DNA of 64,000 nucleotides from a virus (Duplodnaviria; Caudoviricetes): positions 32,001 to 96,000 of the IMG/VR virus record IMGVR_UViG_3300000439_000009; one strand, given 5' to 3'. A model generated the notes under the pieces. The model was not told the DNA's origin and did not search any database. It worked only from the letters and a program-made list of their open reading frames with translations. The translations under genes were made by a program, and so were the position numbers. This document shows positions 1 to 64,000 of the stretch, one piece after another. Positions within the stretch are counted from its first letter, which is position 1; every line of letters starts with the position of its first letter.

Positions 1-15
1 ACTAGTCAACAACCA

Positions 16-38
16 AAATGGCCCCGCAGGGCCATTCT
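16..38 (-). terminator. Probable intrinsic terminator
   Basis: AATGGCCC-cgca-GGGCCATT hairpin followed by a T-run on the minus strand. Confidence 0.55.
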
Positions 39-159
39 GGCTTATCATATTTATGAGATTTTAGTATTTATTTATCTTGTTTAAGATTTTTATATTTACA
101 ATATAATCTCATATTGGATTGTATGAGTACAATGATGATACCTAAGAGAAGAAGATTGA

Positions 160-528
160 TCATGTTTCAGATCCCTCCCCTTCCCCTGTAACATATTCTT
201 TGATCTGACTTAATTCTTCATGCATATGCTGTAATAACTTTTGAGTATCTAAAGATACTCGCAAGTCTCTGTTCATAACCTTACGGTCACGCTCAGATTC
301 CCTGTCAGTTGCAGATAAAATTAAACCAGATAGCAGGATAGCTTCTAATGAAACTATCATTGTTAAAAGTCCATATGGGAACGGTTCTACTTTGAACAGC
401 ACCCAAGATGCAAACCAAATCAGATGCGTAATAAGAAACCACGGGCTTCCAGCTACGTGTGCTGACCAATCTGCTAGACTTTCTATGCTTTTTTCTATAT
501 GCTTTATTGCTTTTTTGATATCCATCAC
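160..528 (-). CDS. DUF1003-like membrane protein
   Basis: GSPWFL..W, EPFPYGLLTMIVSLEAILLS motif; two TM segments and a coiled-coil tail. Confidence 0.75.
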   Translation of the reverse strand: MMDIKKAIKHIEKSIESLADWSAHVAGSPWFLITHLIWFASWVLFKVEPFPYGLLTMIVSLEAILLSGLILSATDRESERDRKVMNRDLRVSLDTQKLLQHMHEELSQIKEYVTGEGEGSET

Positions 529-597
529 CTCTTTGTAGCAGTAATGAGAGATACCGCTACAAGATAATTATATCATTATTTAACTACTTATAGATAA

Positions 598-861
598 TTA
601 TTTAAGTTCTATTTTTGGTGTTTGTGCTAAACGTTGTGTGTCCATTAATGAATTAATGTAATACATGTAACGCTCAACAATAAAAATAACTTCATCTAAA
701 ACTTCAGCAGAAATTTCTTCTGTGATCGTTTCGATCTTCCCGTCAATTGCACGTTGTTCAGCTACATCACGAGCAACATTATAAACTACTTCATTTAAAT
801 CATTTGGGCTTACTGGAATTTCCATTTTATTCTCCTGTTGATCCGAATCCATCTGTGCCAC
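598..861 (-). CDS. Hypothetical protein (start probably ~825, MEIPVSP)
   Basis: ORF in operon context. Confidence 0.6.
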   Translation of the reverse strand: MAQMDSDQQENKMEIPVSPNDLNEVVYNVARDVAEQRAIDGKIETITEEISAEVLDEVIFIVERYMYYINSLMDTQRLAQTPKIELK

Positions 862-1252
862 GCACAGAATTAGATAATTCTTTTACTTCTTTAAATACTG
901 CTTCATGATAAACCTGAAACACAAGCTGTGCTATTTTATTGCCTTTTGCAACATAAAAATCTTCATCTGTGTTATTAACTAAGATTACTTTAATCTCTCC
1001 ACGATATCCAGAATCAATAGTTCCTGGTGCATTTAAGATTCCTATACCCTTCATAGCCATGCTTGATCTAGGATTTACATATGCTACATACGATTTAGGA
1101 AGTTCTATAGCAATACCAGTTGGCACCGCACCTACACGATGTGCTTTTACTATAAAATCTTGTGAAGCATACAAATCAGCTCCCGCATCTCCTGGATTTG
1201 CATAATGCGGAACAATTGCATCTTTTGAAACTTTCTTAAAATTAACAAACAT
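827..1252 (-). CDS. dut: Trimeric dUTPase
   Basis: AGADL, RSS, GTIDSGYRGEI, IAQLV and RGTDGFGSTG motifs. Confidence 0.97.
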   Translation of the reverse strand: MFVNFKKVSKDAIVPHYANPGDAGADLYASQDFIVKAHRVGAVPTGIAIELPKSYVAYVNPRSSMAMKGIGILNAPGTIDSGYRGEIKVILVNNTDEDFYVAKGNKIAQLVFQVYHEAVFKEVKELSNSVRGTDGFGSTGE

Positions 1253-1253
1253 A

Positions 1254-1388
1254 TTAATCTCTTTCTAACTCTTCTTTAATCTTTTTTCTTAAAAGATATA
1301 ATGTGTATGGGGCATCGTCATCTTGTTCATTCAAAAAATCTAGTATCTCTTGAAATACTTTTTTTCTAATTAACTTGACAGCTCCCAA
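1254..1388 (-). CDS. Small hypothetical protein (44 aa, not in ORF track)
   Basis: TTG start, MGAVKLIRKKVFQEILDFLNEQ...ELERD; fills the gap between genes. Confidence 0.45.
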   Translation of the reverse strand: MGAVKLIRKKVFQEILDFLNEQDDDAPYTLYLLRKKIKEELERD

Positions 1389-1390
1389 TT

Positions 1391-1711
1391 TTAATCAGAC
1401 AATCCTTCTAATGCACCTTGCACTAAACTTCTTATCTTTCTTGCTCTACGTTCTTCTTTTACCATTTGCAATGTTTCAAAGTATCCAGCCCCATCTACGA
1501 TGTTATCTCTCTTAGGACGATTTACTTCACGACTAATCTTAAGTCCAACCATGCACAATGCTACATCTTCTGGAGTAACTTTTGTTCCCAGAATTGCTGA
1601 CCAGATTTGAGCGGTACGAGAAAAGTCCTCAAAAGGATGACCATAGTTTTCTCCACGATCACCATGCACAATTCTTTTAGCTTCATCTAAAATTGATTCA
1701 TTTTTAGGCAT
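1391..1711 (-). CDS. DUF6378-like (dNTP diphosphohydrolase-related) protein
   Basis: ILDEA..IVHGDRGENYGHPFEDF..A.IWS, LKISR, DNIVDGAGY. Confidence 0.75.
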   Translation of the reverse strand: MPKNESILDEAKRIVHGDRGENYGHPFEDFSRTAQIWSAILGTKVTPEDVALCMVGLKISREVNRPKRDNIVDGAGYFETLQMVKEERRARKIRSLVQGALEGLSD

Positions 1712-1961
1712 TTAAATAATCCTTGAGATATCTTTCGCCTGCCTTAAGATTTGTTTTCAAATTAAGTTCACGTCCATACTTAAACATAAGCTTTGATACG
1801 TACATTAAATTATTTAATTTGTTTTGCTTTCTTGCAATAGTCTTTGCTCTACGCTTATGACCTCTTGCTTGTGCTTTTGCGCCTAAACCCTTATGCATTA
1901 TTATCCTCATATCCAAATAGTACTCCGCTATTAACAAAGTAGAACTTTTCTCCAACTGCAT
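1704..1961 (-). CDS. Basic hypothetical protein (start likely MHKGLG ~1898)
   Basis: ORF, K/R-rich. Confidence 0.5.
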   Translation of the reverse strand: MQLEKSSTLLIAEYYLDMRIIMHKGLGAKAQARGHKRRAKTIARKQNKLNNLMYVSKLMFKYGRELNLKTNLKAGERYLKDYLNA

Positions 1962-2205
1962 CTTTAATCTCAGTTGCGTGGTTTGGAGAATAGTATACTA
2001 CCATGCCCTCTTTAATTGTGTCAACTGGGTACAAGGTTCCGTTAAATGAACTAACCTCTCCTGGCCCCACCTTTACTACTGTACCTCTTTTGAGATCTTG
2101 CTCCGTTGCAGTAGCAGTTAAAACTAAACCAGAAGCAGTTTTTGATTCTGTAGTTTCTATTTCCTTAACAAGCAAAAGCTTGCCTAAAGGATTAATACTC
2201 GTCAT
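1891..2205 (-). CDS. groES: GroES/Cpn10 co-chaperonin
   Basis: INPLG..LLVK, TASGLVL mobile loop, GTVVKVGPG. Confidence 0.9.
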   Translation of the reverse strand: MTSINPLGKLLLVKEIETTESKTASGLVLTATATEQDLKRGTVVKVGPGEVSSFNGTLYPVDTIKEGMVVYYSPNHATEIKDAVGEKFYFVNSGVLFGYEDNNA

Positions 2206-2407
2206 CTTCCATATCCATTTCTATTTTGTCTGGGCTATCCATAGGGGTTCCTATAGTGTATTTTGTATGACATTCAAAACATTCACCGTTTATCCCGTAC
2301 ATACCAATTTCATAATCATTTGGATCAACGATGATCCAAGTTAAAAATCTTGAACTACTGCAAGCAGGACACACTGGAGAAGGTATACCAGTATAATCTA
2401 TGCTCAT
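2192..2407 (-). CDS. Small Zn-ribbon protein
   Basis: CPAC...CFEC. Confidence 0.6.
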   Translation of the reverse strand: MSIDYTGIPSPVCPACSSSRFLTWIIVDPNDYEIGMYGINGECFECHTKYTIGTPMDSPDKIEMDMEDDEY

Positions 2408-2583
2408 CCAAGATAACTTATTCTAGTTACTGTCATGCATGGGTCTCCGCCATCTTCCCATTCTTTAACTTCTTCTTCAGTCATAACATCGTATCCTCCG
2501 TCATGAGTTTGACAAAATGGATTAGTTACCCACCCCTTGTGAACTCCAATATTAAACCAATCCCAAAATTCTGTATCTGACAT
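2404..2583 (-). CDS. Small hypothetical protein (59 aa, not in ORF track)
   Basis: MSDTEFWDWFNIGVHKGWVTNPFCQTHDGG...EWEDGGDPC; start and stop overlap both neighbours. Confidence 0.7.
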   Translation of the reverse strand: MSDTEFWDWFNIGVHKGWVTNPFCQTHDGGYDVMTEEEVKEWEDGGDPCMTVTRISYLG

Positions 2584-3137
2584 TATTTAGCCTTCACTAT
2601 CTTATTTGCTTTTTGTTGCCTTACAATCTGAAATGGTCCAGAAGTGTAAACATCATTGTTAGCAGCAATCTCTAGAGCTTTTTCTACATTAGCCCCAGCG
2701 TACAACGCACCAATAGCGAATGATGAGCCACTGCCCACCCCATATATGCCGTCGCTATTCAGCAAAACACTAAAATCATTACCTATATCAAACACTTCTC
2801 CATTATAAGCAAAAAGCATATTGAAGCCAGCATCTTTATCGTTTGGATCTTCTTTCCAATTATTCTCTTCTAAAACTTCTTTCATAGCTGGAACAAATTT
2901 AGTTATCATAAACTTGTAAAGATCTTCTCGCTCTTTTGCATTGGGAACTGGTGGTACAAAAATATGTTGCAGAATGTCACATGGCTGAGAATCACCACTT
3001 CCTGCAATAAGCCACCCATTATTTTTGGTAATCTTTTCCATTTGAGCATGCTTATGCGGTCTTGCTCCATCAGTTACCTGAGAATCAGCACCAATAGTTA
3101 CATTACCGTTTTTTACAACAGCAACAATGCTTGTCAT
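2583..3137 (-). CDS. HslV/proteasome beta-like Ntn peptidase
   Basis: N-terminal M-T-S-I-V (Thr1), GADSQ, EKI, GSG, GVGSGS. Confidence 0.88.
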   Translation of the reverse strand: MTSIVAVVKNGNVTIGADSQVTDGARPHKHAQMEKITKNNGWLIAGSGDSQPCDILQHIFVPPVPNAKEREDLYKFMITKFVPAMKEVLEENNWKEDPNDKDAGFNMLFAYNGEVFDIGNDFSVLLNSDGIYGVGSGSSFAIGALYAGANVEKALEIAANNDVYTSGPFQIVRQQKANKIVKAK

Positions 3138-3430
3138 CCATTTACCTGTTCTATGATTTCATCTGAATTTTTTGCAGTAATCTTTGTTCCAAGAATACCT
3201 TTATTAATTTTATATACTTGGGGTATGCTTTGAATCGAGTATTGCTTAAGATAATCTGGATCAACTTTATCAACATCAACAAAAAAATAATCACGAGATT
3301 CATCTTGCATAGCAGCTTTAGCCATTTGAGGCTTTAATTGCTTGCAGGGGCCACACCATTCAGCACTAAAATAGACTACAGCATCTTTAGCAGCTATTAC
3401 CTCTGCCATATCATTTGTGATCTTAATCAT
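3134..3430 (-). CDS. trxA: Thioredoxin
   Basis: WCGPCK active site, SIP cis-Pro motif. Confidence 0.93.
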   Translation of the reverse strand: MIKITNDMAEVIAAKDAVVYFSAEWCGPCKQLKPQMAKAAMQDESRDYFFVDVDKVDPDYLKQYSIQSIPQVYKINKGILGTKITAKNSDEIIEQVNG

Positions 3431-3439
3431 TTTTTTCTC

Positions 3440-3670
3440 CTATGCAATCAATTCGTTAGCAAGAATTTCTTTGCCAATGTATCTGCGTTTAATTATAAAG
3501 TCTCTAACTGAATCTGGACCCTTAGATCTTGCACAAAGTACAACTACCCACCTAGGCTCAAACTTAGAATCAATACATAATTGACACATAAGAGATGATA
3601 CACCATCAATTAATTCTGACTTCTTTGGATGCAATTCATTCTTTTGTTTTCCACAAGAATAACATTTCAT
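3440..3670 (-). CDS. Zn-binding hypothetical protein
   Basis: CYSC...CQLC; ATG overlaps the upstream TGA. Confidence 0.6.
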   Translation of the reverse strand: MKCYSCGKQKNELHPKKSELIDGVSSLMCQLCIDSKFEPRWVVVLCARSKGPDSVRDFIIKRRYIGKEILANELIA

Positions 3671-3840
3671 TCTTCGTTCTCCCAATCATCATAAAGCATT
3701 TCATAATCATCGTTTTCGACAACTACATCGTACATAACACCACCATATATATATCTAACTCTAGAAGCATAAGCTCCCTCTGCAATTAAATCGGCATAAA
3801 CGCCTTCTTTAATTAAGAATACTTTTCTGTGTAGGGACAT
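3667..3840 (-). CDS. Small hypothetical protein (57 aa, not in ORF track)
   Basis: MSLHRKVFLIKEGVYADLIAEGAYASRVRY...WENEE. Confidence 0.65.
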   Translation of the reverse strand: MSLHRKVFLIKEGVYADLIAEGAYASRVRYIYGGVMYDVVVENDDYEMLYDDWENEE

Positions 3841-4078
3841 ATTTTATTCCTTCTATTTCACATCGAACCCCAAAGGATTCAATTAACTGTCTGCAAAGTA
3901 ACAAGTACTCCATGATATCTGCTCTCTTATCAATTTCGTATTGCATTATGTTTTCTTCGTATACAGTTAAAGCTAGATAATTTGGCCTGGCTCTTACATC
4001 CATTCTAAGATCTTTAACAGGCATCTTAACTTTTCTAATGGCTTTAGCCATAGATACGTTATAAAATATTTTTTCCAT
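3809..4078 (-). CDS. Hypothetical protein
   Basis: ORF overlapping neighbours. Confidence 0.65.
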   Translation of the reverse strand: MEKIFYNVSMAKAIRKVKMPVKDLRMDVRARPNYLALTVYEENIMQYEIDKRADIMEYLLLCRQLIESFGVRCEIEGIKYVPTQKSILN

Positions 4079-4379
4079 GAATTTTCTTTAGAGTATCCCA
4101 AGTTTCTTTAGTCTTATGTGCATTATTTTGTTTATCTACACGACCAAGATCCATAAAGATCCCGCCACGTACGCCAAATTCTTTCATGGAAACACCCTCT
4201 TTGTAACATTGCTTAATTACTGGACAACTTAAACATACTTCATCAGCAGTTTGTGCCGTAATCTTATCATTTTCGTAATCATCATAAAACCAATTAATGC
4301 TCATGCCTTTGCATGCAGCAAGATGATACCACTTTAGGTCTTCTTCATCAATACCTAATTCTTTAAGAATGCTTGACAT
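4059..4379 (-). CDS. whiB: WhiB-family Fe-S transcription factor
   Basis: W...AAC, C..CPV..QC, FGVRGG (variant of GVWGG). Confidence 0.9.
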   Translation of the reverse strand: MSSILKELGIDEEDLKWYHLAACKGMSINWFYDDYENDKITAQTADEVCLSCPVIKQCYKEGVSMKEFGVRGGIFMDLGRVDKQNNAHKTKETWDTLKKIHGKNIL

Positions 4380-4596
4380 ATTTAGATGGAATTAACCATG
4401 TACCCTTACTTGTTAGTGGGTACTTATTTGCATAGCCCCATTTATTGTTTTTAAACATGCCATTGGTTTGAGTATAACCATTATGTCCTGGGGACCACTT
4501 TACAATTGTGTATCCATCCCAGTAAAATCCAGCCTTTTTGTTTGATTCAACAAAATCGTGGGCTTGCTTGTAACTTAGCTCTTCTAGATTTTTCAT
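4363..4596 (-). CDS. Hypothetical protein
   Basis: ORF, aromatic-rich. Confidence 0.65.
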   Translation of the reverse strand: MKNLEELSYKQAHDFVESNKKAGFYWDGYTIVKWSPGHNGYTQTNGMFKNNKWGYANKYPLTSKGTWLIPSKYVKHS

Positions 4597-4695
4597 ATCT
4601 GTCTTGGTAACTTGCTTTCTCTTTTTGTTTTTTGTTCTTTTAACATGTCTTTAATTTCTGTTAAAAGGCTTACTATCTGAGTAAGCTGAACTTCT

Positions 4696-4725
4696 ATTGT
4701 ATCATTTTTAGGCATTATCTGTCAA
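4696..4725 (-). promoter_or_regulatory. Sigma70/SigA-type promoter
   Basis: TTGACA-18 nt-TACAAT with extended TG. Confidence 0.6.
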
Positions 4726-5093
4726 GCACTTTCTACTAAAAGATATGGGATTCCATATTCTTTTAATACCTTCATTGAAGATTTTGTTCTAGCACAACCC
4801 GTTGAAAATATAATTGCATACTCTAAGCCCGATTCAATCACAGCCATATCATTGATGACTGGAGACTTCCCACGATGCAATTCTTCTTTTAATTTAAAAT
4901 TCTTTTGTTTTAAAAACTTTTCAGTTTTTCCCACATATTCCGTGATCATATTTTCTGCACCCTTTAGCCCAGTATGGACTAATAAAATGTTATCATGACC
5001 TAGCTCATGCGCTTCTTGAATGAATACGGTCATATTGCGTATAAGATCTGAGTAATCTGTCCAGTCTTTACTGCCGAATATTCCAACCTTCAT
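4722..5093 (-). CDS. SLOG/YspA (DUF2493)-like protein
   Basis: MKVGIFGSKDWTDY, VHTGLKGAE, GCART..M..L...GIP. Confidence 0.65.
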   Translation of the reverse strand: MKVGIFGSKDWTDYSDLIRNMTVFIQEAHELGHDNILLVHTGLKGAENMITEYVGKTEKFLKQKNFKLKEELHRGKSPVINDMAVIESGLEYAIIFSTGCARTKSSMKVLKEYGIPYLLVESA

Positions 5094-5111
5094 TTTTCTC
5101 CTTTAGAAATA

Positions 5112-5140
5112 AAACAGCGGAGGTTTTAATCCCCGCTGTT
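5112..5140 (-). terminator. Intrinsic terminator
   Basis: AACAGCGG...CCGCTGTT hairpin followed by Ts, just after the 5159 ORF. Confidence 0.65.
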
Positions 5141-5158
5141 ATATAGTTTTAAATAAGA

Positions 5159-5905
5159 TTAAAGCTTACCGTTAATTCTTGGTGCGAATGCTCCGCCCCA
5201 AACAGATTTCTTCATCTCTTTTGCTTCATCTTCCTTAGATTCTGAAGCCTCTTCTTCTGCAGACTCTTCTTCGTCTGCTGCCTTAGCAATGCTATCAAAT
5301 CCTGCTGCTTCATGGTTTGGAGCAGTTTCTGCTGATACTACTGAAGCACCATCTACTGTCTTTTCCATTGGCATTGACTGACCACAATGTGGGCACTTCT
5401 CTGCTGCTGCTTTGGACATACCATCGCACATGCACATAGTCATAGCCTTGCCACAATCTGGGCAATTTGCTGCCTTCTCCATAGGTTCTGTTGTCTCGCC
5501 CTTAGAAGGAGCTTCCTCTGTTGTATTTGCAGTTGTACCTACATGAGTTGTAGGGATCTCTGCTGACTTTGTAATTGCAATTGCACTCTGAGCATCTGGC
5601 TCTGTTGTAGCAGATGCTGGATTAGCATAAGAATTCTCTGTTGTTGTTGATGCGTTAACATCTAGTGTCTTTTCTGTCATTTTTGTTTCACCGCCATTCG
5701 TAAATAAATTTGAGCTAAACATTGATGCAATATCTACATTTTCTGATACCACATGTTGCTTAACATAATGTTCTAAATGGTTATCGCTAACCTCTTGATG
5801 CTGACTGCTTGATGAGGAAAATGGAGAAACAACGCCAGGGTCTGGCTTCCACGACTTTAAAATTTCTGCAGTTAATTTTACTACTTTATCGTAGACGCTC
5901 TCCAT
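5159..5905 (-). CDS. Acidic modular protein with CxxC motifs and C-terminal VWGGAF; candidate capsid-internal protein
   Basis: CPDC and CPHC, repeated (I/M)-x-K-(S/A/T) sites, KSVWGGAFAP end. Confidence 0.7.
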   Translation of the reverse strand: MESVYDKVVKLTAEILKSWKPDPGVVSPFSSSSSQHQEVSDNHLEHYVKQHVVSENVDIASMFSSNLFTNGGETKMTEKTLDVNASTTTENSYANPASATTEPDAQSAIAITKSAEIPTTHVGTTANTTEEAPSKGETTEPMEKAANCPDCGKAMTMCMCDGMSKAAAEKCPHCGQSMPMEKTVDGASVVSAETAPNHEAAGFDSIAKAADEEESAEEEASESKEDEAKEMKKSVWGGAFAPRINGKL

Positions 5906-5919
5906 TATTCCCCCTTAAA

Positions 5920-6177
5920 TTAGTTAGCTGTTGGGCGTGTTGCGTTGTTTACGCTACCCTGCTCTGTTGATACGATTGGGCCACCGAATGCTGCACCTGT
6001 AGTCATTGACTCGTTTGCGCCTGTAAGTGGGCTCTGAACTGAAGCTCCTGCCATTGTCTTTGGCTCGTTAACTCCAAGATTTGTTACTGAAGCTGAAGCA
6101 CCGTGATCTGGAGCTGTTGCTGCTGTTACCTCTGGCTTGCCTGCTGCCTGAGATGGGGTCTGCTGATTGTTATCCAT
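5920..6177 (-). CDS. Low-complexity A/T/S/G-rich protein
   Basis: GGAGG RBS and its own TATAAT upstream. Confidence 0.65.
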   Translation of the reverse strand: MDNNQQTPSQAAGKPEVTAATAPDHGASASVTNLGVNEPKTMAGASVQSPLTGANESMTTGAAFGGPIVSTEQGSVNNATRPTAN

Positions 6178-6223
6178 ATTTCACCTCCATAGTGATTGTG
6201 TTTATATTATATCGTATAAGTGA

Positions 6224-6568
6224 TTAATTTGGGAATGGAAAATCTAAATCGTTATCTTCCATCCACCTTATACCTTTTTCTGTGGCTTTAAACCTTGCGT
6301 TTAGGTCTTCATCATAGTCAATTTCAACAAATCCCTCTTGATAAAGGACCATCAAATCGCTATCAATGTCTGCCATGATTTCTGTATAAAGCTCTGGCAT
6401 GACTACCTTTAGCTTTTCTAAATCGAACTTAAAGATGGCCTCTCCAAATTCGTCCATACCATCCCAAATTAAGGCTTTTTTCTCTTCAAGCCATCCAATA
6501 ATTTCATCATCGCTTTTATCAAACATAATATTATTGTACAGCCTTTGCAATATTAATAGCAAGCACAT
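6224..6568 (-). CDS. Hypothetical protein (start likely MFDKSDD ~6526)
   Basis: ORF, acidic. Confidence 0.65.
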   Translation of the reverse strand: MCLLLILQRLYNNIMFDKSDDEIIGWLEEKKALIWDGMDEFGEAIFKFDLEKLKVVMPELYTEIMADIDSDLMVLYQEGFVEIDYDEDLNARFKATEKGIRWMEDNDLDFPFPN

Positions 6569-7418
6569 TCTGTTTTACCATAATATTTGTATAATTTGTT
6601 CCAGTAGATTTAATTAGGGCATACTCGTTTGCATAAGATAGGTTTTTAGCATTAAGAATCTTAAGCCATCCCGTCCCAAAAGTTGCTACGGATAAGGATG
6701 TGCCGTAGTCTGATTTATACTGATTGCCTGGAACTGCTACAGTTAGACTTCCTGGAGAAGCAAAATCTACTCTAGAAGAATAGTTGGCATAGAGTGCAAG
6801 GCGACCTTTATCATCTATTGAACTAATTGCTAGCACTCCTGGCAGACATGCTGGATTATCAATGTTAGTATAGTTAAAGTCATTACCAGTTGGGAAGATT
6901 ACAGCAATTCCCAATGCCGTCAACTTGTTAATCGGAGTTGCATATCCTGCTGCAATATTGCAAGATGGTGACAATGAACCTAATGGTGAAACAACTGCGC
7001 CAATATTAAACTTATCTTTATTTAGATATACCCAGTTTAACGCTGTTGTCAACATATCAGGATTGCATCCGATATAGCCATTTGTTCCGATTAATGAAGC
7101 ACAACGAATTTCAATAATCTTTACGCTTGAATCAGTTTGTGTTGCAGCGGATGCAACCTCTGTTCCATGATTCCATGATGCATTTGTATACATTGCTGGA
7201 GTTACTGTTGCTGCTCCAGTTCCCTCCATAAAGTTTTGTTTATTAGGGCAACCATTATATCCAGATACACATACTTCATAAATAATATTATTTTTAATTG
7301 CTGGGTGCTGAATATCAACACCATTATCAATAATTACTAAAACCTTTGGTGTGGCAGCGTGGACTGGGACTGAAATGGCAGCAAACAATACAGCCAAAAT
7401 TGTAATTAACTTTTTCAT
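6531..7418 (-). CDS. Secreted subtilisin-like (S8) serine protease
   Basis: Signal peptide ending VHA; IIDNGVD, NHGTEVA, PTGND, YGTSLS catalytic motifs. Confidence 0.9.
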   Translation of the reverse strand: MKKLITILAVLFAAISVPVHAATPKVLVIIDNGVDIQHPAIKNNIIYEVCVSGYNGCPNKQNFMEGTGAATVTPAMYTNASWNHGTEVASAATQTDSSVKIIEIRCASLIGTNGYIGCNPDMLTTALNWVYLNKDKFNIGAVVSPLGSLSPSCNIAAGYATPINKLTALGIAVIFPTGNDFNYTNIDNPACLPGVLAISSIDDKGRLALYANYSSRVDFASPGSLTVAVPGNQYKSDYGTSLSVATFGTGWLKILNAKNLSYANEYALIKSTGTNYTNIMVKQNVLAINIAKAVQ

Positions 7419-7448
7419 TATATTCTTTTCTCTAGTAGTTATAGGTAT

Positions 7449-7477
7449 ATTATACAGTTAGAAAATAACCGTGTCAA
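7449..7477 (-). promoter_or_regulatory. Consensus sigma70/SigA promoter for the subtilase
   Basis: TTGACA-17 nt-TATAAT. Confidence 0.8.
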
Positions 7478-7479
7478 TG

Positions 7480-7923
7480 TTAAACGACTGTTTTTTTAAT
7501 TGTGCTGGAAAGCTGCCAGTTCCACTTTTGATGTGCTGACTCTCTGATCTCAAGATCACTAGCAATACCAATTTGTCCCACTGCTTCTGCAGCAGCATGG
7601 GCAACACGAATATCGTTAATCAAAACTTCATTAGACATTAAGAAGCTTTCGATTTGGTCCAATGCATTGTTTCCAAAATAAATTGATGATATGTTTCTAT
7701 TTTCCATAAATTGCTCTAACATATGCGGGGCGGGAGTGTTAAGTTTTCTTAACATTTCTGAAACATCGTCAATAGACTCATACACATCTTCGTAAATTTC
7801 TAAGAACTTAAGATGAATTTCTGGGAAAAGCATACCTTCAACATTCCAATGATACCCATGAATTTGAAAATAAGCAGTTACTATATCTGCTTGTAGTTTT
7901 TTTAATGCCTCTACTAAATCCAT
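7480..7923 (-). CDS. dps: Dps/ferritin-like DNA protection protein
   Basis: HGYHWNVEG..F..IH..F.E.YE, D.VSE, HQKWNWQL. Confidence 0.93.
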   Translation of the reverse strand: MDLVEALKKLQADIVTAYFQIHGYHWNVEGMLFPEIHLKFLEIYEDVYESIDDVSEMLRKLNTPAPHMLEQFMENRNISSIYFGNNALDQIESFLMSNEVLINDIRVAHAAAEAVGQIGIASDLEIRESAHQKWNWQLSSTIKKTVV

Positions 7924-8120
7924 TACTTTAATTTCTCCTTAATCCAAATCCACAAATGCTCGTGCCAGTAATAAAGTGCTGTTTCAAATAACATTTCGGC
8001 GGAAGCCAATTTTAATCCTACTGTCCAGTCACTAGTAATAATTGTACCAAGAATTGACACCATTGAAAAATGGAACAAATACCAGCTTAGGGTTTTAAGT
8101 AAGATTATCTTATTTTTCAC
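7923..8120 (-). CDS. DUF2061-like small membrane protein
   Basis: LKTLSW...LYYWHEHLW. Confidence 0.7.
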   Translation of the reverse strand: MKNKIILLKTLSWYLFHFSMVSILGTIITSDWTVGLKLASAEMLFETALYYWHEHLWIWIKEKLK

Positions 8121-8242
8121 TTTGTTTTTGCGTATCCAGTCTTCTTTTTGTTCATAGATCCTGGAAGCTTGCCTCCTGGACCCTTATGGTTTTTCTGTCT
8201 AATTTCTAATGCTTTTTTAATTTTCTCAGTATTGCTTGGCAT
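8117..8242 (-). CDS. Small basic protein (41 aa, not in ORF track)
   Basis: AGGAG RBS and TGATATAAT upstream; MPSNTEKIKKALEIRQKNHKGPGGKLPGSMNKKKTGYAKTK. Confidence 0.65.
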   Translation of the reverse strand: MPSNTEKIKKALEIRQKNHKGPGGKLPGSMNKKKTGYAKTK

Positions 8243-8260
8243 GATTCTCCTATTATATCA

Positions 8261-8488
8261 TTAATTGCTAGATTGAGAGGGCTTGTTGTTGATATATTCT
8301 CTCTCATCAATAATTTCATATGCTTGATTGTTTAACTTATCTTGATTCTTAACGTAATGATGTCCACAAAACATCAACTCCCCGCTAATTAATCTAACCA
8401 TTACAAAAGCTTGTGACCCACATGCATCACATCTATCAATTACTTTTAATACACGATCTGCTTTTTCTTGTGTCATAGTCATACTCAT
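8261..8488 (-). CDS. Small Zn-finger protein of actinobacterial type (DUF7455-like)
   Basis: DRCDACGSQA...LMFCGHH. Confidence 0.75.
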   Translation of the reverse strand: MSMTMTQEKADRVLKVIDRCDACGSQAFVMVRLISGELMFCGHHYVKNQDKLNNQAYEIIDEREYINNKPSQSSN

Positions 8489-8524
8489 AGTATATCCTTT
8501 TATGTTAGTAGTTACAAGTTTTAG

Positions 8525-8597
8525 TGTCCCCAGCAGGTTTCGATCCTGCGACCCGTTGCTTAAAAGGCAACTGCTCTACCAACTGAGCTATAGGGAC
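8525..8597 (-). tRNA. tRNA-Lys(UUU)
   Basis: Cloverleaf; anticodon arm GTTGC-CTTTTAA-GCAAC. Confidence 0.9.
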
Positions 8598-8598
8598 A

Positions 8599-8674
8599 TG
8601 GTACCCCAAGTTGGATTCGAACCAACGCTGTATGGATTTTAAGTCCACTATCTCTACCACTGGATTACTGGGGC
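8599..8674 (-). tRNA. tRNA-Leu(UAA), short variable arm
   Basis: GTGGA-CTTAAAA-TCCAT, TTCGAAT loop, encoded CCA. Confidence 0.88.
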
Positions 8675-8678
8675 TAAG

Positions 8679-8751
8679 CCCCCTCGGCACGATTCGAACG
8701 TGCGACGCAGGCCTTAGAAGAGCCTCGCTCTATCCTCTGAGCTACGAAGGG
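8679..8751 (-). tRNA. tRNA-Arg(UCU)
   Basis: AGGCT-CTTCTAA-GGCCT, TTCGAAT loop. Confidence 0.9.
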
Positions 8752-8758
8752 AAACCTA

Positions 8759-9283
8759 TTAAAGTGTTGCGCCACCAATTGGTCGTGCACACGCTGTCTT
8801 TTCACCAGTTTGCAATGCATCTAGAATACGCAATGTTTCTTCTGGATTACGTCCTGTGTCAAGATTATTAATTGTTACATGCTGAATAACATCATTATCA
8901 TCAACAATAAATGTCGCACGAAGTGCTACTCCGCCAGATGTTAAAATGTTTAACTGCTTTGCCAAGCCAAGTTCAAGATTCTGATCTGCAAACATAGTTG
9001 ATCTAATATTAGTTAATTGTGGGTCAGCTTGCTTCCATGCAATCTTAACATATTCATTATCAACTGATCCAATTAAAAGCTTTGCATTTCTTAAGCCAAA
9101 CTGTTCATGCAAAGAATCATAGCCAACAATTTCTGTTGGGCAAACAAATGTGAAGTCTTTTGGATAAAAAACAATAACTTTCCATTTGCGTCCAAATGTA
9201 TTGTTAGTTATTTCAAAAAAAGAATTATCTGCTCTGACTCCAGTAATCTTAAAGTCAGGCAACTTATTTCCTACTGTGTACAT
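8759..9283 (-). CDS. ahpC: AhpC-type 2-Cys peroxiredoxin
   Basis: FYPKDFTFVCPTE, LRATFIVD, GRNPEE.LR, resolving Cys; true start MYTVG because the longer ORF overlaps tRNA-Asp. Confidence 0.95.
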   Translation of the reverse strand: MYTVGNKLPDFKITGVRADNSFFEITNNTFGRKWKVIVFYPKDFTFVCPTEIVGYDSLHEQFGLRNAKLLIGSVDNEYVKIAWKQADPQLTNIRSTMFADQNLELGLAKQLNILTSGGVALRATFIVDDNDVIQHVTINNLDTGRNPEETLRILDALQTGEKTACARPIGGATL

Positions 9284-9315
9284 ACTACTCCTTATATAAG
9301 AAGGCTTGCGCCTTG

Positions 9316-9389
9316 CGATCTCAACGGGACTTGAACCCGCAACCTCCACCGTGACAGGGTGGCGATCTAACCAATTGATCTATGAGATC
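9316..9389 (-). tRNA. tRNA-Asp(GUC)
   Basis: CCACC-CTGTCAC-GGTGG, TTCAAGT loop. Confidence 0.9.
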
Positions 9390-9393
9390 CTAG

Positions 9394-9467
9394 TGGAACA
9401 GGTCAGACTTGAACTGACGATTACCGAATTATGAGTTCGGGGCTTTGACCAACTAAGCTACTGTTCC
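9394..9467 (-). tRNA. tRNA with CAU anticodon (elongator Met or Ile2)
   Basis: CCGAA-CTCATAA-TTCGG; G1-C72 is paired, so not initiator. Confidence 0.85.
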
Positions 9468-9468
9468 T

Positions 9469-9545
9469 TGGTAGAATGTTTGCGAATTGAACGCAACTCT
9501 AGGGAGGATATAAGCCACCATCTGACCACCAGCCAGCCACATTCC
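9469..9545 (-). tRNA. Atypical tRNA-Ile(UAU)
   Basis: Acceptor GGAATGT/ACATTCT, ACCA end, loop CTTATAT, T-arm TTGCG-TTCAATT-CGCAA; U-U mismatch in anticodon stem, G8. Confidence 0.65.
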
Positions 9546-9546
9546 G

Positions 9547-9619
9547 CTGGGGAAACAGGGCTCGAACCTGTGACCTAGGCATTAACAGTGCCCCGCTCTG
9601 CCGACTGAGCTATTCCCCA
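9547..9619 (-). tRNA. tRNA-Asn(GUU)
   Basis: GGGCA-CTGTTAA-TGCCT, TTCGAGC loop. Confidence 0.9.
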
Positions 9620-9623
9620 AAAA

Positions 9624-10211
9624 TTAAAATGGAACTTTTTCCATTATTGATTCGTCTATTTCACAAACAATGTTTATTACTACTGAAGATCTAAAATCAG
9701 ATTCTTTTGGATATTCCCAATTGTGAAAAATATCTCCATCAAAAAATAAAGCATACCCAGCTTTTGGTTCAAAAGATTTGAACAATGTTAAACTGTTTGG
9801 ATCAACTTCTTCTCCAGTATATCTTTTATCGTAAAGGTTTGTATTTCCTTCAGAATCATTAACATAATACACGAAAGTGTAATGTTTTTCAACTCTTCTT
9901 AAATCTACGTGAGGATCCATAGGTCTTTGTTCTTTAGATCTAAATGTAAGATTTCCTCTTTGCCTAAGTATTTTTTTAATTTTTACATTATTTTTTTCTG
10001 CAAATTTATTAATTAAAAAGGTAGCAAAATTTAAATCAAGAAAATCAACAACCATTATTCCATTATCAGAAAAATTATTGCTAGTTAAACCAACAACATT
10101 ATCTTTAGCTGCGCCTATTGATTCTATGAATCTATATTTTTGAGAAAATAAAAAATTTCTTGCATATATAACTTCTTCTTCTGTTAAAAAGTTATTTACA
10201 TAAAGATACAT
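9624..10211 (-). CDS. 2OG-Fe(II) oxygenase
   Basis: PHVD (HxD), YYVNDSEGNT, FFDGDIFH, R.S.VIN. Confidence 0.85.
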   Translation of the reverse strand: MYLYVNNFLTEEEVIYARNFLFSQKYRFIESIGAAKDNVVGLTSNNFSDNGIMVVDFLDLNFATFLINKFAEKNNVKIKKILRQRGNLTFRSKEQRPMDPHVDLRRVEKHYTFVYYVNDSEGNTNLYDKRYTGEEVDPNSLTLFKSFEPKAGYALFFDGDIFHNWEYPKESDFRSSVVINIVCEIDESIMEKVPF

Positions 10212-10230
10212 TTTGTTCCTTTAATTAAAG

Positions 10231-10348
10231 GTACGGTAAGCAAATTTCCTAACTGCATGAATGACCCAGATCCACCACGAATCCCATACCAGGTCTCATG
10301 TATGTAATATGTAACTATTCCATCCTAAGAAAGTGTTGCTTACCGTAC
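10231..10348 (-). ncRNA. Putative 118-nt structured RNA or 5' leader
   Basis: 13-bp perfect terminal stem GTACGGTAAGCAA/TTGCTTACCGTAC plus inner stems; begins at the predicted TSS. Confidence 0.6.
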
Positions 10349-10355
10349 TATGTAT

Positions 10356-10385
10356 ATTATACTAGGTGGTTATTTATTATGTCAA
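10356..10385 (-). promoter_or_regulatory. Sigma70/SigA promoter for the structured RNA and tRNA cluster
   Basis: TTGACA-18 nt-TATAAT. Confidence 0.75.
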
Positions 10386-10802
10386 CTATTTGATTTTGAT
10401 TTGCTTTGGTTTTTTTGCTTCTGGTACTTCTCTTTCAAGCATAATACAAAGCATTCCATTTTCAACTTCTGCACTCTTGACTTCGATATATTCAGCTAAT
10501 GAAAATGTGCGGGTAAATTTACGTGTTGCAATCCCCTTGTGAATAAACTTATCTTCTTTATCTGTTTCAATATCTCCTTTTACAGTAAGAGTTTGATCTT
10601 CTACAGATACGGATAGGTCATCTTTTGAGAATCCCGCCACCGCTATATCAATACAGAAGTTATCATCATCAATTTTAATGATGTTAAATGGTGGGTATGA
10701 TTGATTAATTGCGTTTTGATGAACTTGATTCATCTGTGCTATTTGGCGATTGTAGCCAATAAAAAAAGGATCATTAAAAAGATCCCATAGGTTGTTTGTC
10801 AT
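10386..10802 (-). CDS. Small heat-shock protein Hsp20 (IbpA-like)
   Basis: YPPFNI, IAVAGFSKDDL, HKGIATRKFTRTF, NGML.I.L. Confidence 0.95.
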   Translation of the reverse strand: MTNNLWDLFNDPFFIGYNRQIAQMNQVHQNAINQSYPPFNIIKIDDDNFCIDIAVAGFSKDDLSVSVEDQTLTVKGDIETDKEDKFIHKGIATRKFTRTFSLAEYIEVKSAEVENGMLCIMLEREVPEAKKPKQIKIK

Positions 10803-10856
10803 AATTTGCTCCTTTTAAGCGAGTTATTTAAATTCAGGCCCCCATAGGCAACCTGT
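10803..10856 (-). promoter_or_regulatory. ROSE-like thermometer in the hsp20 5' UTR
   Basis: Upstream hairpin plus CUCGCUU pairing with SD AAGGAG with a bulged G. Confidence 0.5.
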
Positions 10857-10888
10857 ATATACATTATATCAAACTGTTAGAGTTATTG

Positions 10889-11941
10889 TCAAATAGTTGT
10901 GTTATTAGAAGATCTGTTCCCGTACCCCACAGATGGCTTGCCATCATTTTCATATGTCGCTCTTGACGGGAAATAGTATCTTGCATCTTGATCCTGTGAA
11001 TTAAAATCAGGACCCATTTGACCTTTATTAGATGGAACAAATACACCAGACCAAATTGATTCGCCCTTTTCCATCTTATTTTCTCTTTCAACAATTGCAC
11101 GAGACCATGCAAATCCTGCATCTCCGCCCCATGCGTACCACATAACTTTACCATGTGAAGGCTTATCCCACTCTTTACCCTGCTTGTCAACTTCATGGCG
11201 TGAGAAGAATGAATACATACGCTTTACAGTATCAAGACTTAAAGACTCTCCATTAACAATTTGACGGGCTCTGCCCCAACCTACGGCTGTACCAGCTCCA
11301 GTTGCCTTGCCATCTTCTTTCCATTTAATTGCTTTGTGTGCTGCAGCCTTCATACCTGCATTTGGCTTATAGCCAGAATCTGATTTCTTTACTTCTTTAG
11401 GAATGCAATCTGGAACAGTTTTACCATTCTTTTCTTTTGTACCCGCATACTCATAACCATCCCAGCAAGGACCTTGACCCTTGGTCATGCAACTTAAACA
11501 TTTTTCTTCATCAGAAATATAATGATGATCATTTCCTAAATCATCACATCCGCATGTCATACATTTATTCACTACGTTATTCTCCTTATATTCCTCTGGA
11601 GTTTTAGTTGTCCTAACTTCATCGCTGAGTAGGTCTATTTTGGGGTTATCTAGGCCTTTGAGAGCCTCTTCTGCTTCTGCCCTAGTCAAGTAGCAGCCTA
11701 TTGATTGACCCGTTCCAGACTTCATTATAGCATATCCATGCTGACAATCTGGAGTATTAAATTCAATTGACCAGCCGTCTCCACCTGTAAATATCATTTT
11801 CTTTACATCTGGCACGTTTGTATATAAAGCACCTAATTGTGCCTGGGCCTGGGCTTTAGACGGATGTGTTCCAACAACCTTACCAGTAGCAGTAACTACT
11901 ACTTGATACTTGTTACCTTCACGTCTGATATTATATGGCAT
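10889..11941 (-). CDS. Multi-module protein, candidate head-internal polyprotein
   Basis: Two related N-terminal modules, CMTCGC, CWDGY..VPDC module, RMYSFFSRH..WGGDAG domain, IWSGVF motif; leaderless promoter. Confidence 0.75.
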   Translation of the reverse strand: MPYNIRREGNKYQVVVTATGKVVGTHPSKAQAQAQLGALYTNVPDVKKMIFTGGDGWSIEFNTPDCQHGYAIMKSGTGQSIGCYLTRAEAEEALKGLDNPKIDLLSDEVRTTKTPEEYKENNVVNKCMTCGCDDLGNDHHYISDEEKCLSCMTKGQGPCWDGYEYAGTKEKNGKTVPDCIPKEVKKSDSGYKPNAGMKAAAHKAIKWKEDGKATGAGTAVGWGRARQIVNGESLSLDTVKRMYSFFSRHEVDKQGKEWDKPSHGKVMWYAWGGDAGFAWSRAIVERENKMEKGESIWSGVFVPSNKGQMGPDFNSQDQDARYYFPSRATYENDGKPSVGYGNRSSNNTTI

Positions 11942-11962
11942 ATGACAATTATACCGTATTTA

Positions 11963-12211
11963 CTATAATCCAGCCAATATTTCATCATCTGGAGTATCTG
12001 GGTTATTTTCTGTATAAAGAGCTTTAAGAGTCTTTTTATTTTCTACTCTTTGAACAGATTCTCCCATACCTATGACAAACATAATTGTTGGAATAATTAT
12101 ATCTATGGGTATATTAGGAAAGCTTTTATTTAAATAAATAATTAAAGCAGAAATATACCCAGATACTCGTGAGGGATGTTTTCTAAGATATTTAGATATT
12201 TTATGCAACAT
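11963..12211 (-). CDS. Small membrane protein
   Basis: Two hydrophobic segments. Confidence 0.6.
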   Translation of the reverse strand: MLHKISKYLRKHPSRVSGYISALIIYLNKSFPNIPIDIIIPTIMFVIGMGESVQRVENKKTLKALYTENNPDTPDDEILAGL

Positions 12212-12573
12212 TAATCTCCTAATGAAGTTTTATTATCTACTGCTGAAAATGAAGCATTAATTTCATCTATGGTTAATTTACCATCATCCATAAATCCACG
12301 TGCTAAACCTTCAACAACTTTTGCTACACCTAAAGTTCCCGCCATAAAAACAGCTGTTAAAGTTTTAATTCCAAAAATGGAACCTGCCCCTATGACTGAA
12401 AGACCAGTTGCTGCAAATACTGCTAATATTCTCATAATGATATTATTAACACTTGCTATTACACCACTTCCAACTTGTTGTGGGATATCTGCAGGTGTTA
12501 ATGGCTTTGCTGCTATCGCTGCTGCTTCGGCTTTAATTTTATTTATTGCATATGTTGGTTCTAATTGAGACAT
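12211..12573 (-). CDS. Membrane protein with DGKLTIDEI motif
   Basis: Two TM helices, EF-hand-like acidic tail. Confidence 0.65.
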   Translation of the reverse strand: MSQLEPTYAINKIKAEAAAIAAKPLTPADIPQQVGSGVIASVNNIIMRILAVFAATGLSVIGAGSIFGIKTLTAVFMAGTLGVAKVVEGLARGFMDDGKLTIDEINASFSAVDNKTSLGD

Positions 12574-12577
12574 ATTT

Positions 12578-12760
12578 TTACTCCTTTCCCTTTGGATTTC
12601 TTAATCTAAATGTTGCAATCCACAAGAAGATAGAAATAAGAATTGCATCTCCAACAACTGTCTTTGCGGATCCCGTCAAAACTAGCCACGCAGAGAATAG
12701 ACCAACGAAAGTCCAAATCTGATTGGCTAGGTCTGACATTAAACCTTTAATTAGTTTCAT
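12578..12760 (-). CDS. Small 2-TM membrane protein
   Basis: Hydrophobic; ATGA-coupled to the upstream gene. Confidence 0.65.
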   Translation of the reverse strand: MKLIKGLMSDLANQIWTFVGLFSAWLVLTGSAKTVVGDAILISIFLWIATFRLRNPKGKE

Positions 12761-15537
12761 TTGCCGAACCTCCTTCTAAGTGCTGCTATTTGTCCTACGA
12801 CAAGTGTAGTCACTAAGATTTTTTTAGCTTTCTTTCTTGTTACAGGCGACATATCATTGCCAATATTAGCCATTGCAACAAATGCTTGATTGATTGCTTG
12901 CACTCCAGGAACTGAAGCAAGTGTACCAGTTATTGGGGTTAATACCACAGGGACAGCAACATCTGGAGCATTAAAACTATCTCCCCCTGGTTGACCGATA
13001 AATGTATCAGCAGTAGTGATTGCATCTGCAGGAATAGGTAAACCAGATCCTGGAGGTGGGGCAGGAGGTGTAAGATGACCATCTTCTCCAACAACTTGAG
13101 GTGCACTTTGTGTACCAAAGAATTGAATACCGCCATTTTCTACTCCTTTTACATCTACTTGAATATGTGGAACTAAAACTTCTGCTGGAGCAGGCTTTGG
13201 AATGTCAGTTGGCAGTTGTGCGGGATTGTTTGGAACGACGCCAGTTGATGCCACTAACGCTTTGTCTGCTGCTACTTTGTCTGCTGCTACTTTGTCTGCT
13301 GCTTGATGTGCAGCTTTATCTGCTTCTGCTTTAGCAGCATCAGCTTTTGCCTGTGCATCTTTTTGTGCTTGTATAGCAGCATCCTGTGCGGCTTTTGCAT
13401 CTTTTGCTTGTTGCTCTTTAGCTGCTTGTTCAGCAGCAATTCTATCCGCTTCTGCTTTTTGTTTATCTGCTTCTGCTTTAGCATTTGCAGATTCTTGTGC
13501 AGCTTTTGCTGCCTCATCTTTAGCTTTTTGTTCTGCTAGTGCAGCATCTTGTTCGGCTTTTGCTTTTGCGTCCGCCTCTGCTTTAGCAGCGTCTGCTGCT
13601 GCTTGAGCATCTTTTGCTGCTTGAATTTTTGCGTCTTCTGCTGCTTTGTCTGCTGCTGCTTGTGCTTCTTTGGCTGCTTGTTCAGCAGCAATACGTGCAT
13701 CTTCTGCAGCCTTGGCTTCCGCTGCTGCTTTTTCATTTGCTGCTTGCTGTGCAGTTGCTGCTGCATCTGCTGCAGCTTTATCTGCTGCTGCTTGTTCTGC
13801 CAATGCTTGTGCTCTTGCTGCCCTAGCTTCTGCATCTGCTTTTTGTTGTGCAGCTAATGCTGCGTCAGATGCTGCTTTATCGGCTGCTGCTTGTGCTATT
13901 GCAGCTTGACGATCTGTTTCTGCTTTAATTGCTGCTTGTCTTGCAGCCTCTGCCTCTGCAGCAAGTCTTGCTTGTTCTGCATAATAATCTTGTGTAACAG
14001 TAACTGCATTTCCAGTAGCAGTATTTGCATCTTGAACAGCAACAGTTGCAGTATCTGCAAGAGAGTTAGCAGTTTGCAATGTAGCATTTGCTGTATTTTG
14101 AGCATCTGTTAAATTTTGTTTTTGTATAGACAAATTTTCCTGTGCTGTTGTTAGATCTCTTTGTGCTAAATTATATGCTTGTTGTGCTGCATCTATAACA
14201 GATTGTTGGGCATTTACATCATTAACTGCATCGTGAAGTGCTTGTACTGCTTGTGCTACTACCTGTGCTTGTGCATCATATGCATTTTGAGCAGAAGTTA
14301 AATTAATTTGTGCTGTAGATACTGAAGCGGTCAATGTTGGATTTGGAGCAGAAGTAGTAGATATTACATGACTAAAATTAGTTGATGTAGGGGATGTAAA
14401 ATATTGATTATTAATCATATAACCTAAAGTTACTCCAGCACCTCCGCCATTTTCATAATACCAAAGAATAATATCTTGCGTTGTGCCAGCGGTAATATCA
14501 AATGATTGACTATAAGGACTCCAAGCTAATCCTTGATCTCTCCAGTTATTAATAACTAAATTACCATCAATATAAAGTTTTGATCCATCGTCTGAGTAAA
14601 CAGCATATTTAACAACTGTTGCATCTGACGGTAATGTAATCTTGCCTTCAAATTTTACAATTACATGATCTGATAATCCAGAATTAAGTATTTGACCACT
14701 TCCCCAATTATAAGTAATCTGAGGTACTGTCAGAACCTCTACTGGAGTAGCATTTGCAGCGGGGAGTGCAGGAGAGGCACCATTTGCTGCATGATAAACT
14801 GTTGCTATAAGTCCTGGTTGAGTAACATCAACAGTTGTTAATGGAGCAGAATTCAGTGCAGTTTGGGCATTTGTTAAATCAGTTTGGGCATTATTTAGGT
14901 CTGTTGATTTTTGATCAAAGGTAGAATTTTCAGCATTTGCTGTAGATTGTGCATTTGATGCAGTAGATTGTAAATCTGGCAACTTAGCAGTTTCGGTTGT
15001 TAGAATAGTTTGAGCATCAACCGCTTTAACTGTAGCGGTATCTACAGTAGTAACGGCTTGCGTTACTATTGCTGTTTGTGTATCCACTGTAGCAATTGCT
15101 GTTTGTGCAACCTGTGTTGCAGCTGTAGCAGAATCAATTGTTTGTTGAGCTATTTGAATTTTAGTATTTGCTTCAGCAACAGCAGATGCCATGGGTTCTT
15201 GTGTAGTAGCTATAGAAATTGCTGTTGAGGTATCTGTATTGGGAACGTTTGCTTGAATTGTTGAAATTATTGCATTCCCGTTTGCTTCTGAAGTTGTTTG
15301 AAGGCTTGAAATGGCTGCATTAATTTTATTTTCTATAACAGCAACTGTAACAGTTGATGTATCAATAACAGCATTTACTGTTGAAGTATCTGTTATAGCA
15401 ATTGGAATATCTGAGACGGGTTGGGAAGTATCTGTGGCAACGGGTGCATCATCGGCATGTGCTTTATTAGACGGGAAAAGAAATAGCAACCCTGTTATAA
15501 ACAAGGCTGCTATTATAAATTTAATCTTTCTGGTCAT
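12757..15537 (-). CDS. Large secreted/surface protein: PA14 domain in a long coiled-coil stalk with C-terminal anchor
   Basis: Signal peptide ending AHA; NWGSG..SDDGSKLYIDGNLVINNW.DQG..YYENGGGA (PA14); A/Q/K/E heptads; hydrophobic plus RRR C-terminus. Confidence 0.8.
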   Translation of the reverse strand: MTRKIKFIIAALFITGLLFLFPSNKAHADDAPVATDTSQPVSDIPIAITDTSTVNAVIDTSTVTVAVIENKINAAISSLQTTSEANGNAIISTIQANVPNTDTSTAISIATTQEPMASAVAEANTKIQIAQQTIDSATAATQVAQTAIATVDTQTAIVTQAVTTVDTATVKAVDAQTILTTETAKLPDLQSTASNAQSTANAENSTFDQKSTDLNNAQTDLTNAQTALNSAPLTTVDVTQPGLIATVYHAANGASPALPAANATPVEVLTVPQITYNWGSGQILNSGLSDHVIVKFEGKITLPSDATVVKYAVYSDDGSKLYIDGNLVINNWRDQGLAWSPYSQSFDITAGTTQDIILWYYENGGGAGVTLGYMINNQYFTSPTSTNFSHVISTTSAPNPTLTASVSTAQINLTSAQNAYDAQAQVVAQAVQALHDAVNDVNAQQSVIDAAQQAYNLAQRDLTTAQENLSIQKQNLTDAQNTANATLQTANSLADTATVAVQDANTATGNAVTVTQDYYAEQARLAAEAEAARQAAIKAETDRQAAIAQAAADKAASDAALAAQQKADAEARAARAQALAEQAAADKAAADAAATAQQAANEKAAAEAKAAEDARIAAEQAAKEAQAAADKAAEDAKIQAAKDAQAAADAAKAEADAKAKAEQDAALAEQKAKDEAAKAAQESANAKAEADKQKAEADRIAAEQAAKEQQAKDAKAAQDAAIQAQKDAQAKADAAKAEADKAAHQAADKVAADKVAADKALVASTGVVPNNPAQLPTDIPKPAPAEVLVPHIQVDVKGVENGGIQFFGTQSAPQVVGEDGHLTPPAPPPGSGLPIPADAITTADTFIGQPGGDSFNAPDVAVPVVLTPITGTLASVPGVQAINQAFVAMANIGNDMSPVTRKKAKKILVTTLVVGQIAALRRRFGK

Positions 15538-15600
15538 TTAGACCTCCACGTAGAAGCGTCTACATGGCTATTATACCAGAATGACTACTTAATTAGTTAT

Positions 15601-16149
15601 TTATGCTGAATACTTTGGACGACCAAAGCCAACAACAGTTGCCCATAGGTGTTTTCCATTATTTACTCTGTAACCACGAACATTAGAACATACTTCTCCA
15701 CCATTATCAGGGCTTCCTGAAGGCTTATGATCTGGAGATGTATTTCCTTCTACAGTTGTAATTGTACCGTCTCCATTATTGTGCAGAACAACACCTACAT
15801 GCTGTACTGGACTTGTTGGCAATGCATGTGGAATAAACGAGAAGAAGATTAAATCTCCTGGTTGCGGGGTGCCAGTATTGGGATCAATAATTTCTCCTGC
15901 TGTTTTGAAAGCAGCATACCCTGCTGGTGTATAAACAACATTTGGGATTGTTACGCCCGACTGGTGGGCGCACCAGTTCATGAAACTTCCGCACCATGCC
16001 TGTCCGTCATGTCCTGTAAACTTGCCATAATCTGTTTCGTTATCTTTTGGTCCTTCAACAACGCCAACTTGCGACATTGCTACTTCTAAAAATCTTGCAG
16101 CAGATCCTTGTGGATGTACTGTTACTGGTGGAACTGGTCTTGATGCCAT
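15601..16149 (-). CDS. CHAP-domain endolysin
   Basis: AWCGSF, PGDLIFF, HVGVV, TVEGNT, GFGRP. Confidence 0.88.
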   Translation of the reverse strand: MASRPVPPVTVHPQGSAARFLEVAMSQVGVVEGPKDNETDYGKFTGHDGQAWCGSFMNWCAHQSGVTIPNVVYTPAGYAAFKTAGEIIDPNTGTPQPGDLIFFSFIPHALPTSPVQHVGVVLHNNGDGTITTVEGNTSPDHKPSGSPDNGGEVCSNVRGYRVNNGKHLWATVVGFGRPKYSA

Positions 16150-16424
16150 TATTTTACCTCTTTCGTGTGAAATACATTCACTTTAATTTTATTTTTAAAC
16201 GATTTAGCTTCTGATATCCACTTATTAATATTAAATAAATATACAGAAATATAAATTGTGGAGCCAAATATAAAGCCCCACTGTTTAGTTTGAATACTAT
16301 ATGCTACCCAAGCACATTCTGTACAGATACCGACTGCGTATCCCCGCCAATTTTTACGTCCAGTAAGATATATACCAACAACTCCGATTGCTGATAAAGC
16401 CCATGACCATATTTGTGTATTCAT
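16149..16424 (-). CDS. Short PnuC-like membrane protein
   Basis: WSWALSAIGVVGIYL.GRKNWRG...W..Y; GGAGG RBS before MNTQ. Confidence 0.6.
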   Translation of the reverse strand: MNTQIWSWALSAIGVVGIYLTGRKNWRGYAVGICTECAWVAYSIQTKQWGFIFGSTIYISVYLFNINKWISEAKSFKNKIKVNVFHTKEVK

Positions 16425-16442
16425 TCTACCTCCTATTATACC

Positions 16443-16472
16443 AAAAGGGCGGAACAATTAAGTTCCGCCCCC
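16443..16472 (-). terminator. Intrinsic terminator
   Basis: GGGCGGAAC-..-GTTCCGCCC followed by TTTT. Confidence 0.75.
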
Positions 16473-16485
16473 AAGGTTGTATTAT

Positions 16486-17607
16486 TTACTTAACTGCTGC
16501 AAACTTGTACTTCTTAGCCTGAGCGTTATACTTAGCAACTAGTGCAAGATAAGCCTTATTAAGAGTAGCAAGGTCAGAAGCATGTGTTGCCTTCTCGAGT
16601 GTAAGGGCAGTTGTAGCAGCATCTAGGGCAGACTTTGCATCTGCTGATGCCTTATCTGATGCTACCTTATCGGCTGCACGTCCTGCTTTTTCTGCTGTAA
16701 GGGCTGCAAGGTCATTAGCATGTGCCACCTTTTCTGCTGCAAGTGCAGCATCTGAACTAGCCTTTGCAGAATTTGCTGCTGCAAGCTGTGCATTCAATGC
16801 AACAATCTGTGCACCAAGATCAGATACATTAAATGTTGCAATTGCTGACTTGACTGCTGCAGGAAGACCTGTTGCAGTTGCTGCGATTGAAGCATCTGTT
16901 GCAACTACGGTCACTGATCCCGCTACTGCTGTAGCAAGTGTTCCTGTTGCTGATCCTAGTACTGTGACTGGAGTTACTCCTGCTGCAGATGTTACAGAAG
17001 CAGTTGTAAGGGTCTTTGTAATTGATGCATCAGAGAATGTTGCACCGATCAAAGTTACAGAAACAGCCTCAGATGCAACTGGGTTTCCAAATACGTCTGT
17101 TGCTGAAACAGAAATTGTTGGAATAGTTCCGACTGATGTTGCTGAAGGGACTGCGACTGCAACGTTTGCTGCAACGCCTGCTGTACCCTTAATGTAAACA
17201 ATTGTTGAATATGCACCATTTGTAATGGTAACTGATCCAACAGAAGTTGAAGTTGTGTATGCATATACTGTCACTGCAGCACCTGTTGATGTTACAGAAA
17301 TTGATGATGTGCCTGATGCAACAGAAACTGGTGCAAGGGTTGTGTTCAATGCTGAAACAAGCTTTACGCCTGATGCAACAAATGAAACTGATGTTGCAGT
17401 ATCTGCTGTAGCAGCAAGTGCTACGGTATTTGATGAATCAATTACATTTGATACTGGGACGGCTACTGATACTGGAGCAGTCGCTGTTGTTGTGTTTGTT
17501 GATCCAGCAACAGTTACCGCAAGCGGTGCTGCATGTGCTGAAGTTGAGATGCCTGCGATTGCAAGAGCTGCAGCTGCTGCAATAGCGATCTTCTTTGTTA
17601 CGTTCAT
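16486..17607 (-). CDS. Secreted Ala/Thr/Val-rich protein (Ig-like beta region plus C-terminal coiled coil)
   Basis: Signal peptide ending AHA; ATDVFGNPV Big-1-like motif. Confidence 0.7.
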   Translation of the reverse strand: MNVTKKIAIAAAAALAIAGISTSAHAAPLAVTVAGSTNTTTATAPVSVAVPVSNVIDSSNTVALAATADTATSVSFVASGVKLVSALNTTLAPVSVASGTSSISVTSTGAAVTVYAYTTSTSVGSVTITNGAYSTIVYIKGTAGVAANVAVAVPSATSVGTIPTISVSATDVFGNPVASEAVSVTLIGATFSDASITKTLTTASVTSAAGVTPVTVLGSATGTLATAVAGSVTVVATDASIAATATGLPAAVKSAIATFNVSDLGAQIVALNAQLAAANSAKASSDAALAAEKVAHANDLAALTAEKAGRAADKVASDKASADAKSALDAATTALTLEKATHASDLATLNKAYLALVAKYNAQAKKYKFAAVK

Positions 17608-17629
17608 TGTTTTCCTTTTCTTTAGTAGG

Positions 17630-17875
17630 TTATTTTCCTAGGTTTTTACCTAATAGTTTAGGCAAATCTAACATTCCCTGCTTTAGGGCATCAAGCTCTT
17701 TTTTAAGCTTGGCATTTTCTTTGCGAAGGTCTTCCGCAATAGATTCTATTCTATCACATTGTATTTGTTTTGTCTCTATGGCTTCAATATACCAGCTTAA
17801 TTTTTGCTGAGAATCATGATATAAAGACTCATAATCAATCTTAGTTTTATTACTCTTCAGTAACTTAAGTTTCAT
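17630..17875 (-). CDS. Coiled-coil hypothetical protein
   Basis: Heptad pattern. Confidence 0.55.
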   Translation of the reverse strand: MKLKLLKSNKTKIDYESLYHDSQQKLSWYIEAIETKQIQCDRIESIAEDLRKENAKLKKELDALKQGMLDLPKLLGKNLGK

Positions 17876-17880
17876 AATCC

Positions 17881-19722
17881 CTACAATATTGTAAAATTGT
17901 CTACAAAACCAGTTTCTGGATTTGGTTCTTCATCTTCTATACCAAGATAATCTTTTAGGCTTGCTGGCATATATCTGATATTTGGAGCTTTGATAGTGTT
18001 ATCTTGCTTTACATCTGATGGGCTCCCGACCACTTCTTCATCAAATGCATCATAGGAGTAAACTTGGATTTCTCCATCTCCCTTTGGTGTTAATGATATC
18101 GCATTAAAAATTGCACCGCAAGTAGCATCTGCAAGGTCTTTAGAACCTTTGCGTGGGTGATCAACCTTATCCCTTTTAACAATTCTTAATTCAAGTAATT
18201 CATCAATAATTAAAGGTAATCTAGGACCAGTTAATCTTTCTTCCATTACGCATAAAAGCATATCTTCATAGTGTTTTTTAGCCACAGAAAGGACTTCACA
18301 GTTCATTCCGTATGATTTTAACTGCTCCATCATGTCAAAAGAATTCCATCGGTCAAATGTAACTCTACGAATATTAAATCCTCTTTGTTTTAAACTAATT
18401 ATATAGTTCTTAACATCTGTAAAGTCAACAGACTTTTCTTTAGTAGGAGTCCAATATCTGATTGCATCAACAACTACAAATGGTTGTGCATCTGTATATG
18501 CGCCAGATAGTTTCATAGTAACCCACTTATCTACATGTGCCATTGATACTGCACAATGGTCATGCTTTTGTGCTAAGTCAACGTGTATATAATATGACTT
18601 TTCTGGATCTGGCACAAACCATTCTTTAAATGCATTATTTTCATCAAGGGCTATGTTTAAATTGCTAAATGCAGTTTCAACTTTTTCACGGGAATGGAAA
18701 AGTGCATCAATAGCTTCAGGAGGCATACATGCAAAACGAGATAGGGCATCTATAGGATCTGAATAGAAGTTCATAGCTAAATCTTCAATTTTAATTGTTG
18801 GGTTAATCTCCCATGTGGGACGCTTTAATGCAAATACTCTAGGCACATTATAGTTAAGGATATGATCTTCTTCCCATTCAATTGAGAATTCATTACCTTC
18901 AGTCCCCTCTGGTAAATCTTCATCTACTTTAAAAGTATGTGTACGAACTATAACTTCTTTATCTGCAACTACTTCATTATATCTTTGTTGAATATAATCA
19001 TTTTTAAAACGTGGGAATGAAAGAAGAATTACCTTTCCAAATTGTGGAAAACGAGAGTCTACAGATCCTCTAAACATCTTATAGATTGCAGAAGCAGTTT
19101 TAGATTGTTCATTACCGCTTGTTGAATCTAAATCAAAACCTGAAATTTCGTCAAGCACTGCAAATAAAAGGTTGTAACCCTCCCAAGATTCTCTTTGAGA
19201 GTGACCAGAGTGAACGGTAATTGCTTTGTCAAAAGCAATACTTCCCATCTTTGCTTCATATTTGCCATCAAACCAACGGCATCGTGTTATTCTGTTTTTA
19301 AAACCTTTAAAAAAAACCTGTTGTGCCTGTATAGCGTTTACCGCAACGTTAATAATATCAATGGAGTCTCCTGGAGGTTTGCCATAATATCTGGCTGGAT
19401 CTTTAAGACAAAGCAATAAATAAACTACATACGAACACGCAATAGTTGAAGTATAGTCTTTTCCAGAACCTTTTCCCAGCTGGAAGATAACTTCATTACA
19501 AGTTTGCCCCCATCTTTTTGCTCCATCTTCTTCTCCGTATAACTTAATTAATGTTTCTTTTTTATAAATTTGAGTTGATGCTTTGATCATTTGATATTGA
19601 TATTGTGAAAGTGGTGGCAAAGCAAGATAGTCTTTTGAAGTTACAAACTCCTCAATTTCTACTGGGGTTTCTTCAAAAGCATCTTCTTCAAGAGCACCTA
19701 AAAATTCACTAAAATCAGTCAA
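17881..19722 (-). CDS. terL: Terminase large subunit
   Basis: GKGSGKD Walker A, AVLDE Walker B, HVDLA and TFDRWNS nuclease motifs, KDLADA. Confidence 0.92.
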   Translation of the reverse strand: MTDFSEFLGALEEDAFEETPVEIEEFVTSKDYLALPPLSQYQYQMIKASTQIYKKETLIKLYGEEDGAKRWGQTCNEVIFQLGKGSGKDYTSTIACSYVVYLLLCLKDPARYYGKPPGDSIDIINVAVNAIQAQQVFFKGFKNRITRCRWFDGKYEAKMGSIAFDKAITVHSGHSQRESWEGYNLLFAVLDEISGFDLDSTSGNEQSKTASAIYKMFRGSVDSRFPQFGKVILLSFPRFKNDYIQQRYNEVVADKEVIVRTHTFKVDEDLPEGTEGNEFSIEWEEDHILNYNVPRVFALKRPTWEINPTIKIEDLAMNFYSDPIDALSRFACMPPEAIDALFHSREKVETAFSNLNIALDENNAFKEWFVPDPEKSYYIHVDLAQKHDHCAVSMAHVDKWVTMKLSGAYTDAQPFVVVDAIRYWTPTKEKSVDFTDVKNYIISLKQRGFNIRRVTFDRWNSFDMMEQLKSYGMNCEVLSVAKKHYEDMLLCVMEERLTGPRLPLIIDELLELRIVKRDKVDHPRKGSKDLADATCGAIFNAISLTPKGDGEIQVYSYDAFDEEVVGSPSDVKQDNTIKAPNIRYMPASLKDYLGIEDEEPNPETGFVDNFTIL

Positions 19723-20239
19723 CTGATATTACCTCTACCTGATTGGTTGCGGAGGATAGCCTTCTGGCAACTTCTTGCTTGCAGTTAGGACAAGATGAAG
19801 TAACATCTCTTAATATCCCTACAAGTATCTCTTGCTTGCGTTCTGTTTCAAGTATCTGATCTGCCATCTCATTCTTTTCAAGCACACCAGCTTTTTGTAG
19901 CATGTCAATTCTTTTTCCTTCTACATCCGCTATAAGCTTGAGGGATTGGGCTTTTACATTTAAAGCTTCTTGAGCATCTGCTTGCTCTACAGTATTCCAA
20001 GCCTCTTTAATAATCATCGAGTAATGTTGGTCCGCTGCACCAAGAGCTTCTCTGGCTCTTTCACGAATACCGCTATCTCCCTGCATAAGATCACGCCAAT
20101 TTGATAGCATTTGATTTACTTGCATAGGCTTTAACGAGAATGATTTTGCAATCTGATTTACATTGTTGCCTTTAATAAACTCAGCAACAACCTTATTCAT
20201 TTGCTCAAAATGATCTGAAAGTTCTATTACATTATCCAT
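19715..20239 (-). CDS. Probable terminase small subunit
   Basis: N-terminal HTH-like, helical, directly upstream of terL. Confidence 0.55.
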   Translation of the reverse strand: MDNVIELSDHFEQMNKVVAEFIKGNNVNQIAKSFSLKPMQVNQMLSNWRDLMQGDSGIRERAREALGAADQHYSMIIKEAWNTVEQADAQEALNVKAQSLKLIADVEGKRIDMLQKAGVLEKNEMADQILETERKQEILVGILRDVTSSCPNCKQEVARRLSSATNQVEVISVD

Positions 20240-20422
20240 TTATCTACCATTATCTGTTTTATAAAAGCCAGAACCTTTAAATTGGATCCCAGCTGGCGTA
20301 TATACTCTTACCATCTTATAACCGCAAGATTGACATGGCGGAATAACTTCAGGATCACTAAATGATCTAGTAACTTCTATTTTTTCTTCACACTCTACAC
20401 AGTTATATTCATAAACTGGCAC
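20240..20422 (-). CDS. FmdB-family Zn ribbon protein
   Basis: MPVYEYNCVEC...CQSCG...FKGSGFYKTD. Confidence 0.9.
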   Translation of the reverse strand: MPVYEYNCVECEEKIEVTRSFSDPEVIPPCQSCGYKMVRVYTPAGIQFKGSGFYKTDNGR

Positions 20423-20574
20423 TATCTGTTCCCTCTTTTTTGTATCCCGTATTTTTCTAAATATCTAACTATTGTCATATGGCTACATCCAGCTTCTTTT
20501 GCAAGTGTAACAATATCTTTACGCTCAACTACATAACGTTTGTAAAGCCAATCTTTAGATTCATATAGCTTCAT
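20422..20574 (-). CDS. Small HTH protein (50 aa, not in ORF track)
   Basis: MKLYESKDWLYKRYVVERKDIVTLAKEAGCSHMTIVRYLEKYGI. Confidence 0.7.
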   Translation of the reverse strand: MKLYESKDWLYKRYVVERKDIVTLAKEAGCSHMTIVRYLEKYGIQKRGNR

Positions 20575-21101
20575 ATAGCTTCATTTACTGCCCACCAAGC
20601 AATACCCACTGAGTCTGTAACGTTATTGTTATCAGTATTAACTCCTAGAGTTTTAGCAAACTCAATAGTTTTTTGCTTCCTTAGTTCTCTAACTTTGTTT
20701 TTATACCAAGATTCTGTTTTTCCTGGAAAATCTTTCTTGACTGATTCTTTTTCAGCTTTTGTAAAATTAGGATTGTTGATGTAGCCCTGCCACTTAAGTG
20801 GGTGGACTTCAATAACTGTTGTATCATCGTCCATCAACTCCCCCATTATTGTACCAAACATGTAAGCCATCTTTAGTCCAGTAGCCACAGACTTAACAGA
20901 AACTGCAGCCTCTATACATATTATATCATAATCTAACTTACTTTTTAATGCTCTGACTTTGCGTTTAGCATCTAAGATTCTTTCATAAACACTAGATCCA
21001 TGAAAAACAATCTCTCCCCATTTAACTGGCTTCTTTCCTGACATTAAGCAGAAAGCTATGCTATTTGTGCTTGAGTCTATACCTAGAACTCTACTTTCCA
21101 T
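20571..21101 (-). CDS. RuvC-like Holliday junction resolvase
   Basis: VLGIDSS, ICIE, DSVGIA. Confidence 0.8.
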   Translation of the reverse strand: MESRVLGIDSSTNSIAFCLMSGKKPVKWGEIVFHGSSVYERILDAKRKVRALKSKLDYDIICIEAAVSVKSVATGLKMAYMFGTIMGELMDDDTTVIEVHPLKWQGYINNPNFTKAEKESVKKDFPGKTESWYKNKVRELRKQKTIEFAKTLGVNTDNNNVTDSVGIAWWAVNEAI

Positions 21102-21372
21102 TTAACATATCCAATAAGCCCTGACGTTCTTTTTCTTTATCTTTAGCCTTGCATACTTCACAAACTTCATCAGTAGTAAATCTATTTAATACCTGCTTAC
21201 ACCCACGTGTTTTGCAAGTAAACTTTTCTCCTGAAAGTCTAGCTTTTTTATAGTAATACTTTTCTTTTATTTTAATATTAGTAGCAATCTTGCAGCATTC
21301 GTCTGAGCAATATTTCTGATTGTGTGTCTTAGGCTTAAATTCATTTACGCAACCATTATTAGAACATATCAT
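21091..21372 (-). CDS. Cys-rich Zn-finger protein
   Basis: C...GC..EF...HNQKYCSDEC, C...GC, CEVC. Confidence 0.7.
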   Translation of the reverse strand: MICSNNGCVNEFKPKTHNQKYCSDECCKIATNIKIKEKYYYKKARLSGEKFTCKTRGCKQVLNRFTTDEVCEVCKAKDKEKERQGLLDMLNGK

Positions 21373-22151
21373 AAAGATGTCTCCATGGCGGGATACTCAA
21401 CTTCTCCCTCATCATTTTTCATATCTTTCCAGCAAACCTTTTTAACTGGACAATACTTGCAAGCACTTTGAGTTTTAGTAAAGGCTCTATTTGGCAATGT
21501 TTCAGCCAAATAAATATCATAGACACCACGAAGCCAATCAAAAACATAATCAATAAGCTTTTGGTTTTCTTCATTCATCTGAATGTTTATAAGAAGCAAA
21601 GATTGATCATTTTTGTTTTCATAAACAAAAACACCCTGATTATAACCCCACACTTTCATGTATGTTAAAAGTTGAATTCTATGGTTGTCCGACGGCTCTA
21701 GATCATATCTTTTAATAGAGTATTGTTCATCTTTAGCTGATTTAATTTCAAATGGAATCATAAGATCATTTTCAATATCTTGAACAAGACTATCCATATA
21801 TCCATGGATAGGAGGATCTTCATGCCAAGTATCTATTTCGTGAGCAATTACTTTGTAATTACCCGCCATTTTACTCATCCTGGACTGAATTCTGTCGTGA
21901 ACAAAGTTACCGTTCTCCATAGCAGCCTTTGCAGCGGGACCAGCAGTGTCTTCAAACTCTGCACCACTAAATGCTATGTACCAATATCTAGCACATTTGC
22001 CATGACCATAGCCTAAAGTGCTGGGAGAGAATGTTTTCTTTTCAGTAAACCCTGCTTTACTTTCATAAGTATTATTAAACTCTTCAATGAATCTTTTAGT
22101 ATCAAATCCATTTGGCTTCTTATGAATTTGCAGTGTTGTTATGCTTGCCAA
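21369..22151 (-). CDS. Cas4-like PD-(D/E)XK exonuclease
   Basis: C.RYW, G..VH, GYMD, EIKS, QLLTY, CKYCP.K..C. Confidence 0.85.
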   Translation of the reverse strand: MASITTLQIHKKPNGFDTKRFIEEFNNTYESKAGFTEKKTFSPSTLGYGHGKCARYWYIAFSGAEFEDTAGPAAKAAMENGNFVHDRIQSRMSKMAGNYKVIAHEIDTWHEDPPIHGYMDSLVQDIENDLMIPFEIKSAKDEQYSIKRYDLEPSDNHRIQLLTYMKVWGYNQGVFVYENKNDQSLLLINIQMNEENQKLIDYVFDWLRGVYDIYLAETLPNRAFTKTQSACKYCPVKKVCWKDMKNDEGEVEYPAMETSL

Positions 22152-22478
22152 TTAAACCCCATATCTGGCTGAATACTTTAAAGCATCAACTAGTTTATCT
22201 ACTGCTTCTGCTGCTGTGTAATATGCATTTTTCCTCTTAGAGGATTCCCCGCCTTTTTCAAAGGTGGTGTAGTAACGTGCTTGAATTGCAAACTTAGAAC
22301 TTATAGCCTGAAGTTTAACAATTAAGTCTGGAGCTTTGGTTGAAGGAACATCTGGCTTTGCAATTAGTTTAATTATTAAAGACATAGCTTCATCTAAATC
22401 TTTATCCTGCATATACTCAGAAAGATCGTTAAATTCCGTTACAGCACTTAGCTGCTCTAAGATTGTTGTTTCCGCCAT
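22152..22478 (-). CDS. Hypothetical helical protein in the recombination operon
   Basis: ORF context. Confidence 0.65.
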   Translation of the reverse strand: MAETTILEQLSAVTEFNDLSEYMQDKDLDEAMSLIIKLIAKPDVPSTKAPDLIVKLQAISSKFAIQARYYTTFEKGGESSKRKNAYYTAAEAVDKLVDALKYSARYGV

Positions 22479-22765
22479 GCTTCCTCCATCTGCTCAAATA
22501 ATGCCCATTCAATTACTGCAAGTCTTGTTTTTTGACCAGTCTCACCAAGTATAAGTTTAAGAACTGGATATTTTTCTCTAGAAACTTTGAACGTATCTGT
22601 ACATATCTTTGCCCAAATTTCTTTGCTAATAGAGATGGACTTTGAATATTCTTTATAGTCAACCACAAAATCATGCCATGTAGCATCTCCCTTTTGATAG
22701 TCCCCACGTCCAGAATTTTTTTGCGCTTTAGCACCATCTCTTTTTACTTCTCCACGCTCTGACAT
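22457..22765 (-). CDS. Small PD-(D/E)XK nuclease, resolvase-like
   Basis: NSGRG..KGD...VVDYKE. Confidence 0.65.
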   Translation of the reverse strand: MSERGEVKRDGAKAQKNSGRGDYQKGDATWHDFVVDYKEYSKSISISKEIWAKICTDTFKVSREKYPVLKLILGETGQKTRLAVIEWALFEQMEEAWRKQQS

Positions 22766-22766
22766 T

Positions 22767-22943
22767 TTATCCTAACTGATGTTCTGATCTATGACCTTGA
22801 GAGCATATCCAAAAAAACATTGCTTTGTTGTTGTCCCACCAAGCGTGATCCATATCTTCTTTGCAGTACTTACACCCGTAAGTACCAAATATCTTTTCAC
22901 ATCCTGGCTGATCTTTGCTTACAAAATTACTAAACTTACCCAT
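22767..22943 (-). CDS. Small Zn-binding protein (58 aa, not in ORF track)
   Basis: CKYC...WICSQGH. Confidence 0.65.
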   Translation of the reverse strand: MGKFSNFVSKDQPGCEKIFGTYGCKYCKEDMDHAWWDNNKAMFFWICSQGHRSEHQLG

Positions 22944-23934
22944 AAATATCTTCTTTTAACTTTTCTACCACATCGGGATTTTCTCTTAGATACTCCAAAG
23001 CTTTATTTCTTCCTTGGAATCTTTCTTCACCTATAGTATACCATGCGCCACCTTTTTGAATTTTGCCCATCATTTCAGCGCAATCTAAAACTTCTCCGAT
23101 GGCGTCAATGCCAAGGTTATCTCCTTGATAGTAAAAGTCGTATTGACCGCTCTGGCCCATCGGTCCAAGTTTATTATAGTCAACGATCCAGTTAACTGGC
23201 CTGCCAACCTTCTGTTCAATAATCTTGTCACCAACTTGGATTCCAGATTTAATAGCATTTGCTTCTGCTTCAGAAGACCAAAGCTTAACAATCGTACTGG
23301 AGAAAAACTTAACTGCCATGCCCCCAGTCGGGATATGCGACGCATGCATAGTACCAAACTGGTTTCTCTGCTGAGAAATAAGGACGAGTAGCGTATTTTT
23401 ATTTGCGTAGTTAAGCATTTTGACTGCATGTGTCATATCCTTTGCCTCAGCACCAATCTGTTTGGTATCTTCTAGCTTTTTAAGATCATTGCTATCTTTT
23501 TCAAAATAGATTGCTGGTAGCAACGCTGATATAGAATCAACTACAATTATATCAACACCTGCTGCCATAAGTTGGGTTGCAACGTCTACCATATCATTAA
23601 TACTTTTTGCAGAAGAATAAATAAGGGAAGATGAATCTACTCCTAATTCCGCTGCCCATGCTGGATCATAAGAAGACTCAGCATCAATCCAAGCACAAGT
23701 CTTTCCTTCTTTTTGAGCCATACCAATCATCTGCAAACAGAAAGAAGATTTACCAGCAGATTTATTTCCCCATATAAGAACTTGTCTGCCAAACCCCAAA
23801 CCACCCTTTAAAGCTAAAGTTAAACCAATACTTGGAGTTTTTTGTCTTTCTGAACTGACATCTGTAGCAAGCTGAATCCTTTGTCTAGTTTTTGGATCTA
23901 GACTTGCTAGTATCTTATCTGCTACTAATGTCAT
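22936..23934 (-). CDS. recA: RecA-like recombinase
   Basis: GNKSAGKS, WIDAE, IVVDS, SQQR, TGGMAVKF, GGAWY. Confidence 0.93.
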   Translation of the reverse strand: MTLVADKILASLDPKTRQRIQLATDVSSERQKTPSIGLTLALKGGLGFGRQVLIWGNKSAGKSSFCLQMIGMAQKEGKTCAWIDAESSYDPAWAAELGVDSSSLIYSSAKSINDMVDVATQLMAAGVDIIVVDSISALLPAIYFEKDSNDLKKLEDTKQIGAEAKDMTHAVKMLNYANKNTLLVLISQQRNQFGTMHASHIPTGGMAVKFFSSTIVKLWSSEAEANAIKSGIQVGDKIIEQKVGRPVNWIVDYNKLGPMGQSGQYDFYYQGDNLGIDAIGEVLDCAEMMGKIQKGGAWYTIGEERFQGRNKALEYLRENPDVVEKLKEDIYG

Positions 23935-23937
23935 ATT

Positions 23938-24210
23938 TTATTCTGCTAGCTCTTCAGCTGGTACTGAAGCAATGTCAACAAGATTGAATGTTACAGACTT
24001 ATCCTCAAGTTGATTTACTGCGATTGTTTTGTCTGCATAATTAGCAACTAAAGTATCTAGAGGAATATTAACTTCCCCAGTCTTACTAAGAATGGCTGCT
24101 AAAATCTGTTCAACACTAATGTTGACACCATCATTTGATGGCTGTGGCTGTGCTTCTACTGCATCTGCAATAGTAGATTCTACTGCTGACTGTGTTGTTT
24201 CATCTGTCAT
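23938..24210 (-). CDS. Acidic hypothetical protein
   Basis: ORF context. Confidence 0.6.
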   Translation of the reverse strand: MTDETTQSAVESTIADAVEAQPQPSNDGVNISVEQILAAILSKTGEVNIPLDTLVANYADKTIAVNQLEDKSVTFNLVDIASVPAEELAE

Positions 24211-27200
24211 TTTATATCCTTTACGAATTTAGTACCGTCATCCAATTCTGAAATAACGGGGGAACAGAAAGATCCTGCTTTCATCTTTCCTAATGCCAAC
24301 GTATAAGCTTTTGGAAAAGCTATTACACGGAACATCTCTTTTTGCCCATTGCAATATATGATGTGGGCCATCATCTTTTTTTGTTTTGTTTGATAGTGGG
24401 TAAAGTCAACCACATATGAGTCCTTATTATCTGGAATCTCAAATTCCTTAGTATGTAAATAGTTAATAAACGGATCATCTTTTTTCTCCACTACATCCAC
24501 TATTGTAACATATCTATGAATTCTATTATCGCCAACAAGGAAGAAATACATATTTCCCGTTTCAATTTGAGTATTCTCGCTATGAAAAATACCAATTGCT
24601 CCTGTGTCATCAACCAGCTCTACACGTGACCAACCCTTACCCTTTTTAATGGATTTAACCATTGCACAAAGAATAAACGTTCCTTCTTCAAGGAACTCTT
24701 CTAATGGAGTCACCTGAGATTTAATATGAGCTGTTATTCCACGAGTATCAAACTTTGGAATATTTAAATACTCATAATAATTTTCAGATTCTTTGCCAGT
24801 TCTCTGATTATCATCAAAAGTTGCTGCCCCTATAGCATTTAATGAATCTATTGCTCTTGAATTAATACCAGATTTCTTTTCCTGTGCCACTTCTAAAAGA
24901 TGAGCATAAGATTTATAAGGTCTAGCATTTATAAGTTTTTTGCCAATGGTTTCAGAAATAAACTTAATATCTGACAAACCAAATCTAATTGAGTTACCTT
25001 GAATTGTAAAATCTAATCCAGATTCATTTACATGGGGTAGTAATACCTTAATTCCCAATCGCTTAGCTTCGATGAGGTATTCTGTTCTGGTATCTTTATT
25101 TCCTTCATTTTTAAGGAGCGCAAATACAAACTCAGTTGGATAGTAATGCTTAAGCCAAGCAGTCCAATAGCTGACCATAGAATAAGCAACAGCGTGAGAA
25201 CGGTTAAAGGAATAACCAGCATGAGCTTCAAAATCATGCCATAGATGCTCAGCATCTTCCTTAGAAATATAACTTCTTGCCCCTTCGATGAACTTATCTT
25301 TGAATACATCAAATTCCTTTGCATCTTTCTTCTTACCAATAATCTTTCTAACTTTATCAGCCTCAGACCATGACATCCCGCCCAAGTGTACGCAAGCCTG
25401 CATAACCTGCTCCTGATAAATAATAACTCCGTATGTACGCTCTGTAAACGGCTTCATAATTGGATGTACGTAAGTCACCATCTTCTCACCACGCTTACGT
25501 GCTAGATACTCTGCACCCACAGTATTCATAGCTCCTGGTCTAACAAGAGCGTTTGATGCAACTAGATCTTCAAATGTATCAACACCCATTTTAATTAATA
25601 GGTTTGTGTACGGCGTTGCTTCAGCTTGGAATACACCCTTTGTAAAACCACCAGTTAGATCATCAAATACAAACTTATCATCTAAGGGCAACGCATTAAG
25701 ATCAATTGAAACCTTGTGCCTTTCCTTAACCATGTTAACTGTATCTTGAATTACTGATAATGTTTTTAAACCAAGAACGTCAAATTTAATAAGACCAATA
25801 TCTGCTGCCTGATCCATATCATAAGCAACTACTGGAACACGACCTGAAACATCTTCATCCTTGTCGCTTCTAGATTCGATTGGTGCGTACTTAGAAATAG
25901 GTTCTTTAGCAACTACAACTCCAGCAGCGTGAATTCCAACTGAACGGATTCTACCACGCAGTTCGGATGCAAACTTTAAAACTTCTGGATACTTTTGTTT
26001 AAACCAGTCTACATTCTTATTAGACTCAAACTCTTCAAATGTTTCTACACCCTTAAGTGCTTTGTTGATTTCTCCAAGCGGTACATCAAATACTCTTCCC
26101 GCATCTCTAACTACACCCTTATCTTTGAAATATTGATAGGTGGAGATTGAGGCAACATTCTTGAATTTCTTTCTCAAGAATTCTTTTACTTCTCCACGAC
26201 GGCGATCCATAAAATCTGTATCAATATCGGGGAAGTCATTACGTTCTGGGTTAATAAATCTAAAGAACAATAGATCATACTTAATAGGATCTACTTCTGT
26301 TATTCCTAGCAGGTAACAGACTAACGATCCTGCTGCTGATCCTCGCCCTGGACCAACCATGATTTCGTTTTCTTTAGCCCAACGTACCATGTCGCCAACA
26401 ACAAGAAAATAACTACTAAACTCTTTATCTTTGATGACTTGAAGCTCTTCTTCCAGTCTCTCTTTATATTGATCATTTTCTAATCCTTTTTCTTTTAATG
26501 TGTCATTACACATTTGAATTAACTGCTTGTGTGCATCTTTTTTAGGGTTAGGTAGTAACTGTAGGTTCTGATGGAACTCGTACTCTTCTACCTTATTAGC
26601 AATTTCTTGAGTATTGCTGTATATACTTTGATCCCAGCCATCGCCAAAATCAGATGAAATTTCTTTAAAACTTTGGATATAAACATTTATATCTTGAAAT
26701 GAAATAGGACGATCTGGATAAAGATGGTTTAATCTTTCAAAAACATCCTTGATCTTTTTACCAGATTCATAGTTAACACCTTCGGCAAGGTTTGGTTTAG
26801 TTGAAAGGATTAACAAAACTTCTTCTAAAGCTTTTTGATCTTTTGTTGCATAGTGGCAGTCACCAGTAGCAACCATCTTGATGCCGAGATCTTTAGATAT
26901 TAAAATTTGTCCATCATTAATTTCTTTATCATTGTGCGATTGCATCTCTAGATAGAAATCATCACCAAATCTATTCTTAAACCATCGGGCATATTCAAAA
27001 GCTTTATCCATATCATTGCGCTGGATAGCCTTTGCTATAAGTCCATTCATGCAACCAGACAAAACAATAAGACCATTGCCGTACTCATCTAGTACTTCAA
27101 GGTCAATTCTAGGCTTGCGGTAATAACCCTCTGTCCAAGCAATTTCAGATAGCTTCTGTAAATTCTTTAGACCTTCAGTATTTTTTGCAAGTAAAATGAT

Positions 27201-27479
27201 GTGGTTAAATACCTGTGTATTATCATCACGCTTTTTAATATCACGCTTGTCAAAGCGATCTGTTGCTGATATATATGCTTCTAAACCAAGTATTGGCTTC
27301 ATTCCCAGCTTTTTAGCTGCAACTTGCATTTCTCTATGAGATGACAGTGTTCCGTGATCTGTAATAGCCATTGCTGTTTGTCCCGCATTTTTTGCAGCAG
27401 TCAATAACTCTTCAGGGGAACACAAGCCATCCATAAGTGAATAGTGCGAGTGCACATGTAAATGTGTGAAATTCACCAA
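24207..27479 (-). CDS. dnaE: DNA polymerase III alpha subunit
   Basis: HLHVHSHYSLMDG PHP domain, GRGSAAGSL, PDIDTD, HAAGVV, KFDVLGL, YSFNRSH. Confidence 0.97.
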   Translation of the reverse strand: MVNFTHLHVHSHYSLMDGLCSPEELLTAAKNAGQTAMAITDHGTLSSHREMQVAAKKLGMKPILGLEAYISATDRFDKRDIKKRDDNTQVFNHIILLAKNTEGLKNLQKLSEIAWTEGYYRKPRIDLEVLDEYGNGLIVLSGCMNGLIAKAIQRNDMDKAFEYARWFKNRFGDDFYLEMQSHNDKEINDGQILISKDLGIKMVATGDCHYATKDQKALEEVLLILSTKPNLAEGVNYESGKKIKDVFERLNHLYPDRPISFQDINVYIQSFKEISSDFGDGWDQSIYSNTQEIANKVEEYEFHQNLQLLPNPKKDAHKQLIQMCNDTLKEKGLENDQYKERLEEELQVIKDKEFSSYFLVVGDMVRWAKENEIMVGPGRGSAAGSLVCYLLGITEVDPIKYDLLFFRFINPERNDFPDIDTDFMDRRRGEVKEFLRKKFKNVASISTYQYFKDKGVVRDAGRVFDVPLGEINKALKGVETFEEFESNKNVDWFKQKYPEVLKFASELRGRIRSVGIHAAGVVVAKEPISKYAPIESRSDKDEDVSGRVPVVAYDMDQAADIGLIKFDVLGLKTLSVIQDTVNMVKERHKVSIDLNALPLDDKFVFDDLTGGFTKGVFQAEATPYTNLLIKMGVDTFEDLVASNALVRPGAMNTVGAEYLARKRGEKMVTYVHPIMKPFTERTYGVIIYQEQVMQACVHLGGMSWSEADKVRKIIGKKKDAKEFDVFKDKFIEGARSYISKEDAEHLWHDFEAHAGYSFNRSHAVAYSMVSYWTAWLKHYYPTEFVFALLKNEGNKDTRTEYLIEAKRLGIKVLLPHVNESGLDFTIQGNSIRFGLSDIKFISETIGKKLINARPYKSYAHLLEVAQEKKSGINSRAIDSLNAIGAATFDDNQRTGKESENYYEYLNIPKFDTRGITAHIKSQVTPLEEFLEEGTFILCAMVKSIKKGKGWSRVELVDDTGAIGIFHSENTQIETGNMYFFLVGDNRIHRYVTIVDVVEKKDDPFINYLHTKEFEIPDNKDSYVVDFTHYQTKQKKMMAHIIYCNGQKEMFRVIAFPKAYTLALGKMKAGSFCSPVISELDDGTKFVKDIK

Positions 27480-27497
27480 TACTCCGTTTAGTTTAGA

Positions 27498-28169
27498 TTA
27501 CCACTCAACAGATGTTGACGTGGTTGATTCTTGAGACGAGTCTGATACTACGCCCATGTAAAAGTTTTCCTGATCAGCGTATGCAACTGTTCTAACAGCT
27601 GTCTTTGGCAAATCAAAAAGCTCATACTTTGAAAAATCAAGAGGCTTGACTTCTGCAGTTGGGAGTGGGATGATACTGTAATTAGTATCTGTCTTTTCTC
27701 CTGTGCGCTTTAACTTCCATACAAGGTTTGTAATGCTGCCAGTCTCTGATGCATAAGATCCAATTTCTGGTGTAGCTGATTTTGCGCCAGTTCCCTGTGA
27801 CAAAATAGCAACATAAGGATCTTCATTGCCATCTTCTACAAGGACGTTTACGTAGAAACGTGGACGTGCCTTCCATCCAGCCTTCGGATCACGGCGATGC
27901 TGCTCACAACCAAAGCACTGACCTTCGTCTTCAAATGTGCAAACTGCCTTGCGCTTGTAATCTCTTGGATTTGTATGTTCAATGCCTACAATACCTAGGC
28001 CTGCTTCTTTATTATAATTTGCTGAGTCAGGATCAATCTCCTGAAGAAAACGGATCTTTACTGATTGTCCGTCTTTAAGTTGTAGCCATCTTCCCTTTTG
28101 TGAATCTGAAGATGTGTGTGTTGGTTCCATTGCTTTGTTCATAGCTGCTAAGCCTGTAACGATTCCCAT
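27498..28169 (-). CDS. Single-stranded DNA-binding protein (gp32-like)
   Basis: LKDGQSVKIRF, H...C..C..C Zn site, KRTG..TDT.Y, acidic C-terminus. Confidence 0.75.
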   Translation of the reverse strand: MGIVTGLAAMNKAMEPTHTSSDSQKGRWLQLKDGQSVKIRFLQEIDPDSANYNKEAGLGIVGIEHTNPRDYKRKAVCTFEDEGQCFGCEQHRRDPKAGWKARPRFYVNVLVEDGNEDPYVAILSQGTGAKSATPEIGSYASETGSITNLVWKLKRTGEKTDTNYSIIPLPTAEVKPLDFSKYELFDLPKTAVRTVAYADQENFYMGVVSDSSQESTTSTSVEW

Positions 28170-28224
28170 ATATGTTCTCCTAAGTGTTTGGGGCTATAGA
28201 ATGCCCTGTAGTACTATTATACCA

Positions 28225-29178
28225 TTAATTAATATACTCAAAATGCGTTATTGCATTTTTAATACATTGTTTTATTTCTTTATCTGTGAGATCTCCCACA
28301 TCTTTTGCACCATTTGGATATATGACTCCATCATCAAATGAAGCCCAAGATATACTTTTGTTAGGAAGCTTACCCACAATTTCCATTCCAAGCTTTCTTC
28401 CCGCTTCGTCAGCATCTGTTGCTATGATGATTGACGACGAATATTTATTTAAATTATGTATGTTCTGCTTAGATATACCGCCACCCAAAGTTGCTACAAC
28501 ATTTGGATAACCAGCTTGATGTATTCGAATAGCATCAAAAGAAGATTCACAAACAATAATTGTTGGACTTACCTTCTTTGCCCTGTGAAGATTAAACATA
28601 GTTAAACTTCTTGGAAGGTTGTCGCTATTCTTAAAACGCTTTCCCTCTATTGATCTGCCGATGATTCCTACTGGCATACCTGTAGGACTATGAAGCGGAA
28701 CAGTTACCATTCCTTGTTTTTGTGAATATCCCAAATAAAAATAATCAATAGACTCATCGTTAATGCCACGACCATTAAAGTAACTCCTAGACTCTTCGTT
28801 TAAACCACTGTGCAATGCATCAAGTGTATCCTGCGGGAACTCAACAAAGTCTGGCTTTTCATCAAACAACTCTTCAAGATCTTTATCAAAAGTATCTGGA
28901 CGATTTTTTTGTAGCATGCGAAGAAATCTTGCTGCTTCAAACTGCCCCATAGATCCTTTTTGAATTATAAGATCTTCTAAGCCACCCCTCACATCACAAG
29001 AAGGATTAAAGCAGATATACGCACCTGTCTCTTTACTAATAGTAAAAGATGGCGTGTGAGTGTTATTATGAAATGGACAAAAGCAAAAGTAATTTGTTGA
29101 GGATTGATTCTGAATCTTAATGCCAATGCCTTCAAGTATTTCTTTAATTTGTCCTGGAGCATATCTTTGCATTAACAT
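28225..29178 (-). CDS. dnaG: DNA primase
   Basis: CPFH...CFNPSC Zn finger, CESSFD, DADEAG TOPRIM. Confidence 0.9.
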   Translation of the reverse strand: MLMQRYAPGQIKEILEGIGIKIQNQSSTNYFCFCPFHNNTHTPSFTISKETGAYICFNPSCDVRGGLEDLIIQKGSMGQFEAARFLRMLQKNRPDTFDKDLEELFDEKPDFVEFPQDTLDALHSGLNEESRSYFNGRGINDESIDYFYLGYSQKQGMVTVPLHSPTGMPVGIIGRSIEGKRFKNSDNLPRSLTMFNLHRAKKVSPTIIVCESSFDAIRIHQAGYPNVVATLGGGISKQNIHNLNKYSSSIIIATDADEAGRKLGMEIVGKLPNKSISWASFDDGVIYPNGAKDVGDLTDKEIKQCIKNAITHFEYIN

Positions 29179-29211
29179 CTTTACATTATATCAAAAATGT
29201 ATATTACCTGT

Positions 29212-29559
29212 CTATACTACTGCAAAGTAGGGAGGGATGTTTACTGTAAATGAAGGAGGTGGACTAATAACTTGCTTGGTATGTCTTTTATAAAATTGTT
29301 GCCCAGAAAAACCTTCTATTTCTTGCGCTTTCTTTTTACCAACATAGACACCAAACATTTCTAAATTAAAACTATACGTGTCTTTATTTTCATTATATTT
29401 AATTGAGAACTGTGGCTCTAAATCAAGAACTGGAACATAGCCTCTATCACGCATATCTTGTAATAATATTCTTTCATACATTAAACGTGAATTGCCAATT
29501 GACGAGTCATCTTTGATAACCCCGCCAATTAGAAATGCTCTGATAGTTCTCTTTAACAT
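29212..29559 (-). CDS. Hypothetical protein
   Basis: ORF between helicase and primase. Confidence 0.65.
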   Translation of the reverse strand: MLKRTIRAFLIGGVIKDDSSIGNSRLMYERILLQDMRDRGYVPVLDLEPQFSIKYNENKDTYSFNLEMFGVYVGKKKAQEIEGFSGQQFYKRHTKQVISPPPSFTVNIPPYFAVV

Positions 29560-29561
29560 AT

Positions 29562-29602
29562 TAGCCTTACTGTCTATCTAATTATACTAGACAGTAAGGC
29601 TA
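29562..29602. repeat. Perfect 15-bp inverted repeat enclosing a -10 box
   Basis: TAGCCTTACTGTCTA-11 nt (TATAAT on minus)-TAGACAGTAAGGCTA. Confidence 0.85.
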
Positions 29603-29612
29603 TTACATAGAC

Positions 29613-30845
29613 TTAAAGCTGAGGAATGTCCATTTCATAAATTTCTTGGACTATACCACGATTAAGATCCCAATCTAGATAAAATGCAAAATCAGTACCA
29701 TGACGATTTTTTCTACTTACAATTTCCATGATATTTGTATCTGGTCGTTTGTGGATTGCCATCGCCATATCCGCATCGTATTCAATAGCCTTGGACCATG
29801 CAACTTGTGAAAGCAATGGTGGAGATTCTTGATCCGATACATCATCCATAGTAGCAGCAGTAATATCAATAATTGGAATAGCGTTTCGGACAGCAAGCAA
29901 TTTAAAGTCACGAGAAATATTTCTATTTCTTTCTACTTCTGATTTGGCTCCAGATGAATCATTAAATAACTGATGATAATCAAGGATAACTAGATCAGGC
30001 TTATACTGATCAATTTTAGCCTGTACTGTATTTGGAGTTACTTGACCAGCACCCTCATTTGATATAAGAATAAATCCTTGCTTATCTGTAAACTTGTCTG
30101 ATGCCCATGTGTGAAAATCATCTGTATTTACCATACCCTTTTGAAAGTCTGAAGCCTTAAACAATCCCGACCCCATCATAGTATAAATACGATCTCTCAT
30201 ATTTTCTGGAGACATTTCAAGGGATATAATCATAGGCTTAAAACCCTGTTCCCAAGCCTTACAAGCCAAATAAGAAGACATCCAAGTTTTACCCCTACCC
30301 GCCCATCCAATCATGACTATAAGGTGCCCTGGAGCCATTCCAGTGGGGTAAGCAAGGTCAATGGCTTTAAACCCCGTCTTAATTCCTGGGCTACCGCCCA
30401 TGGCAAGAGATCTTTCACGAACAGACTCAAAATGCTTTTCTGCAGTTTCAAAATCTGTAAGGTCAACATCTCGAACATTGCCCGTCATTCTTGTAAGGTT
30501 AGATATTTCAGTCTGCATCTCCATAAGGACTCTCGTTGCAGAATCTGTTTTTAAACGGGATCCGTTTTTTAAAAGAAGATCTTTAATTCTACTTGTAAGA
30601 AATTCATTCTTAAGATTATCTAAATAATATCCAGTCTCACCTTTGACTACTTCTGGCTCAAAATCTTTAAACTTTTCTTGAAGTACACTTACATCTGGAA
30701 CCGCTCTAAATTTAAGATAATAAGATTTAAGACCTTCCCATACATCACGGTGAGAAAGAAAAATATCATCAACATTATCTGCTAAAATAGTTGCTATATC
30801 TTTATTCTTACATACAGCTGATAGTACCGCTGCTTCACTATTCAT
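29613..30845 (-). CDS. dnaB: DnaB-like replicative helicase
   Basis: GWAGRGKT, SLEM, ILDYHQL, IEYDAD, KNRHG. Confidence 0.93.
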   Translation of the reverse strand: MNSEAAVLSAVCKNKDIATILADNVDDIFLSHRDVWEGLKSYYLKFRAVPDVSVLQEKFKDFEPEVVKGETGYYLDNLKNEFLTSRIKDLLLKNGSRLKTDSATRVLMEMQTEISNLTRMTGNVRDVDLTDFETAEKHFESVRERSLAMGGSPGIKTGFKAIDLAYPTGMAPGHLIVMIGWAGRGKTWMSSYLACKAWEQGFKPMIISLEMSPENMRDRIYTMMGSGLFKASDFQKGMVNTDDFHTWASDKFTDKQGFILISNEGAGQVTPNTVQAKIDQYKPDLVILDYHQLFNDSSGAKSEVERNRNISRDFKLLAVRNAIPIIDITAATMDDVSDQESPPLLSQVAWSKAIEYDADMAMAIHKRPDTNIMEIVSRKNRHGTDFAFYLDWDLNRGIVQEIYEMDIPQL

Positions 30846-31167
30846 TAGATTCCGTCTCTACTAAAATTCTTGTCTGCTCCATAAGCATTCTTCTACGCTC
30901 TTTATCTGCTTCAGATTTTACCATAACGTCATCTATTCTGTCAAAGTTGTATAGGAACCAGTTTAAAGGATGGCCTGGCTTGTTACATTTAAAATAATAT
31001 TCTATCAATTGCTTAGCACGATCAAATCCAACAGTATCAATAACATCCTGCATGGCCCACTTCTCTCTATACCGATTTACAACTGGTTGTCTAGAGTAAT
31101 GTGTTTTGTACAGGGCAATGTACAGAGATACGAGTGCGTATGCCTGCTGAGCATCTTGCTTTGCCAT
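30838..31167 (-). CDS. Hypothetical protein (possible helicase loader/initiator)
   Basis: Coupled upstream of dnaB. Confidence 0.55.
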   Translation of the reverse strand: MAKQDAQQAYALVSLYIALYKTHYSRQPVVNRYREKWAMQDVIDTVGFDRAKQLIEYYFKCNKPGHPLNWFLYNFDRIDDVMVKSEADKERRRMLMEQTRILVETESNE

Positions 31168-31382
31168 TATTTCTTACCTTTAATCTCAGATTCTATTTGA
31201 TTAACTTTTTCAATTAGTTGATTTTCAACAAACTTATAAACACGATCTGTTGCAGTGGTGGTGTTTTCACCTTCTCGAACCCAGTCTTCAATACCTAGAC
31301 CGACCTTAACGCTTTCAAAGTTTCCAAGATTGCGTGTAAAGTGTAGTTCTACTTTAATCTTCGTCTGATCCATCTTGTTCAT
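31167..31382 (-). CDS. Hypothetical protein
   Basis: TRNLGNFESVKV motif. Confidence 0.65.
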   Translation of the reverse strand: MNKMDQTKIKVELHFTRNLGNFESVKVGLGIEDWVREGENTTTATDRVYKFVENQLIEKVNQIESEIKGKK

Positions 31383-31596
31383 CTTCCTTCTTTAAAGGTG
31401 GGAAGCCAAAGCCAGTCTTAAACTTCTTAGTATTCTTATCTGCTAAGTGCTGGTATAGCAACATCATTCTGTCTGATATTGCAATTATAGCATCCAGCTC
31501 TTCCTTTTGTAAAGCCAATTCCATAGCATGCTCTAATACAGTTAAAGACATATCTAATGCATGCTTAGCTTCTTTACTTAATTTATTATCTACCAT
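31354..31596 (-). CDS. Hypothetical protein (start MVDNKLS)
   Basis: ATG overlaps the duplicated TGGTAG. Confidence 0.6.
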   Translation of the reverse strand: MVDNKLSKEAKHALDMSLTVLEHAMELALQKEELDAIIAISDRMMLLYQHLADKNTKKFKTGFGFPPLKKEDEQDGSDED

Positions 31597-31790
31597 TCTG
31601 GTTGTTTCCAAACTGGGATAAACTCCCCATCGTTGTCTTTAACATATATTGTACAGCCAATTCCATTGTAAATTCCAACACTTTAAATGCTTGATGTAAC
31701 ACATGGGTTGCTTCTTTATTTGATTTCTTATCTACCATTCAGGTTGCTTCCAAACTGGGACAAATGCCCCATCGTTGTCCTTTACGTATA
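31507..31790. repeat. Diverged tandem duplication, period 142 bp
   Basis: 31507-31648 resembles 31649-31790. Confidence 0.85.
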
Positions 31791-32247
31791 AGACGGTCTC
31801 ATTACGCAGTAGGGCTTCTAATTCTACCTTACTTGGAATATTACTTGCAGTTACATTTCCGTCATTTCTAGGTCTACCTATATGAACGGTTTTAAAAAAT
31901 TCTCTAATGTTTCTTATATCTTCATCTGTAAAATAATATCTGCTCAATTTAGTTTTATCATCTAATGCATGAGCTTGCTGTGGCTTGGGAATGTCCCCAG
32001 ATCTTAAATGTCTTTTAATTGTATCAACGTGCCTATTAATTATTTTTCCTACTTCAGAAATGGAATAAGCGTGTTTTTTATTTTTCTGCACATCTGTGTA
32101 GTTATAAGCCACACGCTTACTCTTAACAAAGTCCCATGCAATCACTGTGTCTTCAGTACGATTTATCTGAAGTGCTTTATGAAGTGAATCATTTAGGTAG
32201 AAATACAATAATCGGCGTTGAGCCTTTTTTCTTGTTTGCTTAACCAT
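31732..32247 (-). CDS. HTH DNA-binding protein (MerR/excisionase-like)
   Basis: YSISEVGKIINRHVDTIKR..RSGDIP.P, RYYFT..DI. Confidence 0.7.
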   Translation of the reverse strand: MVKQTRKKAQRRLLYFYLNDSLHKALQINRTEDTVIAWDFVKSKRVAYNYTDVQKNKKHAYSISEVGKIINRHVDTIKRHLRSGDIPKPQQAHALDDKTKLSRYYFTDEDIRNIREFFKTVHIGRPRNDGNVTASNIPSKVELEALLRNETVLYVKDNDGAFVPVWKQPEW

Positions 32248-32378
32248 TTACCGAACGCATTTCCATCTTTCTTGACAAACCATCTTTTTCCGCACATAAA
32301 ACAAAATAACTCTACTCTAAGGTGCTGGGAAAACACACGATCTATAAAAACTCTGCCTTGACATTTCTTGCACCACAT
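32193..32378 (-). CDS. Zn-ribbon protein
   Basis: CKKCQG...CFMCG. Confidence 0.65.
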   Translation of the reverse strand: MWCKKCQGRVFIDRVFSQHLRVELFCFMCGKRWFVKKDGNAFGKWLSKQEKRLNADYCIST

Positions 32379-32396
32379 ATTAAGTTTTGCTTCTAA

Positions 32397-32660
32397 TTAC
32401 TTAGCAGCTTTCAACTTATCTGTGACTGCATCTGTAGCCTGCTGGGCAACGATACCAAATGCTGGATCCTTCTTGTTAACAAAACGCAAGATTACTGGAA
32501 CCAGTGAACCCCAAAGAGCGTTTGCTACAAGTGCGATCTGAGCACCCTTAAAATTAACAATCGAAACATGGCTTGTGCTTGAAACGATTGTTGCTGCTGC
32601 GATAACCTGACCTAGCAAGTTACGAGCATACGATGCGACTAATGCTTGATTAATCTTCAT
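32397..32660 (-). CDS. Holin-like membrane protein
   Basis: SYAR, two TM segments, PVILR..N.KDPAFG; GGAGG RBS. Confidence 0.6.
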   Translation of the reverse strand: MKINQALVASYARNLLGQVIAAATIVSSTSHVSIVNFKGAQIALVANALWGSLVPVILRFVNKKDPAFGIVAQQATDAVTDKLKAAK

Positions 32661-32673
32661 TTTTATGCCTCCT

Positions 32674-33477
32674 TTAGACACTAAATAATTTCCCGTCAAC
32701 ATAACATGTATAGTCTGGGGAAATTTCCACTATCTGTACGTGAGGATGAATACCATTCTCAATGTGTGCGATAGCGAAACCTTTTTGCCAGTCATGGTGT
32801 TGAGTGTACTTCATTCCTGAAGACTTCTCGTCACACATATGACCGATCTCATAGCCACGTAAACTTCTTCCACCTGTTGCTATCGGCAACTCATAAGTTG
32901 CAAAGTGTGAAGCAATTCTGTGGGAATGGCCTCTAATTAAAGATACCTGTAAATCAAGTACATCTTTTCTTACAGCACCCGAATCTGCAATTGATAAACC
33001 ATGATGTACATGGATGTCACCAAAGCGATGTCTTGGCAATTCATTGTAATATATATAATCATACCCCAAAGAATCTAAAGACCATAATGATTCTGGTGTA
33101 ATATCTGCCAAATATTCTGGCATCTTTTTATCTAAATAATCAAAGATTCTAATATCGTGATTTCCCAATGCTGAAAAAAGCTGGGCATTTGGAAGCATCT
33201 CTCTAGTCTTTGCATAAAAATCTCTAGCACCTTTTGCTTCATGACGCATCATAGGGACAATTAAATCCTTGCTATCATTTTTGTGAAGCTGTAAAAATTC
33301 TGCTGATCTACCTTCTGTATATTTACTATAACAAGCTTGATCATCGGTATCCCCCAAATAATCAACTACGTCTGGTTTAAACCACTTCATGACTTTAAAC
33401 CAAAGCTCAATAGCTTTATCGTCTTGATATGGGAATTGCTGATCGGATGATAACATCCATTTTAAATCGTTAGCCAA
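32674..33477 (-). CDS. Calcineurin-like metallophosphoesterase
   Basis: SD, GD..D, GNHD, HHG, GHSH. Confidence 0.88.
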   Translation of the reverse strand: MANDLKWMLSSDQQFPYQDDKAIELWFKVMKWFKPDVVDYLGDTDDQACYSKYTEGRSAEFLQLHKNDSKDLIVPMMRHEAKGARDFYAKTREMLPNAQLFSALGNHDIRIFDYLDKKMPEYLADITPESLWSLDSLGYDYIYYNELPRHRFGDIHVHHGLSIADSGAVRKDVLDLQVSLIRGHSHRIASHFATYELPIATGGRSLRGYEIGHMCDEKSSGMKYTQHHDWQKGFAIAHIENGIHPHVQIVEISPDYTCYVDGKLFSV

Positions 33478-33531
33478 TTAATAACCTTTCAAGTTAAAGA
33501 CTAATATACAGTGCTTTATTTTATGAAGCAA

Positions 33532-33708
33532 TTATTGCGCAGTAATGTTTTTTAAACTATCGCTATAGTTCTGAATGGCGTTTTCTTTTTCTTGATCCAT
33601 TAACATTGTAAGTTCTGCTCTTAACATGGCAATTTGAACTTCATAATTAGATGTTAATTCGCCTATACGTTGTTGTAGGGCGGTAATAATTAATTCCGCT
33701 TTTTCCAT
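33532..33708 (-). CDS. Small coiled-coil protein (58 aa, not in ORF track)
   Basis: MEKAELIITALQQRIGELTSNYEVQIAMLRAEL. Confidence 0.7.
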   Translation of the reverse strand: MEKAELIITALQQRIGELTSNYEVQIAMLRAELTMLMDQEKENAIQNYSDSLKNITAQ

Positions 33709-33723
33709 TATGTTCCGTTTCTA

Positions 33724-33957
33724 TTAGTTAGAAGGTGTGGCTGCTTGGAGTGTTGCTAGTTCTGCCTCTAATGCTGTTTTCTTGGCAGATAAATCATTAA
33801 GCTGTAAGTTTAAAGCATCAATTGCTGATTGGTCTGGCATAGCAACTGCTTGATTTTCTTTAATGCTTAATCCAATGTTGTACTGACTGTAAATCAAATT
33901 TCTTAGATGTTGATCTACTACTTGAATTTTTTCTGCATTTGTAAGTTCTATTGTCAT
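33724..33957 (-). CDS. Small coiled-coil protein
   Basis: GGAGG RBS and TGATATAAT upstream. Confidence 0.7.
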   Translation of the reverse strand: MTIELTNAEKIQVVDQHLRNLIYSQYNIGLSIKENQAVAMPDQSAIDALNLQLNDLSAKKTALEAELATLQAATPSN

Positions 33958-33994
33958 ATTTTCCTCCTTCCTTATTATATCATAATTTAATTAT

Positions 33995-34252
33995 TTACCA
34001 TTTGCCAATTGGGCAGGATGCATGTTTTATTTTAGATTTTACGGGCATAAAACAACCACATTTTTTGCATTGATTTGTTATATTCATTAGCTCTGGGCAA
34101 GTTTTACATATATCATATCTTAAATCAGACTCTTCTTTAGATAGCCATTCTGTACTAGGATTTAATACATCCCAAGGTTTTGCTGTTTTAGGCTTATCCA
34201 AAGATCCCGTTTTTTTATATATATCCCAAGGAGTTAATTCTTCTTCAGTCAT
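33995..34252 (-). CDS. Cys-rich metal-binding protein
   Basis: RYDICKTC...QCKKCGCFM..K......CPIGKW. Confidence 0.7.
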   Translation of the reverse strand: MTEEELTPWDIYKKTGSLDKPKTAKPWDVLNPSTEWLSKEESDLRYDICKTCPELMNITNQCKKCGCFMPVKSKIKHASCPIGKW

Positions 34253-34520
34253 TATCTGGTATCTCTACTACTTCAAATGTCGGATTACTTCTAAAGGCTG
34301 CAACAAAAGGTAAAGACTCTTCTCCAAGTAAAATTTCTGCTTTAACATCACTATCTACTATAAAATTAAACAAATATCCATTTGAAGATTCTAGTTCTGT
34401 GACTGTGGGATTTAATGAACAAGCTTGTTTAAATTTTTGCCAATAATCTGTAGCATTTTCCATTATTGTAAATGTCCCAACTGGATCTTCTTTAACATAA
34501 ACTTTTACCATAGTTTTCAT
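34245..34520 (-). CDS. Hypothetical protein downstream of the fiber gene
   Basis: Internal duplication (xNPTxxE twice). Confidence 0.6.
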   Translation of the reverse strand: MKTMVKVYVKEDPVGTFTIMENATDYWQKFKQACSLNPTVTELESSNGYLFNFIVDSDVKAEILLGEESLPFVAAFRSNPTFEVVEIPDND

Positions 34521-34542
34521 TTTAACATCTTATCATAAAACA

Positions 34543-37500
34543 TTATTGTGAACAAGTTCCTGGTACTGTACTTGTAGTTGAAGATGGGGAACATGGACCA
34601 CAACCATTAAGATCAGAATAATAAGTAACTGTTTGACATTTTGCATTTACGCCGCTTCCAATTGTAGTTTGAGATACGGTACTTACTTGACAATTTGGTA
34701 CACATGATGGAGCAAAGTATGGCGGGAAGAACGGTGGGAAGAATGGGAAGAATGGTGGGAAGAATGGTGGGAAGAATGGTGGGAAGAATGGTGGGAAGAA
34801 TGGTGATGGCGCAACTGTGCAAGCACCATTTGCTGCTGCAGCAAGTGCATCATTTGAAGTTAATCTATAAACAGTTTTTGTTACAGTTCTTAATCCAGTA
34901 ACAGTTGTATCCGTTGGAAGAGAGGATCCAGTAGTTGGACCAGACACTGAAGGTGCCTGATTATAAGTACCGAGCTGAATATCACAAATAGAGCTTCCAG
35001 TGTAGTATGTTACTACTGGAGCAAAGTATGGTGGGAAGAATGGTGGGAAGAATGGTGGGAAGAATGGTGGGAAGAACGGTGGGAAGAACGGTGGGAAAAA
35101 TGGTGGCGCAACGGTGCAATTTGCATTTGCTGCTGCAGATAACGCATCTGCAGATGTCGCTCTATAAACAGTTTTGGTTATTCTTCCTGAATTATTAGCT
35201 GTAGTATCAGAAGGCATTGAATTAGCAGTATATGGTCCAGTTACATAGGGAGTAGTAATATAATAATTATTATTCAAATCACATAACGAAGTTCCAATAT
35301 AATAGGTAACTGCGGTAATATATGAACTAAATACAGCACCGCTATTAGCAGTTCCGCCTGGACCAGTTGCTACGGAATAACCATATAATTGATAGCCGAT
35401 ATCAGCAGATGTAATTGTATATAAAGTTGTTGTAGCATTTGTACTGCTTGCAAGAAGTGTATTATTTGCGTCTGCTCTTCTAATGTATGTTGTATAATTT
35501 GTTGTATTTGTAAATGTTCCTACATCATATATAGCACTTTGACCTGGAACTGTACCGCCATAAAACGAGCCACGTGTTGCAGTAGGTGCGGGAGCAACTG
35601 TACAAAGAGAATTAGCTGCTGCTGATAAAGCAGCGTCTGAAGTTAATCTGTATACAGTTTTTGTTATTGATTGAGATCCTGTAAATTGCGTATCTGTTGG
35701 GAGCGAAGATCCTGTAAAAGGTCCAGTTACATAGGGAGCATAAATATAATAATTGTTTTGAGTACTACAATTTGAAGTTCCAACATAATAAGTAACTGTT
35801 CCATTACCTGTTACGGATGCAGAACCATTAGTATAACCTACCCTAGAAGTACTAACTGTTACTGTTGCACTCTGACCATTACTTAATCCAGAAACGGTAA
35901 ATGTATTATTTCCAGTAACACTTGATGGACTCAATGTTCCTGCACTTGTATTAATTGACCAGGAATAATTTGCATCATAATTGCTAAGAGAAAATGTAAA
36001 ACCATCTGAAGTTTGTGTAGGAGATGAAAGTGAAGGGGTTAAGCCAGGTATTGAACAGATAGAATTCGTAGCAGCGGATAAAGCTTCTTGTGCACTAAAT
36101 CTATATACAGTTTTTACATAATTTCCATTAAAAACTTGAACATTTGTATCTGCAGGAACTTTATCGTAAAGTGGTCCAGTTACTGAAGGTAATTTTGCAT
36201 ACGATCCATTAAGTGGATTACATTCTGAAGTTCCAGTATAATATGGATGATTTACTAATTCTCCACCGCCATAAGTTTGAACAATTTGATATTCTGGCTT
36301 TACAGATTGACTAGAATTACTATTGCTGGCATATGTTGTAAAATATATATTTTGAGCATATATAGAATTTATTGTTATTGTATTTCCTTCGTAAACCAGT
36401 ATATCTTGTGGCATAGACTTATATAATACATTATTAAATGTGCCAGTTCCTGAAGCTAAACCACTAATAGTATAGCTAACAACCCAACTATCTGTATGAT
36501 CAGATGCATCTACACTTAATGTAACTTTATTTGGATCTTTACTATGAGTTGATAGGTAGAGATTTTCAGTTCCAGATGAAGTAAATGTGATAGGACTTGA
36601 AACAACTTCAGAATTATTTTGTTGAGAGGCCCAGGTGTAGGGCGAAGTAGTACCATAAACAACTCCATCGTAATGGGCAAACCAAAAACCTACATTAGTA
36701 GAAGATGATTGCTTACTCCATTTAATTTGAAATGTATTATTACCCAAATCAACTAAAGATACATAGGGATTTTGATCTGGTATTTGCGTGGTATCGGTTA
36801 TATAATAATTAAATGGATCTGGTGCAAAAACAGCTGTACCAGTTACATTTGCTGAATTTGAACTATACCCATTTGCACTAACAGTTATTTTAAAAGTGGC
36901 ACTACTTCCTGGTGACATATTGCTAACATAAAAAGCCCAAGAATGAGAAGATGAAATTGGTACAGTTTGCCAATTAAAAATTGGAGGGGTGGGTAATGTA
37001 GAGGTATGGCTTATTAATTCTGCTGTATATGTATATCCAGAATTATAATTATTCACTGTTCCTTGAAAACCATCACCATGATCATGATTTCCGTCGCTAT
37101 ATCCACTTTGAACATTAGCAAATGTAGGCGCAGGTAATGGTGCGTTCACTACTTGATATAAATTAGAAAAGAAATCGTAATACTTTAAATCATTTCCTTG
37201 AACAAGATCTCTTACTATAAAATAATCTTGTGCGCCAGCTTCGTCAGCAGAAACGGTATGCGTTGATGATGAATCATAACCCTCGTACCCTCCAGATTGC
37301 CCTCCAAGATAAGAATATGGATAAATATCTTGTGCGCCTGATGAAGTTTTTGCCCATTGAAAAACAGTTACAACAGAGCCTTTGTTATCTTTATACGTTC
37401 CTGGTGTAGAATAAAGAATGTCACCAGCTGTTATTCCGCTTGTTTTTATAACACCTGTTGGGGATTTTGCAACTAATGTCGGGGGCGTTAATTGGGTAAC

Positions 37501-38514
37501 TCCTGTAGAAATTTTTTGTGAAGATACTGCTACTGCTGAGGTGCCAACTCCAGCATTAAAAAATTTTGATCCTCCATTAGAAGCTGTTTCTACACAATAT
37601 ATATATTTACCTACTTCTGCACTTGTTATTGGCTGAGATACCGTGGTGCTTGATAAAGGGTTTCCATTTTGAGTTAATTGACTTAAAGTTGTATAAGAAT
37701 TTACAGCAGCACTAAACCACTGATATGTATATGTTTTTGGCATGTAGCCATCTGTCATCTGCCATAAAGATGAATAAGATAAAATGGATCCACTTCCATA
37801 CCCATTAGATGAACTGATCTGTTTAGATATATTTACTGGCGGGTTAGTAACAACATAAATTCTTGCAGAACCTTCATCACTTGAATCTTCTCCGTATATA
37901 TAATGAATTCCATCTGTATCTTTTGTTGTGGTATTTGCTTGAACTGTAAATGAAACATATAAATCATCATATGTAAAATCTAATAATATTTGAGGAACTT
38001 GTGTAGAAGTTTTATCATTAGATAAAATTGGATCAGTTGAATTTGTATTTGATATAGTTAATGGAGAACTTGTATATGTTGAACTATTTAATGTTACCCC
38101 GCCCAGACTGGTGGTTGGGTCAGTAAATCCGTTTACATACCAATCAAAATTACTTATTGTATATCCGTTAGGGTCCCAGTCCCCCACATATCCAAGTAAT
38201 TTATTTTGAACATAAACGTTTCCAGTTCCTGCGGGAGCACTTGGATTTGGCATAGTTCCTATAACTATCCAAGCTGGTATGTGTTTTTGTGCATCTAAAA
38301 AATACGGGTAATTATCTGCATATGGGACGGTAGTCGGAAAAAATCTTCTCCATCCGCCTACTCCAGCAATAGTTTTTACATAAATAACCTTTACATCTTT
38401 CCAAACAGCGGTTGCAGTTTTTACGGAAACAGTTTTTATTTTATTCCATACGCTAGATGGGGATGCATTTGGATCACTTGGGTCGCTTCCGCTAGTCTTT
38501 ACGTATAATGGCAT
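34543..38514 (-). CDS. Tail fiber/adhesin-like virion protein with Ig-like modules, 2-Cys repeats and PPFF tracts
   Basis: YTYQW, GKYIYCVETA Ig-like motifs; 4 repeats YYxGTSxC...KTVYR...C; (PPFF)n. Confidence 0.7.
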   Translation of the reverse strand: MPLYVKTSGSDPSDPNASPSSVWNKIKTVSVKTATAVWKDVKVIYVKTIAGVGGWRRFFPTTVPYADNYPYFLDAQKHIPAWIVIGTMPNPSAPAGTGNVYVQNKLLGYVGDWDPNGYTISNFDWYVNGFTDPTTSLGGVTLNSSTYTSSPLTISNTNSTDPILSNDKTSTQVPQILLDFTYDDLYVSFTVQANTTTKDTDGIHYIYGEDSSDEGSARIYVVTNPPVNISKQISSSNGYGSGSILSYSSLWQMTDGYMPKTYTYQWFSAAVNSYTTLSQLTQNGNPLSSTTVSQPITSAEVGKYIYCVETASNGGSKFFNAGVGTSAVAVSSQKISTGVTQLTPPTLVAKSPTGVIKTSGITAGDILYSTPGTYKDNKGSVVTVFQWAKTSSGAQDIYPYSYLGGQSGGYEGYDSSSTHTVSADEAGAQDYFIVRDLVQGNDLKYYDFFSNLYQVVNAPLPAPTFANVQSGYSDGNHDHGDGFQGTVNNYNSGYTYTAELISHTSTLPTPPIFNWQTVPISSSHSWAFYVSNMSPGSSATFKITVSANGYSSNSANVTGTAVFAPDPFNYYITDTTQIPDQNPYVSLVDLGNNTFQIKWSKQSSSTNVGFWFAHYDGVVYGTTSPYTWASQQNNSEVVSSPITFTSSGTENLYLSTHSKDPNKVTLSVDASDHTDSWVVSYTISGLASGTGTFNNVLYKSMPQDILVYEGNTITINSIYAQNIYFTTYASNSNSSQSVKPEYQIVQTYGGGELVNHPYYTGTSECNPLNGSYAKLPSVTGPLYDKVPADTNVQVFNGNYVKTVYRFSAQEALSAATNSICSIPGLTPSLSSPTQTSDGFTFSLSNYDANYSWSINTSAGTLSPSSVTGNNTFTVSGLSNGQSATVTVSTSRVGYTNGSASVTGNGTVTYYVGTSNCSTQNNYYIYAPYVTGPFTGSSLPTDTQFTGSQSITKTVYRLTSDAALSAAANSLCTVAPAPTATRGSFYGGTVPGQSAIYDVGTFTNTTNYTTYIRRADANNTLLASSTNATTTLYTITSADIGYQLYGYSVATGPGGTANSGAVFSSYITAVTYYIGTSLCDLNNNYYITTPYVTGPYTANSMPSDTTANNSGRITKTVYRATSADALSAAANANCTVAPPFFPPFFPPFFPPFFPPFFPPFFPPYFAPVVTYYTGSSICDIQLGTYNQAPSVSGPTTGSSLPTDTTVTGLRTVTKTVYRLTSNDALAAAANGACTVAPSPFFPPFFPPFFPPFFPPFFPFFPPFFPPYFAPSCVPNCQVSTVSQTTIGSGVNAKCQTVTYYSDLNGCGPCSPSSTTSTVPGTCSQ
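34713..34805. repeat. 12-bp tandem repeat (TGGTGGGAAGAA)n encoding PPFF
   Basis: Directly visible; one 9-bp unit. Confidence 0.95.
35021..35107. repeat. 12-bp tandem repeat encoding PPFF
   Basis: Directly visible. Confidence 0.95.
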
Positions 38515-38529
38515 TTTTTAAATTCTTTC

Positions 38530-41500
38530 TTACGAAGTCTGAACCCATAGATCTCCAACAAAACCAGTATTGGAGGTAGGTGAGGGCTTAACGGCAGACA
38601 CGTATGTATTTCTTATATAAGAACCAGTACCAGTTCCCACTGGAGTTCCGTTTCTTATTCTCGCTAATCCATTTATATAAATATAAGATGAGCTTGCTGT
38701 TGCTGTACCGTCTGTTATTCCAGAACCACTACCAAGTATAACTGATCCTGAATTTAAAAACGAAACAGATGCATTTGAAATAAAGTTTGAACCAGAATAA
38801 GTTTTACTCCAAGCCCCACCGCCAAAATCTGTTCCAGTCTCAGTAAATGTAGTAGAATTTCCAGTAGGGTCAACCGAAATAACTGGAGCATTTGGATTGC
38901 TTGTTGAACTTACTGGTGAAAGAACTTGAAAAGCTCCTATGTGATCATCACTATTTAATCCTGGCGTAACTGTTATATAATGATCTGAAACTAACTGACC
39001 AGCTCTTAAAGATGTTGTTGATTTACTTGTTGTAGCGGTTGTTGTAGGGTCGTAAGCAGACCCTATAGCTCCGCCAGTAATCGTAGAAGTAAAAGAAGTG
39101 GCATATCCTGGTCTATCTGAAAGTCCATAAGATGTTACAGCATCTGTTTCTGCATCTAATTTAATATAACTAGCATCCGTGGCTTCATTAGATATAATCC
39201 ATTTATCTCTAATTGTCCAATATTTTGGATTTGTTGCTGTTATATTACCAATTAAACCAGTTACTGCTGATATATTTCCATAAACTCTTAAGCCATCTGT
39301 TGAATCATATATCATATATCCTTTAATGTCAGAAGGCAATGAAAGCAACTTTTCAGTTCCCGCCGATGCACCAATTCTAAAATTACCTTCATGACCCGTA
39401 TCATTCCAATAATTATTTCCATCTATAGTAAATGAAGATGCTCTTACATCTCCATAAATTTGAGCATTTGTTGCTTTCAGGAATCCTGCATGATCTACAG
39501 AAAAGTTTGCCCCATATGAAATATTACCATTTATTGCGCTACCAGTTCCAGATCCTTTAATTGTAAAACTTGTTGAGCTTGGTACGGAATCAACTGGTTT
39601 GTAATAAACGTTAAATGGTGATGCAACTTCAGAATTACCAGATCCAGTATAAACTAAACCAGTTATAACAACAGATTGTTTTACTTGCAGACCATGAGCT
39701 ACAGATGTTGTATATGTCATTGTTGTACCGTCACCGCTAGCACTTACATTTGTTATTGTTCCTGCTCCGCCAGTACTACTTGGTAACTGTAAACTTCCTA
39801 CTGTTAAAGCGTATCCATTAGATATACTGGTACCACCATATAATCTTGTACCATAATTTAATTGAGCTTTATCATAATTTAATGGATAAGCTGTTATATA
39901 AGCAGCATTATTAAGTGGATCATTTGCATTTAATTCTAGCAATCCGTTTTTAGAAGTAATTAAACCTGAAGTTACATGCCAAGCAGTACTTAAATCAAGC
40001 CCACCTAGATAAGCATTTTTTGTTGCAAAAGTTGCTCCAGCGTTAGTAGCGGAAATTTGAGTTGTTATTTCTGATCCGCTATAGGCTACAATACCCGAGT
40101 TGGCACCACCCACTCTTACATAAGAACCACCTGAACCATTTGTTTGTAAATATCCAGTACTTGATATTGTAATATCGCTATCAAAGAAAGAAGACTTGCT
40201 TACTCTTAATGAACCAGTTATATTTGCATTAGAAGCGTTTACAGTTCCGTCAGACATTATAGTTAAATAAGAGCCAGCAGTTATTAAAGCTGTTGTTAAT
40301 AGTAACGAACCCGTAGACAGATTGCCAGTTCCAGAACCAGATATAGTAAATGTTGTTGGACTTGTTACTGTTATTTGTTGTGAGCTTACGCTATATCTTG
40401 CATCCCCACCTTGAAGTGTGTTAGATATAGTTACGTATTGACCGCTTACTAAATTATGAGGTGATGATGTTGTATAAGTCATGGTTGTTCCATCACCGCT
40501 AGCACCTGCTAACGCAGTTGAATTGCGACCATATATAGAAAGATTTCTAGCTGAAACATTACCCGTTGGGGTTACTGTAAAGTTTGCAGATGCGTCTCCA
40601 CCACTTGTTGTTGATCCAGCCCAGAATGAATAAGGGCCAGTGGCAGCTAATCCAACATAATTAGATGAGGTACCTAAAGAATTTTGTATCCTATCAGTAC
40701 CAACAACCCAATTTGCAATTTTTGCATTAACTGTTTCAAATGTATATGAATGTCCATTATTATCATTTGATATGATAGATGTTGTTGGGGCGGTGAGAGA
40801 TGTAGAACCCCCGTCAAAAGCAAATATACCAGAATAGGTTCCATCTTGAGAACTTCCAAGAACTATTCTTGCTCCATTAGTTGCAGATGCTGTTCCGCTA
40901 TTTCCAACCCAAATAGCACCACTTGGTGCTCCGATACGCACGGAATTATTTATAACAGATGTGGAAGGATTGGTTGGAGTTACTAGATAAACTAATGAAT
41001 TTAAAGAACTAGATCCATAGATATCATAATATCTTAAAATCAAATATGTAGGCGTGGCATAATAATTATTAAATATATTAGCTGGTCCTTGACCAGAATA
41101 CACCAAAGACTGCATATGATAATTACCAGCAGCCTGTTCTGTTAAGTTATTATTTAAAGTAAGAGTGTATGGTCCACTACCAGATATAGAAGTTACCCAT
41201 GTATTTGTCGGTATGCCAGTTCCAGTTATGCCATAACCAATATAAGTATTTATTGATTTTCCATCAGGTAAAACAAAATTGCCGTTTTCCATTGAAATAG
41301 ACTGAACTACTAATGTTTTTTGTCCAGATGTCCCGCCAGAATAATATGTTCCATCCATGTAGTCTGGTAGGTCAACTGTATCAAAAGATCCAGTTGGATC
41401 AATGAATAACTGATAAACTGAACCATGATCTGCCCCGCTATTTCCAAGAGAAAATTGAACTGTGTACCCATCAACAACATTTGAAATTGTTGCTTTTGGC

Positions 41501-43071
41501 ACTAACGTCGTCATAGCATTATTTCGTGAAAATGTATCTATATTTGCTATAGATGTACTTTCAGTTCCGTACTGAGAAACTCCATATATCTTTCCAGAAT
41601 ATGAAGAAAAATAATTTCCAAGTTGTGAAAATATTAAGTTTTTAGGTATTGTAAATGATGCATCAAAAAATAATAATGAACCAGATACATCACCAGAATT
41701 ATTTAAAGATAATGTAATTGTTGTTCCGTTTATTGCTGTAATTACTGCTCCATCAGCTATACCAGTTCCAGAAACTAAACGACCTATTACAAGATTTGCT
41801 GCACTATTAACTATTATAGTATTTGATCCAGCACTACCAGTTCCATTAGTAGTAACTGAATGAACTACTGTATGATAAAAAAACCCTTGTTGTGTTGGTT
41901 GGTCTGTTGGAGATAACATAACCTTTAGTGAAACTAATTTGTTTGGATCGGAATCGGATATTGCTGGCAGGTTATAATGAATAATAACATCATCCCCACT
42001 AAATTCTCCAGAAGATTTACTTACTCCGTTTGGAGGTAATGTATTAGTTGGTATTAATGGTGTTGGGGTTGCTTGTACGTAATTTGAATAAGGTGATTTG
42101 CCGCCGTTAACATCCATAAAGAAAGCTCTAATATATCTATGATTTCCATCTGCTGCAAATACATTAAATGGACTAACGGTAGTCGGGGATCCCATTGATA
42201 CCCATCCAGTTGCGGAACTTTTTACAGCAGCATCCACTTGATCCGAAGTTAAATCTATTTGCTCAAAAACAAATTCTTCAAATGCTTCTTCTAAAAATAA
42301 TCCTGGAAAATCAGTTTTTACTTTATCTATGTTTGATGTAACTATTGAATATGAAGATACGTCACTTTTTGATTGTAGTGCTGGAGCGGGTAGTGGAGAA
42401 ACATATGTATTAGTAAATGGGGCAAAAACATATCCATTAGTACAATGTGCTTCATCTTGTACAGAAATTGCAACGTTAGTAAATCCAGTAGTATTGTATA
42501 ATCCAGTCGTTGAAAGACCGCCTATGGATTGATTTTTAATAGTTATTGTTTGATGAACAGATTTTGGATCAATTTGAGTAGAGTCGTAAGGGTTTATTGG
42601 AGTTACTGAATTATAGGTAGTTCCATTATCTGCACTCAAACTAACGGCAAGATAAGAAAAAAATTGATTCTGCAAATTAGATAAATCAAGATCAAAATTT
42701 ACAACTACACTTCCAGTATAATTATCATTGGCATCTTTTTCGTATTGTGCTGTTAAATTTGAAACTGTTGTAGGGGAAGTATCTGGAGTACAATTACCTG
42801 TTGGTGTTGTTGATGCGCCTGTTCCAGTTGGAAAAGATGGTGGTGGAGGATTTACAACTCCATCCATAGATCCGCCTTGAAGATACAAAAATATTCCTGC
42901 AGCACTTTTATTTGCCCCAACAGGAGAAATATACCCATTTTGTCTAGATTGTTTAAATGGAGCTGTAAGAGAATTTATAGTTGGGTCTAAATTTACATCA
43001 ACAGGAATCGGTTGCCTTCTTGCAGAAGAGGCATCCGATATGTAAGTAGGACTTAAGCTAACAATTTTCAT
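38530..43071 (-). CDS. Minor tail/fiber protein
   Basis: G/S/T-rich beta composition, duplicated SGDGTTMTYTTS modules, C-terminal GDLWVQ. Confidence 0.7.
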   Translation of the reverse strand: MKIVSLSPTYISDASSARRQPIPVDVNLDPTINSLTAPFKQSRQNGYISPVGANKSAAGIFLYLQGGSMDGVVNPPPPSFPTGTGASTTPTGNCTPDTSPTTVSNLTAQYEKDANDNYTGSVVVNFDLDLSNLQNQFFSYLAVSLSADNGTTYNSVTPINPYDSTQIDPKSVHQTITIKNQSIGGLSTTGLYNTTGFTNVAISVQDEAHCTNGYVFAPFTNTYVSPLPAPALQSKSDVSSYSIVTSNIDKVKTDFPGLFLEEAFEEFVFEQIDLTSDQVDAAVKSSATGWVSMGSPTTVSPFNVFAADGNHRYIRAFFMDVNGGKSPYSNYVQATPTPLIPTNTLPPNGVSKSSGEFSGDDVIIHYNLPAISDSDPNKLVSLKVMLSPTDQPTQQGFFYHTVVHSVTTNGTGSAGSNTIIVNSAANLVIGRLVSGTGIADGAVITAINGTTITLSLNNSGDVSGSLLFFDASFTIPKNLIFSQLGNYFSSYSGKIYGVSQYGTESTSIANIDTFSRNNAMTTLVPKATISNVVDGYTVQFSLGNSGADHGSVYQLFIDPTGSFDTVDLPDYMDGTYYSGGTSGQKTLVVQSISMENGNFVLPDGKSINTYIGYGITGTGIPTNTWVTSISGSGPYTLTLNNNLTEQAAGNYHMQSLVYSGQGPANIFNNYYATPTYLILRYYDIYGSSSLNSLVYLVTPTNPSTSVINNSVRIGAPSGAIWVGNSGTASATNGARIVLGSSQDGTYSGIFAFDGGSTSLTAPTTSIISNDNNGHSYTFETVNAKIANWVVGTDRIQNSLGTSSNYVGLAATGPYSFWAGSTTSGGDASANFTVTPTGNVSARNLSIYGRNSTALAGASGDGTTMTYTTSSPHNLVSGQYVTISNTLQGGDARYSVSSQQITVTSPTTFTISGSGTGNLSTGSLLLTTALITAGSYLTIMSDGTVNASNANITGSLRVSKSSFFDSDITISSTGYLQTNGSGGSYVRVGGANSGIVAYSGSEITTQISATNAGATFATKNAYLGGLDLSTAWHVTSGLITSKNGLLELNANDPLNNAAYITAYPLNYDKAQLNYGTRLYGGTSISNGYALTVGSLQLPSSTGGAGTITNVSASGDGTTMTYTTSVAHGLQVKQSVVITGLVYTGSGNSEVASPFNVYYKPVDSVPSSTSFTIKGSGTGSAINGNISYGANFSVDHAGFLKATNAQIYGDVRASSFTIDGNNYWNDTGHEGNFRIGASAGTEKLLSLPSDIKGYMIYDSTDGLRVYGNISAVTGLIGNITATNPKYWTIRDKWIISNEATDASYIKLDAETDAVTSYGLSDRPGYATSFTSTITGGAIGSAYDPTTTATTSKSTTSLRAGQLVSDHYITVTPGLNSDDHIGAFQVLSPVSSTSNPNAPVISVDPTGNSTTFTETGTDFGGGAWSKTYSGSNFISNASVSFLNSGSVILGSGSGITDGTATASSSYIYINGLARIRNGTPVGTGTGSYIRNTYVSAVKPSPTSNTGFVGDLWVQTS

Positions 43072-43088
43072 CCCGACTCCCTATCTTT

Positions 43089-43622
43089 TTATTTATGTCC
43101 GATTGCAATCCAATTTATTTTTACAGATGTACTGTTACCTAAAAATACGCCATTGGCTCCATAAATAGCAGCACCTGCTTTTTGTGAGGTTGCATTGGAT
43201 CCAGCGTGTCTTAATGCAAGTTGAAATGTCGACTGGTTGACTGCCCTAACGTCAACAACTAGATCTTGGACTAAAATAGTAGGTGTGCCGACGGTAGAAA
43301 TGCTTGCCACTATAACTGGAGCGGTAGTAAAAGATGAGTTAAAGGTTACATTTTTAAGATACTCAAAGTTGTTTGCGGAAGTGGGAACACTATCCGCAGT
43401 TGATGCACTTATAGTGGTGTAACCATAATATATCTGCTGGGAAGATATGTCGTATAAGCCCTGAGTTGTTCCACCAGACGTTGTTGGTACATTGCTATAT
43501 ACGCTTCCAAAATTGTTTGTAATAGCAGATATATTATCGCTATGTTGATTTACCACATTTACAATTTGATGTATTGTAGGTAGGTCAATTATTTTTGGAT
43601 CTGATATTTTTACGTATGCCAT
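43089..43622 (-). CDS. Minor tail protein (H-type lectin/gp53-like C-terminus)
   Basis: VTFNSSFTTAPVIVAS...INWIAIG. Confidence 0.7.
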   Translation of the reverse strand: MAYVKISDPKIIDLPTIHQIVNVVNQHSDNISAITNNFGSVYSNVPTTSGGTTQGLYDISSQQIYYGYTTISASTADSVPTSANNFEYLKNVTFNSSFTTAPVIVASISTVGTPTILVQDLVVDVRAVNQSTFQLALRHAGSNATSQKAGAAIYGANGVFLGNSTSVKINWIAIGHK

Positions 43623-43661
43623 TTTTCTCCTTGTTTATATAAATTATACCATTTTATTGGT

Positions 43662-46600
43662 TTATTTATTAATTCCTCTATTTAACATATTTAAAGTTAA
43701 TTTAGTAGTAAGACCGTTATTGTATGTGTTTGAAACGGAATGTACTATGTACTTTTGAGCATTTATTCCCATAAGAGGATAGTTTAGGCCAATTACATCT
43801 CCCACCTCAATTAGAGGATTGCCAAATACATTAAGAGTTACATCTTTAGAAAAGTTATCTAAACCAGAACTGACTATTTTTAACAGCTTTCCAGCAGCAT
43901 CCCTAGACTGTATAAAGGAAGAATCTAATTGTACCACTTCTCCTATGTTTCCTGGATCTGTAACAATTTCTATTATTTCTGGATCTGACGGAACAATAAT
44001 TTCATGAGTCCATAGATTAAGGTTAACCACAAAAGCATTTAATTCGTCAGAATCTTTCTTTAAATAAATCATATGAGAGCTGTTGTTTACAATTGCAAAC
44101 TTAGCCCTAAATCCTGTGTTGATCGGGGTTGAATAAGCTGCGGAATATTCATCTACAATTTGATGCTGCAGGTAGTTTTGATCTAATAATGTATTTCCTG
44201 GGTAATAGAACCAAGCATACTCAACTGGCAAAATATCTACAGATACTGCTGCTCCATTTGTATATTGAACGTCGTATGTGTTAATTCCAATTATTGCTGG
44301 TTGCGTTTGCATTATATATTCTTTATACAAAGAAAAAGATCTTTGTCCTTGAACTAATGCATTTAAAAATTCACGATCTTGAAAATAATAATTTACGTTT
44401 CTTTCTTTTAATGTTTTTTGAGAAGCATAAATTTCTCTTAAATATCCAACTTGAGTTTTTGATGCAAAATTGGAAGAGCTAGGGTATATAACATTTTTAC
44501 TATCATTTATTACTATAGGATTTCCAGAAAGAAATGCTCCAAATTTTTTAGTAGTAGATACATCATAAAAATAAGGAAAATCAAAAACAACTTTTTTTCT
44601 TAATCCAGTTATAGAATTTATTTCAGTATTTGCCCATTGCCCATTAGAGTATGTTTGCCATTGACCAATCTCATAATTATTTAAAAATACTGAAAATACT
44701 GAACCATCACCTAATATAGTTGATTTTCCTGGGGAGCCTTCGCCATCTGCTGAATGATCAAATGTAGACATTGCTATTCTTAAATGATATGCTTCATGAG
44801 GATCAGTATATAAAGAATAAGGAGCGTTTGCGTCTCCAGTTTTTCTATATAATTTTTCAAAGTTATTTGTTATTGAGGATACTGTGCCAGTAATATTTGT
44901 ATATGCAATTAAAGAAGGAGATGTTCCTATAATCTTGTATAAAACCAAATAATATAAATAGTTTCTTCCACTTAAAGTTTGGTTTCCAATATTTGATCTT
45001 ATTAATTCTAAGAAATATGTACCATCTAAACCAGAATCTGGCATATTGAAGAATAGCCCCCCAGAACATAAATTATTATTAAATCCAGGCATATCATCAG
45101 TAAATTTAAATTTAGCTGAATAAGTTTTATATCCTAAATCTTTTTCAGAACTTGAATAAAAAAGTATTTTATTATTGTTATCTGGTTGACCAAGTATATA
45201 GTAATATGGAAGATCTGCTGGTGGATTAGTAACACCACTATCATCTTTTTGTGTTGATATTATATCATAATTTGAAGACTGTGGGGTTGTTATAGAATAA
45301 TTATTTGACACCAAAGAAGCAGTTAAACCTTTACTATCTAAAGTTGTTTTTATAACATCATGATTAGAAACATTTGTTCCAAACATTCCACGAGTTACAT
45401 TTCTTATATAGCCAGTAGGGGTTACTTTCACATCATAGTCAGATCCTTTTGATACCCGTCCTTTATTAGTCCAGTCAACTGGAGTAGTGTCCATTGATTT
45501 TGTTGATCCAGTAATCACAGTAAAAGAATTTCCAGTAACAGCAATTACTCTACCAGAAACATTTAATTCTTCTGGACTCATATTGCTTACTGAAACTAAA
45601 TCTCCTACATTAAATAAAGTTACTGGATTTGATACATCAATTGTAGGGGTAGATGAAACTGTATAAGTTGTAGCCTTGTAATCTTTTCCACCACTTGTAA
45701 AAGAATATGGGGATGCATTTGATATAATTCCAACATTTGGTATCATGCCAATATGATTTTCTTTAATAAATTTATTTATTTGTGATGCAAGCTCTAAATC
45801 ATTTTTAACAGAAACTGTTGTATATATGGATGGATTTGAATTTTGAGCTATAGTATATTCTTTATAAACAAAAGAAACAATTTCGTCTTCAATTACAGCA
45901 TATCCATTATTATTTAAATTAAATGTGTGAAAAGAATCTAAAAGATCTGCTTGATTTATTTTAAAATAATTATCTTTTGATGTCATTGGGGCATCAAGGT
46001 AGTTAAATCCTACAGAATCTACACTTTGTTGTGACCAAACAACATCATTACTTGTTGTATAAATATAAGATGGACCAATTCTTACATCTGCGTTTGTTAC
46101 GTTTTGCAAAGATAAAGATTGTTTTAATCTTGGTGTTTGATACCTTAATGATATTTTTCCTGGTTTGGATTTGTTGTTAATAGTATATCCATTTTGCAAA
46201 ACTATATTTTGATCTAAATCAAAATCTGTTAGGCTTTTTTGTTTATCTAAAATATTAGACAAACTTAAAAATTTCATAACTCCATAATTATCTATGTAAG
46301 CACCAATTTGATACGGTAAAAATATTTGATTTAATGCATCTATCAAAGTAGAATCTTTTGAATTACAAAAATAATAATCCATATTAATAGGAGAGTTTTG
46401 ATCATAGCAAACATTATATAAAGAATCAATGTCGTAATCTGTAAATCCTGTTAAATCTAATATATTTGTTATAACATCAAAAGCATCTTTATAGTTTGAA
46501 ACATAATCAGAAACTGGTGTTGTTTGCAAGTATCTAGTTATATCATAACATTGTACTGATACTGTATCTATATCATTTTGCTGCCAAGTATCGGAATACC

Positions 46601-48125
46601 AAACCCCGCCTGGAATAATTTTATTAACAGATTGATCAACATAAGAATCATCAACGTAATCTACAAGATTGTAATTAATATAAAATTTTACATTCTTTCT
46701 CATAGTATCTTTAAGTATGTCAGAAGAAATATTACTAACATTAGAAAAGATTGGAATAGGATTTGTTATGTCGCCTAAAGGAATAGAAGAAAGTGTTATA
46801 GTCGCATCGTCTGTAACTACTGAGGATACAGGAAGATATGTGTCTTTGCCATCTAAAGATTTATTGGTCGTTACATCAATAAGATACGGAGTTAGATCTA
46901 TTTCTAATCTAGGCGATATTTCTACAACTTGCAAAAGGCCCATATCATTTAACACGCTACTATTTGTAGTATCAAATATTGTATCTCTGGCACCCGCTAC
47001 TTGTCCTGTTACTGTGATTGATTTAATATAAACGTAATTAGTTAAATCACCAGTACTTGTAAAGCTTGGCATGTTTGACCATTTATCAGAAGTTAAATTA
47101 CCGTTATTTAAATAAAGTATGATTATTCCATTATCTTGCGGGGCTACTATATCAGAAACTATTTGATCTCCGTTCGCTTTAGTAACAGTTACAGTAACAC
47201 CTGGTTTTGATAAATATGCATTTAATTTAATTACAACTTTATTCATTGCAACTGGTGTTGAATAGAATCCCGTTACAGATGGGTTATCTACATTTTGAGA
47301 AATAAAATATTTATAAGCAGATATGTCTGTCATCAATCCACTTTTATAAACTGGCATAGGTGATGAAGCATGAAAAAAACTTGGGTTGCATGTTATGGGG
47401 CTTACGGGCATATAAAAATCATCTGGATAATTTTTTAATAAAGTTGTAGTGTTTATTTTTCTATATCCATCTGGAAAATTATATTTTACATTACCTGTTC
47501 CAACATAAGATTCTCCTGGTCTAAATCCAGTAAATACAGAATCTGTTGACCATACGGATCCGTATTGATAATCAAAAGCACTTGTCGCATAAATTTCTGG
47601 TTGTGTGTAATAAATGGTTGGGTTTACTACTGCAGTGCTAAAATTACTAAATGACAATGTAAATGTAAATGAAGATATGTCATCATTTGCACCAATATAT
47701 GTTTCTAACTTAGTCCAATTATAAGAATTAGCTTCTATGTTATTAGAGCCAAATTGTCTATTTCCCGATCCTTGAGCATAAGCATTAACCATAATAGGAG
47801 TGCTAGAACTAGTAGTAACATAAGTTACTATTTTAAATGCTTTAGATGGCACTGTAGGGCTAGATGTATAAGAAATAATATCATGATCAGAAGATCCATT
47901 CATATTAAAACTAAATGTATCAAAATAAGGATGTTTATTAGAGTCTGTTACAGTAGAAGTTCCATCTGGTGTTATTGATATATCTATTAAAGTTCCATCT
48001 CCTGCAACCGTAAGGTATGGAGCATTAAATATATTTTGATTCCATTCAGCAGATATTACTGGAAGCAATCTAACTGAACTTGATTTTAAGAATATGTCAT
48101 TACTAACACCATCTACAGATAACAA
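43662..48125 (-). CDS. Tail tip/baseplate hub protein
   Basis: Follows Dit; YIDNYGVMKF, FGNPLIEVGDVI...Y.V.SVS. Confidence 0.7.
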   Translation of the reverse strand: MLSVDGVSNDIFLKSSSVRLLPVISAEWNQNIFNAPYLTVAGDGTLIDISITPDGTSTVTDSNKHPYFDTFSFNMNGSSDHDIISYTSSPTVPSKAFKIVTYVTTSSSTPIMVNAYAQGSGNRQFGSNNIEANSYNWTKLETYIGANDDISSFTFTLSFSNFSTAVVNPTIYYTQPEIYATSAFDYQYGSVWSTDSVFTGFRPGESYVGTGNVKYNFPDGYRKINTTTLLKNYPDDFYMPVSPITCNPSFFHASSPMPVYKSGLMTDISAYKYFISQNVDNPSVTGFYSTPVAMNKVVIKLNAYLSKPGVTVTVTKANGDQIVSDIVAPQDNGIIILYLNNGNLTSDKWSNMPSFTSTGDLTNYVYIKSITVTGQVAGARDTIFDTTNSSVLNDMGLLQVVEISPRLEIDLTPYLIDVTTNKSLDGKDTYLPVSSVVTDDATITLSSIPLGDITNPIPIFSNVSNISSDILKDTMRKNVKFYINYNLVDYVDDSYVDQSVNKIIPGGVWYSDTWQQNDIDTVSVQCYDITRYLQTTPVSDYVSNYKDAFDVITNILDLTGFTDYDIDSLYNVCYDQNSPINMDYYFCNSKDSTLIDALNQIFLPYQIGAYIDNYGVMKFLSLSNILDKQKSLTDFDLDQNIVLQNGYTINNKSKPGKISLRYQTPRLKQSLSLQNVTNADVRIGPSYIYTTSNDVVWSQQSVDSVGFNYLDAPMTSKDNYFKINQADLLDSFHTFNLNNNGYAVIEDEIVSFVYKEYTIAQNSNPSIYTTVSVKNDLELASQINKFIKENHIGMIPNVGIISNASPYSFTSGGKDYKATTYTVSSTPTIDVSNPVTLFNVGDLVSVSNMSPEELNVSGRVIAVTGNSFTVITGSTKSMDTTPVDWTNKGRVSKGSDYDVKVTPTGYIRNVTRGMFGTNVSNHDVIKTTLDSKGLTASLVSNNYSITTPQSSNYDIISTQKDDSGVTNPPADLPYYYILGQPDNNNKILFYSSSEKDLGYKTYSAKFKFTDDMPGFNNNLCSGGLFFNMPDSGLDGTYFLELIRSNIGNQTLSGRNYLYYLVLYKIIGTSPSLIAYTNITGTVSSITNNFEKLYRKTGDANAPYSLYTDPHEAYHLRIAMSTFDHSADGEGSPGKSTILGDGSVFSVFLNNYEIGQWQTYSNGQWANTEINSITGLRKKVVFDFPYFYDVSTTKKFGAFLSGNPIVINDSKNVIYPSSSNFASKTQVGYLREIYASQKTLKERNVNYYFQDREFLNALVQGQRSFSLYKEYIMQTQPAIIGINTYDVQYTNGAAVSVDILPVEYAWFYYPGNTLLDQNYLQHQIVDEYSAAYSTPINTGFRAKFAIVNNSSHMIYLKKDSDELNAFVVNLNLWTHEIIVPSDPEIIEIVTDPGNIGEVVQLDSSFIQSRDAAGKLLKIVSSGLDNFSKDVTLNVFGNPLIEVGDVIGLNYPLMGINAQKYIVHSVSNTYNNGLTTKLTLNMLNRGINK

Positions 48126-48641
48126 TTAAACCTCCGTAAACTGTAAGGTTACATCTACGTAATCCAACAGTGTAAATCTTTTAGAAACTGTATACAAAAA
48201 GTTAGTCATATATACTGTTAATATTTGATGATTGTCTGTGGATGGATTAGCTAATTGAGATGAAACATGTCCAGTTCCAGTTATATTATCTACTGCATAA
48301 GTTAGCTTTAGTAAAATAGGTTGAGTAACATACTTGTCGTAGAATGCTTTCATAAATGCTGCGCCCATTTTTCCGTCTACTGTAGGCTGATATGACTGTA
48401 ATGAAATCCCAGATTGGGATGTTATAGTCTGCGAAGCGGAAGGCAGGGCTTGCCAGGTGGTATCATAAATAGCTTTATTGGCAACAACAAATTTTCTCAT
48501 AGTTCCATTTGCCATGCGTTGTACTTGTTCAATTCTTTGCGGGGAATATTGAATAGGTTGTCTATTATGATCAGATAGAGCATACCAAGTAGTTCCATTG
48601 TCGGGGGATACAGAAATTCCCGCATTAATACTATAAGACAT
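48126..48641 (-). CDS. Distal tail (Dit)-like protein
   Basis: RMANGTMR motif, ends FTEV, immediately after TMP. Confidence 0.65.
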   Translation of the reverse strand: MSYSINAGISVSPDNGTTWYALSDHNRQPIQYSPQRIEQVQRMANGTMRKFVVANKAIYDTTWQALPSASQTITSQSGISLQSYQPTVDGKMGAAFMKAFYDKYVTQPILLKLTYAVDNITGTGHVSSQLANPSTDNHQILTVYMTNFLYTVSKRFTLLDYVDVTLQFTEV

Positions 48642-51600
48642 TTATATTCTCACCGCCATGTTAGTCTTGTTTATTTTAGCATCCTTTATATTTAAAGCCC
48701 GCATTACACCATCTTGTGCCATTTGTGTTATCTGTTTTGGATCGGTTACTCCAGTTGCATTTACATAAACATTTACAGTTCCGCCATATGCTCCAGTATT
48801 TTGATTTGCAGGTATTACCGCTTCTCCTTTATGCAACAAAGCTAATTGATTATTTGGAACATATGGTGTTCCTACTTTATATGAAGGAAGTCCTATCTGT
48901 CCGCCGTTTGCTAATTTTGGAGTAAACGCTTTAAGATAATCTCCGTACGTTCTGCTAATTCCTGGTAACATTTTTAAATCACCTTTTTGCATTCGGGCGG
49001 CATTGTAAGCTTCAAAAAAATACCCGCTATAAGGATCATTTGGATGAGGTACGCCAGTAATTTTATATGAAACATTTGGTCCAAATAAACCTTCTCCAAG
49101 AACTCCAGTTGGTCTTCCTGCTTCTTCCATATTCAAAATGCCCTGAACTCCACCACCTGGTCTCCAATTCATTGCCTTTATTTGTGAAATGCGAGATAGT
49201 TCCCAATTACCCATTTGTCGCTCAGCAAAACTTGAATTATCTGCAGCATTTACATACTTCATCAACTGTGTAAGATTTCCAAATGATTTAGGAGTTCCTG
49301 GATGCCAAAGATCTCCTACCTTAAGTCCTTTAAGTTGTTCTAAATCATGTGGGGACATAGCTCTAAAAACTTCAACTCCATGAGGTATTGTTACTTTATT
49401 TTCATCTAAAAATTTTGCTATTGCTGCAGCACCAAAATCATTATATGCTGTCATTGGATATTGAATAAATTGTTCTACTGCATCAAAACCTTTTAATGAA
49501 GAAATTAATGTTTTAACTTCTTGTATTCCTAATTTTGATTCTCCGCCAACTGGTAATACGCTTGCAAGAACATTAGCAGCAGAAAGAACTTTAGCCTTTC
49601 CAGAACTTTTGCTTGAATATAAATTATCCAATGAATTGTTTAATGAAGATAAGGTATCTTTTAATAATTTAACATTAACACCAAGTGGGGAATTTAAATA
49701 TTTTTCAAAAGCTGGCGATAAACTGCCCGCACCCGCCGTACTAGTTACTGTACTATCTACTGATCCAGGAAGGGAAAGTCCTTTCAACCCACCAACAGTT
49801 CCATCTTTAAACTTCTTTGCATTTACAGAATCAAAGAAACCAGTTCCATAATGTGATACAGCATCTGCTTTAACAACATATTCACCATTTGAAAGATAGG
49901 CGGGGATTGAATCTGATGTCGAAGTTCCAGCTCCTCTTATATGACCTCCAGAAGCTTTTTGAATTACTGGAGTGGTTTGAGTAAAAGCGTCACCCTTTGT
50001 GCCGTTTGTATCAGTTACATCATAGCCCCACCATCTTCCCAAAAATGCGCCTTTTTTATTATAAACATTTCCATTAGGATCAAATATATTTCCAGATGGG
50101 TCTGCCCAGCGATGACCAACTTCTGTAGCCATACCAAAAGATATTGTTAATTGTTGTCCTGCATATTTTTTATAAACAAAACCAGGTATTCCTTCTGGCG
50201 GACCATAAGAATAACCTGGACTAGTAATTACTGTACCGTTTGAATCTTTATAAATTGGATTTCCAAAGAAATCGTGTCCAGAAGGTTTTACTTTAGGCCC
50301 AATAGTTGTAGCTGGGCCTGCTGGGGTAGGCGGCTGATGAGTTTGCTTCCAATAATTAATTATATTTGATACATCTTGTGCTATGTTTGCTGCATTTTGT
50401 GATATTAATTTTCCAAAACCAGCCATTGCCGATATTGAATCTGCAGCTTTTTGCGCTGCTGCGCCAACAGTTTGTATTTTTTCTGTAAGATCATTAATTG
50501 TTAACTGTAAAGAATCTGATAATGATTGAGTTGTATTTATTTGATTTTGTGCATTGTATTGAGCAGTGTTTTGACTTTGTTGTGAAGTTAACTGAGCTGC
50601 TTGAATATAATTACCAGATATTTCAGCTTGTTTAATTTGATTTGTTAAATCTGTCTGTTTATTTAAATAATCATTTTGTTGATTTATTATATTAAGTCTA
50701 TCTTTTTCAGCTTTTAATGTAGCATCTACAACTTTTTTCTGATCTTGAAGTGCAGTAAGTTCTTTGTTCATTGCTGCAGTTGCATCTACACCAGCATTTT
50801 GAGATTTAATTGATGCTAAATAAGCGTTCATCTCTTTGGTTTTTTGTGCATTCAAAGCATCAGTTAATGCTTTTTTACTGGTCATAAAATCTGTTAAAGA
50901 TTTAGCATCTGAATACTTGGTTAATATATCTGATGGATTAATATCATATTGACCCAAAGAATTTAATCCTAAGAAAATTGATCTGGCATCAGTTGCGTCT
51001 GATATAATTTGTTGAACAGAAGTTAACAGTCCACTCATTTGCGTATTTCCTGCATTTTGTGCAGCAAGTTGCAGCAAATGCATTTGTGTACTTGCATCTT
51101 GCGTACTTGATGATATGGCTTGCAAAACAGAATTTAATCTATCACCCTGCAATTTTCCAGAAGAGATTGCTTCAACCATAGTATAAAGTGAAGATGCATA
51201 ATTTTTACCATCACTTGTTAAAGATTTATAAGTTTTTGCTGTTACATCTAAAGCACTAGTTGCATTATTTAAACTATTTAAATATGTCTCTGTAGATGTT
51301 TTAAAATCTTTATTATCAGCAATAATCTTCTTTAAAGCAACATCTAGCATATCTGTTTGACCTGTGTAAGTCAATATTGCAGTTACCATGTCTTTTACTT
51401 TTGAAGGATCCATTCCAGAAACAACTTGTGATGAAACATAAGAATCTAATGTATTTAATACTTGATCTTTTGGTAGATTCTTTATATAATCAGCTACCTG
51501 CCTTGTAGAACTAGATGGTTTTAATTTACTTATATCTTGAGCTAAAAGTTTTGGAGTTTTACTTAATTCGTTATTAAACAATGCAATAGTTTGTTGATCA

Positions 51601-54600
51601 CCAGAAAATACTTTTTGCATAATTGCAGCATGTTCTGCTGCATCTCTTTTACTTTTAGTTAACCACCAAGATAAACCTTTAAGAGCACCAACTGCAATTC
51701 CGATTGGAACGGCAACTTCTGGGGCAGCCCCAAATGAGAAAGCTGTTAATCCAGCACCAAGACCGCCCAATCCAACATTTTTTGCTCCACTTATATCAGT
51801 TCCACCAATTTTATTAGGAATAATAGAATTTAATATTTGGGGAATAAAAGATAAAGCAGTAAATTTTAACATAGGTCCAATTTTTGCCAAGAAACCTAAC
51901 TTAAACATTCCAGAAAACTTAGAGAAAAATCCAACATCTTTTGCAATTGTTTCTCCTGCACCTGCAACTGCTCCTGCAGATGATTCTGCAGCAGGTGCAG
52001 CCATGCTTCCATATCTCCAAAGGTTTCCTGCATTTTTTAAAATATTTACCCCAGAAGAAGCTATGCCATAATTAGGTTTTGATGGATTTATTAAACCACC
52101 TAATACTCCGCCAGAATTCCAGCCTTTAAGACCTCTTGTATGCGGGGCTTTGTAGGAATTGTAGTGAACTCCAAGAGACGCTTTCATTCTTCTTGTTTGA
52201 CCACGATATACGTCTGATCCCGTATACGAATAAACTGGAGATTTTCTGTGATGTGCTCCTATTGAACCACCTTTAGCAAATCCAGCTTCTGTTCTTAAAA
52301 GCTCTAATTCTTTTACAGTAAATTCAGCTTTTCTTAATATTTCATCTTTTATAGAACCAGATCCAGTTGCTGTGGTTGCTATTTGCTTAAATCTAGTTGC
52401 GGAAAGCTTGCCTTTTTTTGTAAGACTTTTTGCCCATTCTGGCAAACTTGCCCCTTGGGTTTTTCCAGATTCTGAAAATGATGGTCTTCCATTTTTTCTA
52501 TAAACTATTTCACCTTTAGTTGTTAAGGGATCTCCCTTTTTTGGATTTTTAGGAACTATATTACCATCTTTATCAGTTGTCCAAACATCACTATATTTTA
52601 ATATACCTTGGTCTATTGCATCCTGCTGAGTTAATATAGGAGAAGATCTTAAAGACTTCATTTCTTTTAATGCATCAAAAAGATTATTTGGTCTTCCATT
52701 TACTGGAGGTAAAGGAATTTGTCTAAGTCTCTGTATATACTTTGAATAAGCAAATCTTTCAAATCCTCCAACATTATCCTTACCTCCAAAAACATGTGTT
52801 CCTTGAGATCTTAATGATTTTATTAAATCAGATAAAGCATGACTTAATTGTTCTTTTGCTGCTGCTGGATCTCCACCTAACATTGCAGCATTCTCAATCA
52901 TAAGTGCATTTGGATTAACATTATCTTTTAACATCTGCTCTAATGCGTCTGCTACTTCGTTACCAGTTACGCCATTATTTGCACTGTTCATTTTTTTATT
53001 TAAATGTTCTGGCAAATAAATCATCATTCCACTTAAATCTTCAGTTATATGAGCTTTTTGTAATTTAGATATATCAGTTCTTCCCAAAGGCGGTATCGGG
53101 GATAGCTCTCCTGGTAACATTCTATCTGCTTGAACTGTTGATAAAGTACCATTTCTAACTGCTCTTCTTACTGCATCTGCAGTTTCTTGTGCAACAGATC
53201 CATACATTGATTGACCAGAACTAATTGAACCGCCAATTTTATTTCCACTGTTTGCACTATTTAACAAATCATAATTTGCTGCAGTTGTTAATGGATCAAA
53301 TACTGTTTCTCCTGGGGTAAGCATGGCAAGCATTCTTCCTCCAGTAGCAAATTTAGGCAGTGTTGATAGTCCTGGATTTTTTTGACTTGCTTTTTTATTT
53401 AATACAAAGCCTCCAACTGGTACACTTGCTAAAACTGAATCATAATTTATATGAGAAGGTCCTGGAACAACAGATCCATGCACAGAAGGATCATAAATTG
53501 CTCCTCCGTCATTAAATCCTGGAAGCATTCCGCCATTTTTCTTTGGTACAATTTTAAGTAGTGTCGCACCTTCTTTAGGTAATACAGTTCCAATAGAAGA
53601 TAATAAACCACTACTCATAGAGGCATTTTGAGCTTGAGCTAACAATCTAAATTGATCTGTTAATTTAGCAATTTCAGTTCTTAATATTTCAAAAGCTTTA
53701 GCGTTTGTAGTAATGGCTTCTGGCATAAGTTCCATCTGATTTCTTGCTGCAATTTCTGCTGCATCAAGTTCTTGATAGAAGTTACGCATTCCTTTAATGC
53801 CCGCCATAAATGCATTTTGAGTAGGTAATGCTTCCTGCATTCCTTGCCTAAACATTCTTATAGAATTTGCACCTCTAAGAATATTACCTATTAAGTTTGC
53901 AAACAAACCAACAAGCATTATAACTGGACCAATTATTATTAAGCCAGCAAAACCAGTGCCAAAAACTTTACCTAAAATTCCAGCAACTGGGCCCATCATA
54001 TTTGCTATACCTTTTATTGCATTATAAATATGGTCTACTGCATTTCCAATTTGAGTAAATGCTTGCAAGAAAGAACGACCAAGTGGAAGCAAATCAGCTT
54101 GTAATGTTGCTTTCATCTTTTGGAATTGTGCTGCTGGAGTTCCAGAAGAAGAAACTTGAAGTTCTTGATTTGCTACAGAAGCTAACTGAGCATTTGATTG
54201 GTTGTAAAGTTCTAATACTTTAGCACTTTGAGATCCAGCTTTTCCTAAATTATCTATAAGAGCTGTTACACGTGCAAACTGGAATTTACCAAAAACCTGT
54301 TCGATAGCTTTTAATCTTTGTTCGCTTGGTAATTGACTTAAAGCTGCCTGTAATCCAGTTACCATTCCCATAGGATTTCCTTGATTATCTGCAACTATTT
54401 GTTTAATATTAATATGCAAAGCTGATAATGCTTTTTGAGCTGCAGTAGTTGGATTAATTATTGATGCAAGCATAGATTTAATTGCGTTAGCACCTTGTGC
54501 AGCTGGAACACCAGATTCTTTTAATGCAACTAAAAATGTTGTAAAATCTTTATAAGATCCACCCAACTGTTGAATGATAGGACCTACACGTGGAAGTGCA

Positions 54601-55589
54601 TCAACAATATCTTGCATAGTTGTTGAAGTGGAGTGCTTTGCTGCATTAAGAAAATTAACGGCATCTCCGATTTGATTTGCTTGCAACTTAAATACATTTT
54701 GTAAAGCAACCATTGATGTAGAGGCTTGTTGAGCTGACAAATTACCTAATTTTTGCAATCTTATTGTAGCTTCAGTTGCTGCTATAAGATTTTGTCCTTC
54801 AAGACCAATAGATGAAAATGTTTGTGCGACAGTAACGGTATCTGTCATTGCTACACCGAGAGTACGTGCTAGTTTATCTGCTAAAGATGTAACTTGTTTT
54901 TGGATTAAATCTAAAGTTGCTTGCGACTGTACTGCTGCGTGTGCTCCATAAACTTGAAGCATTTGGGTCATTTGCTTATCAAAACTTAGATACGCTTGAG
55001 ATGCTGCTGCACCAAACATGGCAAGTGGCATAGTTAAGCCAACTGTTAATTGACGTCCCATCCATTGGGTATTTTTACCAAAATCAACAAGTTTCATTGC
55101 TCCCTGTTGAAGGGCGGTATTTAATGCTTGTTGTTGAAATACAAGCTTTTCTTCTGCAGTAACTACACCATTAATATCAGTTACTAGTTTTGCATAGCCT
55201 GGTTTCAATGGGTCTGCAACAGCCATTGATCTGTTAAGTCTTGCTTGAGATGTGGCTAATGCATCAATTTCGGCTGATGTGCCTTTTGCACTATCCCGCC
55301 ATATTTTATAATAATTTTGTAAACTTAATTGACCTCTTGATAATTGCTGTCCAAATTTAGCGACACTATCGGTCATAGCTACTTGTTGAATTGTAAACGC
55401 ACGTGTTGATAATACTGCAGAATCAAATTGTGACTGTGCTGCTTTTATATCAGACTGAACACCTGATGTAAATGGACCACCAACAGATGTTTGCTGTAAA
55501 GTTGTTAAAGCTGATTTCAACTTTGCAACTTCTGCATACACCTGTTGGAACTGTGCATTCGCAACGATATTTAGCTGTATATTATTCAA
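48642..55589 (-). CDS. Tape measure protein with inserted domains
   Basis: TP901-like core (GRQLTVGLTMP, GANAIKS, IEQVFGK), 2315 aa, follows the chaperones. Confidence 0.92.
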   Translation of the reverse strand: MNNIQLNIVANAQFQQVYAEVAKLKSALTTLQQTSVGGPFTSGVQSDIKAAQSQFDSAVLSTRAFTIQQVAMTDSVAKFGQQLSRGQLSLQNYYKIWRDSAKGTSAEIDALATSQARLNRSMAVADPLKPGYAKLVTDINGVVTAEEKLVFQQQALNTALQQGAMKLVDFGKNTQWMGRQLTVGLTMPLAMFGAAASQAYLSFDKQMTQMLQVYGAHAAVQSQATLDLIQKQVTSLADKLARTLGVAMTDTVTVAQTFSSIGLEGQNLIAATEATIRLQKLGNLSAQQASTSMVALQNVFKLQANQIGDAVNFLNAAKHSTSTTMQDIVDALPRVGPIIQQLGGSYKDFTTFLVALKESGVPAAQGANAIKSMLASIINPTTAAQKALSALHINIKQIVADNQGNPMGMVTGLQAALSQLPSEQRLKAIEQVFGKFQFARVTALIDNLGKAGSQSAKVLELYNQSNAQLASVANQELQVSSSGTPAAQFQKMKATLQADLLPLGRSFLQAFTQIGNAVDHIYNAIKGIANMMGPVAGILGKVFGTGFAGLIIIGPVIMLVGLFANLIGNILRGANSIRMFRQGMQEALPTQNAFMAGIKGMRNFYQELDAAEIAARNQMELMPEAITTNAKAFEILRTEIAKLTDQFRLLAQAQNASMSSGLLSSIGTVLPKEGATLLKIVPKKNGGMLPGFNDGGAIYDPSVHGSVVPGPSHINYDSVLASVPVGGFVLNKKASQKNPGLSTLPKFATGGRMLAMLTPGETVFDPLTTAANYDLLNSANSGNKIGGSISSGQSMYGSVAQETADAVRRAVRNGTLSTVQADRMLPGELSPIPPLGRTDISKLQKAHITEDLSGMMIYLPEHLNKKMNSANNGVTGNEVADALEQMLKDNVNPNALMIENAAMLGGDPAAAKEQLSHALSDLIKSLRSQGTHVFGGKDNVGGFERFAYSKYIQRLRQIPLPPVNGRPNNLFDALKEMKSLRSSPILTQQDAIDQGILKYSDVWTTDKDGNIVPKNPKKGDPLTTKGEIVYRKNGRPSFSESGKTQGASLPEWAKSLTKKGKLSATRFKQIATTATGSGSIKDEILRKAEFTVKELELLRTEAGFAKGGSIGAHHRKSPVYSYTGSDVYRGQTRRMKASLGVHYNSYKAPHTRGLKGWNSGGVLGGLINPSKPNYGIASSGVNILKNAGNLWRYGSMAAPAAESSAGAVAGAGETIAKDVGFFSKFSGMFKLGFLAKIGPMLKFTALSFIPQILNSIIPNKIGGTDISGAKNVGLGGLGAGLTAFSFGAAPEVAVPIGIAVGALKGLSWWLTKSKRDAAEHAAIMQKVFSGDQQTIALFNNELSKTPKLLAQDISKLKPSSSTRQVADYIKNLPKDQVLNTLDSYVSSQVVSGMDPSKVKDMVTAILTYTGQTDMLDVALKKIIADNKDFKTSTETYLNSLNNATSALDVTAKTYKSLTSDGKNYASSLYTMVEAISSGKLQGDRLNSVLQAISSSTQDASTQMHLLQLAAQNAGNTQMSGLLTSVQQIISDATDARSIFLGLNSLGQYDINPSDILTKYSDAKSLTDFMTSKKALTDALNAQKTKEMNAYLASIKSQNAGVDATAAMNKELTALQDQKKVVDATLKAEKDRLNIINQQNDYLNKQTDLTNQIKQAEISGNYIQAAQLTSQQSQNTAQYNAQNQINTTQSLSDSLQLTINDLTEKIQTVGAAAQKAADSISAMAGFGKLISQNAANIAQDVSNIINYWKQTHQPPTPAGPATTIGPKVKPSGHDFFGNPIYKDSNGTVITSPGYSYGPPEGIPGFVYKKYAGQQLTISFGMATEVGHRWADPSGNIFDPNGNVYNKKGAFLGRWWGYDVTDTNGTKGDAFTQTTPVIQKASGGHIRGAGTSTSDSIPAYLSNGEYVVKADAVSHYGTGFFDSVNAKKFKDGTVGGLKGLSLPGSVDSTVTSTAGAGSLSPAFEKYLNSPLGVNVKLLKDTLSSLNNSLDNLYSSKSSGKAKVLSAANVLASVLPVGGESKLGIQEVKTLISSLKGFDAVEQFIQYPMTAYNDFGAAAIAKFLDENKVTIPHGVEVFRAMSPHDLEQLKGLKVGDLWHPGTPKSFGNLTQLMKYVNAADNSSFAERQMGNWELSRISQIKAMNWRPGGGVQGILNMEEAGRPTGVLGEGLFGPNVSYKITGVPHPNDPYSGYFFEAYNAARMQKGDLKMLPGISRTYGDYLKAFTPKLANGGQIGLPSYKVGTPYVPNNQLALLHKGEAVIPANQNTGAYGGTVNVYVNATGVTDPKQITQMAQDGVMRALNIKDAKINKTNMAVRI

Positions 55590-55909
55590 CTAGCGTTATC
55601 CTCCACAACATGTCCAAGTCCTATACCAATTCCAAAGCCATCTTGCTGGGCTCTGTAACCTTTAATCTTGGTTATGTCTTCCTCTTCTTGAGCTTCTTCA
55701 TCTAAGTCTACGCCTTGAATTGCTGCTAAAAATTTCTTGTCTTGCATATCTTTTTTACGGACAGCATCAAGAGTAACTAGCAACTCTTCCATGGATAACG
55801 ATGATTCTAAATCATCAAAGTTTTTCCATATTCCTAAAAGGAAAACTTCAGATTCTAAAGAGACGAGATCTAGAGATTCCCAACTAGATTCGCCCCTTGG
55901 AAGTTTGGG
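55586..55909 (-). CDS. Tail assembly chaperone -1 frameshift extension (gpGT-like)
   Basis: -1 frame open from the slippery C-CCA-AAC through ESSWESLDL...MEELL to 55586. Confidence 0.75.
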   Translation of the reverse strand, partial: PKLPRGESSWESLDLVSLESEVFLLGIWKNFDDLESSLSMEELLVTLDAVRKKDMQDKKFLAAIQGVDLDEEAQEEEDITKIKGYRAQQDGFGIGIGLGHVVEDNAS

Positions 55910-56211
55910 TCGTCATTGTTCAACTTCAAACCACCTGCTATTTCAAGAATTTTCATAAGTGTTGGAGTTTCAAAATTATCTTCAAAAAGATCTTTATCAG
56001 TTGCAAACTCGGGAGCAAACTGCTCCATGCAAATCATACCAGCAGCAATAAAGACATCCATTGCTTTTTCATCTGTGTCTGCTGTGCCGTCTTGAATTGG
56101 CTTGATAGCTTGCAAAAATTTTTTTAATTTATTTATTTTTAGTGGTTGTACTGTAATTACTGTACCGTTTGACAACTTAATCTCAAGTGTGTCATATACT
56201 GTTGTTGGCAT
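55870..56211 (-). CDS. Tail assembly chaperone (gpG-like)
   Basis: Between MTP and TMP; ends ..DDPN at the slippery site. Confidence 0.8.
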   Translation of the reverse strand: MPTTVYDTLEIKLSNGTVITVQPLKINKLKKFLQAIKPIQDGTADTDEKAMDVFIAAGMICMEQFAPEFATDKDLFEDNFETPTLMKILEIAGGLKLNNDDPNFQGANLVGNL

Positions 56212-56263
56212 TTATTCTCCTTAGTTACCTTATACAAATTATATCAAAATGCTTATTTAAAAC

Positions 56264-56295
56264 ATAAATGCCCCCCTTTTAGTGGGGGACATTTA
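56264..56295 (-). terminator. Intrinsic terminator after the major tail gene
   Basis: ATAAATG(T/C)CCCC...GGGG.CATTTAT hairpin plus T-run. Confidence 0.7.
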
Positions 56296-56315
56296 TTAAT
56301 TGTCTATATTAAGTT

Positions 56316-57041
56316 TTAGAGAGATGAGTAAACTCTGTCAATGATAACGCCATATTCTGCGCCATCGTACATATCTTTATCATCTGGTAAGCATCGGAAC
56401 TGAACTGGGAATACAGTTGCACCGTCACGCTTTAATGCGTGAGCAGTGGTCTCAACCTGTACTACACGACGTGCAACATATACACGCTCTTTTCCAAGAG
56501 TTGAAGCATCTACTGGAGAAGCCTCTGTTCCAAGGTTAGCTGGAGCTTGTCCAACTGCGACTATAGAACGCTCTACTGGAGCATCACCAAGAGCACCTGC
56601 TGCAAGATTAAGTGTTGCGTTCTTGTAACCAGCGGTTGCATTTGATGCTGCTGTGAATACTGCATCGGACTGACCTGTTGAACCACTATAGGTAACTACA
56701 GGATCTGACTGACCGAATACTAAGTGTACGTTTTCAAGAGTACCCTCTGTGAGTTCTGTCTTAAGCATGACCTTAACAGTCTGCTTGAAAAGTCTAGCTG
56801 CGTCCAAAAGTTGATCAACAGTAACTTCACCATAACCTGGCTCGTATGAAACCTCAAGACCAGTGTTTGTATATCCAACGTCTCTCCAATTTGAAGAGCC
56901 ATCTAGGTATCCAGCTGCTTTCTGAGCACCCCAAGCTAAGCCTGAGTTGTCAATTGTTGTCTGTGGACGATTTGCGTTAGTGCCTGTAGATACGAATACC
57001 TGTGCTGCACCAACAATTACGTTTTTTACATTTGCTGCCAT
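56316..57041 (-). CDS. Major tail protein
   Basis: NVIVGAA, DVGYT..G.E..Y.P, VDQLLD, FPVQFRCLPD. Confidence 0.85.
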   Translation of the reverse strand: MAANVKNVIVGAAQVFVSTGTNANRPQTTIDNSGLAWGAQKAAGYLDGSSNWRDVGYTNTGLEVSYEPGYGEVTVDQLLDAARLFKQTVKVMLKTELTEGTLENVHLVFGQSDPVVTYSGSTGQSDAVFTAASNATAGYKNATLNLAAGALGDAPVERSIVAVGQAPANLGTEASPVDASTLGKERVYVARRVVQVETTAHALKRDGATVFPVQFRCLPDDKDMYDGAEYGVIIDRVYSSL

Positions 57042-57130
57042 TTTTTTATTTCACCACCTTATTTTTTTTAAAGTTTGGCTTAAATCTTCCTCTTGGTCTA
57101 ATAATAACATATTAGACTTATAATACGAAT

Positions 57131-57637
57131 TTAGAACCTACCTTTTGAGTCTGTTTTTCTTGAATAATTATATGAGAATACTACGCTTCCCACTTGATAT
57201 CCTCCCTCAGTCCCAAATGGTTCTGGGGAGAATACTGAGTCAATCATAATATGATGATATATAAAATCTGTATTTCCGCCTAAGTATTTATTTAGATCTA
57301 CTGCACTTTCATCATACCTTCTAAAAAGGTCTTGGATCAGGTTAGTTATCTGATTAATTACCTCATAATTTTGAGATATTACTGTAAGAGTAAAAGATTC
57401 TTCTGACATCCACCATTGGACTGGGATTTGCTTTAGATCAAAGTCATAAAGCATATAAGTGCGTCCTGGAAGGCTATTATTAAATTCTGGGACCTGTTGA
57501 GCAGGTACTATCGGAACAAGAGGATCTGCCATATTATCAACATAATAATCATTCTCATTAAGAAGATCTGCTTCTTTTATGCTATACCAAATATATTTTC
57601 TTATATCTGCTGAAGCCTGGCTATTGTAATTTGTCAT
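57131..57637 (-). CDS. Tail terminator-like protein
   Basis: Position before MTP; size. Confidence 0.55.
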   Translation of the reverse strand: MTNYNSQASADIRKYIWYSIKEADLLNENDYYVDNMADPLVPIVPAQQVPEFNNSLPGRTYMLYDFDLKQIPVQWWMSEESFTLTVISQNYEVINQITNLIQDLFRRYDESAVDLNKYLGGNTDFIYHHIMIDSVFSPEPFGTEGGYQVGSVVFSYNYSRKTDSKGRF

Positions 57638-58368
57638 ACTACCTCTACCTCTCTTGAATACTGTCTTAATAGATTAACTACGGCGGTAGTAACTTGTGCT
57701 GGCCCCGCCTTTTTTTGATCTAAAACTTTTGCAGTTTCATTATCTATTGCCTGAATAATTCCAGATGAAGAGATAATTGAATTAACTTTTGTAGAATACC
57801 ACAATTTAAAGAAATGCTCAAATGAACCTTTTACTTCTTTACCACCAGGATTATAATTTTTTATTATAGTGCCTGCTGCTACAAATCTTATTGAGCCGTT
57901 ATCTGGAAGTGGTATATTTTTAGAAGTTCTATATATGACTGGAGAACCAGATTCCATAACATTTGCTTTATCTCTAAAAACATATTTTGATGCAACTGAT
58001 TTTCCTGTTTTTCCTGGAATCATTAGTTCAGGAGCAATTGGAACATTTTTTCTTGATTGTATGAATCCAGTTTTAATTCTTAACGATCCACCTCTTGAAG
58101 ATTCTTTATATAAGAAAAAAAGCCTTCCAGATTCTAATCCAGTTTTATTCCATTCATATACGTGATGATATTTTTTTGGAGTTGCTTTTGCTTGCATATT
58201 CATAGCTTTTACAAATGCTTTTGCACTTAATGTAAATATAGCATCGCCTAAAGCAGTTAAAACTCTTGGGGAAGATAAAGCTTTTATTCCGCCTATTTTT
58301 AAATCAAGTTCTGTTTCTATATCAGTTATACTGAAATCACTTGCTTTGAGTGTTATCATTTTGGACAC
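57634..58368 (-). CDS. Neck/tail completion protein
   Basis: Position; HHVYEW motif. Confidence 0.55.
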   Translation of the reverse strand: MSKMITLKASDFSITDIETELDLKIGGIKALSSPRVLTALGDAIFTLSAKAFVKAMNMQAKATPKKYHHVYEWNKTGLESGRLFFLYKESSRGGSLRIKTGFIQSRKNVPIAPELMIPGKTGKSVASKYVFRDKANVMESGSPVIYRTSKNIPLPDNGSIRFVAAGTIIKNYNPGGKEVKGSFEHFFKLWYSTKVNSIISSSGIIQAIDNETAKVLDQKKAGPAQVTTAVVNLLRQYSREVEVV

Positions 58369-58786
58369 GTACCCTTTGCAATGTTATTTCGTAATGTGAA
58401 ACTTTGCCAAATGGATCTAAAACTGCATGTGAACCTACAACATCAAATGTTGTATCTGGATTATCGTATCTATCAATTTCTGTATATACCGATTGACCAT
58501 CATTAGATTTTATACCAGATATTCTTGAACGCTTTGAAATAGGTTTTAAGCACTTCATTTTTAATTCTATACTTTCTATATATTCATTATTTTTACCAAC
58601 ATCAAATTTTTTTCCATCCCCACGCACAGATGCGCCAGAAGATTTAATTGGTGATATCTTGCAACGAATAGTTTCTTCATAAACCCATTCTCTAGTTATA
58701 ACACCGCTAGTTTCAGATTGTTTATTTTGCTGAACTAATATATCAGCTGTCATATTCATTATGCTGCCAACTAATGATACAGACAT
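58337..58786 (-). CDS. Head closure/stopper protein
   Basis: Position; beta-rich. Confidence 0.6.
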   Translation of the reverse strand: MSVSLVGSIMNMTADILVQQNKQSETSGVITREWVYEETIRCKISPIKSSGASVRGDGKKFDVGKNNEYIESIELKMKCLKPISKRSRISGIKSNDGQSVYTEIDRYDNPDTTFDVVGSHAVLDPFGKVSHYEITLQRVRVQNDNTQSK

Positions 58787-59736
58787 TATATAATCACTAT
58801 CCCAGTATTTCTATATTGATCTAGGATCTGGTCCACAATAACATTTCCAGTTCCAGTAAATGCACCAGAATCAAGTTGGAAATTAATGTCGCCTAGTTGA
58901 ACTTTATTAAGGTATTTTTGTCTCCACTCAGAGTCTCTAGAAAGATAATCTCCTGCTAATAAGACTGTACATCTTCTAACATCTTGTGGGACATAAGGCC
59001 AACCTTTTTCGCCATAAACTCTATATCTATATCCAGCCTTAAAACTTCCAGAATATTCTGAAGTTACATTAAATGAGCTATCATAAGCAATTATATTTTG
59101 ATAATCTTTATTAATAATACGAATAGCACGATATGTTGGAGTTAACTCTATATCAAATCCAAATTTATTTACTATTGGATCCGTAGTATAATCTATCGTT
59201 AAAGTGCCATTTTCGTATAGTTGACCTATTTCAAGCATTCTCTCTACAAGCTCTAAAGCATCTGATCCATTACCAAATATTTCTTGATCTCCCCACCCAC
59301 GACCAAATGTTTGGCCTGCGTAAGTTTCTATCTGCATACGTGCAATAAACTCTGCTGCTTGAATCTCTTCTTCTGATTTATAGTTAAGATCAGATGGGCG
59401 GGTGCCAAAACCATAATATTCTATTATATCTGCCAATGAAGCATACGGAGTATACACCTCATAAAAATCTTCTTGATAGGTTGCTTGTCCATGGGTTGTA
59501 TAGCTCCATGTAACCTTTATAACACGATTTAGGGAAGTTACAATACCGTTAAGGTCTATTGTATACTTCCCTATTTCTGGATCGTTATATGCCAACGTAG
59601 ATGGCAATAGTACTCTATCTGGGTAGTCTGCATCAACTATAACAACATGGACATCGCCATCTGCATTACATAGCTCTTTTTTGTAGTATATCTCAAGTTC
59701 TGCTGTTGCTGTGGTACCACGTATTATCTGATGCAT
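58786..59736 (-). CDS. Head-tail adaptor
   Basis: YASL, IETYAGQTF, GWPYVPQDVR, TGNVIVDQIL..YR. Confidence 0.7.
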   Translation of the reverse strand: MHQIIRGTTATAELEIYYKKELCNADGDVHVVIVDADYPDRVLLPSTLAYNDPEIGKYTIDLNGIVTSLNRVIKVTWSYTTHGQATYQEDFYEVYTPYASLADIIEYYGFGTRPSDLNYKSEEEIQAAEFIARMQIETYAGQTFGRGWGDQEIFGNGSDALELVERMLEIGQLYENGTLTIDYTTDPIVNKFGFDIELTPTYRAIRIINKDYQNIIAYDSSFNVTSEYSGSFKAGYRYRVYGEKGWPYVPQDVRRCTVLLAGDYLSRDSEWRQKYLNKVQLGDINFQLDSGAFTGTGNVIVDQILDQYRNTGIVII

Positions 59737-59749
59737 TTAAGCCCCCTAT

Positions 59750-60151
59750 TTAATTATAAAACTCCTGAGCTTCTCTAGGAGTTGCTGGTCTAAAGCCTGG
59801 CTCATGGTCAAAAATCTTTGTAGCGTCGTCTTCTGTCATGGCTACAAATGGATGTTCCTGAGTAAAGGTATATCCGTAAACAGTATAAGATGGATTAGCC
59901 TTATCCATTCTTACTAAAATAGTCTTAGCTTTATCAAGCTTAACTTTCTTTTCTTTTACTGGTTGTTCAATTTCTACTTTTTCTGTACCATTAAACTTTG
60001 CATACATATCGTATGAAATTCCATTATCTTCAAGTTCTAAAAGAATTGATTGCTTTGTAGCTTTTTCTGGCAATTCTACGCCAAAGGTTTCTGCTACCTT
60101 TTTTAATTCTGTAATTTTTAATGTATCAAATGACATATCTTTTCCTCTCAT
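59750..60151 (-). CDS. Protein with N-terminal Rho-N/HeH-like motif
   Basis: LKITELKKVAETFGV...TKQSIL; follows the capsid gene. Confidence 0.6.
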   Translation of the reverse strand: MRGKDMSFDTLKITELKKVAETFGVELPEKATKQSILLELEDNGISYDMYAKFNGTEKVEIEQPVKEKKVKLDKAKTILVRMDKANPSYTVYGYTFTQEHPFVAMTEDDATKIFDHEPGFRPATPREAQEFYN

Positions 60152-60185
60152 GTCGTATCTATTATACCATCTATTATATAAAGTA

Positions 60186-60220
60186 TAAGGGGGAGGATTT
60201 TAAGTCCTCCCCGCTTATTT
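60186..60220 (-). terminator. Terminator after the major capsid gene
   Basis: GGGGAGGA..TCCTCCCC hairpin. Confidence 0.7.
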
Positions 60221-60239
60221 GCACCTTTAATAGGTTAGA

Positions 60240-61394
60240 TTAGAATGTACCACGTGTATGTGTATCTGCATTAGATACTAGTGAACCGTGTGTTACTGAT
60301 CCAAGTGAACCGAACTGGGTTCCTGAGACCTTAACATTCTTGACGATAACATGTGCATCGTAGTTCTCGAAAGCGCAGCCAACACGAATGAATAGTGTAT
60401 ATTCAATTGTGTCTTTCTTTGGCTGGAAGAGACGGTAAACAACAACGTCACGCTTGATACCAACGATAAAGTTCTGTGGGAATGTCAAGTGGACATCACC
60501 AAAGAGACCTGAAGTTGCATCGTAGCCTGAGTCGCCATATGCCTTACCAGTTGAATCACGAGTTTCATCCATAAGAGGAACGTTGATTACTGGGATACCG
60601 AAAGCAAACGGTGTAGTGGTACCAGGACCACCATCGTTAGCAACTACGTCACCACGGATTACGCCAGAAGCGATATCCCATGGATTCACAGAACCAGCGT
60701 TAGCTGTAAGATTATATAGATAATCCTGAACTAAGTTTGATCCTACGAAGAAACGAAGCTGATTGCGACGCTGCTTGTACTTACGTGGCAAGGTCTTAAT
60801 TGCTGTATTAAAAACAGCTTTGTCAAGTCCCTGTGCGTTACCATCAACAACGTGTGCGTTTGCTAGAGCGTTAGCTCTGAATCCGACAAATGCTGACATA
60901 AGTCCGCTGCCTGATCCAGTACCGTTGATAAGAGTATCTTCGATGTCGTTACCTGCCTGTGTTGCCATCAAGCGGGCGATATGATCTTCGAGATCTGGTC
61001 CCTCAAGATTGTCTTCAAGAGCCTCTGCTGAGAGCTCCCAATCAAGACGAAGCTTGCGAGTTGTTAGAGAAATCTTAGAAAATGTTGCACCTGCTGTAGT
61101 GAACTGATCTCCTGCTGCGTTAACGTAGTCACGAGGGTTCTCTTCTGCTGCAACTGTCATCAGTCTCTGTCCTACAGAAACACGATCAATCTCAGTTGTG
61201 TTTGAACGCATGCGAATTGTACGGGCCGCCTTAGCGAGAATCGTAGCATCCCACATGTAATCTAGGAATCTGTTAGCCTGATCTGGGTATAGAAGACCTG
61301 TACCTGAATGGGTACGTCCGTCACCTGATAGATCAGAACCTGAAGTTCCAAGGTTTGTTGTGTCAATTACTTTTTGTAAAAGTTCATTGCTCAT
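60240..61394 (-). CDS. Major capsid protein (HK97 fold)
   Basis: GLLYPDQANRF, KLRLDWELSAEALEDN, GNDIED..INGTG. Confidence 0.92.
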   Translation of the reverse strand: MSNELLQKVIDTTNLGTSGSDLSGDGRTHSGTGLLYPDQANRFLDYMWDATILAKAARTIRMRSNTTEIDRVSVGQRLMTVAAEENPRDYVNAAGDQFTTAGATFSKISLTTRKLRLDWELSAEALEDNLEGPDLEDHIARLMATQAGNDIEDTLINGTGSGSGLMSAFVGFRANALANAHVVDGNAQGLDKAVFNTAIKTLPRKYKQRRNQLRFFVGSNLVQDYLYNLTANAGSVNPWDIASGVIRGDVVANDGGPGTTTPFAFGIPVINVPLMDETRDSTGKAYGDSGYDATSGLFGDVHLTFPQNFIVGIKRDVVVYRLFQPKKDTIEYTLFIRVGCAFENYDAHVIVKNVKVSGTQFGSLGSVTHGSLVSNADTHTRGTF

Positions 61395-61427
61395 TTTTTA
61401 TTTCACCACCTTTGTATTTGTTGATTT

Positions 61428-62954
61428 TTATAGATTTGCGGAACCGAGGAAGGATCCTTGCCAATCGAACTCCATATTTTTCTGGAGTCTAGTACCCCTT
61501 GGCGAGTTTTCTACTTCACCAATGGACTTTTGTACTGCAGTATCACTCTCGTAAGCACCAAAACGCTTTTCTAGCTCTTCAAATCTTTTGAAGAAATCAG
61601 AGATATTGTTAGTTAGATCTGTAAGATCTTTTTTCATGCCTTCTACGGCACTCATGTATTCGGCACGTGCTGCCTCTACTGTATCTACTGACTTTTGGAT
61701 TTTTGCTTCTGTGTCTGCAGAATTCTGTTCTACTGCTTCGCTGAAGAGGTTGCGCATTTCTGTCAACATCTTTGCAAAAGGCTCTGTTGCCTCTGCGCTT
61801 GTGACCGACTTCTCTACGGCTTCTTCTGCTGGAGCTTCTGCTGGTGCATCTGCTGCTACTGGAGTTTCATCTGTAGCTGGTGCATCTGCTGGTGCATCTG
61901 CTGCTGGAGCATCTGCTGGAGTTTCGACATCAGCTGCTGAATTTACAATTGCATCAATTGCTGATTCTGCTGCTTCTACAATCTGTTCGATTGCATCCGC
62001 TACTGCGTCATTATTTGTTTCGTCTGCCATTTTATTACCTCCTTCATTAGCATACTCTGAATCATTTACTGAATCAGACTTCTTTAGTGTTGTTTTTTTC
62101 TTGAGTTTTCTTCTCAGTCTTTGCTTTGCTTTATTTTGATCTGGATAAAGATTAATTGTTTCTTTTGAGTTAACTGTTCCAGCATCTCCATCTTGAGTGG
62201 TAGCTGAATGATCTGGACCTGGAGCATCATCTTTCTTAAAATAAGAATCAACAACTTTGCTAATTGCTAATCCCTTTTCAGTTTCTGAAGATTCTATCCA
62301 ACCAACATTATCCATTCCTGTACCGCAGATAACGCAATCTTTTGAAGATGCAATTGTTGAGGATGCAATCTGATCTTTTTTGCACCAATAAACATTTTCA
62401 ATTTTAGTATCTGCTGCCATACCTTTCATAAATGAAGAACCATCAACATTTTTTTGAATAGAAAAAATGCTTGCAAGTGGATTTGCTGGTGAGTCAACTA
62501 ATGAAAGTTCCATAAGATCATATTCTTTAATAACACGATGATCATTTTTATCTCCTGGCATTACTCCAGCATCTACAATATTCCCGCCAATTGAAAAACC
62601 AGTCATAGTTCCATCAAGAACTTTTTCCCAAGTGTCCTGTGCTCCCTTAGAAACATAAGCCTGCACATAAATACCTTTATAAGTTTTTCCAGATTCTTTA
62701 TCAAGATAATCTTCTGGATGAAATGATAAAACTTTACCTACAGCAATTGGGGCATGCATTTCACGGAGGTTTCCTCTAAAACGTGCAAATGCTTTTTCTG
62801 ATGCTTCTGCTGTTACAATGTCGCCATGACGGTCAATATTATCTAATGTTGCAAACCCAGAGACAGTCCTTTTTTCCTTATCTACCTTGGTGATAGGGAA
62901 GGACATATTGACTGTAGATTGGCTATTATTCCATTGTACTTTTTGAATGTTCAT
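61428..62954 (-). CDS. Prohead protease-scaffold fusion
   Basis: REMH, GFSIGG, ELSLVDSPANP; acidic P/A-rich and coiled-coil C-half. Confidence 0.9.
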   Translation of the reverse strand: MNIQKVQWNNSQSTVNMSFPITKVDKEKRTVSGFATLDNIDRHGDIVTAEASEKAFARFRGNLREMHAPIAVGKVLSFHPEDYLDKESGKTYKGIYVQAYVSKGAQDTWEKVLDGTMTGFSIGGNIVDAGVMPGDKNDHRVIKEYDLMELSLVDSPANPLASIFSIQKNVDGSSFMKGMAADTKIENVYWCKKDQIASSTIASSKDCVICGTGMDNVGWIESSETEKGLAISKVVDSYFKKDDAPGPDHSATTQDGDAGTVNSKETINLYPDQNKAKQRLRRKLKKKTTLKKSDSVNDSEYANEGGNKMADETNNDAVADAIEQIVEAAESAIDAIVNSAADVETPADAPAADAPADAPATDETPVAADAPAEAPAEEAVEKSVTSAEATEPFAKMLTEMRNLFSEAVEQNSADTEAKIQKSVDTVEAARAEYMSAVEGMKKDLTDLTNNISDFFKRFEELEKRFGAYESDTAVQKSIGEVENSPRGTRLQKNMEFDWQGSFLGSANL

Positions 62955-63007
62955 TCTAAGTTAAATAATATCAGTGTGTAGTATAAAGGCAAAATAATTC
63001 TAGTGTA

Positions 63008-64000
63008 TTATTTTACTTTTCTGCCTTCGCCTTTTCTGGCTCTACCGCTGACCGCCTCTTCTGGGGCTGCATTTCTGGTTTTATCTCTTGCTCTTGAATC
63101 CATAGTTTGAGCTTGGATTTCTGCAGCTTTGGCTGCTGGATCAAATACTTCATCGCCAGAATCAATTGGATTCATACCCAATCTCATTCTAACTTCATTT
63201 GGCTTTAATACCTGAGTTGTAAGGTAGATTTGATCAATTTGAGCTTGTGCCAATTCATCAGTAAGAGTAAGTTCTTCAAACTTAAATTTAAACATATCAG
63301 TAAATTCTTTAATAATTTTATTAATTTGAATTTCTAATGCATCCTGTGCTGGTCTTGTGACCTGCTCTTTAAATATCTTATCATCTAATGGGCTTGGTGT
63401 CCCGTTACCGATTTTAGATAATGGGGTTCTATGAGCAATAAGAATACGATCTCTATTTTCTATAGCATAGTTGCTAAAGGATGAATCTTGTATCCCCGCC
63501 TCAATTGGCTCCATATTAAACTCTACACGGGCCGAGTCATTATCTGCTGGAAGAGGAATATAAAGAGTTCTGTGATTTCTGCCTTTAAGACCTATTTGGA
63601 AAAATTCTAAAAGCTTTCTTTCAGAATCAGCATTTAAACGAGCACCCTTGGTTGTAATAATATAACGGGGCACAGCTTTATTCTCAAAATAATCTAAATT
63701 ATAACGGGAAGCAAACTCATCACCAGCAACTGCATTCTTAGCAGACAAAATATCTGGAACGCCATAATAGGTATTTGTTGGTGTGTATTTCTTAAAATGA
63801 ATAACTTCGTTAGGACGTGGATCTGTGCCTATTTGGTCCTGTGTGGTCGTGTCGCCAAAGTTTCTGAAATAGGTATAGCGGTTGTATACTACCTGCACAA
63901 AACCGTCTCTATGCCGTCTTATACGCATTGTAATGGCAGGGATATGGCCTATGTAACCAATCTCTCCAGCAGATGTTCTACCTACTTCAAGATAGCCATT
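63008..64000 (-). CDS. Portal protein (5' end outside the window)
   Basis: Open frame from the window edge (NGYLEV), EVIHFK, YYGVP, YFENKAVP, PNEVR..LG. Confidence 0.9.
   Translation of the reverse strand, partial: NGYLEVGRTSAGEIGYIGHIPAITMRIRRHRDGFVQVVYNRYTYFRNFGDTTTQDQIGTDPRPNEVIHFKKYTPTNTYYGVPDILSAKNAVAGDEFASRYNLDYFENKAVPRYIITTKGARLNADSERKLLEFFQIGLKGRNHRTLYIPLPADNDSARVEFNMEPIEAGIQDSSFSNYAIENRDRILIAHRTPLSKIGNGTPSPLDDKIFKEQVTRPAQDALEIQINKIIKEFTDMFKFKFEELTLTDELAQAQIDQIYLTTQVLKPNEVRMRLGMNPIDSGDEVFDPAAKAAEIQAQTMDSRARDKTRNAAPEEAVSGRARKGEGRKVK

Follow-up and report, generated by a model that had tools for sequence, protein, structure and literature searches.

Two modular accessory proteins of an uncultured phage share the terminal peptide of its protease-scaffold and are therefore probably loaded into the phage head and cut there. 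This reading, in which a portable capsid-loading tag is coupled to processing of both proteins by the prohead protease, has in our estimation a probability of about 50%. The 107-kb genome comes from IMG/VR (IMGVR_UViG_3300000439_000009), and 164 ORFs were scanned; coordinates are counted from the first letter of the window, the whole 64,000-nt stretch of DNA that was analysed, and the features described below for the protease-scaffold, the major capsid protein (MCP) and the two accessory proteins all lie on the minus strand. An earlier note on this DNA had proposed a cargo-loading system. In its favour, the peptide is conserved, portable and common to the scaffold tail, lysine sites lie in the linkers at module junctions, and other phages have the cargo modules built covalently into their head proteins; the likeness within this genome, however, extends over just some 5-7 residues.

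The protease-scaffold and the capsid protein

The gene at 61428-62954, which the earlier note took for a plain scaffold, instead encodes a fusion of an S78/XkdF prohead protease with a scaffold, according to Pfam and PHROG. Its prohead serine protease domain (residues 1-180, 62415-62954) matches Pfam Peptidase_S78_2 (6e-8) and Peptidase_S78 (9e-6) as well as PHROG 9427, head maturation protease (1e-115); the Peptidase_S78/S78_2 profile matches exceed the curated cut-offs (33.1 bits for a cut-off of 24, 26.3 bits for a cut-off of 21), and the H-G-D and G-F-S-I-G-G motifs of the domain are invariant in relatives. The acidic scaffold part (residues 181-492, 61479-62414), with 86 Asp and Glu residues, ends in L-Q-K and carries conserved hydrophobic-x-Lys (h-x-K) sites followed by Ser, among which V-E-K-S, I-Q-K-S and V-Q-K-S are kept in relatives. 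The gene lies between those of the portal (63008-64588) and the MCP (60240-61394), an order annotated likewise in LukeCage, Trina and BillNye, and with its acidic, coiled C-terminal half it presents the arrangement expected of an S78 fusion.

Following L-Q-K is a 16-residue tail (61431-61478) containing W-Q-G-S-F-L-G, with W to F at 61449-61463. Across 25 protease-scaffolds, including those of Streptomyces BE-cluster phages, this tail is the most conserved 10-residue window past residue 200, in which W, G, F and L reach at least 0.9. Its core is invariant in 17 close relatives, recurs in 17 of 17 further ~100-kb relatives (two further clades) with a recovered scaffold C-terminus, and is also present in the Streptomyces phages LukeCage and BillNye; in Rhodococcus phage Trina, F replaces W. 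Because cultured Streptomyces phages share the scaffold tail, the cargo idea is directly testable.

The HK97 protease cuts after Lys103. Judging from the conservation of the sites, we infer that the S78 protease of this phage would cleave after the Lys of hydrophobic-x-Lys. The MCP (Pfam Phage_capsid) begins M-S-N-E-L-L-Q-K-V, as the earlier note had read it, which gives a predicted 8-residue propeptide ending in L-Q-K (61371-61394). This N-terminus is invariant in 14 relatives, and LukeCage, BillNye and Trina, like every other clade, have an h-x-K site at MCP residues 7-11.

Two modular proteins with lysine sites and a scaffold-like tag

W-x-G-x-F occurs in 4 of the 164 ORFs, against 1.1 expected: in the tails of the protease-scaffold, ORF 5159-5905 and ORF 10889-11941, and in the catalytic site of the CHAP endolysin. 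In the first three it is preceded by an h-x-K site, and there are 3 copies within the last 60 residues that have a Lys at most six residues upstream, where chance would give 0.14 (P<1/2000, with 0 of 2000 shuffles reaching 3). The three peptides had been read and located correctly beforehand (W-Q-G-S-F in the scaffold, W-G-G-A-F at 5186-5200 and W-S-G-V-F at 11039-11053), and every h-x-K site listed with them is present in the translations. The comparison with shuffled controls that the earlier note had proposed also bears out the second motif, h-x-K being in excess in all three proteins. ORF 5159-5905 has 7 h-x-K[SAGT] sites against 1.1 expected (z 5.5, the highest of the proteome) and the protease-scaffold 17 h-x-K sites against 8.5 (z 3.4), while the excess of h-x-K[SAGT]-type sites in ORF 10889-11941 is modest (4 against 1.5). 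In ORF 5159-5905, h-x-E shows no excess (2 sites, 4.6 expected).

The accessory genes do lie about 50 kb from the head module, as previously remarked, but late genes are close by, namely the endolysin (15601-16149) and the large terminase (17881-19722). Both sit among small accessory genes, beside strong sigma-70-type promoters.

The first accessory protein, encoded by ORF 5159-5905, is an acidic, disordered-looking protein of 248 aa in which M-x-K|A sites flank two small Cys cassettes. Its M-K-K site (5207-5215) and the 15-residue C-terminal tag that follows, S-V-W-G-G-A-F-A-P... (5162-5206), are kept in 6 of 6 homologues, including a distant one in relative G003. The cassette is doubled in two relatives, exactly between M-x-K|A sites. 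Together with its flanking sites it matches an insert within the protease-scaffold of relative L013 (51% identity over 57 aa, E 3e-14), where the cassette carried in trans here is thus found in cis. ORF 5159-5905 is the last gene, before a terminator, of an operon that opens with a secreted subtilase (6531-7418) and is driven by a perfect sigma-70-type promoter; this looks unlike classic late regulation, which counts against the cargo reading.

The same operon suggests a different role for the protein, as a multi-core precursor peptide whose Cys cassettes would be freed by the subtilase without involvement of the capsid. Repeated M-x-K|A sites do flank the cassettes, and the subtilase adjoins the homologue in G001 and G002 as well. 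However, a signal peptide is present on the subtilase and absent from ORF 5159-5905, which makes the subtilase an unlikely processor of the cytoplasmic accessory proteins. It is moreover absent from G003, G004 and G010; G003 nevertheless has tagged proteins with h-x-K junctions, and the scaffolds of all three are studded with h-x-K sites. With the cassette also residing inside the L013 scaffold, we consider the precursor-peptide account highly improbable.

The second accessory protein, encoded by ORF 10889-11941 (350 aa), comprises modules A (residues 1-48), B (49-126), C (127-186, Cys-rich) and D (187-292, 11066-11383), followed by the tag and a tail. In the AF2 model, modules A and D reach a pLDDT of ~95 and the linkers at 46-55, 99-146 and from 301 onwards are disordered, as is the tag region in the monomer. 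Module D is an all-helical domain (PHROG 2859) with no fold match in the PDB, and none of the modules has a Pfam family or a PDB match by sequence or fold. Among relatives the modules are reordered, deleted and duplicated, with h-x-K at every junction. The placement of lysine sites at module boundaries, as first claimed, holds for the disordered linkers and for the junctions reshuffled in relatives, but not for M-T-K-G, which lies inside the Cys module.

The M-E-K site (11066-11074) and the tag G-E-S-I-W-S-G-V-F-V-P (11033-11065) of this protein are found in 19 of 19 homologous loci, including those in which module D is deleted, and several relatives have a second copy of the tag. Whereas the tag of ORF 5159-5905 is C-terminal, 8 residues from the end, that of ORF 10889-11941, which the earlier note had placed near the end, lies 49 residues from it; its internal position counts against the cargo reading. 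The 47-residue tail after it (10892-11032) has low pLDDT and a D-G-K-x-x-x-G-Y-G-N motif, and is conserved across subgroups.

Portability of the tag and its likeness to the scaffold tail

Conservation of the motifs in homologues, to which the earlier note had tied its reading, is observed for the scaffold tail and for both accessory tags. The modules that stand ahead of the tag include at least five unrelated ones (module D, Cys module C, a DUF5872 module, a 'MPDGSFPI'-type module and an acidic tract), and the tag is kept when modules are shuffled, deleted or duplicated. Where a second protein carries a scaffold-type C-terminal peptide, the two share it at the level of the motif alone (Lys site, S/G, hydrophobic residue, W-x-G-x-F). 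The residues after F in this genome are A/V-P in the cargo and L-G in the scaffold; in another clade, with cargo tail K-S-I-W-G-G-A-F-L-K and scaffold tail K-K-S-K-W-N-G-S-F-L-G, the likeness extends past F. A position-specific profile built from scaffold tails only gives the two tags 10.1 and 7.6 bits, first and fourth among non-scaffold matches, against a median shuffled-proteome maximum of 10.3.

With a shared core of 5-7 residues, the likeness between scaffold and accessory tails might be coincidental or convergent, and the accessory tail a family-specific C-terminal extension devoid of any targeting role. The CHAP active site and a ~250-aa enzyme do hold W-x-G-x-F by chance, and the G-V-W-G-G-V-F matches in small ORFs belong to a fold and lack the W in this genome. 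Coincidence would nonetheless have to account for the excess of Lys-preceded, C-terminal copies (3 against 0.14 expected), for portability over at least five modules and for a match running through F-L-K in the other clade, and we judge it quite unlikely.

The tail variants of scaffold and cargo do not co-vary cleanly. In six relatives with unchanged W-G-G-x-F-L scaffolds, module-D proteins end in W-x-G-S-A-F or A-L-F-A-D-F-G-K, and the cargo tails of other relatives end in S-L-F-G-T-E-G-P. The association of W-tail scaffolds with W tags is not phylogenetically independent, as the comparison is in essence between a single large lineage and a few others. LukeCage, the single cultured relative scanned, shows no tagged accessory protein.

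The L013 cassette is not the only cargo module built into a head protein elsewhere: cultured phages have module D joined to head proteases or scaffolds, and in HGTV-1, S-CBS1, Limnohabitans DC31 and Vibrio 1.122.A its fusion partner is the prohead protease, the scaffold or the MCP. Such fusions bear on the view that W-x-G-x-F is a short linear motif unrelated to capsids, serving a host hub protein, self-association or turnover, that h-x-K reflects flexible Lys-rich linkers and that the accessory proteins are ordinary intracellular ones. The location of the genes among small accessory genes near strong sigma-70-type promoters, the shifting of cargo tails while the scaffold tail stays constant and the non-significant profile score of the tags would all suit this view. 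It is harder to reconcile with cargo modules that are covalent head-protein parts elsewhere, with W-x-G-x-F as the most conserved block of the scaffold outside the protease domain and with h-x-K at the MCP N-terminus in all clades, and we regard it as unlikely.

Proposed cargo loading and its relation to known systems

Under the cargo reading, the scaffold peptide (hydrophobic-x-Lys, 0-5 residues, W-x-G-x-F-L) would, if other scaffolds and head proteases are a guide, tether the protein to the inside of the shell as it assembles, and the same kind of peptide on two unlinked modular proteins would recruit them to the procapsid as cargo. Cleavage by the S78 prohead protease after the Lys of h-x-K sites would trim ~8 residues off the capsid protein, take the scaffold apart, detach the tag from its passenger and divide the passengers at their linkers into small modules, the first protein being predicted to yield acidic peptides plus two Cys knuckles of ~20 residues each, and the second modules A-D. 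The released modules would remain in the head and may exit with the DNA. Coat binding by the tag, cleavage, packaging and ejection are all steps that we infer; likewise, the peptide may have been 'borrowed' and its passengers may be 'effectors delivered with the DNA', as the earlier note put it.

Packaging and processing would be unchanged if the shared peptide docked on another head-assembly partner, such as a protease exosite, the scaffold core or the portal, rather than on the coat. The T4 targeting sequence binds the scaffolding core and not the shell (PMC7411985), module D is frequently fused to MuF or portal domains, and the Lys site always stands beside the tag, as for a substrate-recruiting motif. 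Yet the tail is the C-terminal end of the scaffold, which, judging by 80alpha, P22 and phi29, speaks for coat binding (PMC5644958), and docking elsewhere appears to us improbable. More broadly, and tentatively, the ~100-kb phage lineage to which this genome belongs, related to Stanwilliamsviridae and probably infecting actinobacterial hosts, might possess a general plug-in cargo system, in which any module joined to the scaffold terminal peptide would be loaded into the capsid in trans and released by S78, cis fusion and trans tagging being evolutionarily interchangeable.

Related precedents are already known in T4 targeting sequences and in 80alpha/CpmB mimicry. In T4 (IPI-III/Alt, gp21), as proposed here, a short peptide sends otherwise unrelated proteins to the prohead, and the head protease removes this targeting sequence at a hydrophobic-x-charged site used also on scaffold and capsid proteins, yielding small acidic internal peptides (PMC7411985). 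The T4 tag, however, is an N-terminal leader of 10-20 residues with the scaffolding core as its binding partner, and a protease of another family cleaves it after Glu, whereas in this phage the tag is C-terminal or internal, resembles the scaffold tail and is associated with sites ending in Lys and an S78 protease; the two have no sequence relationship. The 80alpha scaffold binds the coat N-arm through its last 16 residues, a stretch copied by SaPI1 CpmB, which thereby reaches the same procapsid site (PMC5644958); here the likeness is at the motif level and coat binding is suggested by analogy. CpmB is a satellite's competing scaffold that alters capsid size through an R-I-I-K, helix-and-hook motif, in contrast to modular passengers of the phage itself bearing W-x-G-x-F after a putative protease site.

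Encapsulin cargo-loading peptides are comparable in mechanism only, being short C-terminal peptides that load diverse cargo into an HK97-fold shell. This is a tailed phage with a different peptide consensus and a tag predicted to be cut off, and its layout is not of the encapsulin type, with portal, large terminase, candidate tape measure (2315-aa ORF) and endolysin present and the cargo genes ~50 kb off. The HK97 maturation protease gp4, also of the S78 family, reportedly has a C-terminal capsid-targeting region (Duda, Oh and Hendrix, J Mol Biol, 2013) that brings it into the procapsid and can carry passengers; unlike the protease studied here, it has no separate scaffold domain. No natural accessory proteins are known to reuse the gp4 tail. 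Knowledge of how tailed phages select head-borne proteins comes largely from T4, P1 and the jumbo phages.

If the cargo reading is true, a portable tag that copies the scaffold tail and has a built-in release site would explain the packaging of small, fast-changing modules without MuF or portal fusion. Virion cargo could then be predicted by a sequence rule across thousands of uncultured phages (3788 representative clusters at E<1e-3 for module D by itself), and the tag would be an easy means of bringing proteins into HK97-fold capsids. The general plug-in system, if it exists, would amount to a natural viral counterpart to encapsulin cargo loading and supply a ~12-residue tag for siphophage capsids.

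Polyvalent proteins are strings of unrelated small modules predicted to be head-packaged, often via MuF or portal fusions (Iyer, Burroughs, Anand, de Souza and Aravind 2017, PMC5512222). Modules A-D within one polypeptide resemble them, and module D occurs with MuF, ART and Zeta toxin domains; the portions of that paper considered here invoke covalent head-protein fusion and built-in peptidases and do not describe a scaffold-like C-terminal tag or S78 Lys-site processing. Companion domains among 95 module-D proteins are MuF (8), S78 (6), ART (4), portal (3), capsid (2) and Zeta toxin (1). With module D as the sole query, 18 of 149 representatives are tagged, against 3.3 expected, and almost all copies of the tag are Lys-preceded and C-terminal.

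Head genes and motif counts

The IMG/VR virus record comprises 106,853 bases and is 99% complete; the window corresponds to its bases 32001-96000, and its minus strand holds all of the window's real genes. The head block runs from the portal (63008-64588, minus strand) through a protein of 508 residues (61428-62954, minus strand) to the major capsid protein (MCP; 60240-61394, minus strand). In the second of these, a match to the S78/XkdF prohead protease spans the first ~180 residues and the remainder is an acidic scaffold, so what the earlier note called a scaffold is a protease-scaffold fusion rather than a plain scaffold. Among cultured phages, the protease is closest to those of the Stanwilliamsviridae, BE-cluster phages of Streptomyces (52-57% identity), and of Rhodococcus phage Trina, with T5-like Vibrio phages next in similarity (about 27-30%); these relationships are consistent with an actinobacterial host. 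A DNA-level search of cultured phages returned no match to the genome.

Tail and replication modules separate the large terminase (17881-19722, minus strand) from the portal and head genes, which are ~43 kb away, and the CHAP endolysin (15601-16149, minus strand) is likewise ~43 kb from the portal. Both genes are located near the two accessory genes, ORF 5159 (5159-5905) and ORF 10889 (10889-11941), so the timing of expression of the accessory genes can hardly be judged from how far they lie from the head block. A 926-residue protein (12757-15537, minus strand), encoded between the endolysin and the accessory genes, contains a PA14 domain, lacks a PHROG match and may be an adhesin or receptor-binding protein.

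The peptides and coordinates described previously were all correct on re-examination of the sequence. The genome's 164 ORFs together contain four copies of W-x-G-x-F, where 1.1 are expected. One of them forms the catalytic site of the CHAP endolysin and was rejected as a tag; the other three have a Lys at most six residues upstream and fall no more than 60 residues from the C-terminal end of their protein, a configuration expected 0.14 times and reached three times in none of 2000 shuffles, which confirms the observation of a peptide shared by the scaffold and the two accessory proteins. The accompanying claim that all three proteins carry repeated hydrophobic-x-Lys (h-x-K) sites held against expectation for ORF 5159, where sites followed by a small residue are seven-fold enriched and reach the proteome maximum (7 vs. 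1.1 expected; z 5.5), and for the scaffold, where h-x-K is two-fold enriched (17 vs. 8.5); in ORF 10889 the excess of sites with a small residue is modest (4 vs. 1.5).

Several other candidates were set aside. An SDR and an oxygenase encoded upstream of the portal are also enriched in h-x-K, which was judged to be noise, and an enzyme with I-H-W-D-G-D-F-F was rejected as a W-x-G-x-F tag carrier. A small ORF (4059-4379, minus strand) has homologues with G-V-W-G-G-V-F in two related genomes (G003 and G011), which were also rejected because the W is not conserved, being R here, and the motif is part of the fold. A 151-residue ORF outside the window (G000:C1:106008-106463; 74008-74463 on the window scale) contains W-D-G-x-x-F-x-L-P twice, with one occurrence at the extreme C-terminus; both lack a preceding h-x-K, so a repeat domain is a more probable explanation than a tag.

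Conservation of the scaffold tail and portability of the tag

The core of the scaffold tail is unchanged in 17 close relatives (64-100% identity). In two further clades of ~100-kb IMG/VR phages, found through homologues of an accessory protein and not through the scaffold, all 17 recovered scaffold C-termini read hydrophobic-x-Lys, Ser, one residue and W-x-G-x-F-L. The protease-scaffolds of LukeCage and BillNye have an identical type of ending, and in Trina F replaces W. When 25 such proteins are aligned and scored in 10-residue windows, conservation beyond residue 200 peaks at the tail, where it equals that of the protease domain; W, G, F, L and the Lys before them reach values of at least 0.9. 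An h-x-K site at MCP residues 7-11 is present in every clade and in LukeCage, BillNye and Trina.

The tag is also kept in all homologues of ORF 5159 and ORF 10889. Relatives of ORF 10889 show the module order A-B-C-D-tag or A-B-D-tag-C-tag, with h-x-K at each module junction and two tags per protein in some of them; where module D is absent, the tag sits directly behind the Cys-rich module C. Using module D alone to query 1.84 billion representatives, we obtained 3788 clusters. Among the best 149 of these, 18 representatives contain W-x-G-x-F (3.3 expected; maximum of 9 in 200 shuffles), nearly always directly behind a Lys and C-terminal, and ~16 further representatives end in a variant that is one residue longer. 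At least five different modules precede the tag. In one clade, 85 of 153 loci end in Lys-Lys-Ser-Ile-Trp-x-Gly-x-Phe-Leu/Ile-Lys, and the cargo tail matches the clade's own scaffold tail through the Leu after Phe, a closer likeness than that found within the window. Behind the tag of ORF 10889 lies a 47-residue tail (10892-11032, minus strand) with D-G-K-x-x-x-G-Y-G-N-[RH]-S, conserved across subgroups. A tblastn search of cultured phages with ORF 5159 gave no match.

An AlphaFold2 model of ORF 10889 assigns a pLDDT of ~95 to modules A and D and disorder to residues 46-55, 99-146 and 301 onward. These disordered stretches contain or border the predicted sites V-K-K|M, V-N-K|C and M-E-K|G, and in the model the h-x-K junctions look like linkers. 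Two relatives carry a duplication of the small Cys cassette of ORF 5159, the limits of which coincide exactly with M-x-K|A sites. Searches for a cargo function with Pfam on the separate modules, by sequence against the PDB, and by structure (Foldseek and VIA-align on the AlphaFold2 model, and the ESM Atlas) yielded nothing usable.

Within this genome, the scaffold tail and the cargo tags have only W-x-G-x-F, a hydrophobic residue and the Lys site in common. When a profile of scaffold tails was run over the proteome, the two tags came first and fourth among the non-scaffold hits, with scores within reach of shuffled proteomes. Across 27 genomes, cargo tails and scaffold tails do not co-vary cleanly, in a comparison where the link between W-tail scaffolds and W-tags counts one large lineage against a few others; in relatives whose scaffold tails are unchanged, module-D proteins end in W-x-G-S-A-F, A-L-F-A-D-F-G-K or S-L-F-G-T-E-G-P. 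Less probably, W-x-G-x-F is a motif unrelated to the capsid, or the likeness arose by chance; either explanation must account for why the scaffold tail is conserved, why the tag is portable and why cargo modules occur in cis within head proteins.

Putative cargo modules within head proteins

The Cys cassette of ORF 5159 and its flanking sites recur inside the protease-scaffold (L013:2995-4452) of one relative, L013 (IMGVR_UViG_3300006120_000027), with 51% identity over 57 residues (E 3e-14), and ORF 5159 matches nothing else in that 54-kb contig. The C-P-D-C-G-K insert is bounded by h-x-K|A sites and is a cis version of the putative cargo that ORF 5159 encodes in trans.

Module D is included in the "prohead protease" of Halogranum virus HGTV-1 and is N-terminal in the protease-scaffold-capsid fusion of Synechococcus phage S-CBS1, in the XkdF-type protease of Limnohabitans phage DC31 and, in Vibrio phage 1.122.A, in a protein whose gene lies between the MuF-like gene and that of the capsid. 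Pfam analysis of 95 longer module-D proteins identified Phage_Mu_F (8), Peptidase_S78 (6), portal (3) and capsid (2) domains, together with ADP-ribosyltransferases (4) and a Zeta toxin (1). These domain combinations match the architecture that PMC5512222 describes for head-packaged polyvalent proteins. Other partners are DUF5872 (11), Hva1_TUDOR (10), NUDIX, HAD, PI3/PI4-kinase-like and Ferritin-like (2) domains, the last reminiscent of encapsulin cargo. The simplest reading common to these cases is that some phages fuse the modules in cis while others supply them in trans with a scaffold-like tag.

The conserved scaffold tail, the portable tag and the passengers within head proteins partly support the earlier proposal that accessory proteins borrow the scaffold's putative coat-binding peptide, against which stand the short residue likeness, the imperfect co-variation between tails, the conserved tail that follows the tag of ORF 10889 and the promoter of the ORF 5159 operon. 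We consider the most likely reading, with a probability of about one half, to be a scaffold-like tag that would load modular cargo into the capsid and be released by the protease. Binding of the tag to another head partner (a protease exosite, the scaffold core or the portal) appears rather improbable. The closest mechanistic precedent for a copied scaffold peptide is SaPI1 CpmB, which copies the C-terminal coat-binding peptide of the 80alpha scaffold (PMC5644958). The internal proteins of T4 follow the same logic as the proposed tag, with an address peptide that is cut off by the head protease and similar sites cut in scaffold and capsid (PMC7411985), although the two systems differ in where the peptide sits, in its sequence, in the residue at the cut and in the type of protease. 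Further analogies come from the protease tail of HK97 and from the cargo peptides of encapsulins. We found no paper describing this W-x-G-x-F tag, and the literature searched gave nothing usable on S78 cleavage specificity or T5 pb11.

The subtilase operon and its promoter

A subtilase (6531-7418, minus strand; Pfam Peptidase_S8, 6e-13) is the first gene of a four-gene operon whose last gene, ORF 5159, is followed by a strong terminator (5113-5140), an arrangement in which ORF 5159 could be read as a precursor peptide processed by the subtilase. The subtilase has a clear N-terminal signal peptide, however, and ORF 5159 has none. The related genomes G001 and G002 encode the enzyme and G003, G004 and G010 lack it, yet G003 retains tagged, Lys-jointed proteins and the scaffolds of all three are rich in h-x-K sites. 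The signal-peptide mismatch and these absences make the precursor reading unlikely, and the subtilase was rejected as the processing enzyme on account of its signal peptide and patchy distribution.

The operon is driven by a perfect sigma-70-type promoter (7449-7477), an arrangement that does not obviously suggest late regulation. Exactly three perfect TTGACA-N16-18-TATAAT promoters occur in the 64-kb window (0.13 expected), at 7449-7477, 10356-10385 and 10863-10892, all on the minus strand and within 3.5 kb, preceding the subtilase operon, an oxygenase/EndoV-like gene and an Hsp20 gene, and the three promoter-led cassettes look moron-style.

Follow-up and report, generated by a model that had tools for sequence, protein, structure and literature searches.

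A family of phage small RNAs in tRNA arrays that may pair with helix 69 of the host 23S rRNA

We identified a 118-base stretch at the head of a phage tRNA array that, on comparative sequence evidence, is a real folded small RNA gene and a member of a family. We consider it probable that its product is a stable RNA, freed by tRNA-processing enzymes, which base-pairs with the host 23S rRNA at helix 69; any particular downstream effect of such pairing is proposed with much less confidence. The gene was found in a lake phage of actinobacteria, represented by a 107-kb IMG/VR virus record (IMGVR_UViG_3300000439_000009) that is 99% complete, the phage and its host both being uncultured. The window referred to below is the whole 64,000-nt stretch of this record that was analysed. 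Phages of several host phyla may repeatedly have evolved small RNAs that pair with helix 69, a wider proposal that we advance tentatively and with slightly less than even confidence; the member in the window would then be a pseudo-tRNA unit tuned to actinobacteria.

Phages are known to take over translation by means of proteins, including modifying enzymes, nucleases and factors, and by means of extra tRNAs. A full-text search of the literature returned no description of a phage RNA directed against helix 69 or of such a structured RNA in tRNA arrays, nor of any natural RNA, bacterial or phage, whose pairing partner is a functional centre of rRNA. If the pairing is real, the RNA would stand as the first natural case of an antisense RNA directed at a functional centre of bacterial rRNA, and as an effector RNA of a new class, by which large subunits are disabled, marked or dismantled. 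An RNA gripping helix 69 would be a new mode of ribosome control. Should this reading hold, it would also provide a function for the long-puzzling non-tRNA RNAs of phage tRNA clusters and a sequence-based host predictor, in which the motif tracks the helix 69 of the host phylum, and it would mean that nature already exploits a site aimed at by antisense antibacterials. What is new here is the actinobacterial tuning, the statistics of the tRNA slots, the retrieval of members independently of the antisense motif, and the rule that the complement is never perfect.

Genomic context and promoter of the RNA gene

The 118-nt RNA gene, assigned to the family by a covariance model match, occupies positions 10231..10348(-) of the window and is single-copy in its own 107-kb phage genome. 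A -35 hexamer TTGACA (10380..10385(-)) and a -10 hexamer TATAAT (10356..10361(-)), 18 nt apart, give a 12/12 match, and the closing stem of the RNA starts 7-8 nt past TATAAT, a promoter-to-RNA distance of about 7 nt. Transcription presumably starts at about 10348-10350, on the first base of the closing stem, in agreement with the original prediction of a TTGACA-18-TATAAT promoter with a start near 10349. Only two perfect promoters occur within 8300-11000, namely that of the RNA and one that drives the upstream Hsp20 gene (10386-10802). The -35 hexamer is conserved in the related contigs L012/L057, L014/L058 and L056, and a TATAAT- or TACAAT-like hexamer is found again 6-8 nt ahead of the stem in promoter-headed subfamilies. 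The Hsp20 promoter (window 10863-10892(-)) is likewise a perfect TTGACA-18-TATAAT, with TG ahead of its -10 box. In several subfamilies, among them the short stand-alone type represented by L061, the RNA likewise comes after Hsp20.

The RNA was also said to head an oxygenase-tRNA cluster, and the gene order bears this out. Directly downstream is a spacer (10212..10230(-)) with a CCUUUAAUUAAAGG hairpin overlapping the AAGGA ribosome-binding site of a 195-aa 2OG-Fe(II) oxygenase-like ORF (9624..10211(-); PF13640, E 4e-4, which is under the curated cut-off). The same presumed transcript continues with tRNA-Asn, Ile(UAU), Met and Asp (9315..9619(-)), predicted by ARAGORN and Rfam, an AhpC-like ORF (8759-9349) that splits the two tRNA groups, and tRNA-Arg, Leu and Lys (8524..8751(-)), which form the second half of the array. 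The oxygenase ORF is absent at the corresponding spot in L012/L057, in which the RNA is 100% identical, and in L014, L056 and L059. In relatives found via Hsp20 (L012 and L014 among them), CUUUUU(U) alone separates the RNA from tRNA-Asn. Because the relatives have a U-rich spacer and tRNA-Asn at this position, the oxygenase appears to be a cassette that was inserted into the spacer in this phage only.

A WhiB-family protein is encoded at window 4158-4331(-) (PF02467, 38.7 bits, above the cut-off). In a set of 14 control genomes, the WhiB family was matched in Corynebacterium only, and the phage WhiB, an actinobacterial hallmark, points to an actinobacterial host.

An RNA family outside the known classes

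The fold of the window RNA is closed by helix P1, in which the 5' strand (RNA nt 1-13, GUACGGUAAGCAA; 10336..10348(-)) pairs throughout with the 3' strand (RNA nt 106-118, UUGCUUACCGUAC, then CCUUU; 10231..10243(-)), forming the perfect 13-bp stem that had been described. Enclosed by P1 are an antisense block, CUUAGGAUGGAAUAGUUAC (RNA nt 20-38; 10311..10329(-)), which is the complement of actinobacterial 23S rRNA, and a scaffold core (RNA nt 39-105; 10244..10310(-)) made up of an AU-rich linker and two hairpin regions that correspond to hairpins P3 and P4 of the family and are diverged here. The minimum free energy of a 138-nt stretch around the RNA is -40.8 kcal/mol (z = -3.8), and 0/200 shuffles were as good. 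The inner stems of the original prediction (UUUCUUAG/UUAGGAAA, CAUGA/UCAUG and GACCUGG/CUGGGUC) are present in the minimum free energy structure of the window RNA but are not conserved as written, the family supporting two other short hairpins. In the single-sequence ensemble of the window RNA, CUUAGG is largely paired with UUAGGAAA, so access to the motif may require some unfolding.

Contigs retrieved through their Hsp20 genes carry the RNA together with the same promoter, namely L012/L057 (100% identity), L014/L058 (94%) and L056, L059 and L062/L063 (about 70%); L061 has a shorter version. The five closest contigs that share the oxygenase are without the RNA. Across the relatives, the closing stem has been wholly replaced yet is still paired (GUACGGUAAGCAA, GUACGGUAGACA, GUACAGCAGACA and GUCCCCAUACAGG), and the block CUUAGGAUG..AUAGUUAC is invariant across those retrieved via Hsp20. 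Scanning IMG/VR with this block gave more than 119 loci, and a closing stem of at least 10 bp stands at the expected distance in about 100/128 block matches. The block scan and a second scan through an unrelated 3' block together provided 78 elements, and the family thus comprises at least 78 distinct sequences in uncultured phage contigs, with lengths of 69-136 nt (median 113). No member was found by blastn among 50,697 GenBank/INPHARED phage records, which were queried with the element of the window, with three further subfamilies and with a 41-nt probe for the motif.

As most members were retrieved by a pattern containing the motif, conservation of the motif in that set is by construction. 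The motif-independent retrieval used the unrelated 3' block GAGAUAGGGCAG..UGGAAU and returned 33 distinct matches, 24 of which are true members. CUUAG, AUGG and UAUAGUUAC are intact in 24/24 of these members while P1 varies, and the only freely varying parts of the motif are the linker and the base opposite C1924 (G, A, U or C). A covariance model, R1, was built from 24 relatives that had been fetched without the window sequence or the antisense motif, the window itself being excluded. R1 matches window 10232-10347(-) over the full model length with 49.5 bits (E 7e-9), a score to which the 12-bp closing helix, CUUAG..AUGG..AUAGUUAC and P3/P4 contribute jointly.

Collection of homologues and inspection of their covariation, a check suggested along with the original prediction, gave 78 distinct sequences in which P1 carries compensatory changes at 12/12 pairs. 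The RNAalifold consensus of 38 long-form sequences consists of P1 only, again with compensatory changes at 12/12 pairs, and assigns the conserved block no conserved intramolecular partner. In the R1 alignment of 69 members, P1 is 98.9% paired with both-side changes at 12/12 pairs, and the entire structure is 96% paired, versus 33-42% once the 3' partners have been shifted by 1-3 columns. P3 (CCCG/CGGG around a GUAAGAGUU loop) and P4 (GGCA..UGCU around CG-UCAUU-CG) are 88-95% paired with some compensatory changes in this alignment, which is itself fitted to the model, and that these two hairpins are real in the family is only probable.

The RNA had been described as an unrecognised structured non-coding RNA with its own promoter, neither a tRNA nor SRP RNA, and this description stands. 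Neither ARAGORN nor the Rfam tRNA model, both of which detect the seven tRNAs, reports the RNA, which has no D, anticodon or T arm and whose sole tRNA-like feature is the 12-13-bp terminal helix. Searches against Rfam 15, at the gathering score across the window and at E<=10 across 10100-10500, matched only the tRNAs and no known family to the RNA; tRNAs only were also found at 10 diverse family loci and at 10 loci of the second RNA type described below.

The suggestion that the RNA is a polymerase decoy resembling 6S or Ms1 RNA finds no support in these comparisons. 6S and Ms1 are likewise small abundant non-coding RNAs with paired ends and an internal unpaired region, but they measure about 180-300 nt against 118 nt. 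6S RNA is unmatched in Rfam at E<=10 in 10100-10500, and the Rfam model of the actinobacterial Ms1 RNA (about 300 nt) is unmatched at any threshold. The window RNA folds into a closing stem and a multi-branched core, where a decoy would be expected to form a rod containing an open-promoter-like bubble. The conserved part of the molecule is the large asymmetric bubble that had been noted, and it is complementary to 23S rRNA.

Several other candidates were tried and rejected. A bacterial Y RNA-like molecule (YrlA) is unmatched in Rfam at E<=10 and the sequence is without a GGUUCGAAUCC-type T arm. A snoRNA-like guide (C/D or H/ACA) is unmatched in Rfam, and the alignments conserve neither a RUGAUGA/CUGA pair nor an ACA tail. 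A mini-ORF (AUG..UAG within the motif) is put out of frame by a linker that varies in length between 1 and 5 nt, and CUUAGGA has no flanking complementary strands that would make it an anticodon loop.

Complementarity to helix 69 of 23S rRNA

The invariant CUUAG..AUGG..AUAGUUAC complements 23S rRNA positions 1910-1929, which comprise the loop of helix 69, its 3' strand and the next five bases (CUAAG). AUAGUUAC is the reverse complement of E. coli rrlH 1910-1917 and is the only 8-mer antisense match of the element to 23S rRNA, and CUUAGGA complements E. coli positions 1923-1929, colinear with the AUAGUUAC match. In the window RNA, nt 20-29 are complementary to 1920-1929 and nt 31-38 to 1910-1917, with A1918 and A1919 facing a single A. 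The best antisense alignment of the RNA to the 3.1-kb Streptomyces 23S rRNA is at 1910-1929 with a score of 28, compared with 18.9 +/- 2.2 (max 25) in 200 shuffles. With a conserved, mostly unpaired stretch that is complementary to a defined target, the RNA resembles the class of antisense RNAs in the way it would work, a likeness that is not one of homology.

The complement matches the version of helix 69 that is found in actinobacteria. Their helix 69 reads GGUGG-UAACUAUAA-CCAUC, followed by CUAAGG, and that of E. coli reads GGCCG...CGGUC. As the actinobacterial strand has CCAUC where E. coli has GGUC, the phage GAUGG is the complement of the host-phylum version. A search of 185,579 species genomes with the phage motif gave more than 120 matches, and nearly all of those listed were in Actinomycetota, on the antisense strand of their own 23S genes. 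One match, L316:7747-7769 in a MAG labelled Proteobacteria, was the only non-actinobacterial one among the first 120 listed; as it is 23 nt long, it is not rDNA itself and may be a prophage copy or a binning error.

A possible extension, with CCAUU..GUGCWG opposite 1961-1973 and GGAAU opposite 1938-1942, was seen by eye but is not claimed. The two segments (window RNA nt 85-104) lie in P2 and P4, and their order is permuted across P1. When 61 elements without their motif were aligned locally with the full 23S rRNA, the scores were at the level of shuffles (z about 0). The duplex energy of the whole RNA with a 300-nt rRNA segment, -62.8 kcal/mol against -62.5 kcal/mol for shuffles, was uninformative, and other exact rRNA-complementary stretches in the 107-kb genome were at chance level only.

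Other scaffolds with the same complementarity

A control pattern with the E. coli-type middle (..ACC..) gave 116 matches, nearly all of them without a closing stem, as chance predicts. Among these control matches we found an unrelated family of small RNAs, here called type B, in which GG-CUUAGGACC-(3-4 nt)-AUAGUUAC at the start leads into a small hairpin and then into an intrinsic terminator. Its seed is the general-bacterial version of the complement to 23S rRNA 1910-1929, and the loop of its terminator, UCGCUAC, complements the seven bases 1931-1937 beside the first target. A dedicated scan with 24 specified bases recovered 14 phage contig loci with covarying terminator stems, including L438:8606-8659(-), L448:2186-2238(-), L487:2253-2307(-), L502:11619-11674(-), L506:766-828(-), L509:8804-8864(-) and L533-L538.

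Type B shares with the window RNA the outer blocks (CUUAGG.. and AUAGUUAC), a variable linker opposite 1918-1920 and a phage origin. It differs in its unrelated scaffold, in its general-bacterial GACC middle and in the extra loop to 1931-1937, and it is unmatched by R1 as well as by Rfam (10 loci). The sharing of one rRNA segment by different scaffolds suggests that the same segment is targeted, each time in the version of the presumed host phylum.

The perfect general-bacterial 20-mer, CUUAGGACCGUUAUAGUUAC, was observed on further scaffolds. In L452 (around 1882-1901(-)), it lies in a hairpin loop right behind a tRNA on a 144-kb contig. At L428:1902-1921(+), which groups with L436/L473/L474, the 20-mer stands just past a stop codon and is followed by a self-masking GUCCUAG and a terminator, and at L513:1489-1508(+) it is found ahead of a GC-rich terminator.

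Placement among tRNAs and alternative explanations

The family occupies slots that are otherwise typical of tRNAs. A same-strand tRNA abuts 45/61 distinct elements, the upstream tRNA typically ending 0-2 nt before P1 and the next tRNA following 3-11 nt after it. Opposite-strand tRNAs near the 61 elements number only three, at two loci, and none of them abuts. P1 measures 12 bp in 48/78 elements and 11-13 bp in 71/78, its terminal pair is G-C in 66/78, and the first base after it is C in 63/78. The window RNA shows the same placement, heading a seven-tRNA array, and its 100% identical copy in L012/L057 abuts tRNA-Asn. The stacked acceptor and T stems of a tRNA also add up to 12 bp. From the 12-bp P1 and the tRNA-like spacing, we infer that the RNA would be freed like the tRNAs, by RNase P and 3' trimming. 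A short form of 79-84 nt (L061:3429-3510 and about 15 relatives, with L143, L156, L183, L207 and L218 among them) has no tRNA neighbour; it lies by itself, flanked by Hsp20 and a small HNH-like ORF. Its own -10 box places the predicted transcription start on the first base of P1, as is also the case where the RNA heads an array. As the short form occurs away from tRNAs, the RNA could also function outside a tRNA array.

The tRNA slots, together with an acceptor-plus-T-like helix of 12 bp that usually begins with G-C and is followed by C or CC, are also what would be expected of a tRNA-like decoy or protein-binding RNA, for example a bait for a defence nuclease or a sponge for a processing enzyme, in which case the complementarity to helix 69 would be coincidental or a by-product. 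The tRNA cluster of T4, which keeps two stable RNAs of unknown function, would fit this explanation. We nevertheless regard it as unlikely, since the RNA lacks the D, anticodon and T arms, and since chance fails to explain both a 19/20 match in the host-phylum version and the reappearance of the complement on scaffolds that are unrelated and carry a second complementary block next to it.

A guide function, in place of a blocking one, is quite unlikely, and would be drawn from the irregularity of the complement. The perfect 20-mer occurs in 0/78 elements: opposite 1918-1921, each of them lacks a base, has one too many or carries a mismatch. Position 1924 also faces a mismatch in about a fifth of the 78, and in some an additional base bulges out behind CUUAG. 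Since a perfect 20-mer is never seen in the family, simple maximal antisense is insufficient as an explanation. As a guide, the RNA would form two helices (1910-1917 and 1920-1929) that leave A1918-C1921 unpaired for a host or phage enzyme to modify or cut, and the variable 3-4-nt linker of type B lies at the same place, while the conserved loops of the scaffold could hold a protein. Against this, some other phage RNAs do carry the perfect 20-mer, C/D or H/ACA boxes are absent with Rfam unmatched, and no RNA-modifying or nuclease gene consistently adjoins the elements. Clustering of the ORFs within 4 kb of the 78 elements gave Hsp20, DUF5872, DUF7455, ferritin-like and HNH-like groups as candidate partner proteins, none of them RNA-related. 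Under the preferred reading of direct pairing with helix 69, the duplex would be hinged at the junction between the loop of helix 69 and its 3' strand, with a helix of 8-10 bp on either side, and this hinge may reflect geometry, avoidance of RNase III, or a guide-like exposure of bases.

A regulatory leader had been another suggestion of the original prediction, and as the main role of the RNA it is improbable. Such a cis-acting 5' structure would stabilise, process or attenuate the oxygenase-tRNA transcript. The window RNA does form the 5' end of its transcript, the stem with the U-run (CUUUUU(U) in the relatives) resembles a terminator, and the small hairpin masks the ribosome-binding site of the oxygenase. 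However, the oxygenase is absent in near-identical relatives, in which the RNA abuts tRNA-Asn, and most members lie between two tRNAs or past the last one and not at a transcript start, while others (the L061 type) stand alone with their own promoter; a leader would also leave the invariant single-stranded block unexplained. A DNA-level element, either a site of attachment or recombination that has sequence in common with host rDNA or a miniature mobile element with inverted repeats, could account for the 13-bp terminal inverted repeats, the host rDNA identity over 10 + 8 bases and the oxygenase cassette inserted right beside the RNA, but is very improbable given that the inverted repeats vary by compensatory substitutions that preserve pairing rather than sequence, that there is one copy per genome, that the rDNA identity is always interrupted and that the orientation is always that of the tRNAs.

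Comparison with known RNAs

The closest parallels in placement are the species 1 and 2 RNAs of T4 (rnaC and rnaD). Like the window RNA, they are small stable RNAs (119-139 nt) of unknown function encoded among the tRNAs of a phage, in the same orientation as these and immediately adjoining one of them, and they are presumably released by the tRNA-processing machinery. They differ in that R1 is unmatched at either of them at E<=10 (cmsearch of the T4 tRNA region), in that their best antisense matches to E. coli 23S rRNA are at chance level, and in that rnaC has a tRNA-like T arm, which the window RNA is without.

In the way it would work, the window RNA is closer to CopA/CopT of plasmid R1 and RNA I/RNA II of ColE1, which are trans-acting antisense RNAs whose pairing starts at an exposed loop. 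Here too, the scaffold presents an unpaired stretch that is complementary to a hairpin loop and the adjacent strand, and entry through the loop followed by invasion is likely. In contrast to these systems, the target would be rRNA and not an mRNA or a primer, and the RNA would be made as a unit of a tRNA array, with no need of Hfq-type features or a terminator.

Proposed mode of action

We propose that a host sigma-70-type polymerase would start at the first base of the 12-13-bp closing helix, and that the RNase P cut of the downstream tRNA and 3' trimming would release the RNA as a separate molecule of about 118 nt. Its unpartnered stretch of about 19 nt would be held out by the closing helix together with two small hairpins, and with this stretch the RNA would enter via the exposed loop of helix 69 and then displace the 5' strand of its stem. 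In the mature 50S subunit the 3' strand of helix 69 is base-paired, and the RNA would have to invade this helix or else meet a particle that is still immature. The site is partly paired and, in the 70S ribosome, buried at the interface, for which reason we propose as targets free 50S subunits and 50S particles that are nascent or late in assembly.

The central bridge between the two subunits is made by helix 69, which also touches tRNAs, release factors and the recycling factor. A large subunit held by the RNA could therefore neither complete its maturation nor associate with a 30S subunit, and RNases would keep access to the RNA of its interface. Possible benefits to the phage include the shut-off of new host ribosomes and the channelling of 23S rRNA into decay and nucleotide salvage, or others. 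A phage with its own tRNAs needs working ribosomes, which counts against an attack on ribosomes.

The inferred pairing is made plausible by two lines of published work. As summarised in PMC10777018, translation is blocked and E. coli stops growing when a 13-mer PNA invades the helix 69 hairpin (Kulik et al., 2017, cited therein). The anti-helix-69 PNA oligomers share their target hairpin with the window RNA and indicate that the site is druggable by antisense, but they are man-made 13-mers against the E. coli sequence, whereas the window RNA is natural, 118 nt long and actinobacteria-tuned, and reaches 1925-1929. Moreover, the substrates of rRNA decay are free subunits with exposed interfaces, the first step being an RNase E cut after 1942 (PMC4931109). 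This cut position lies 13 nt beyond the target of the RNA.
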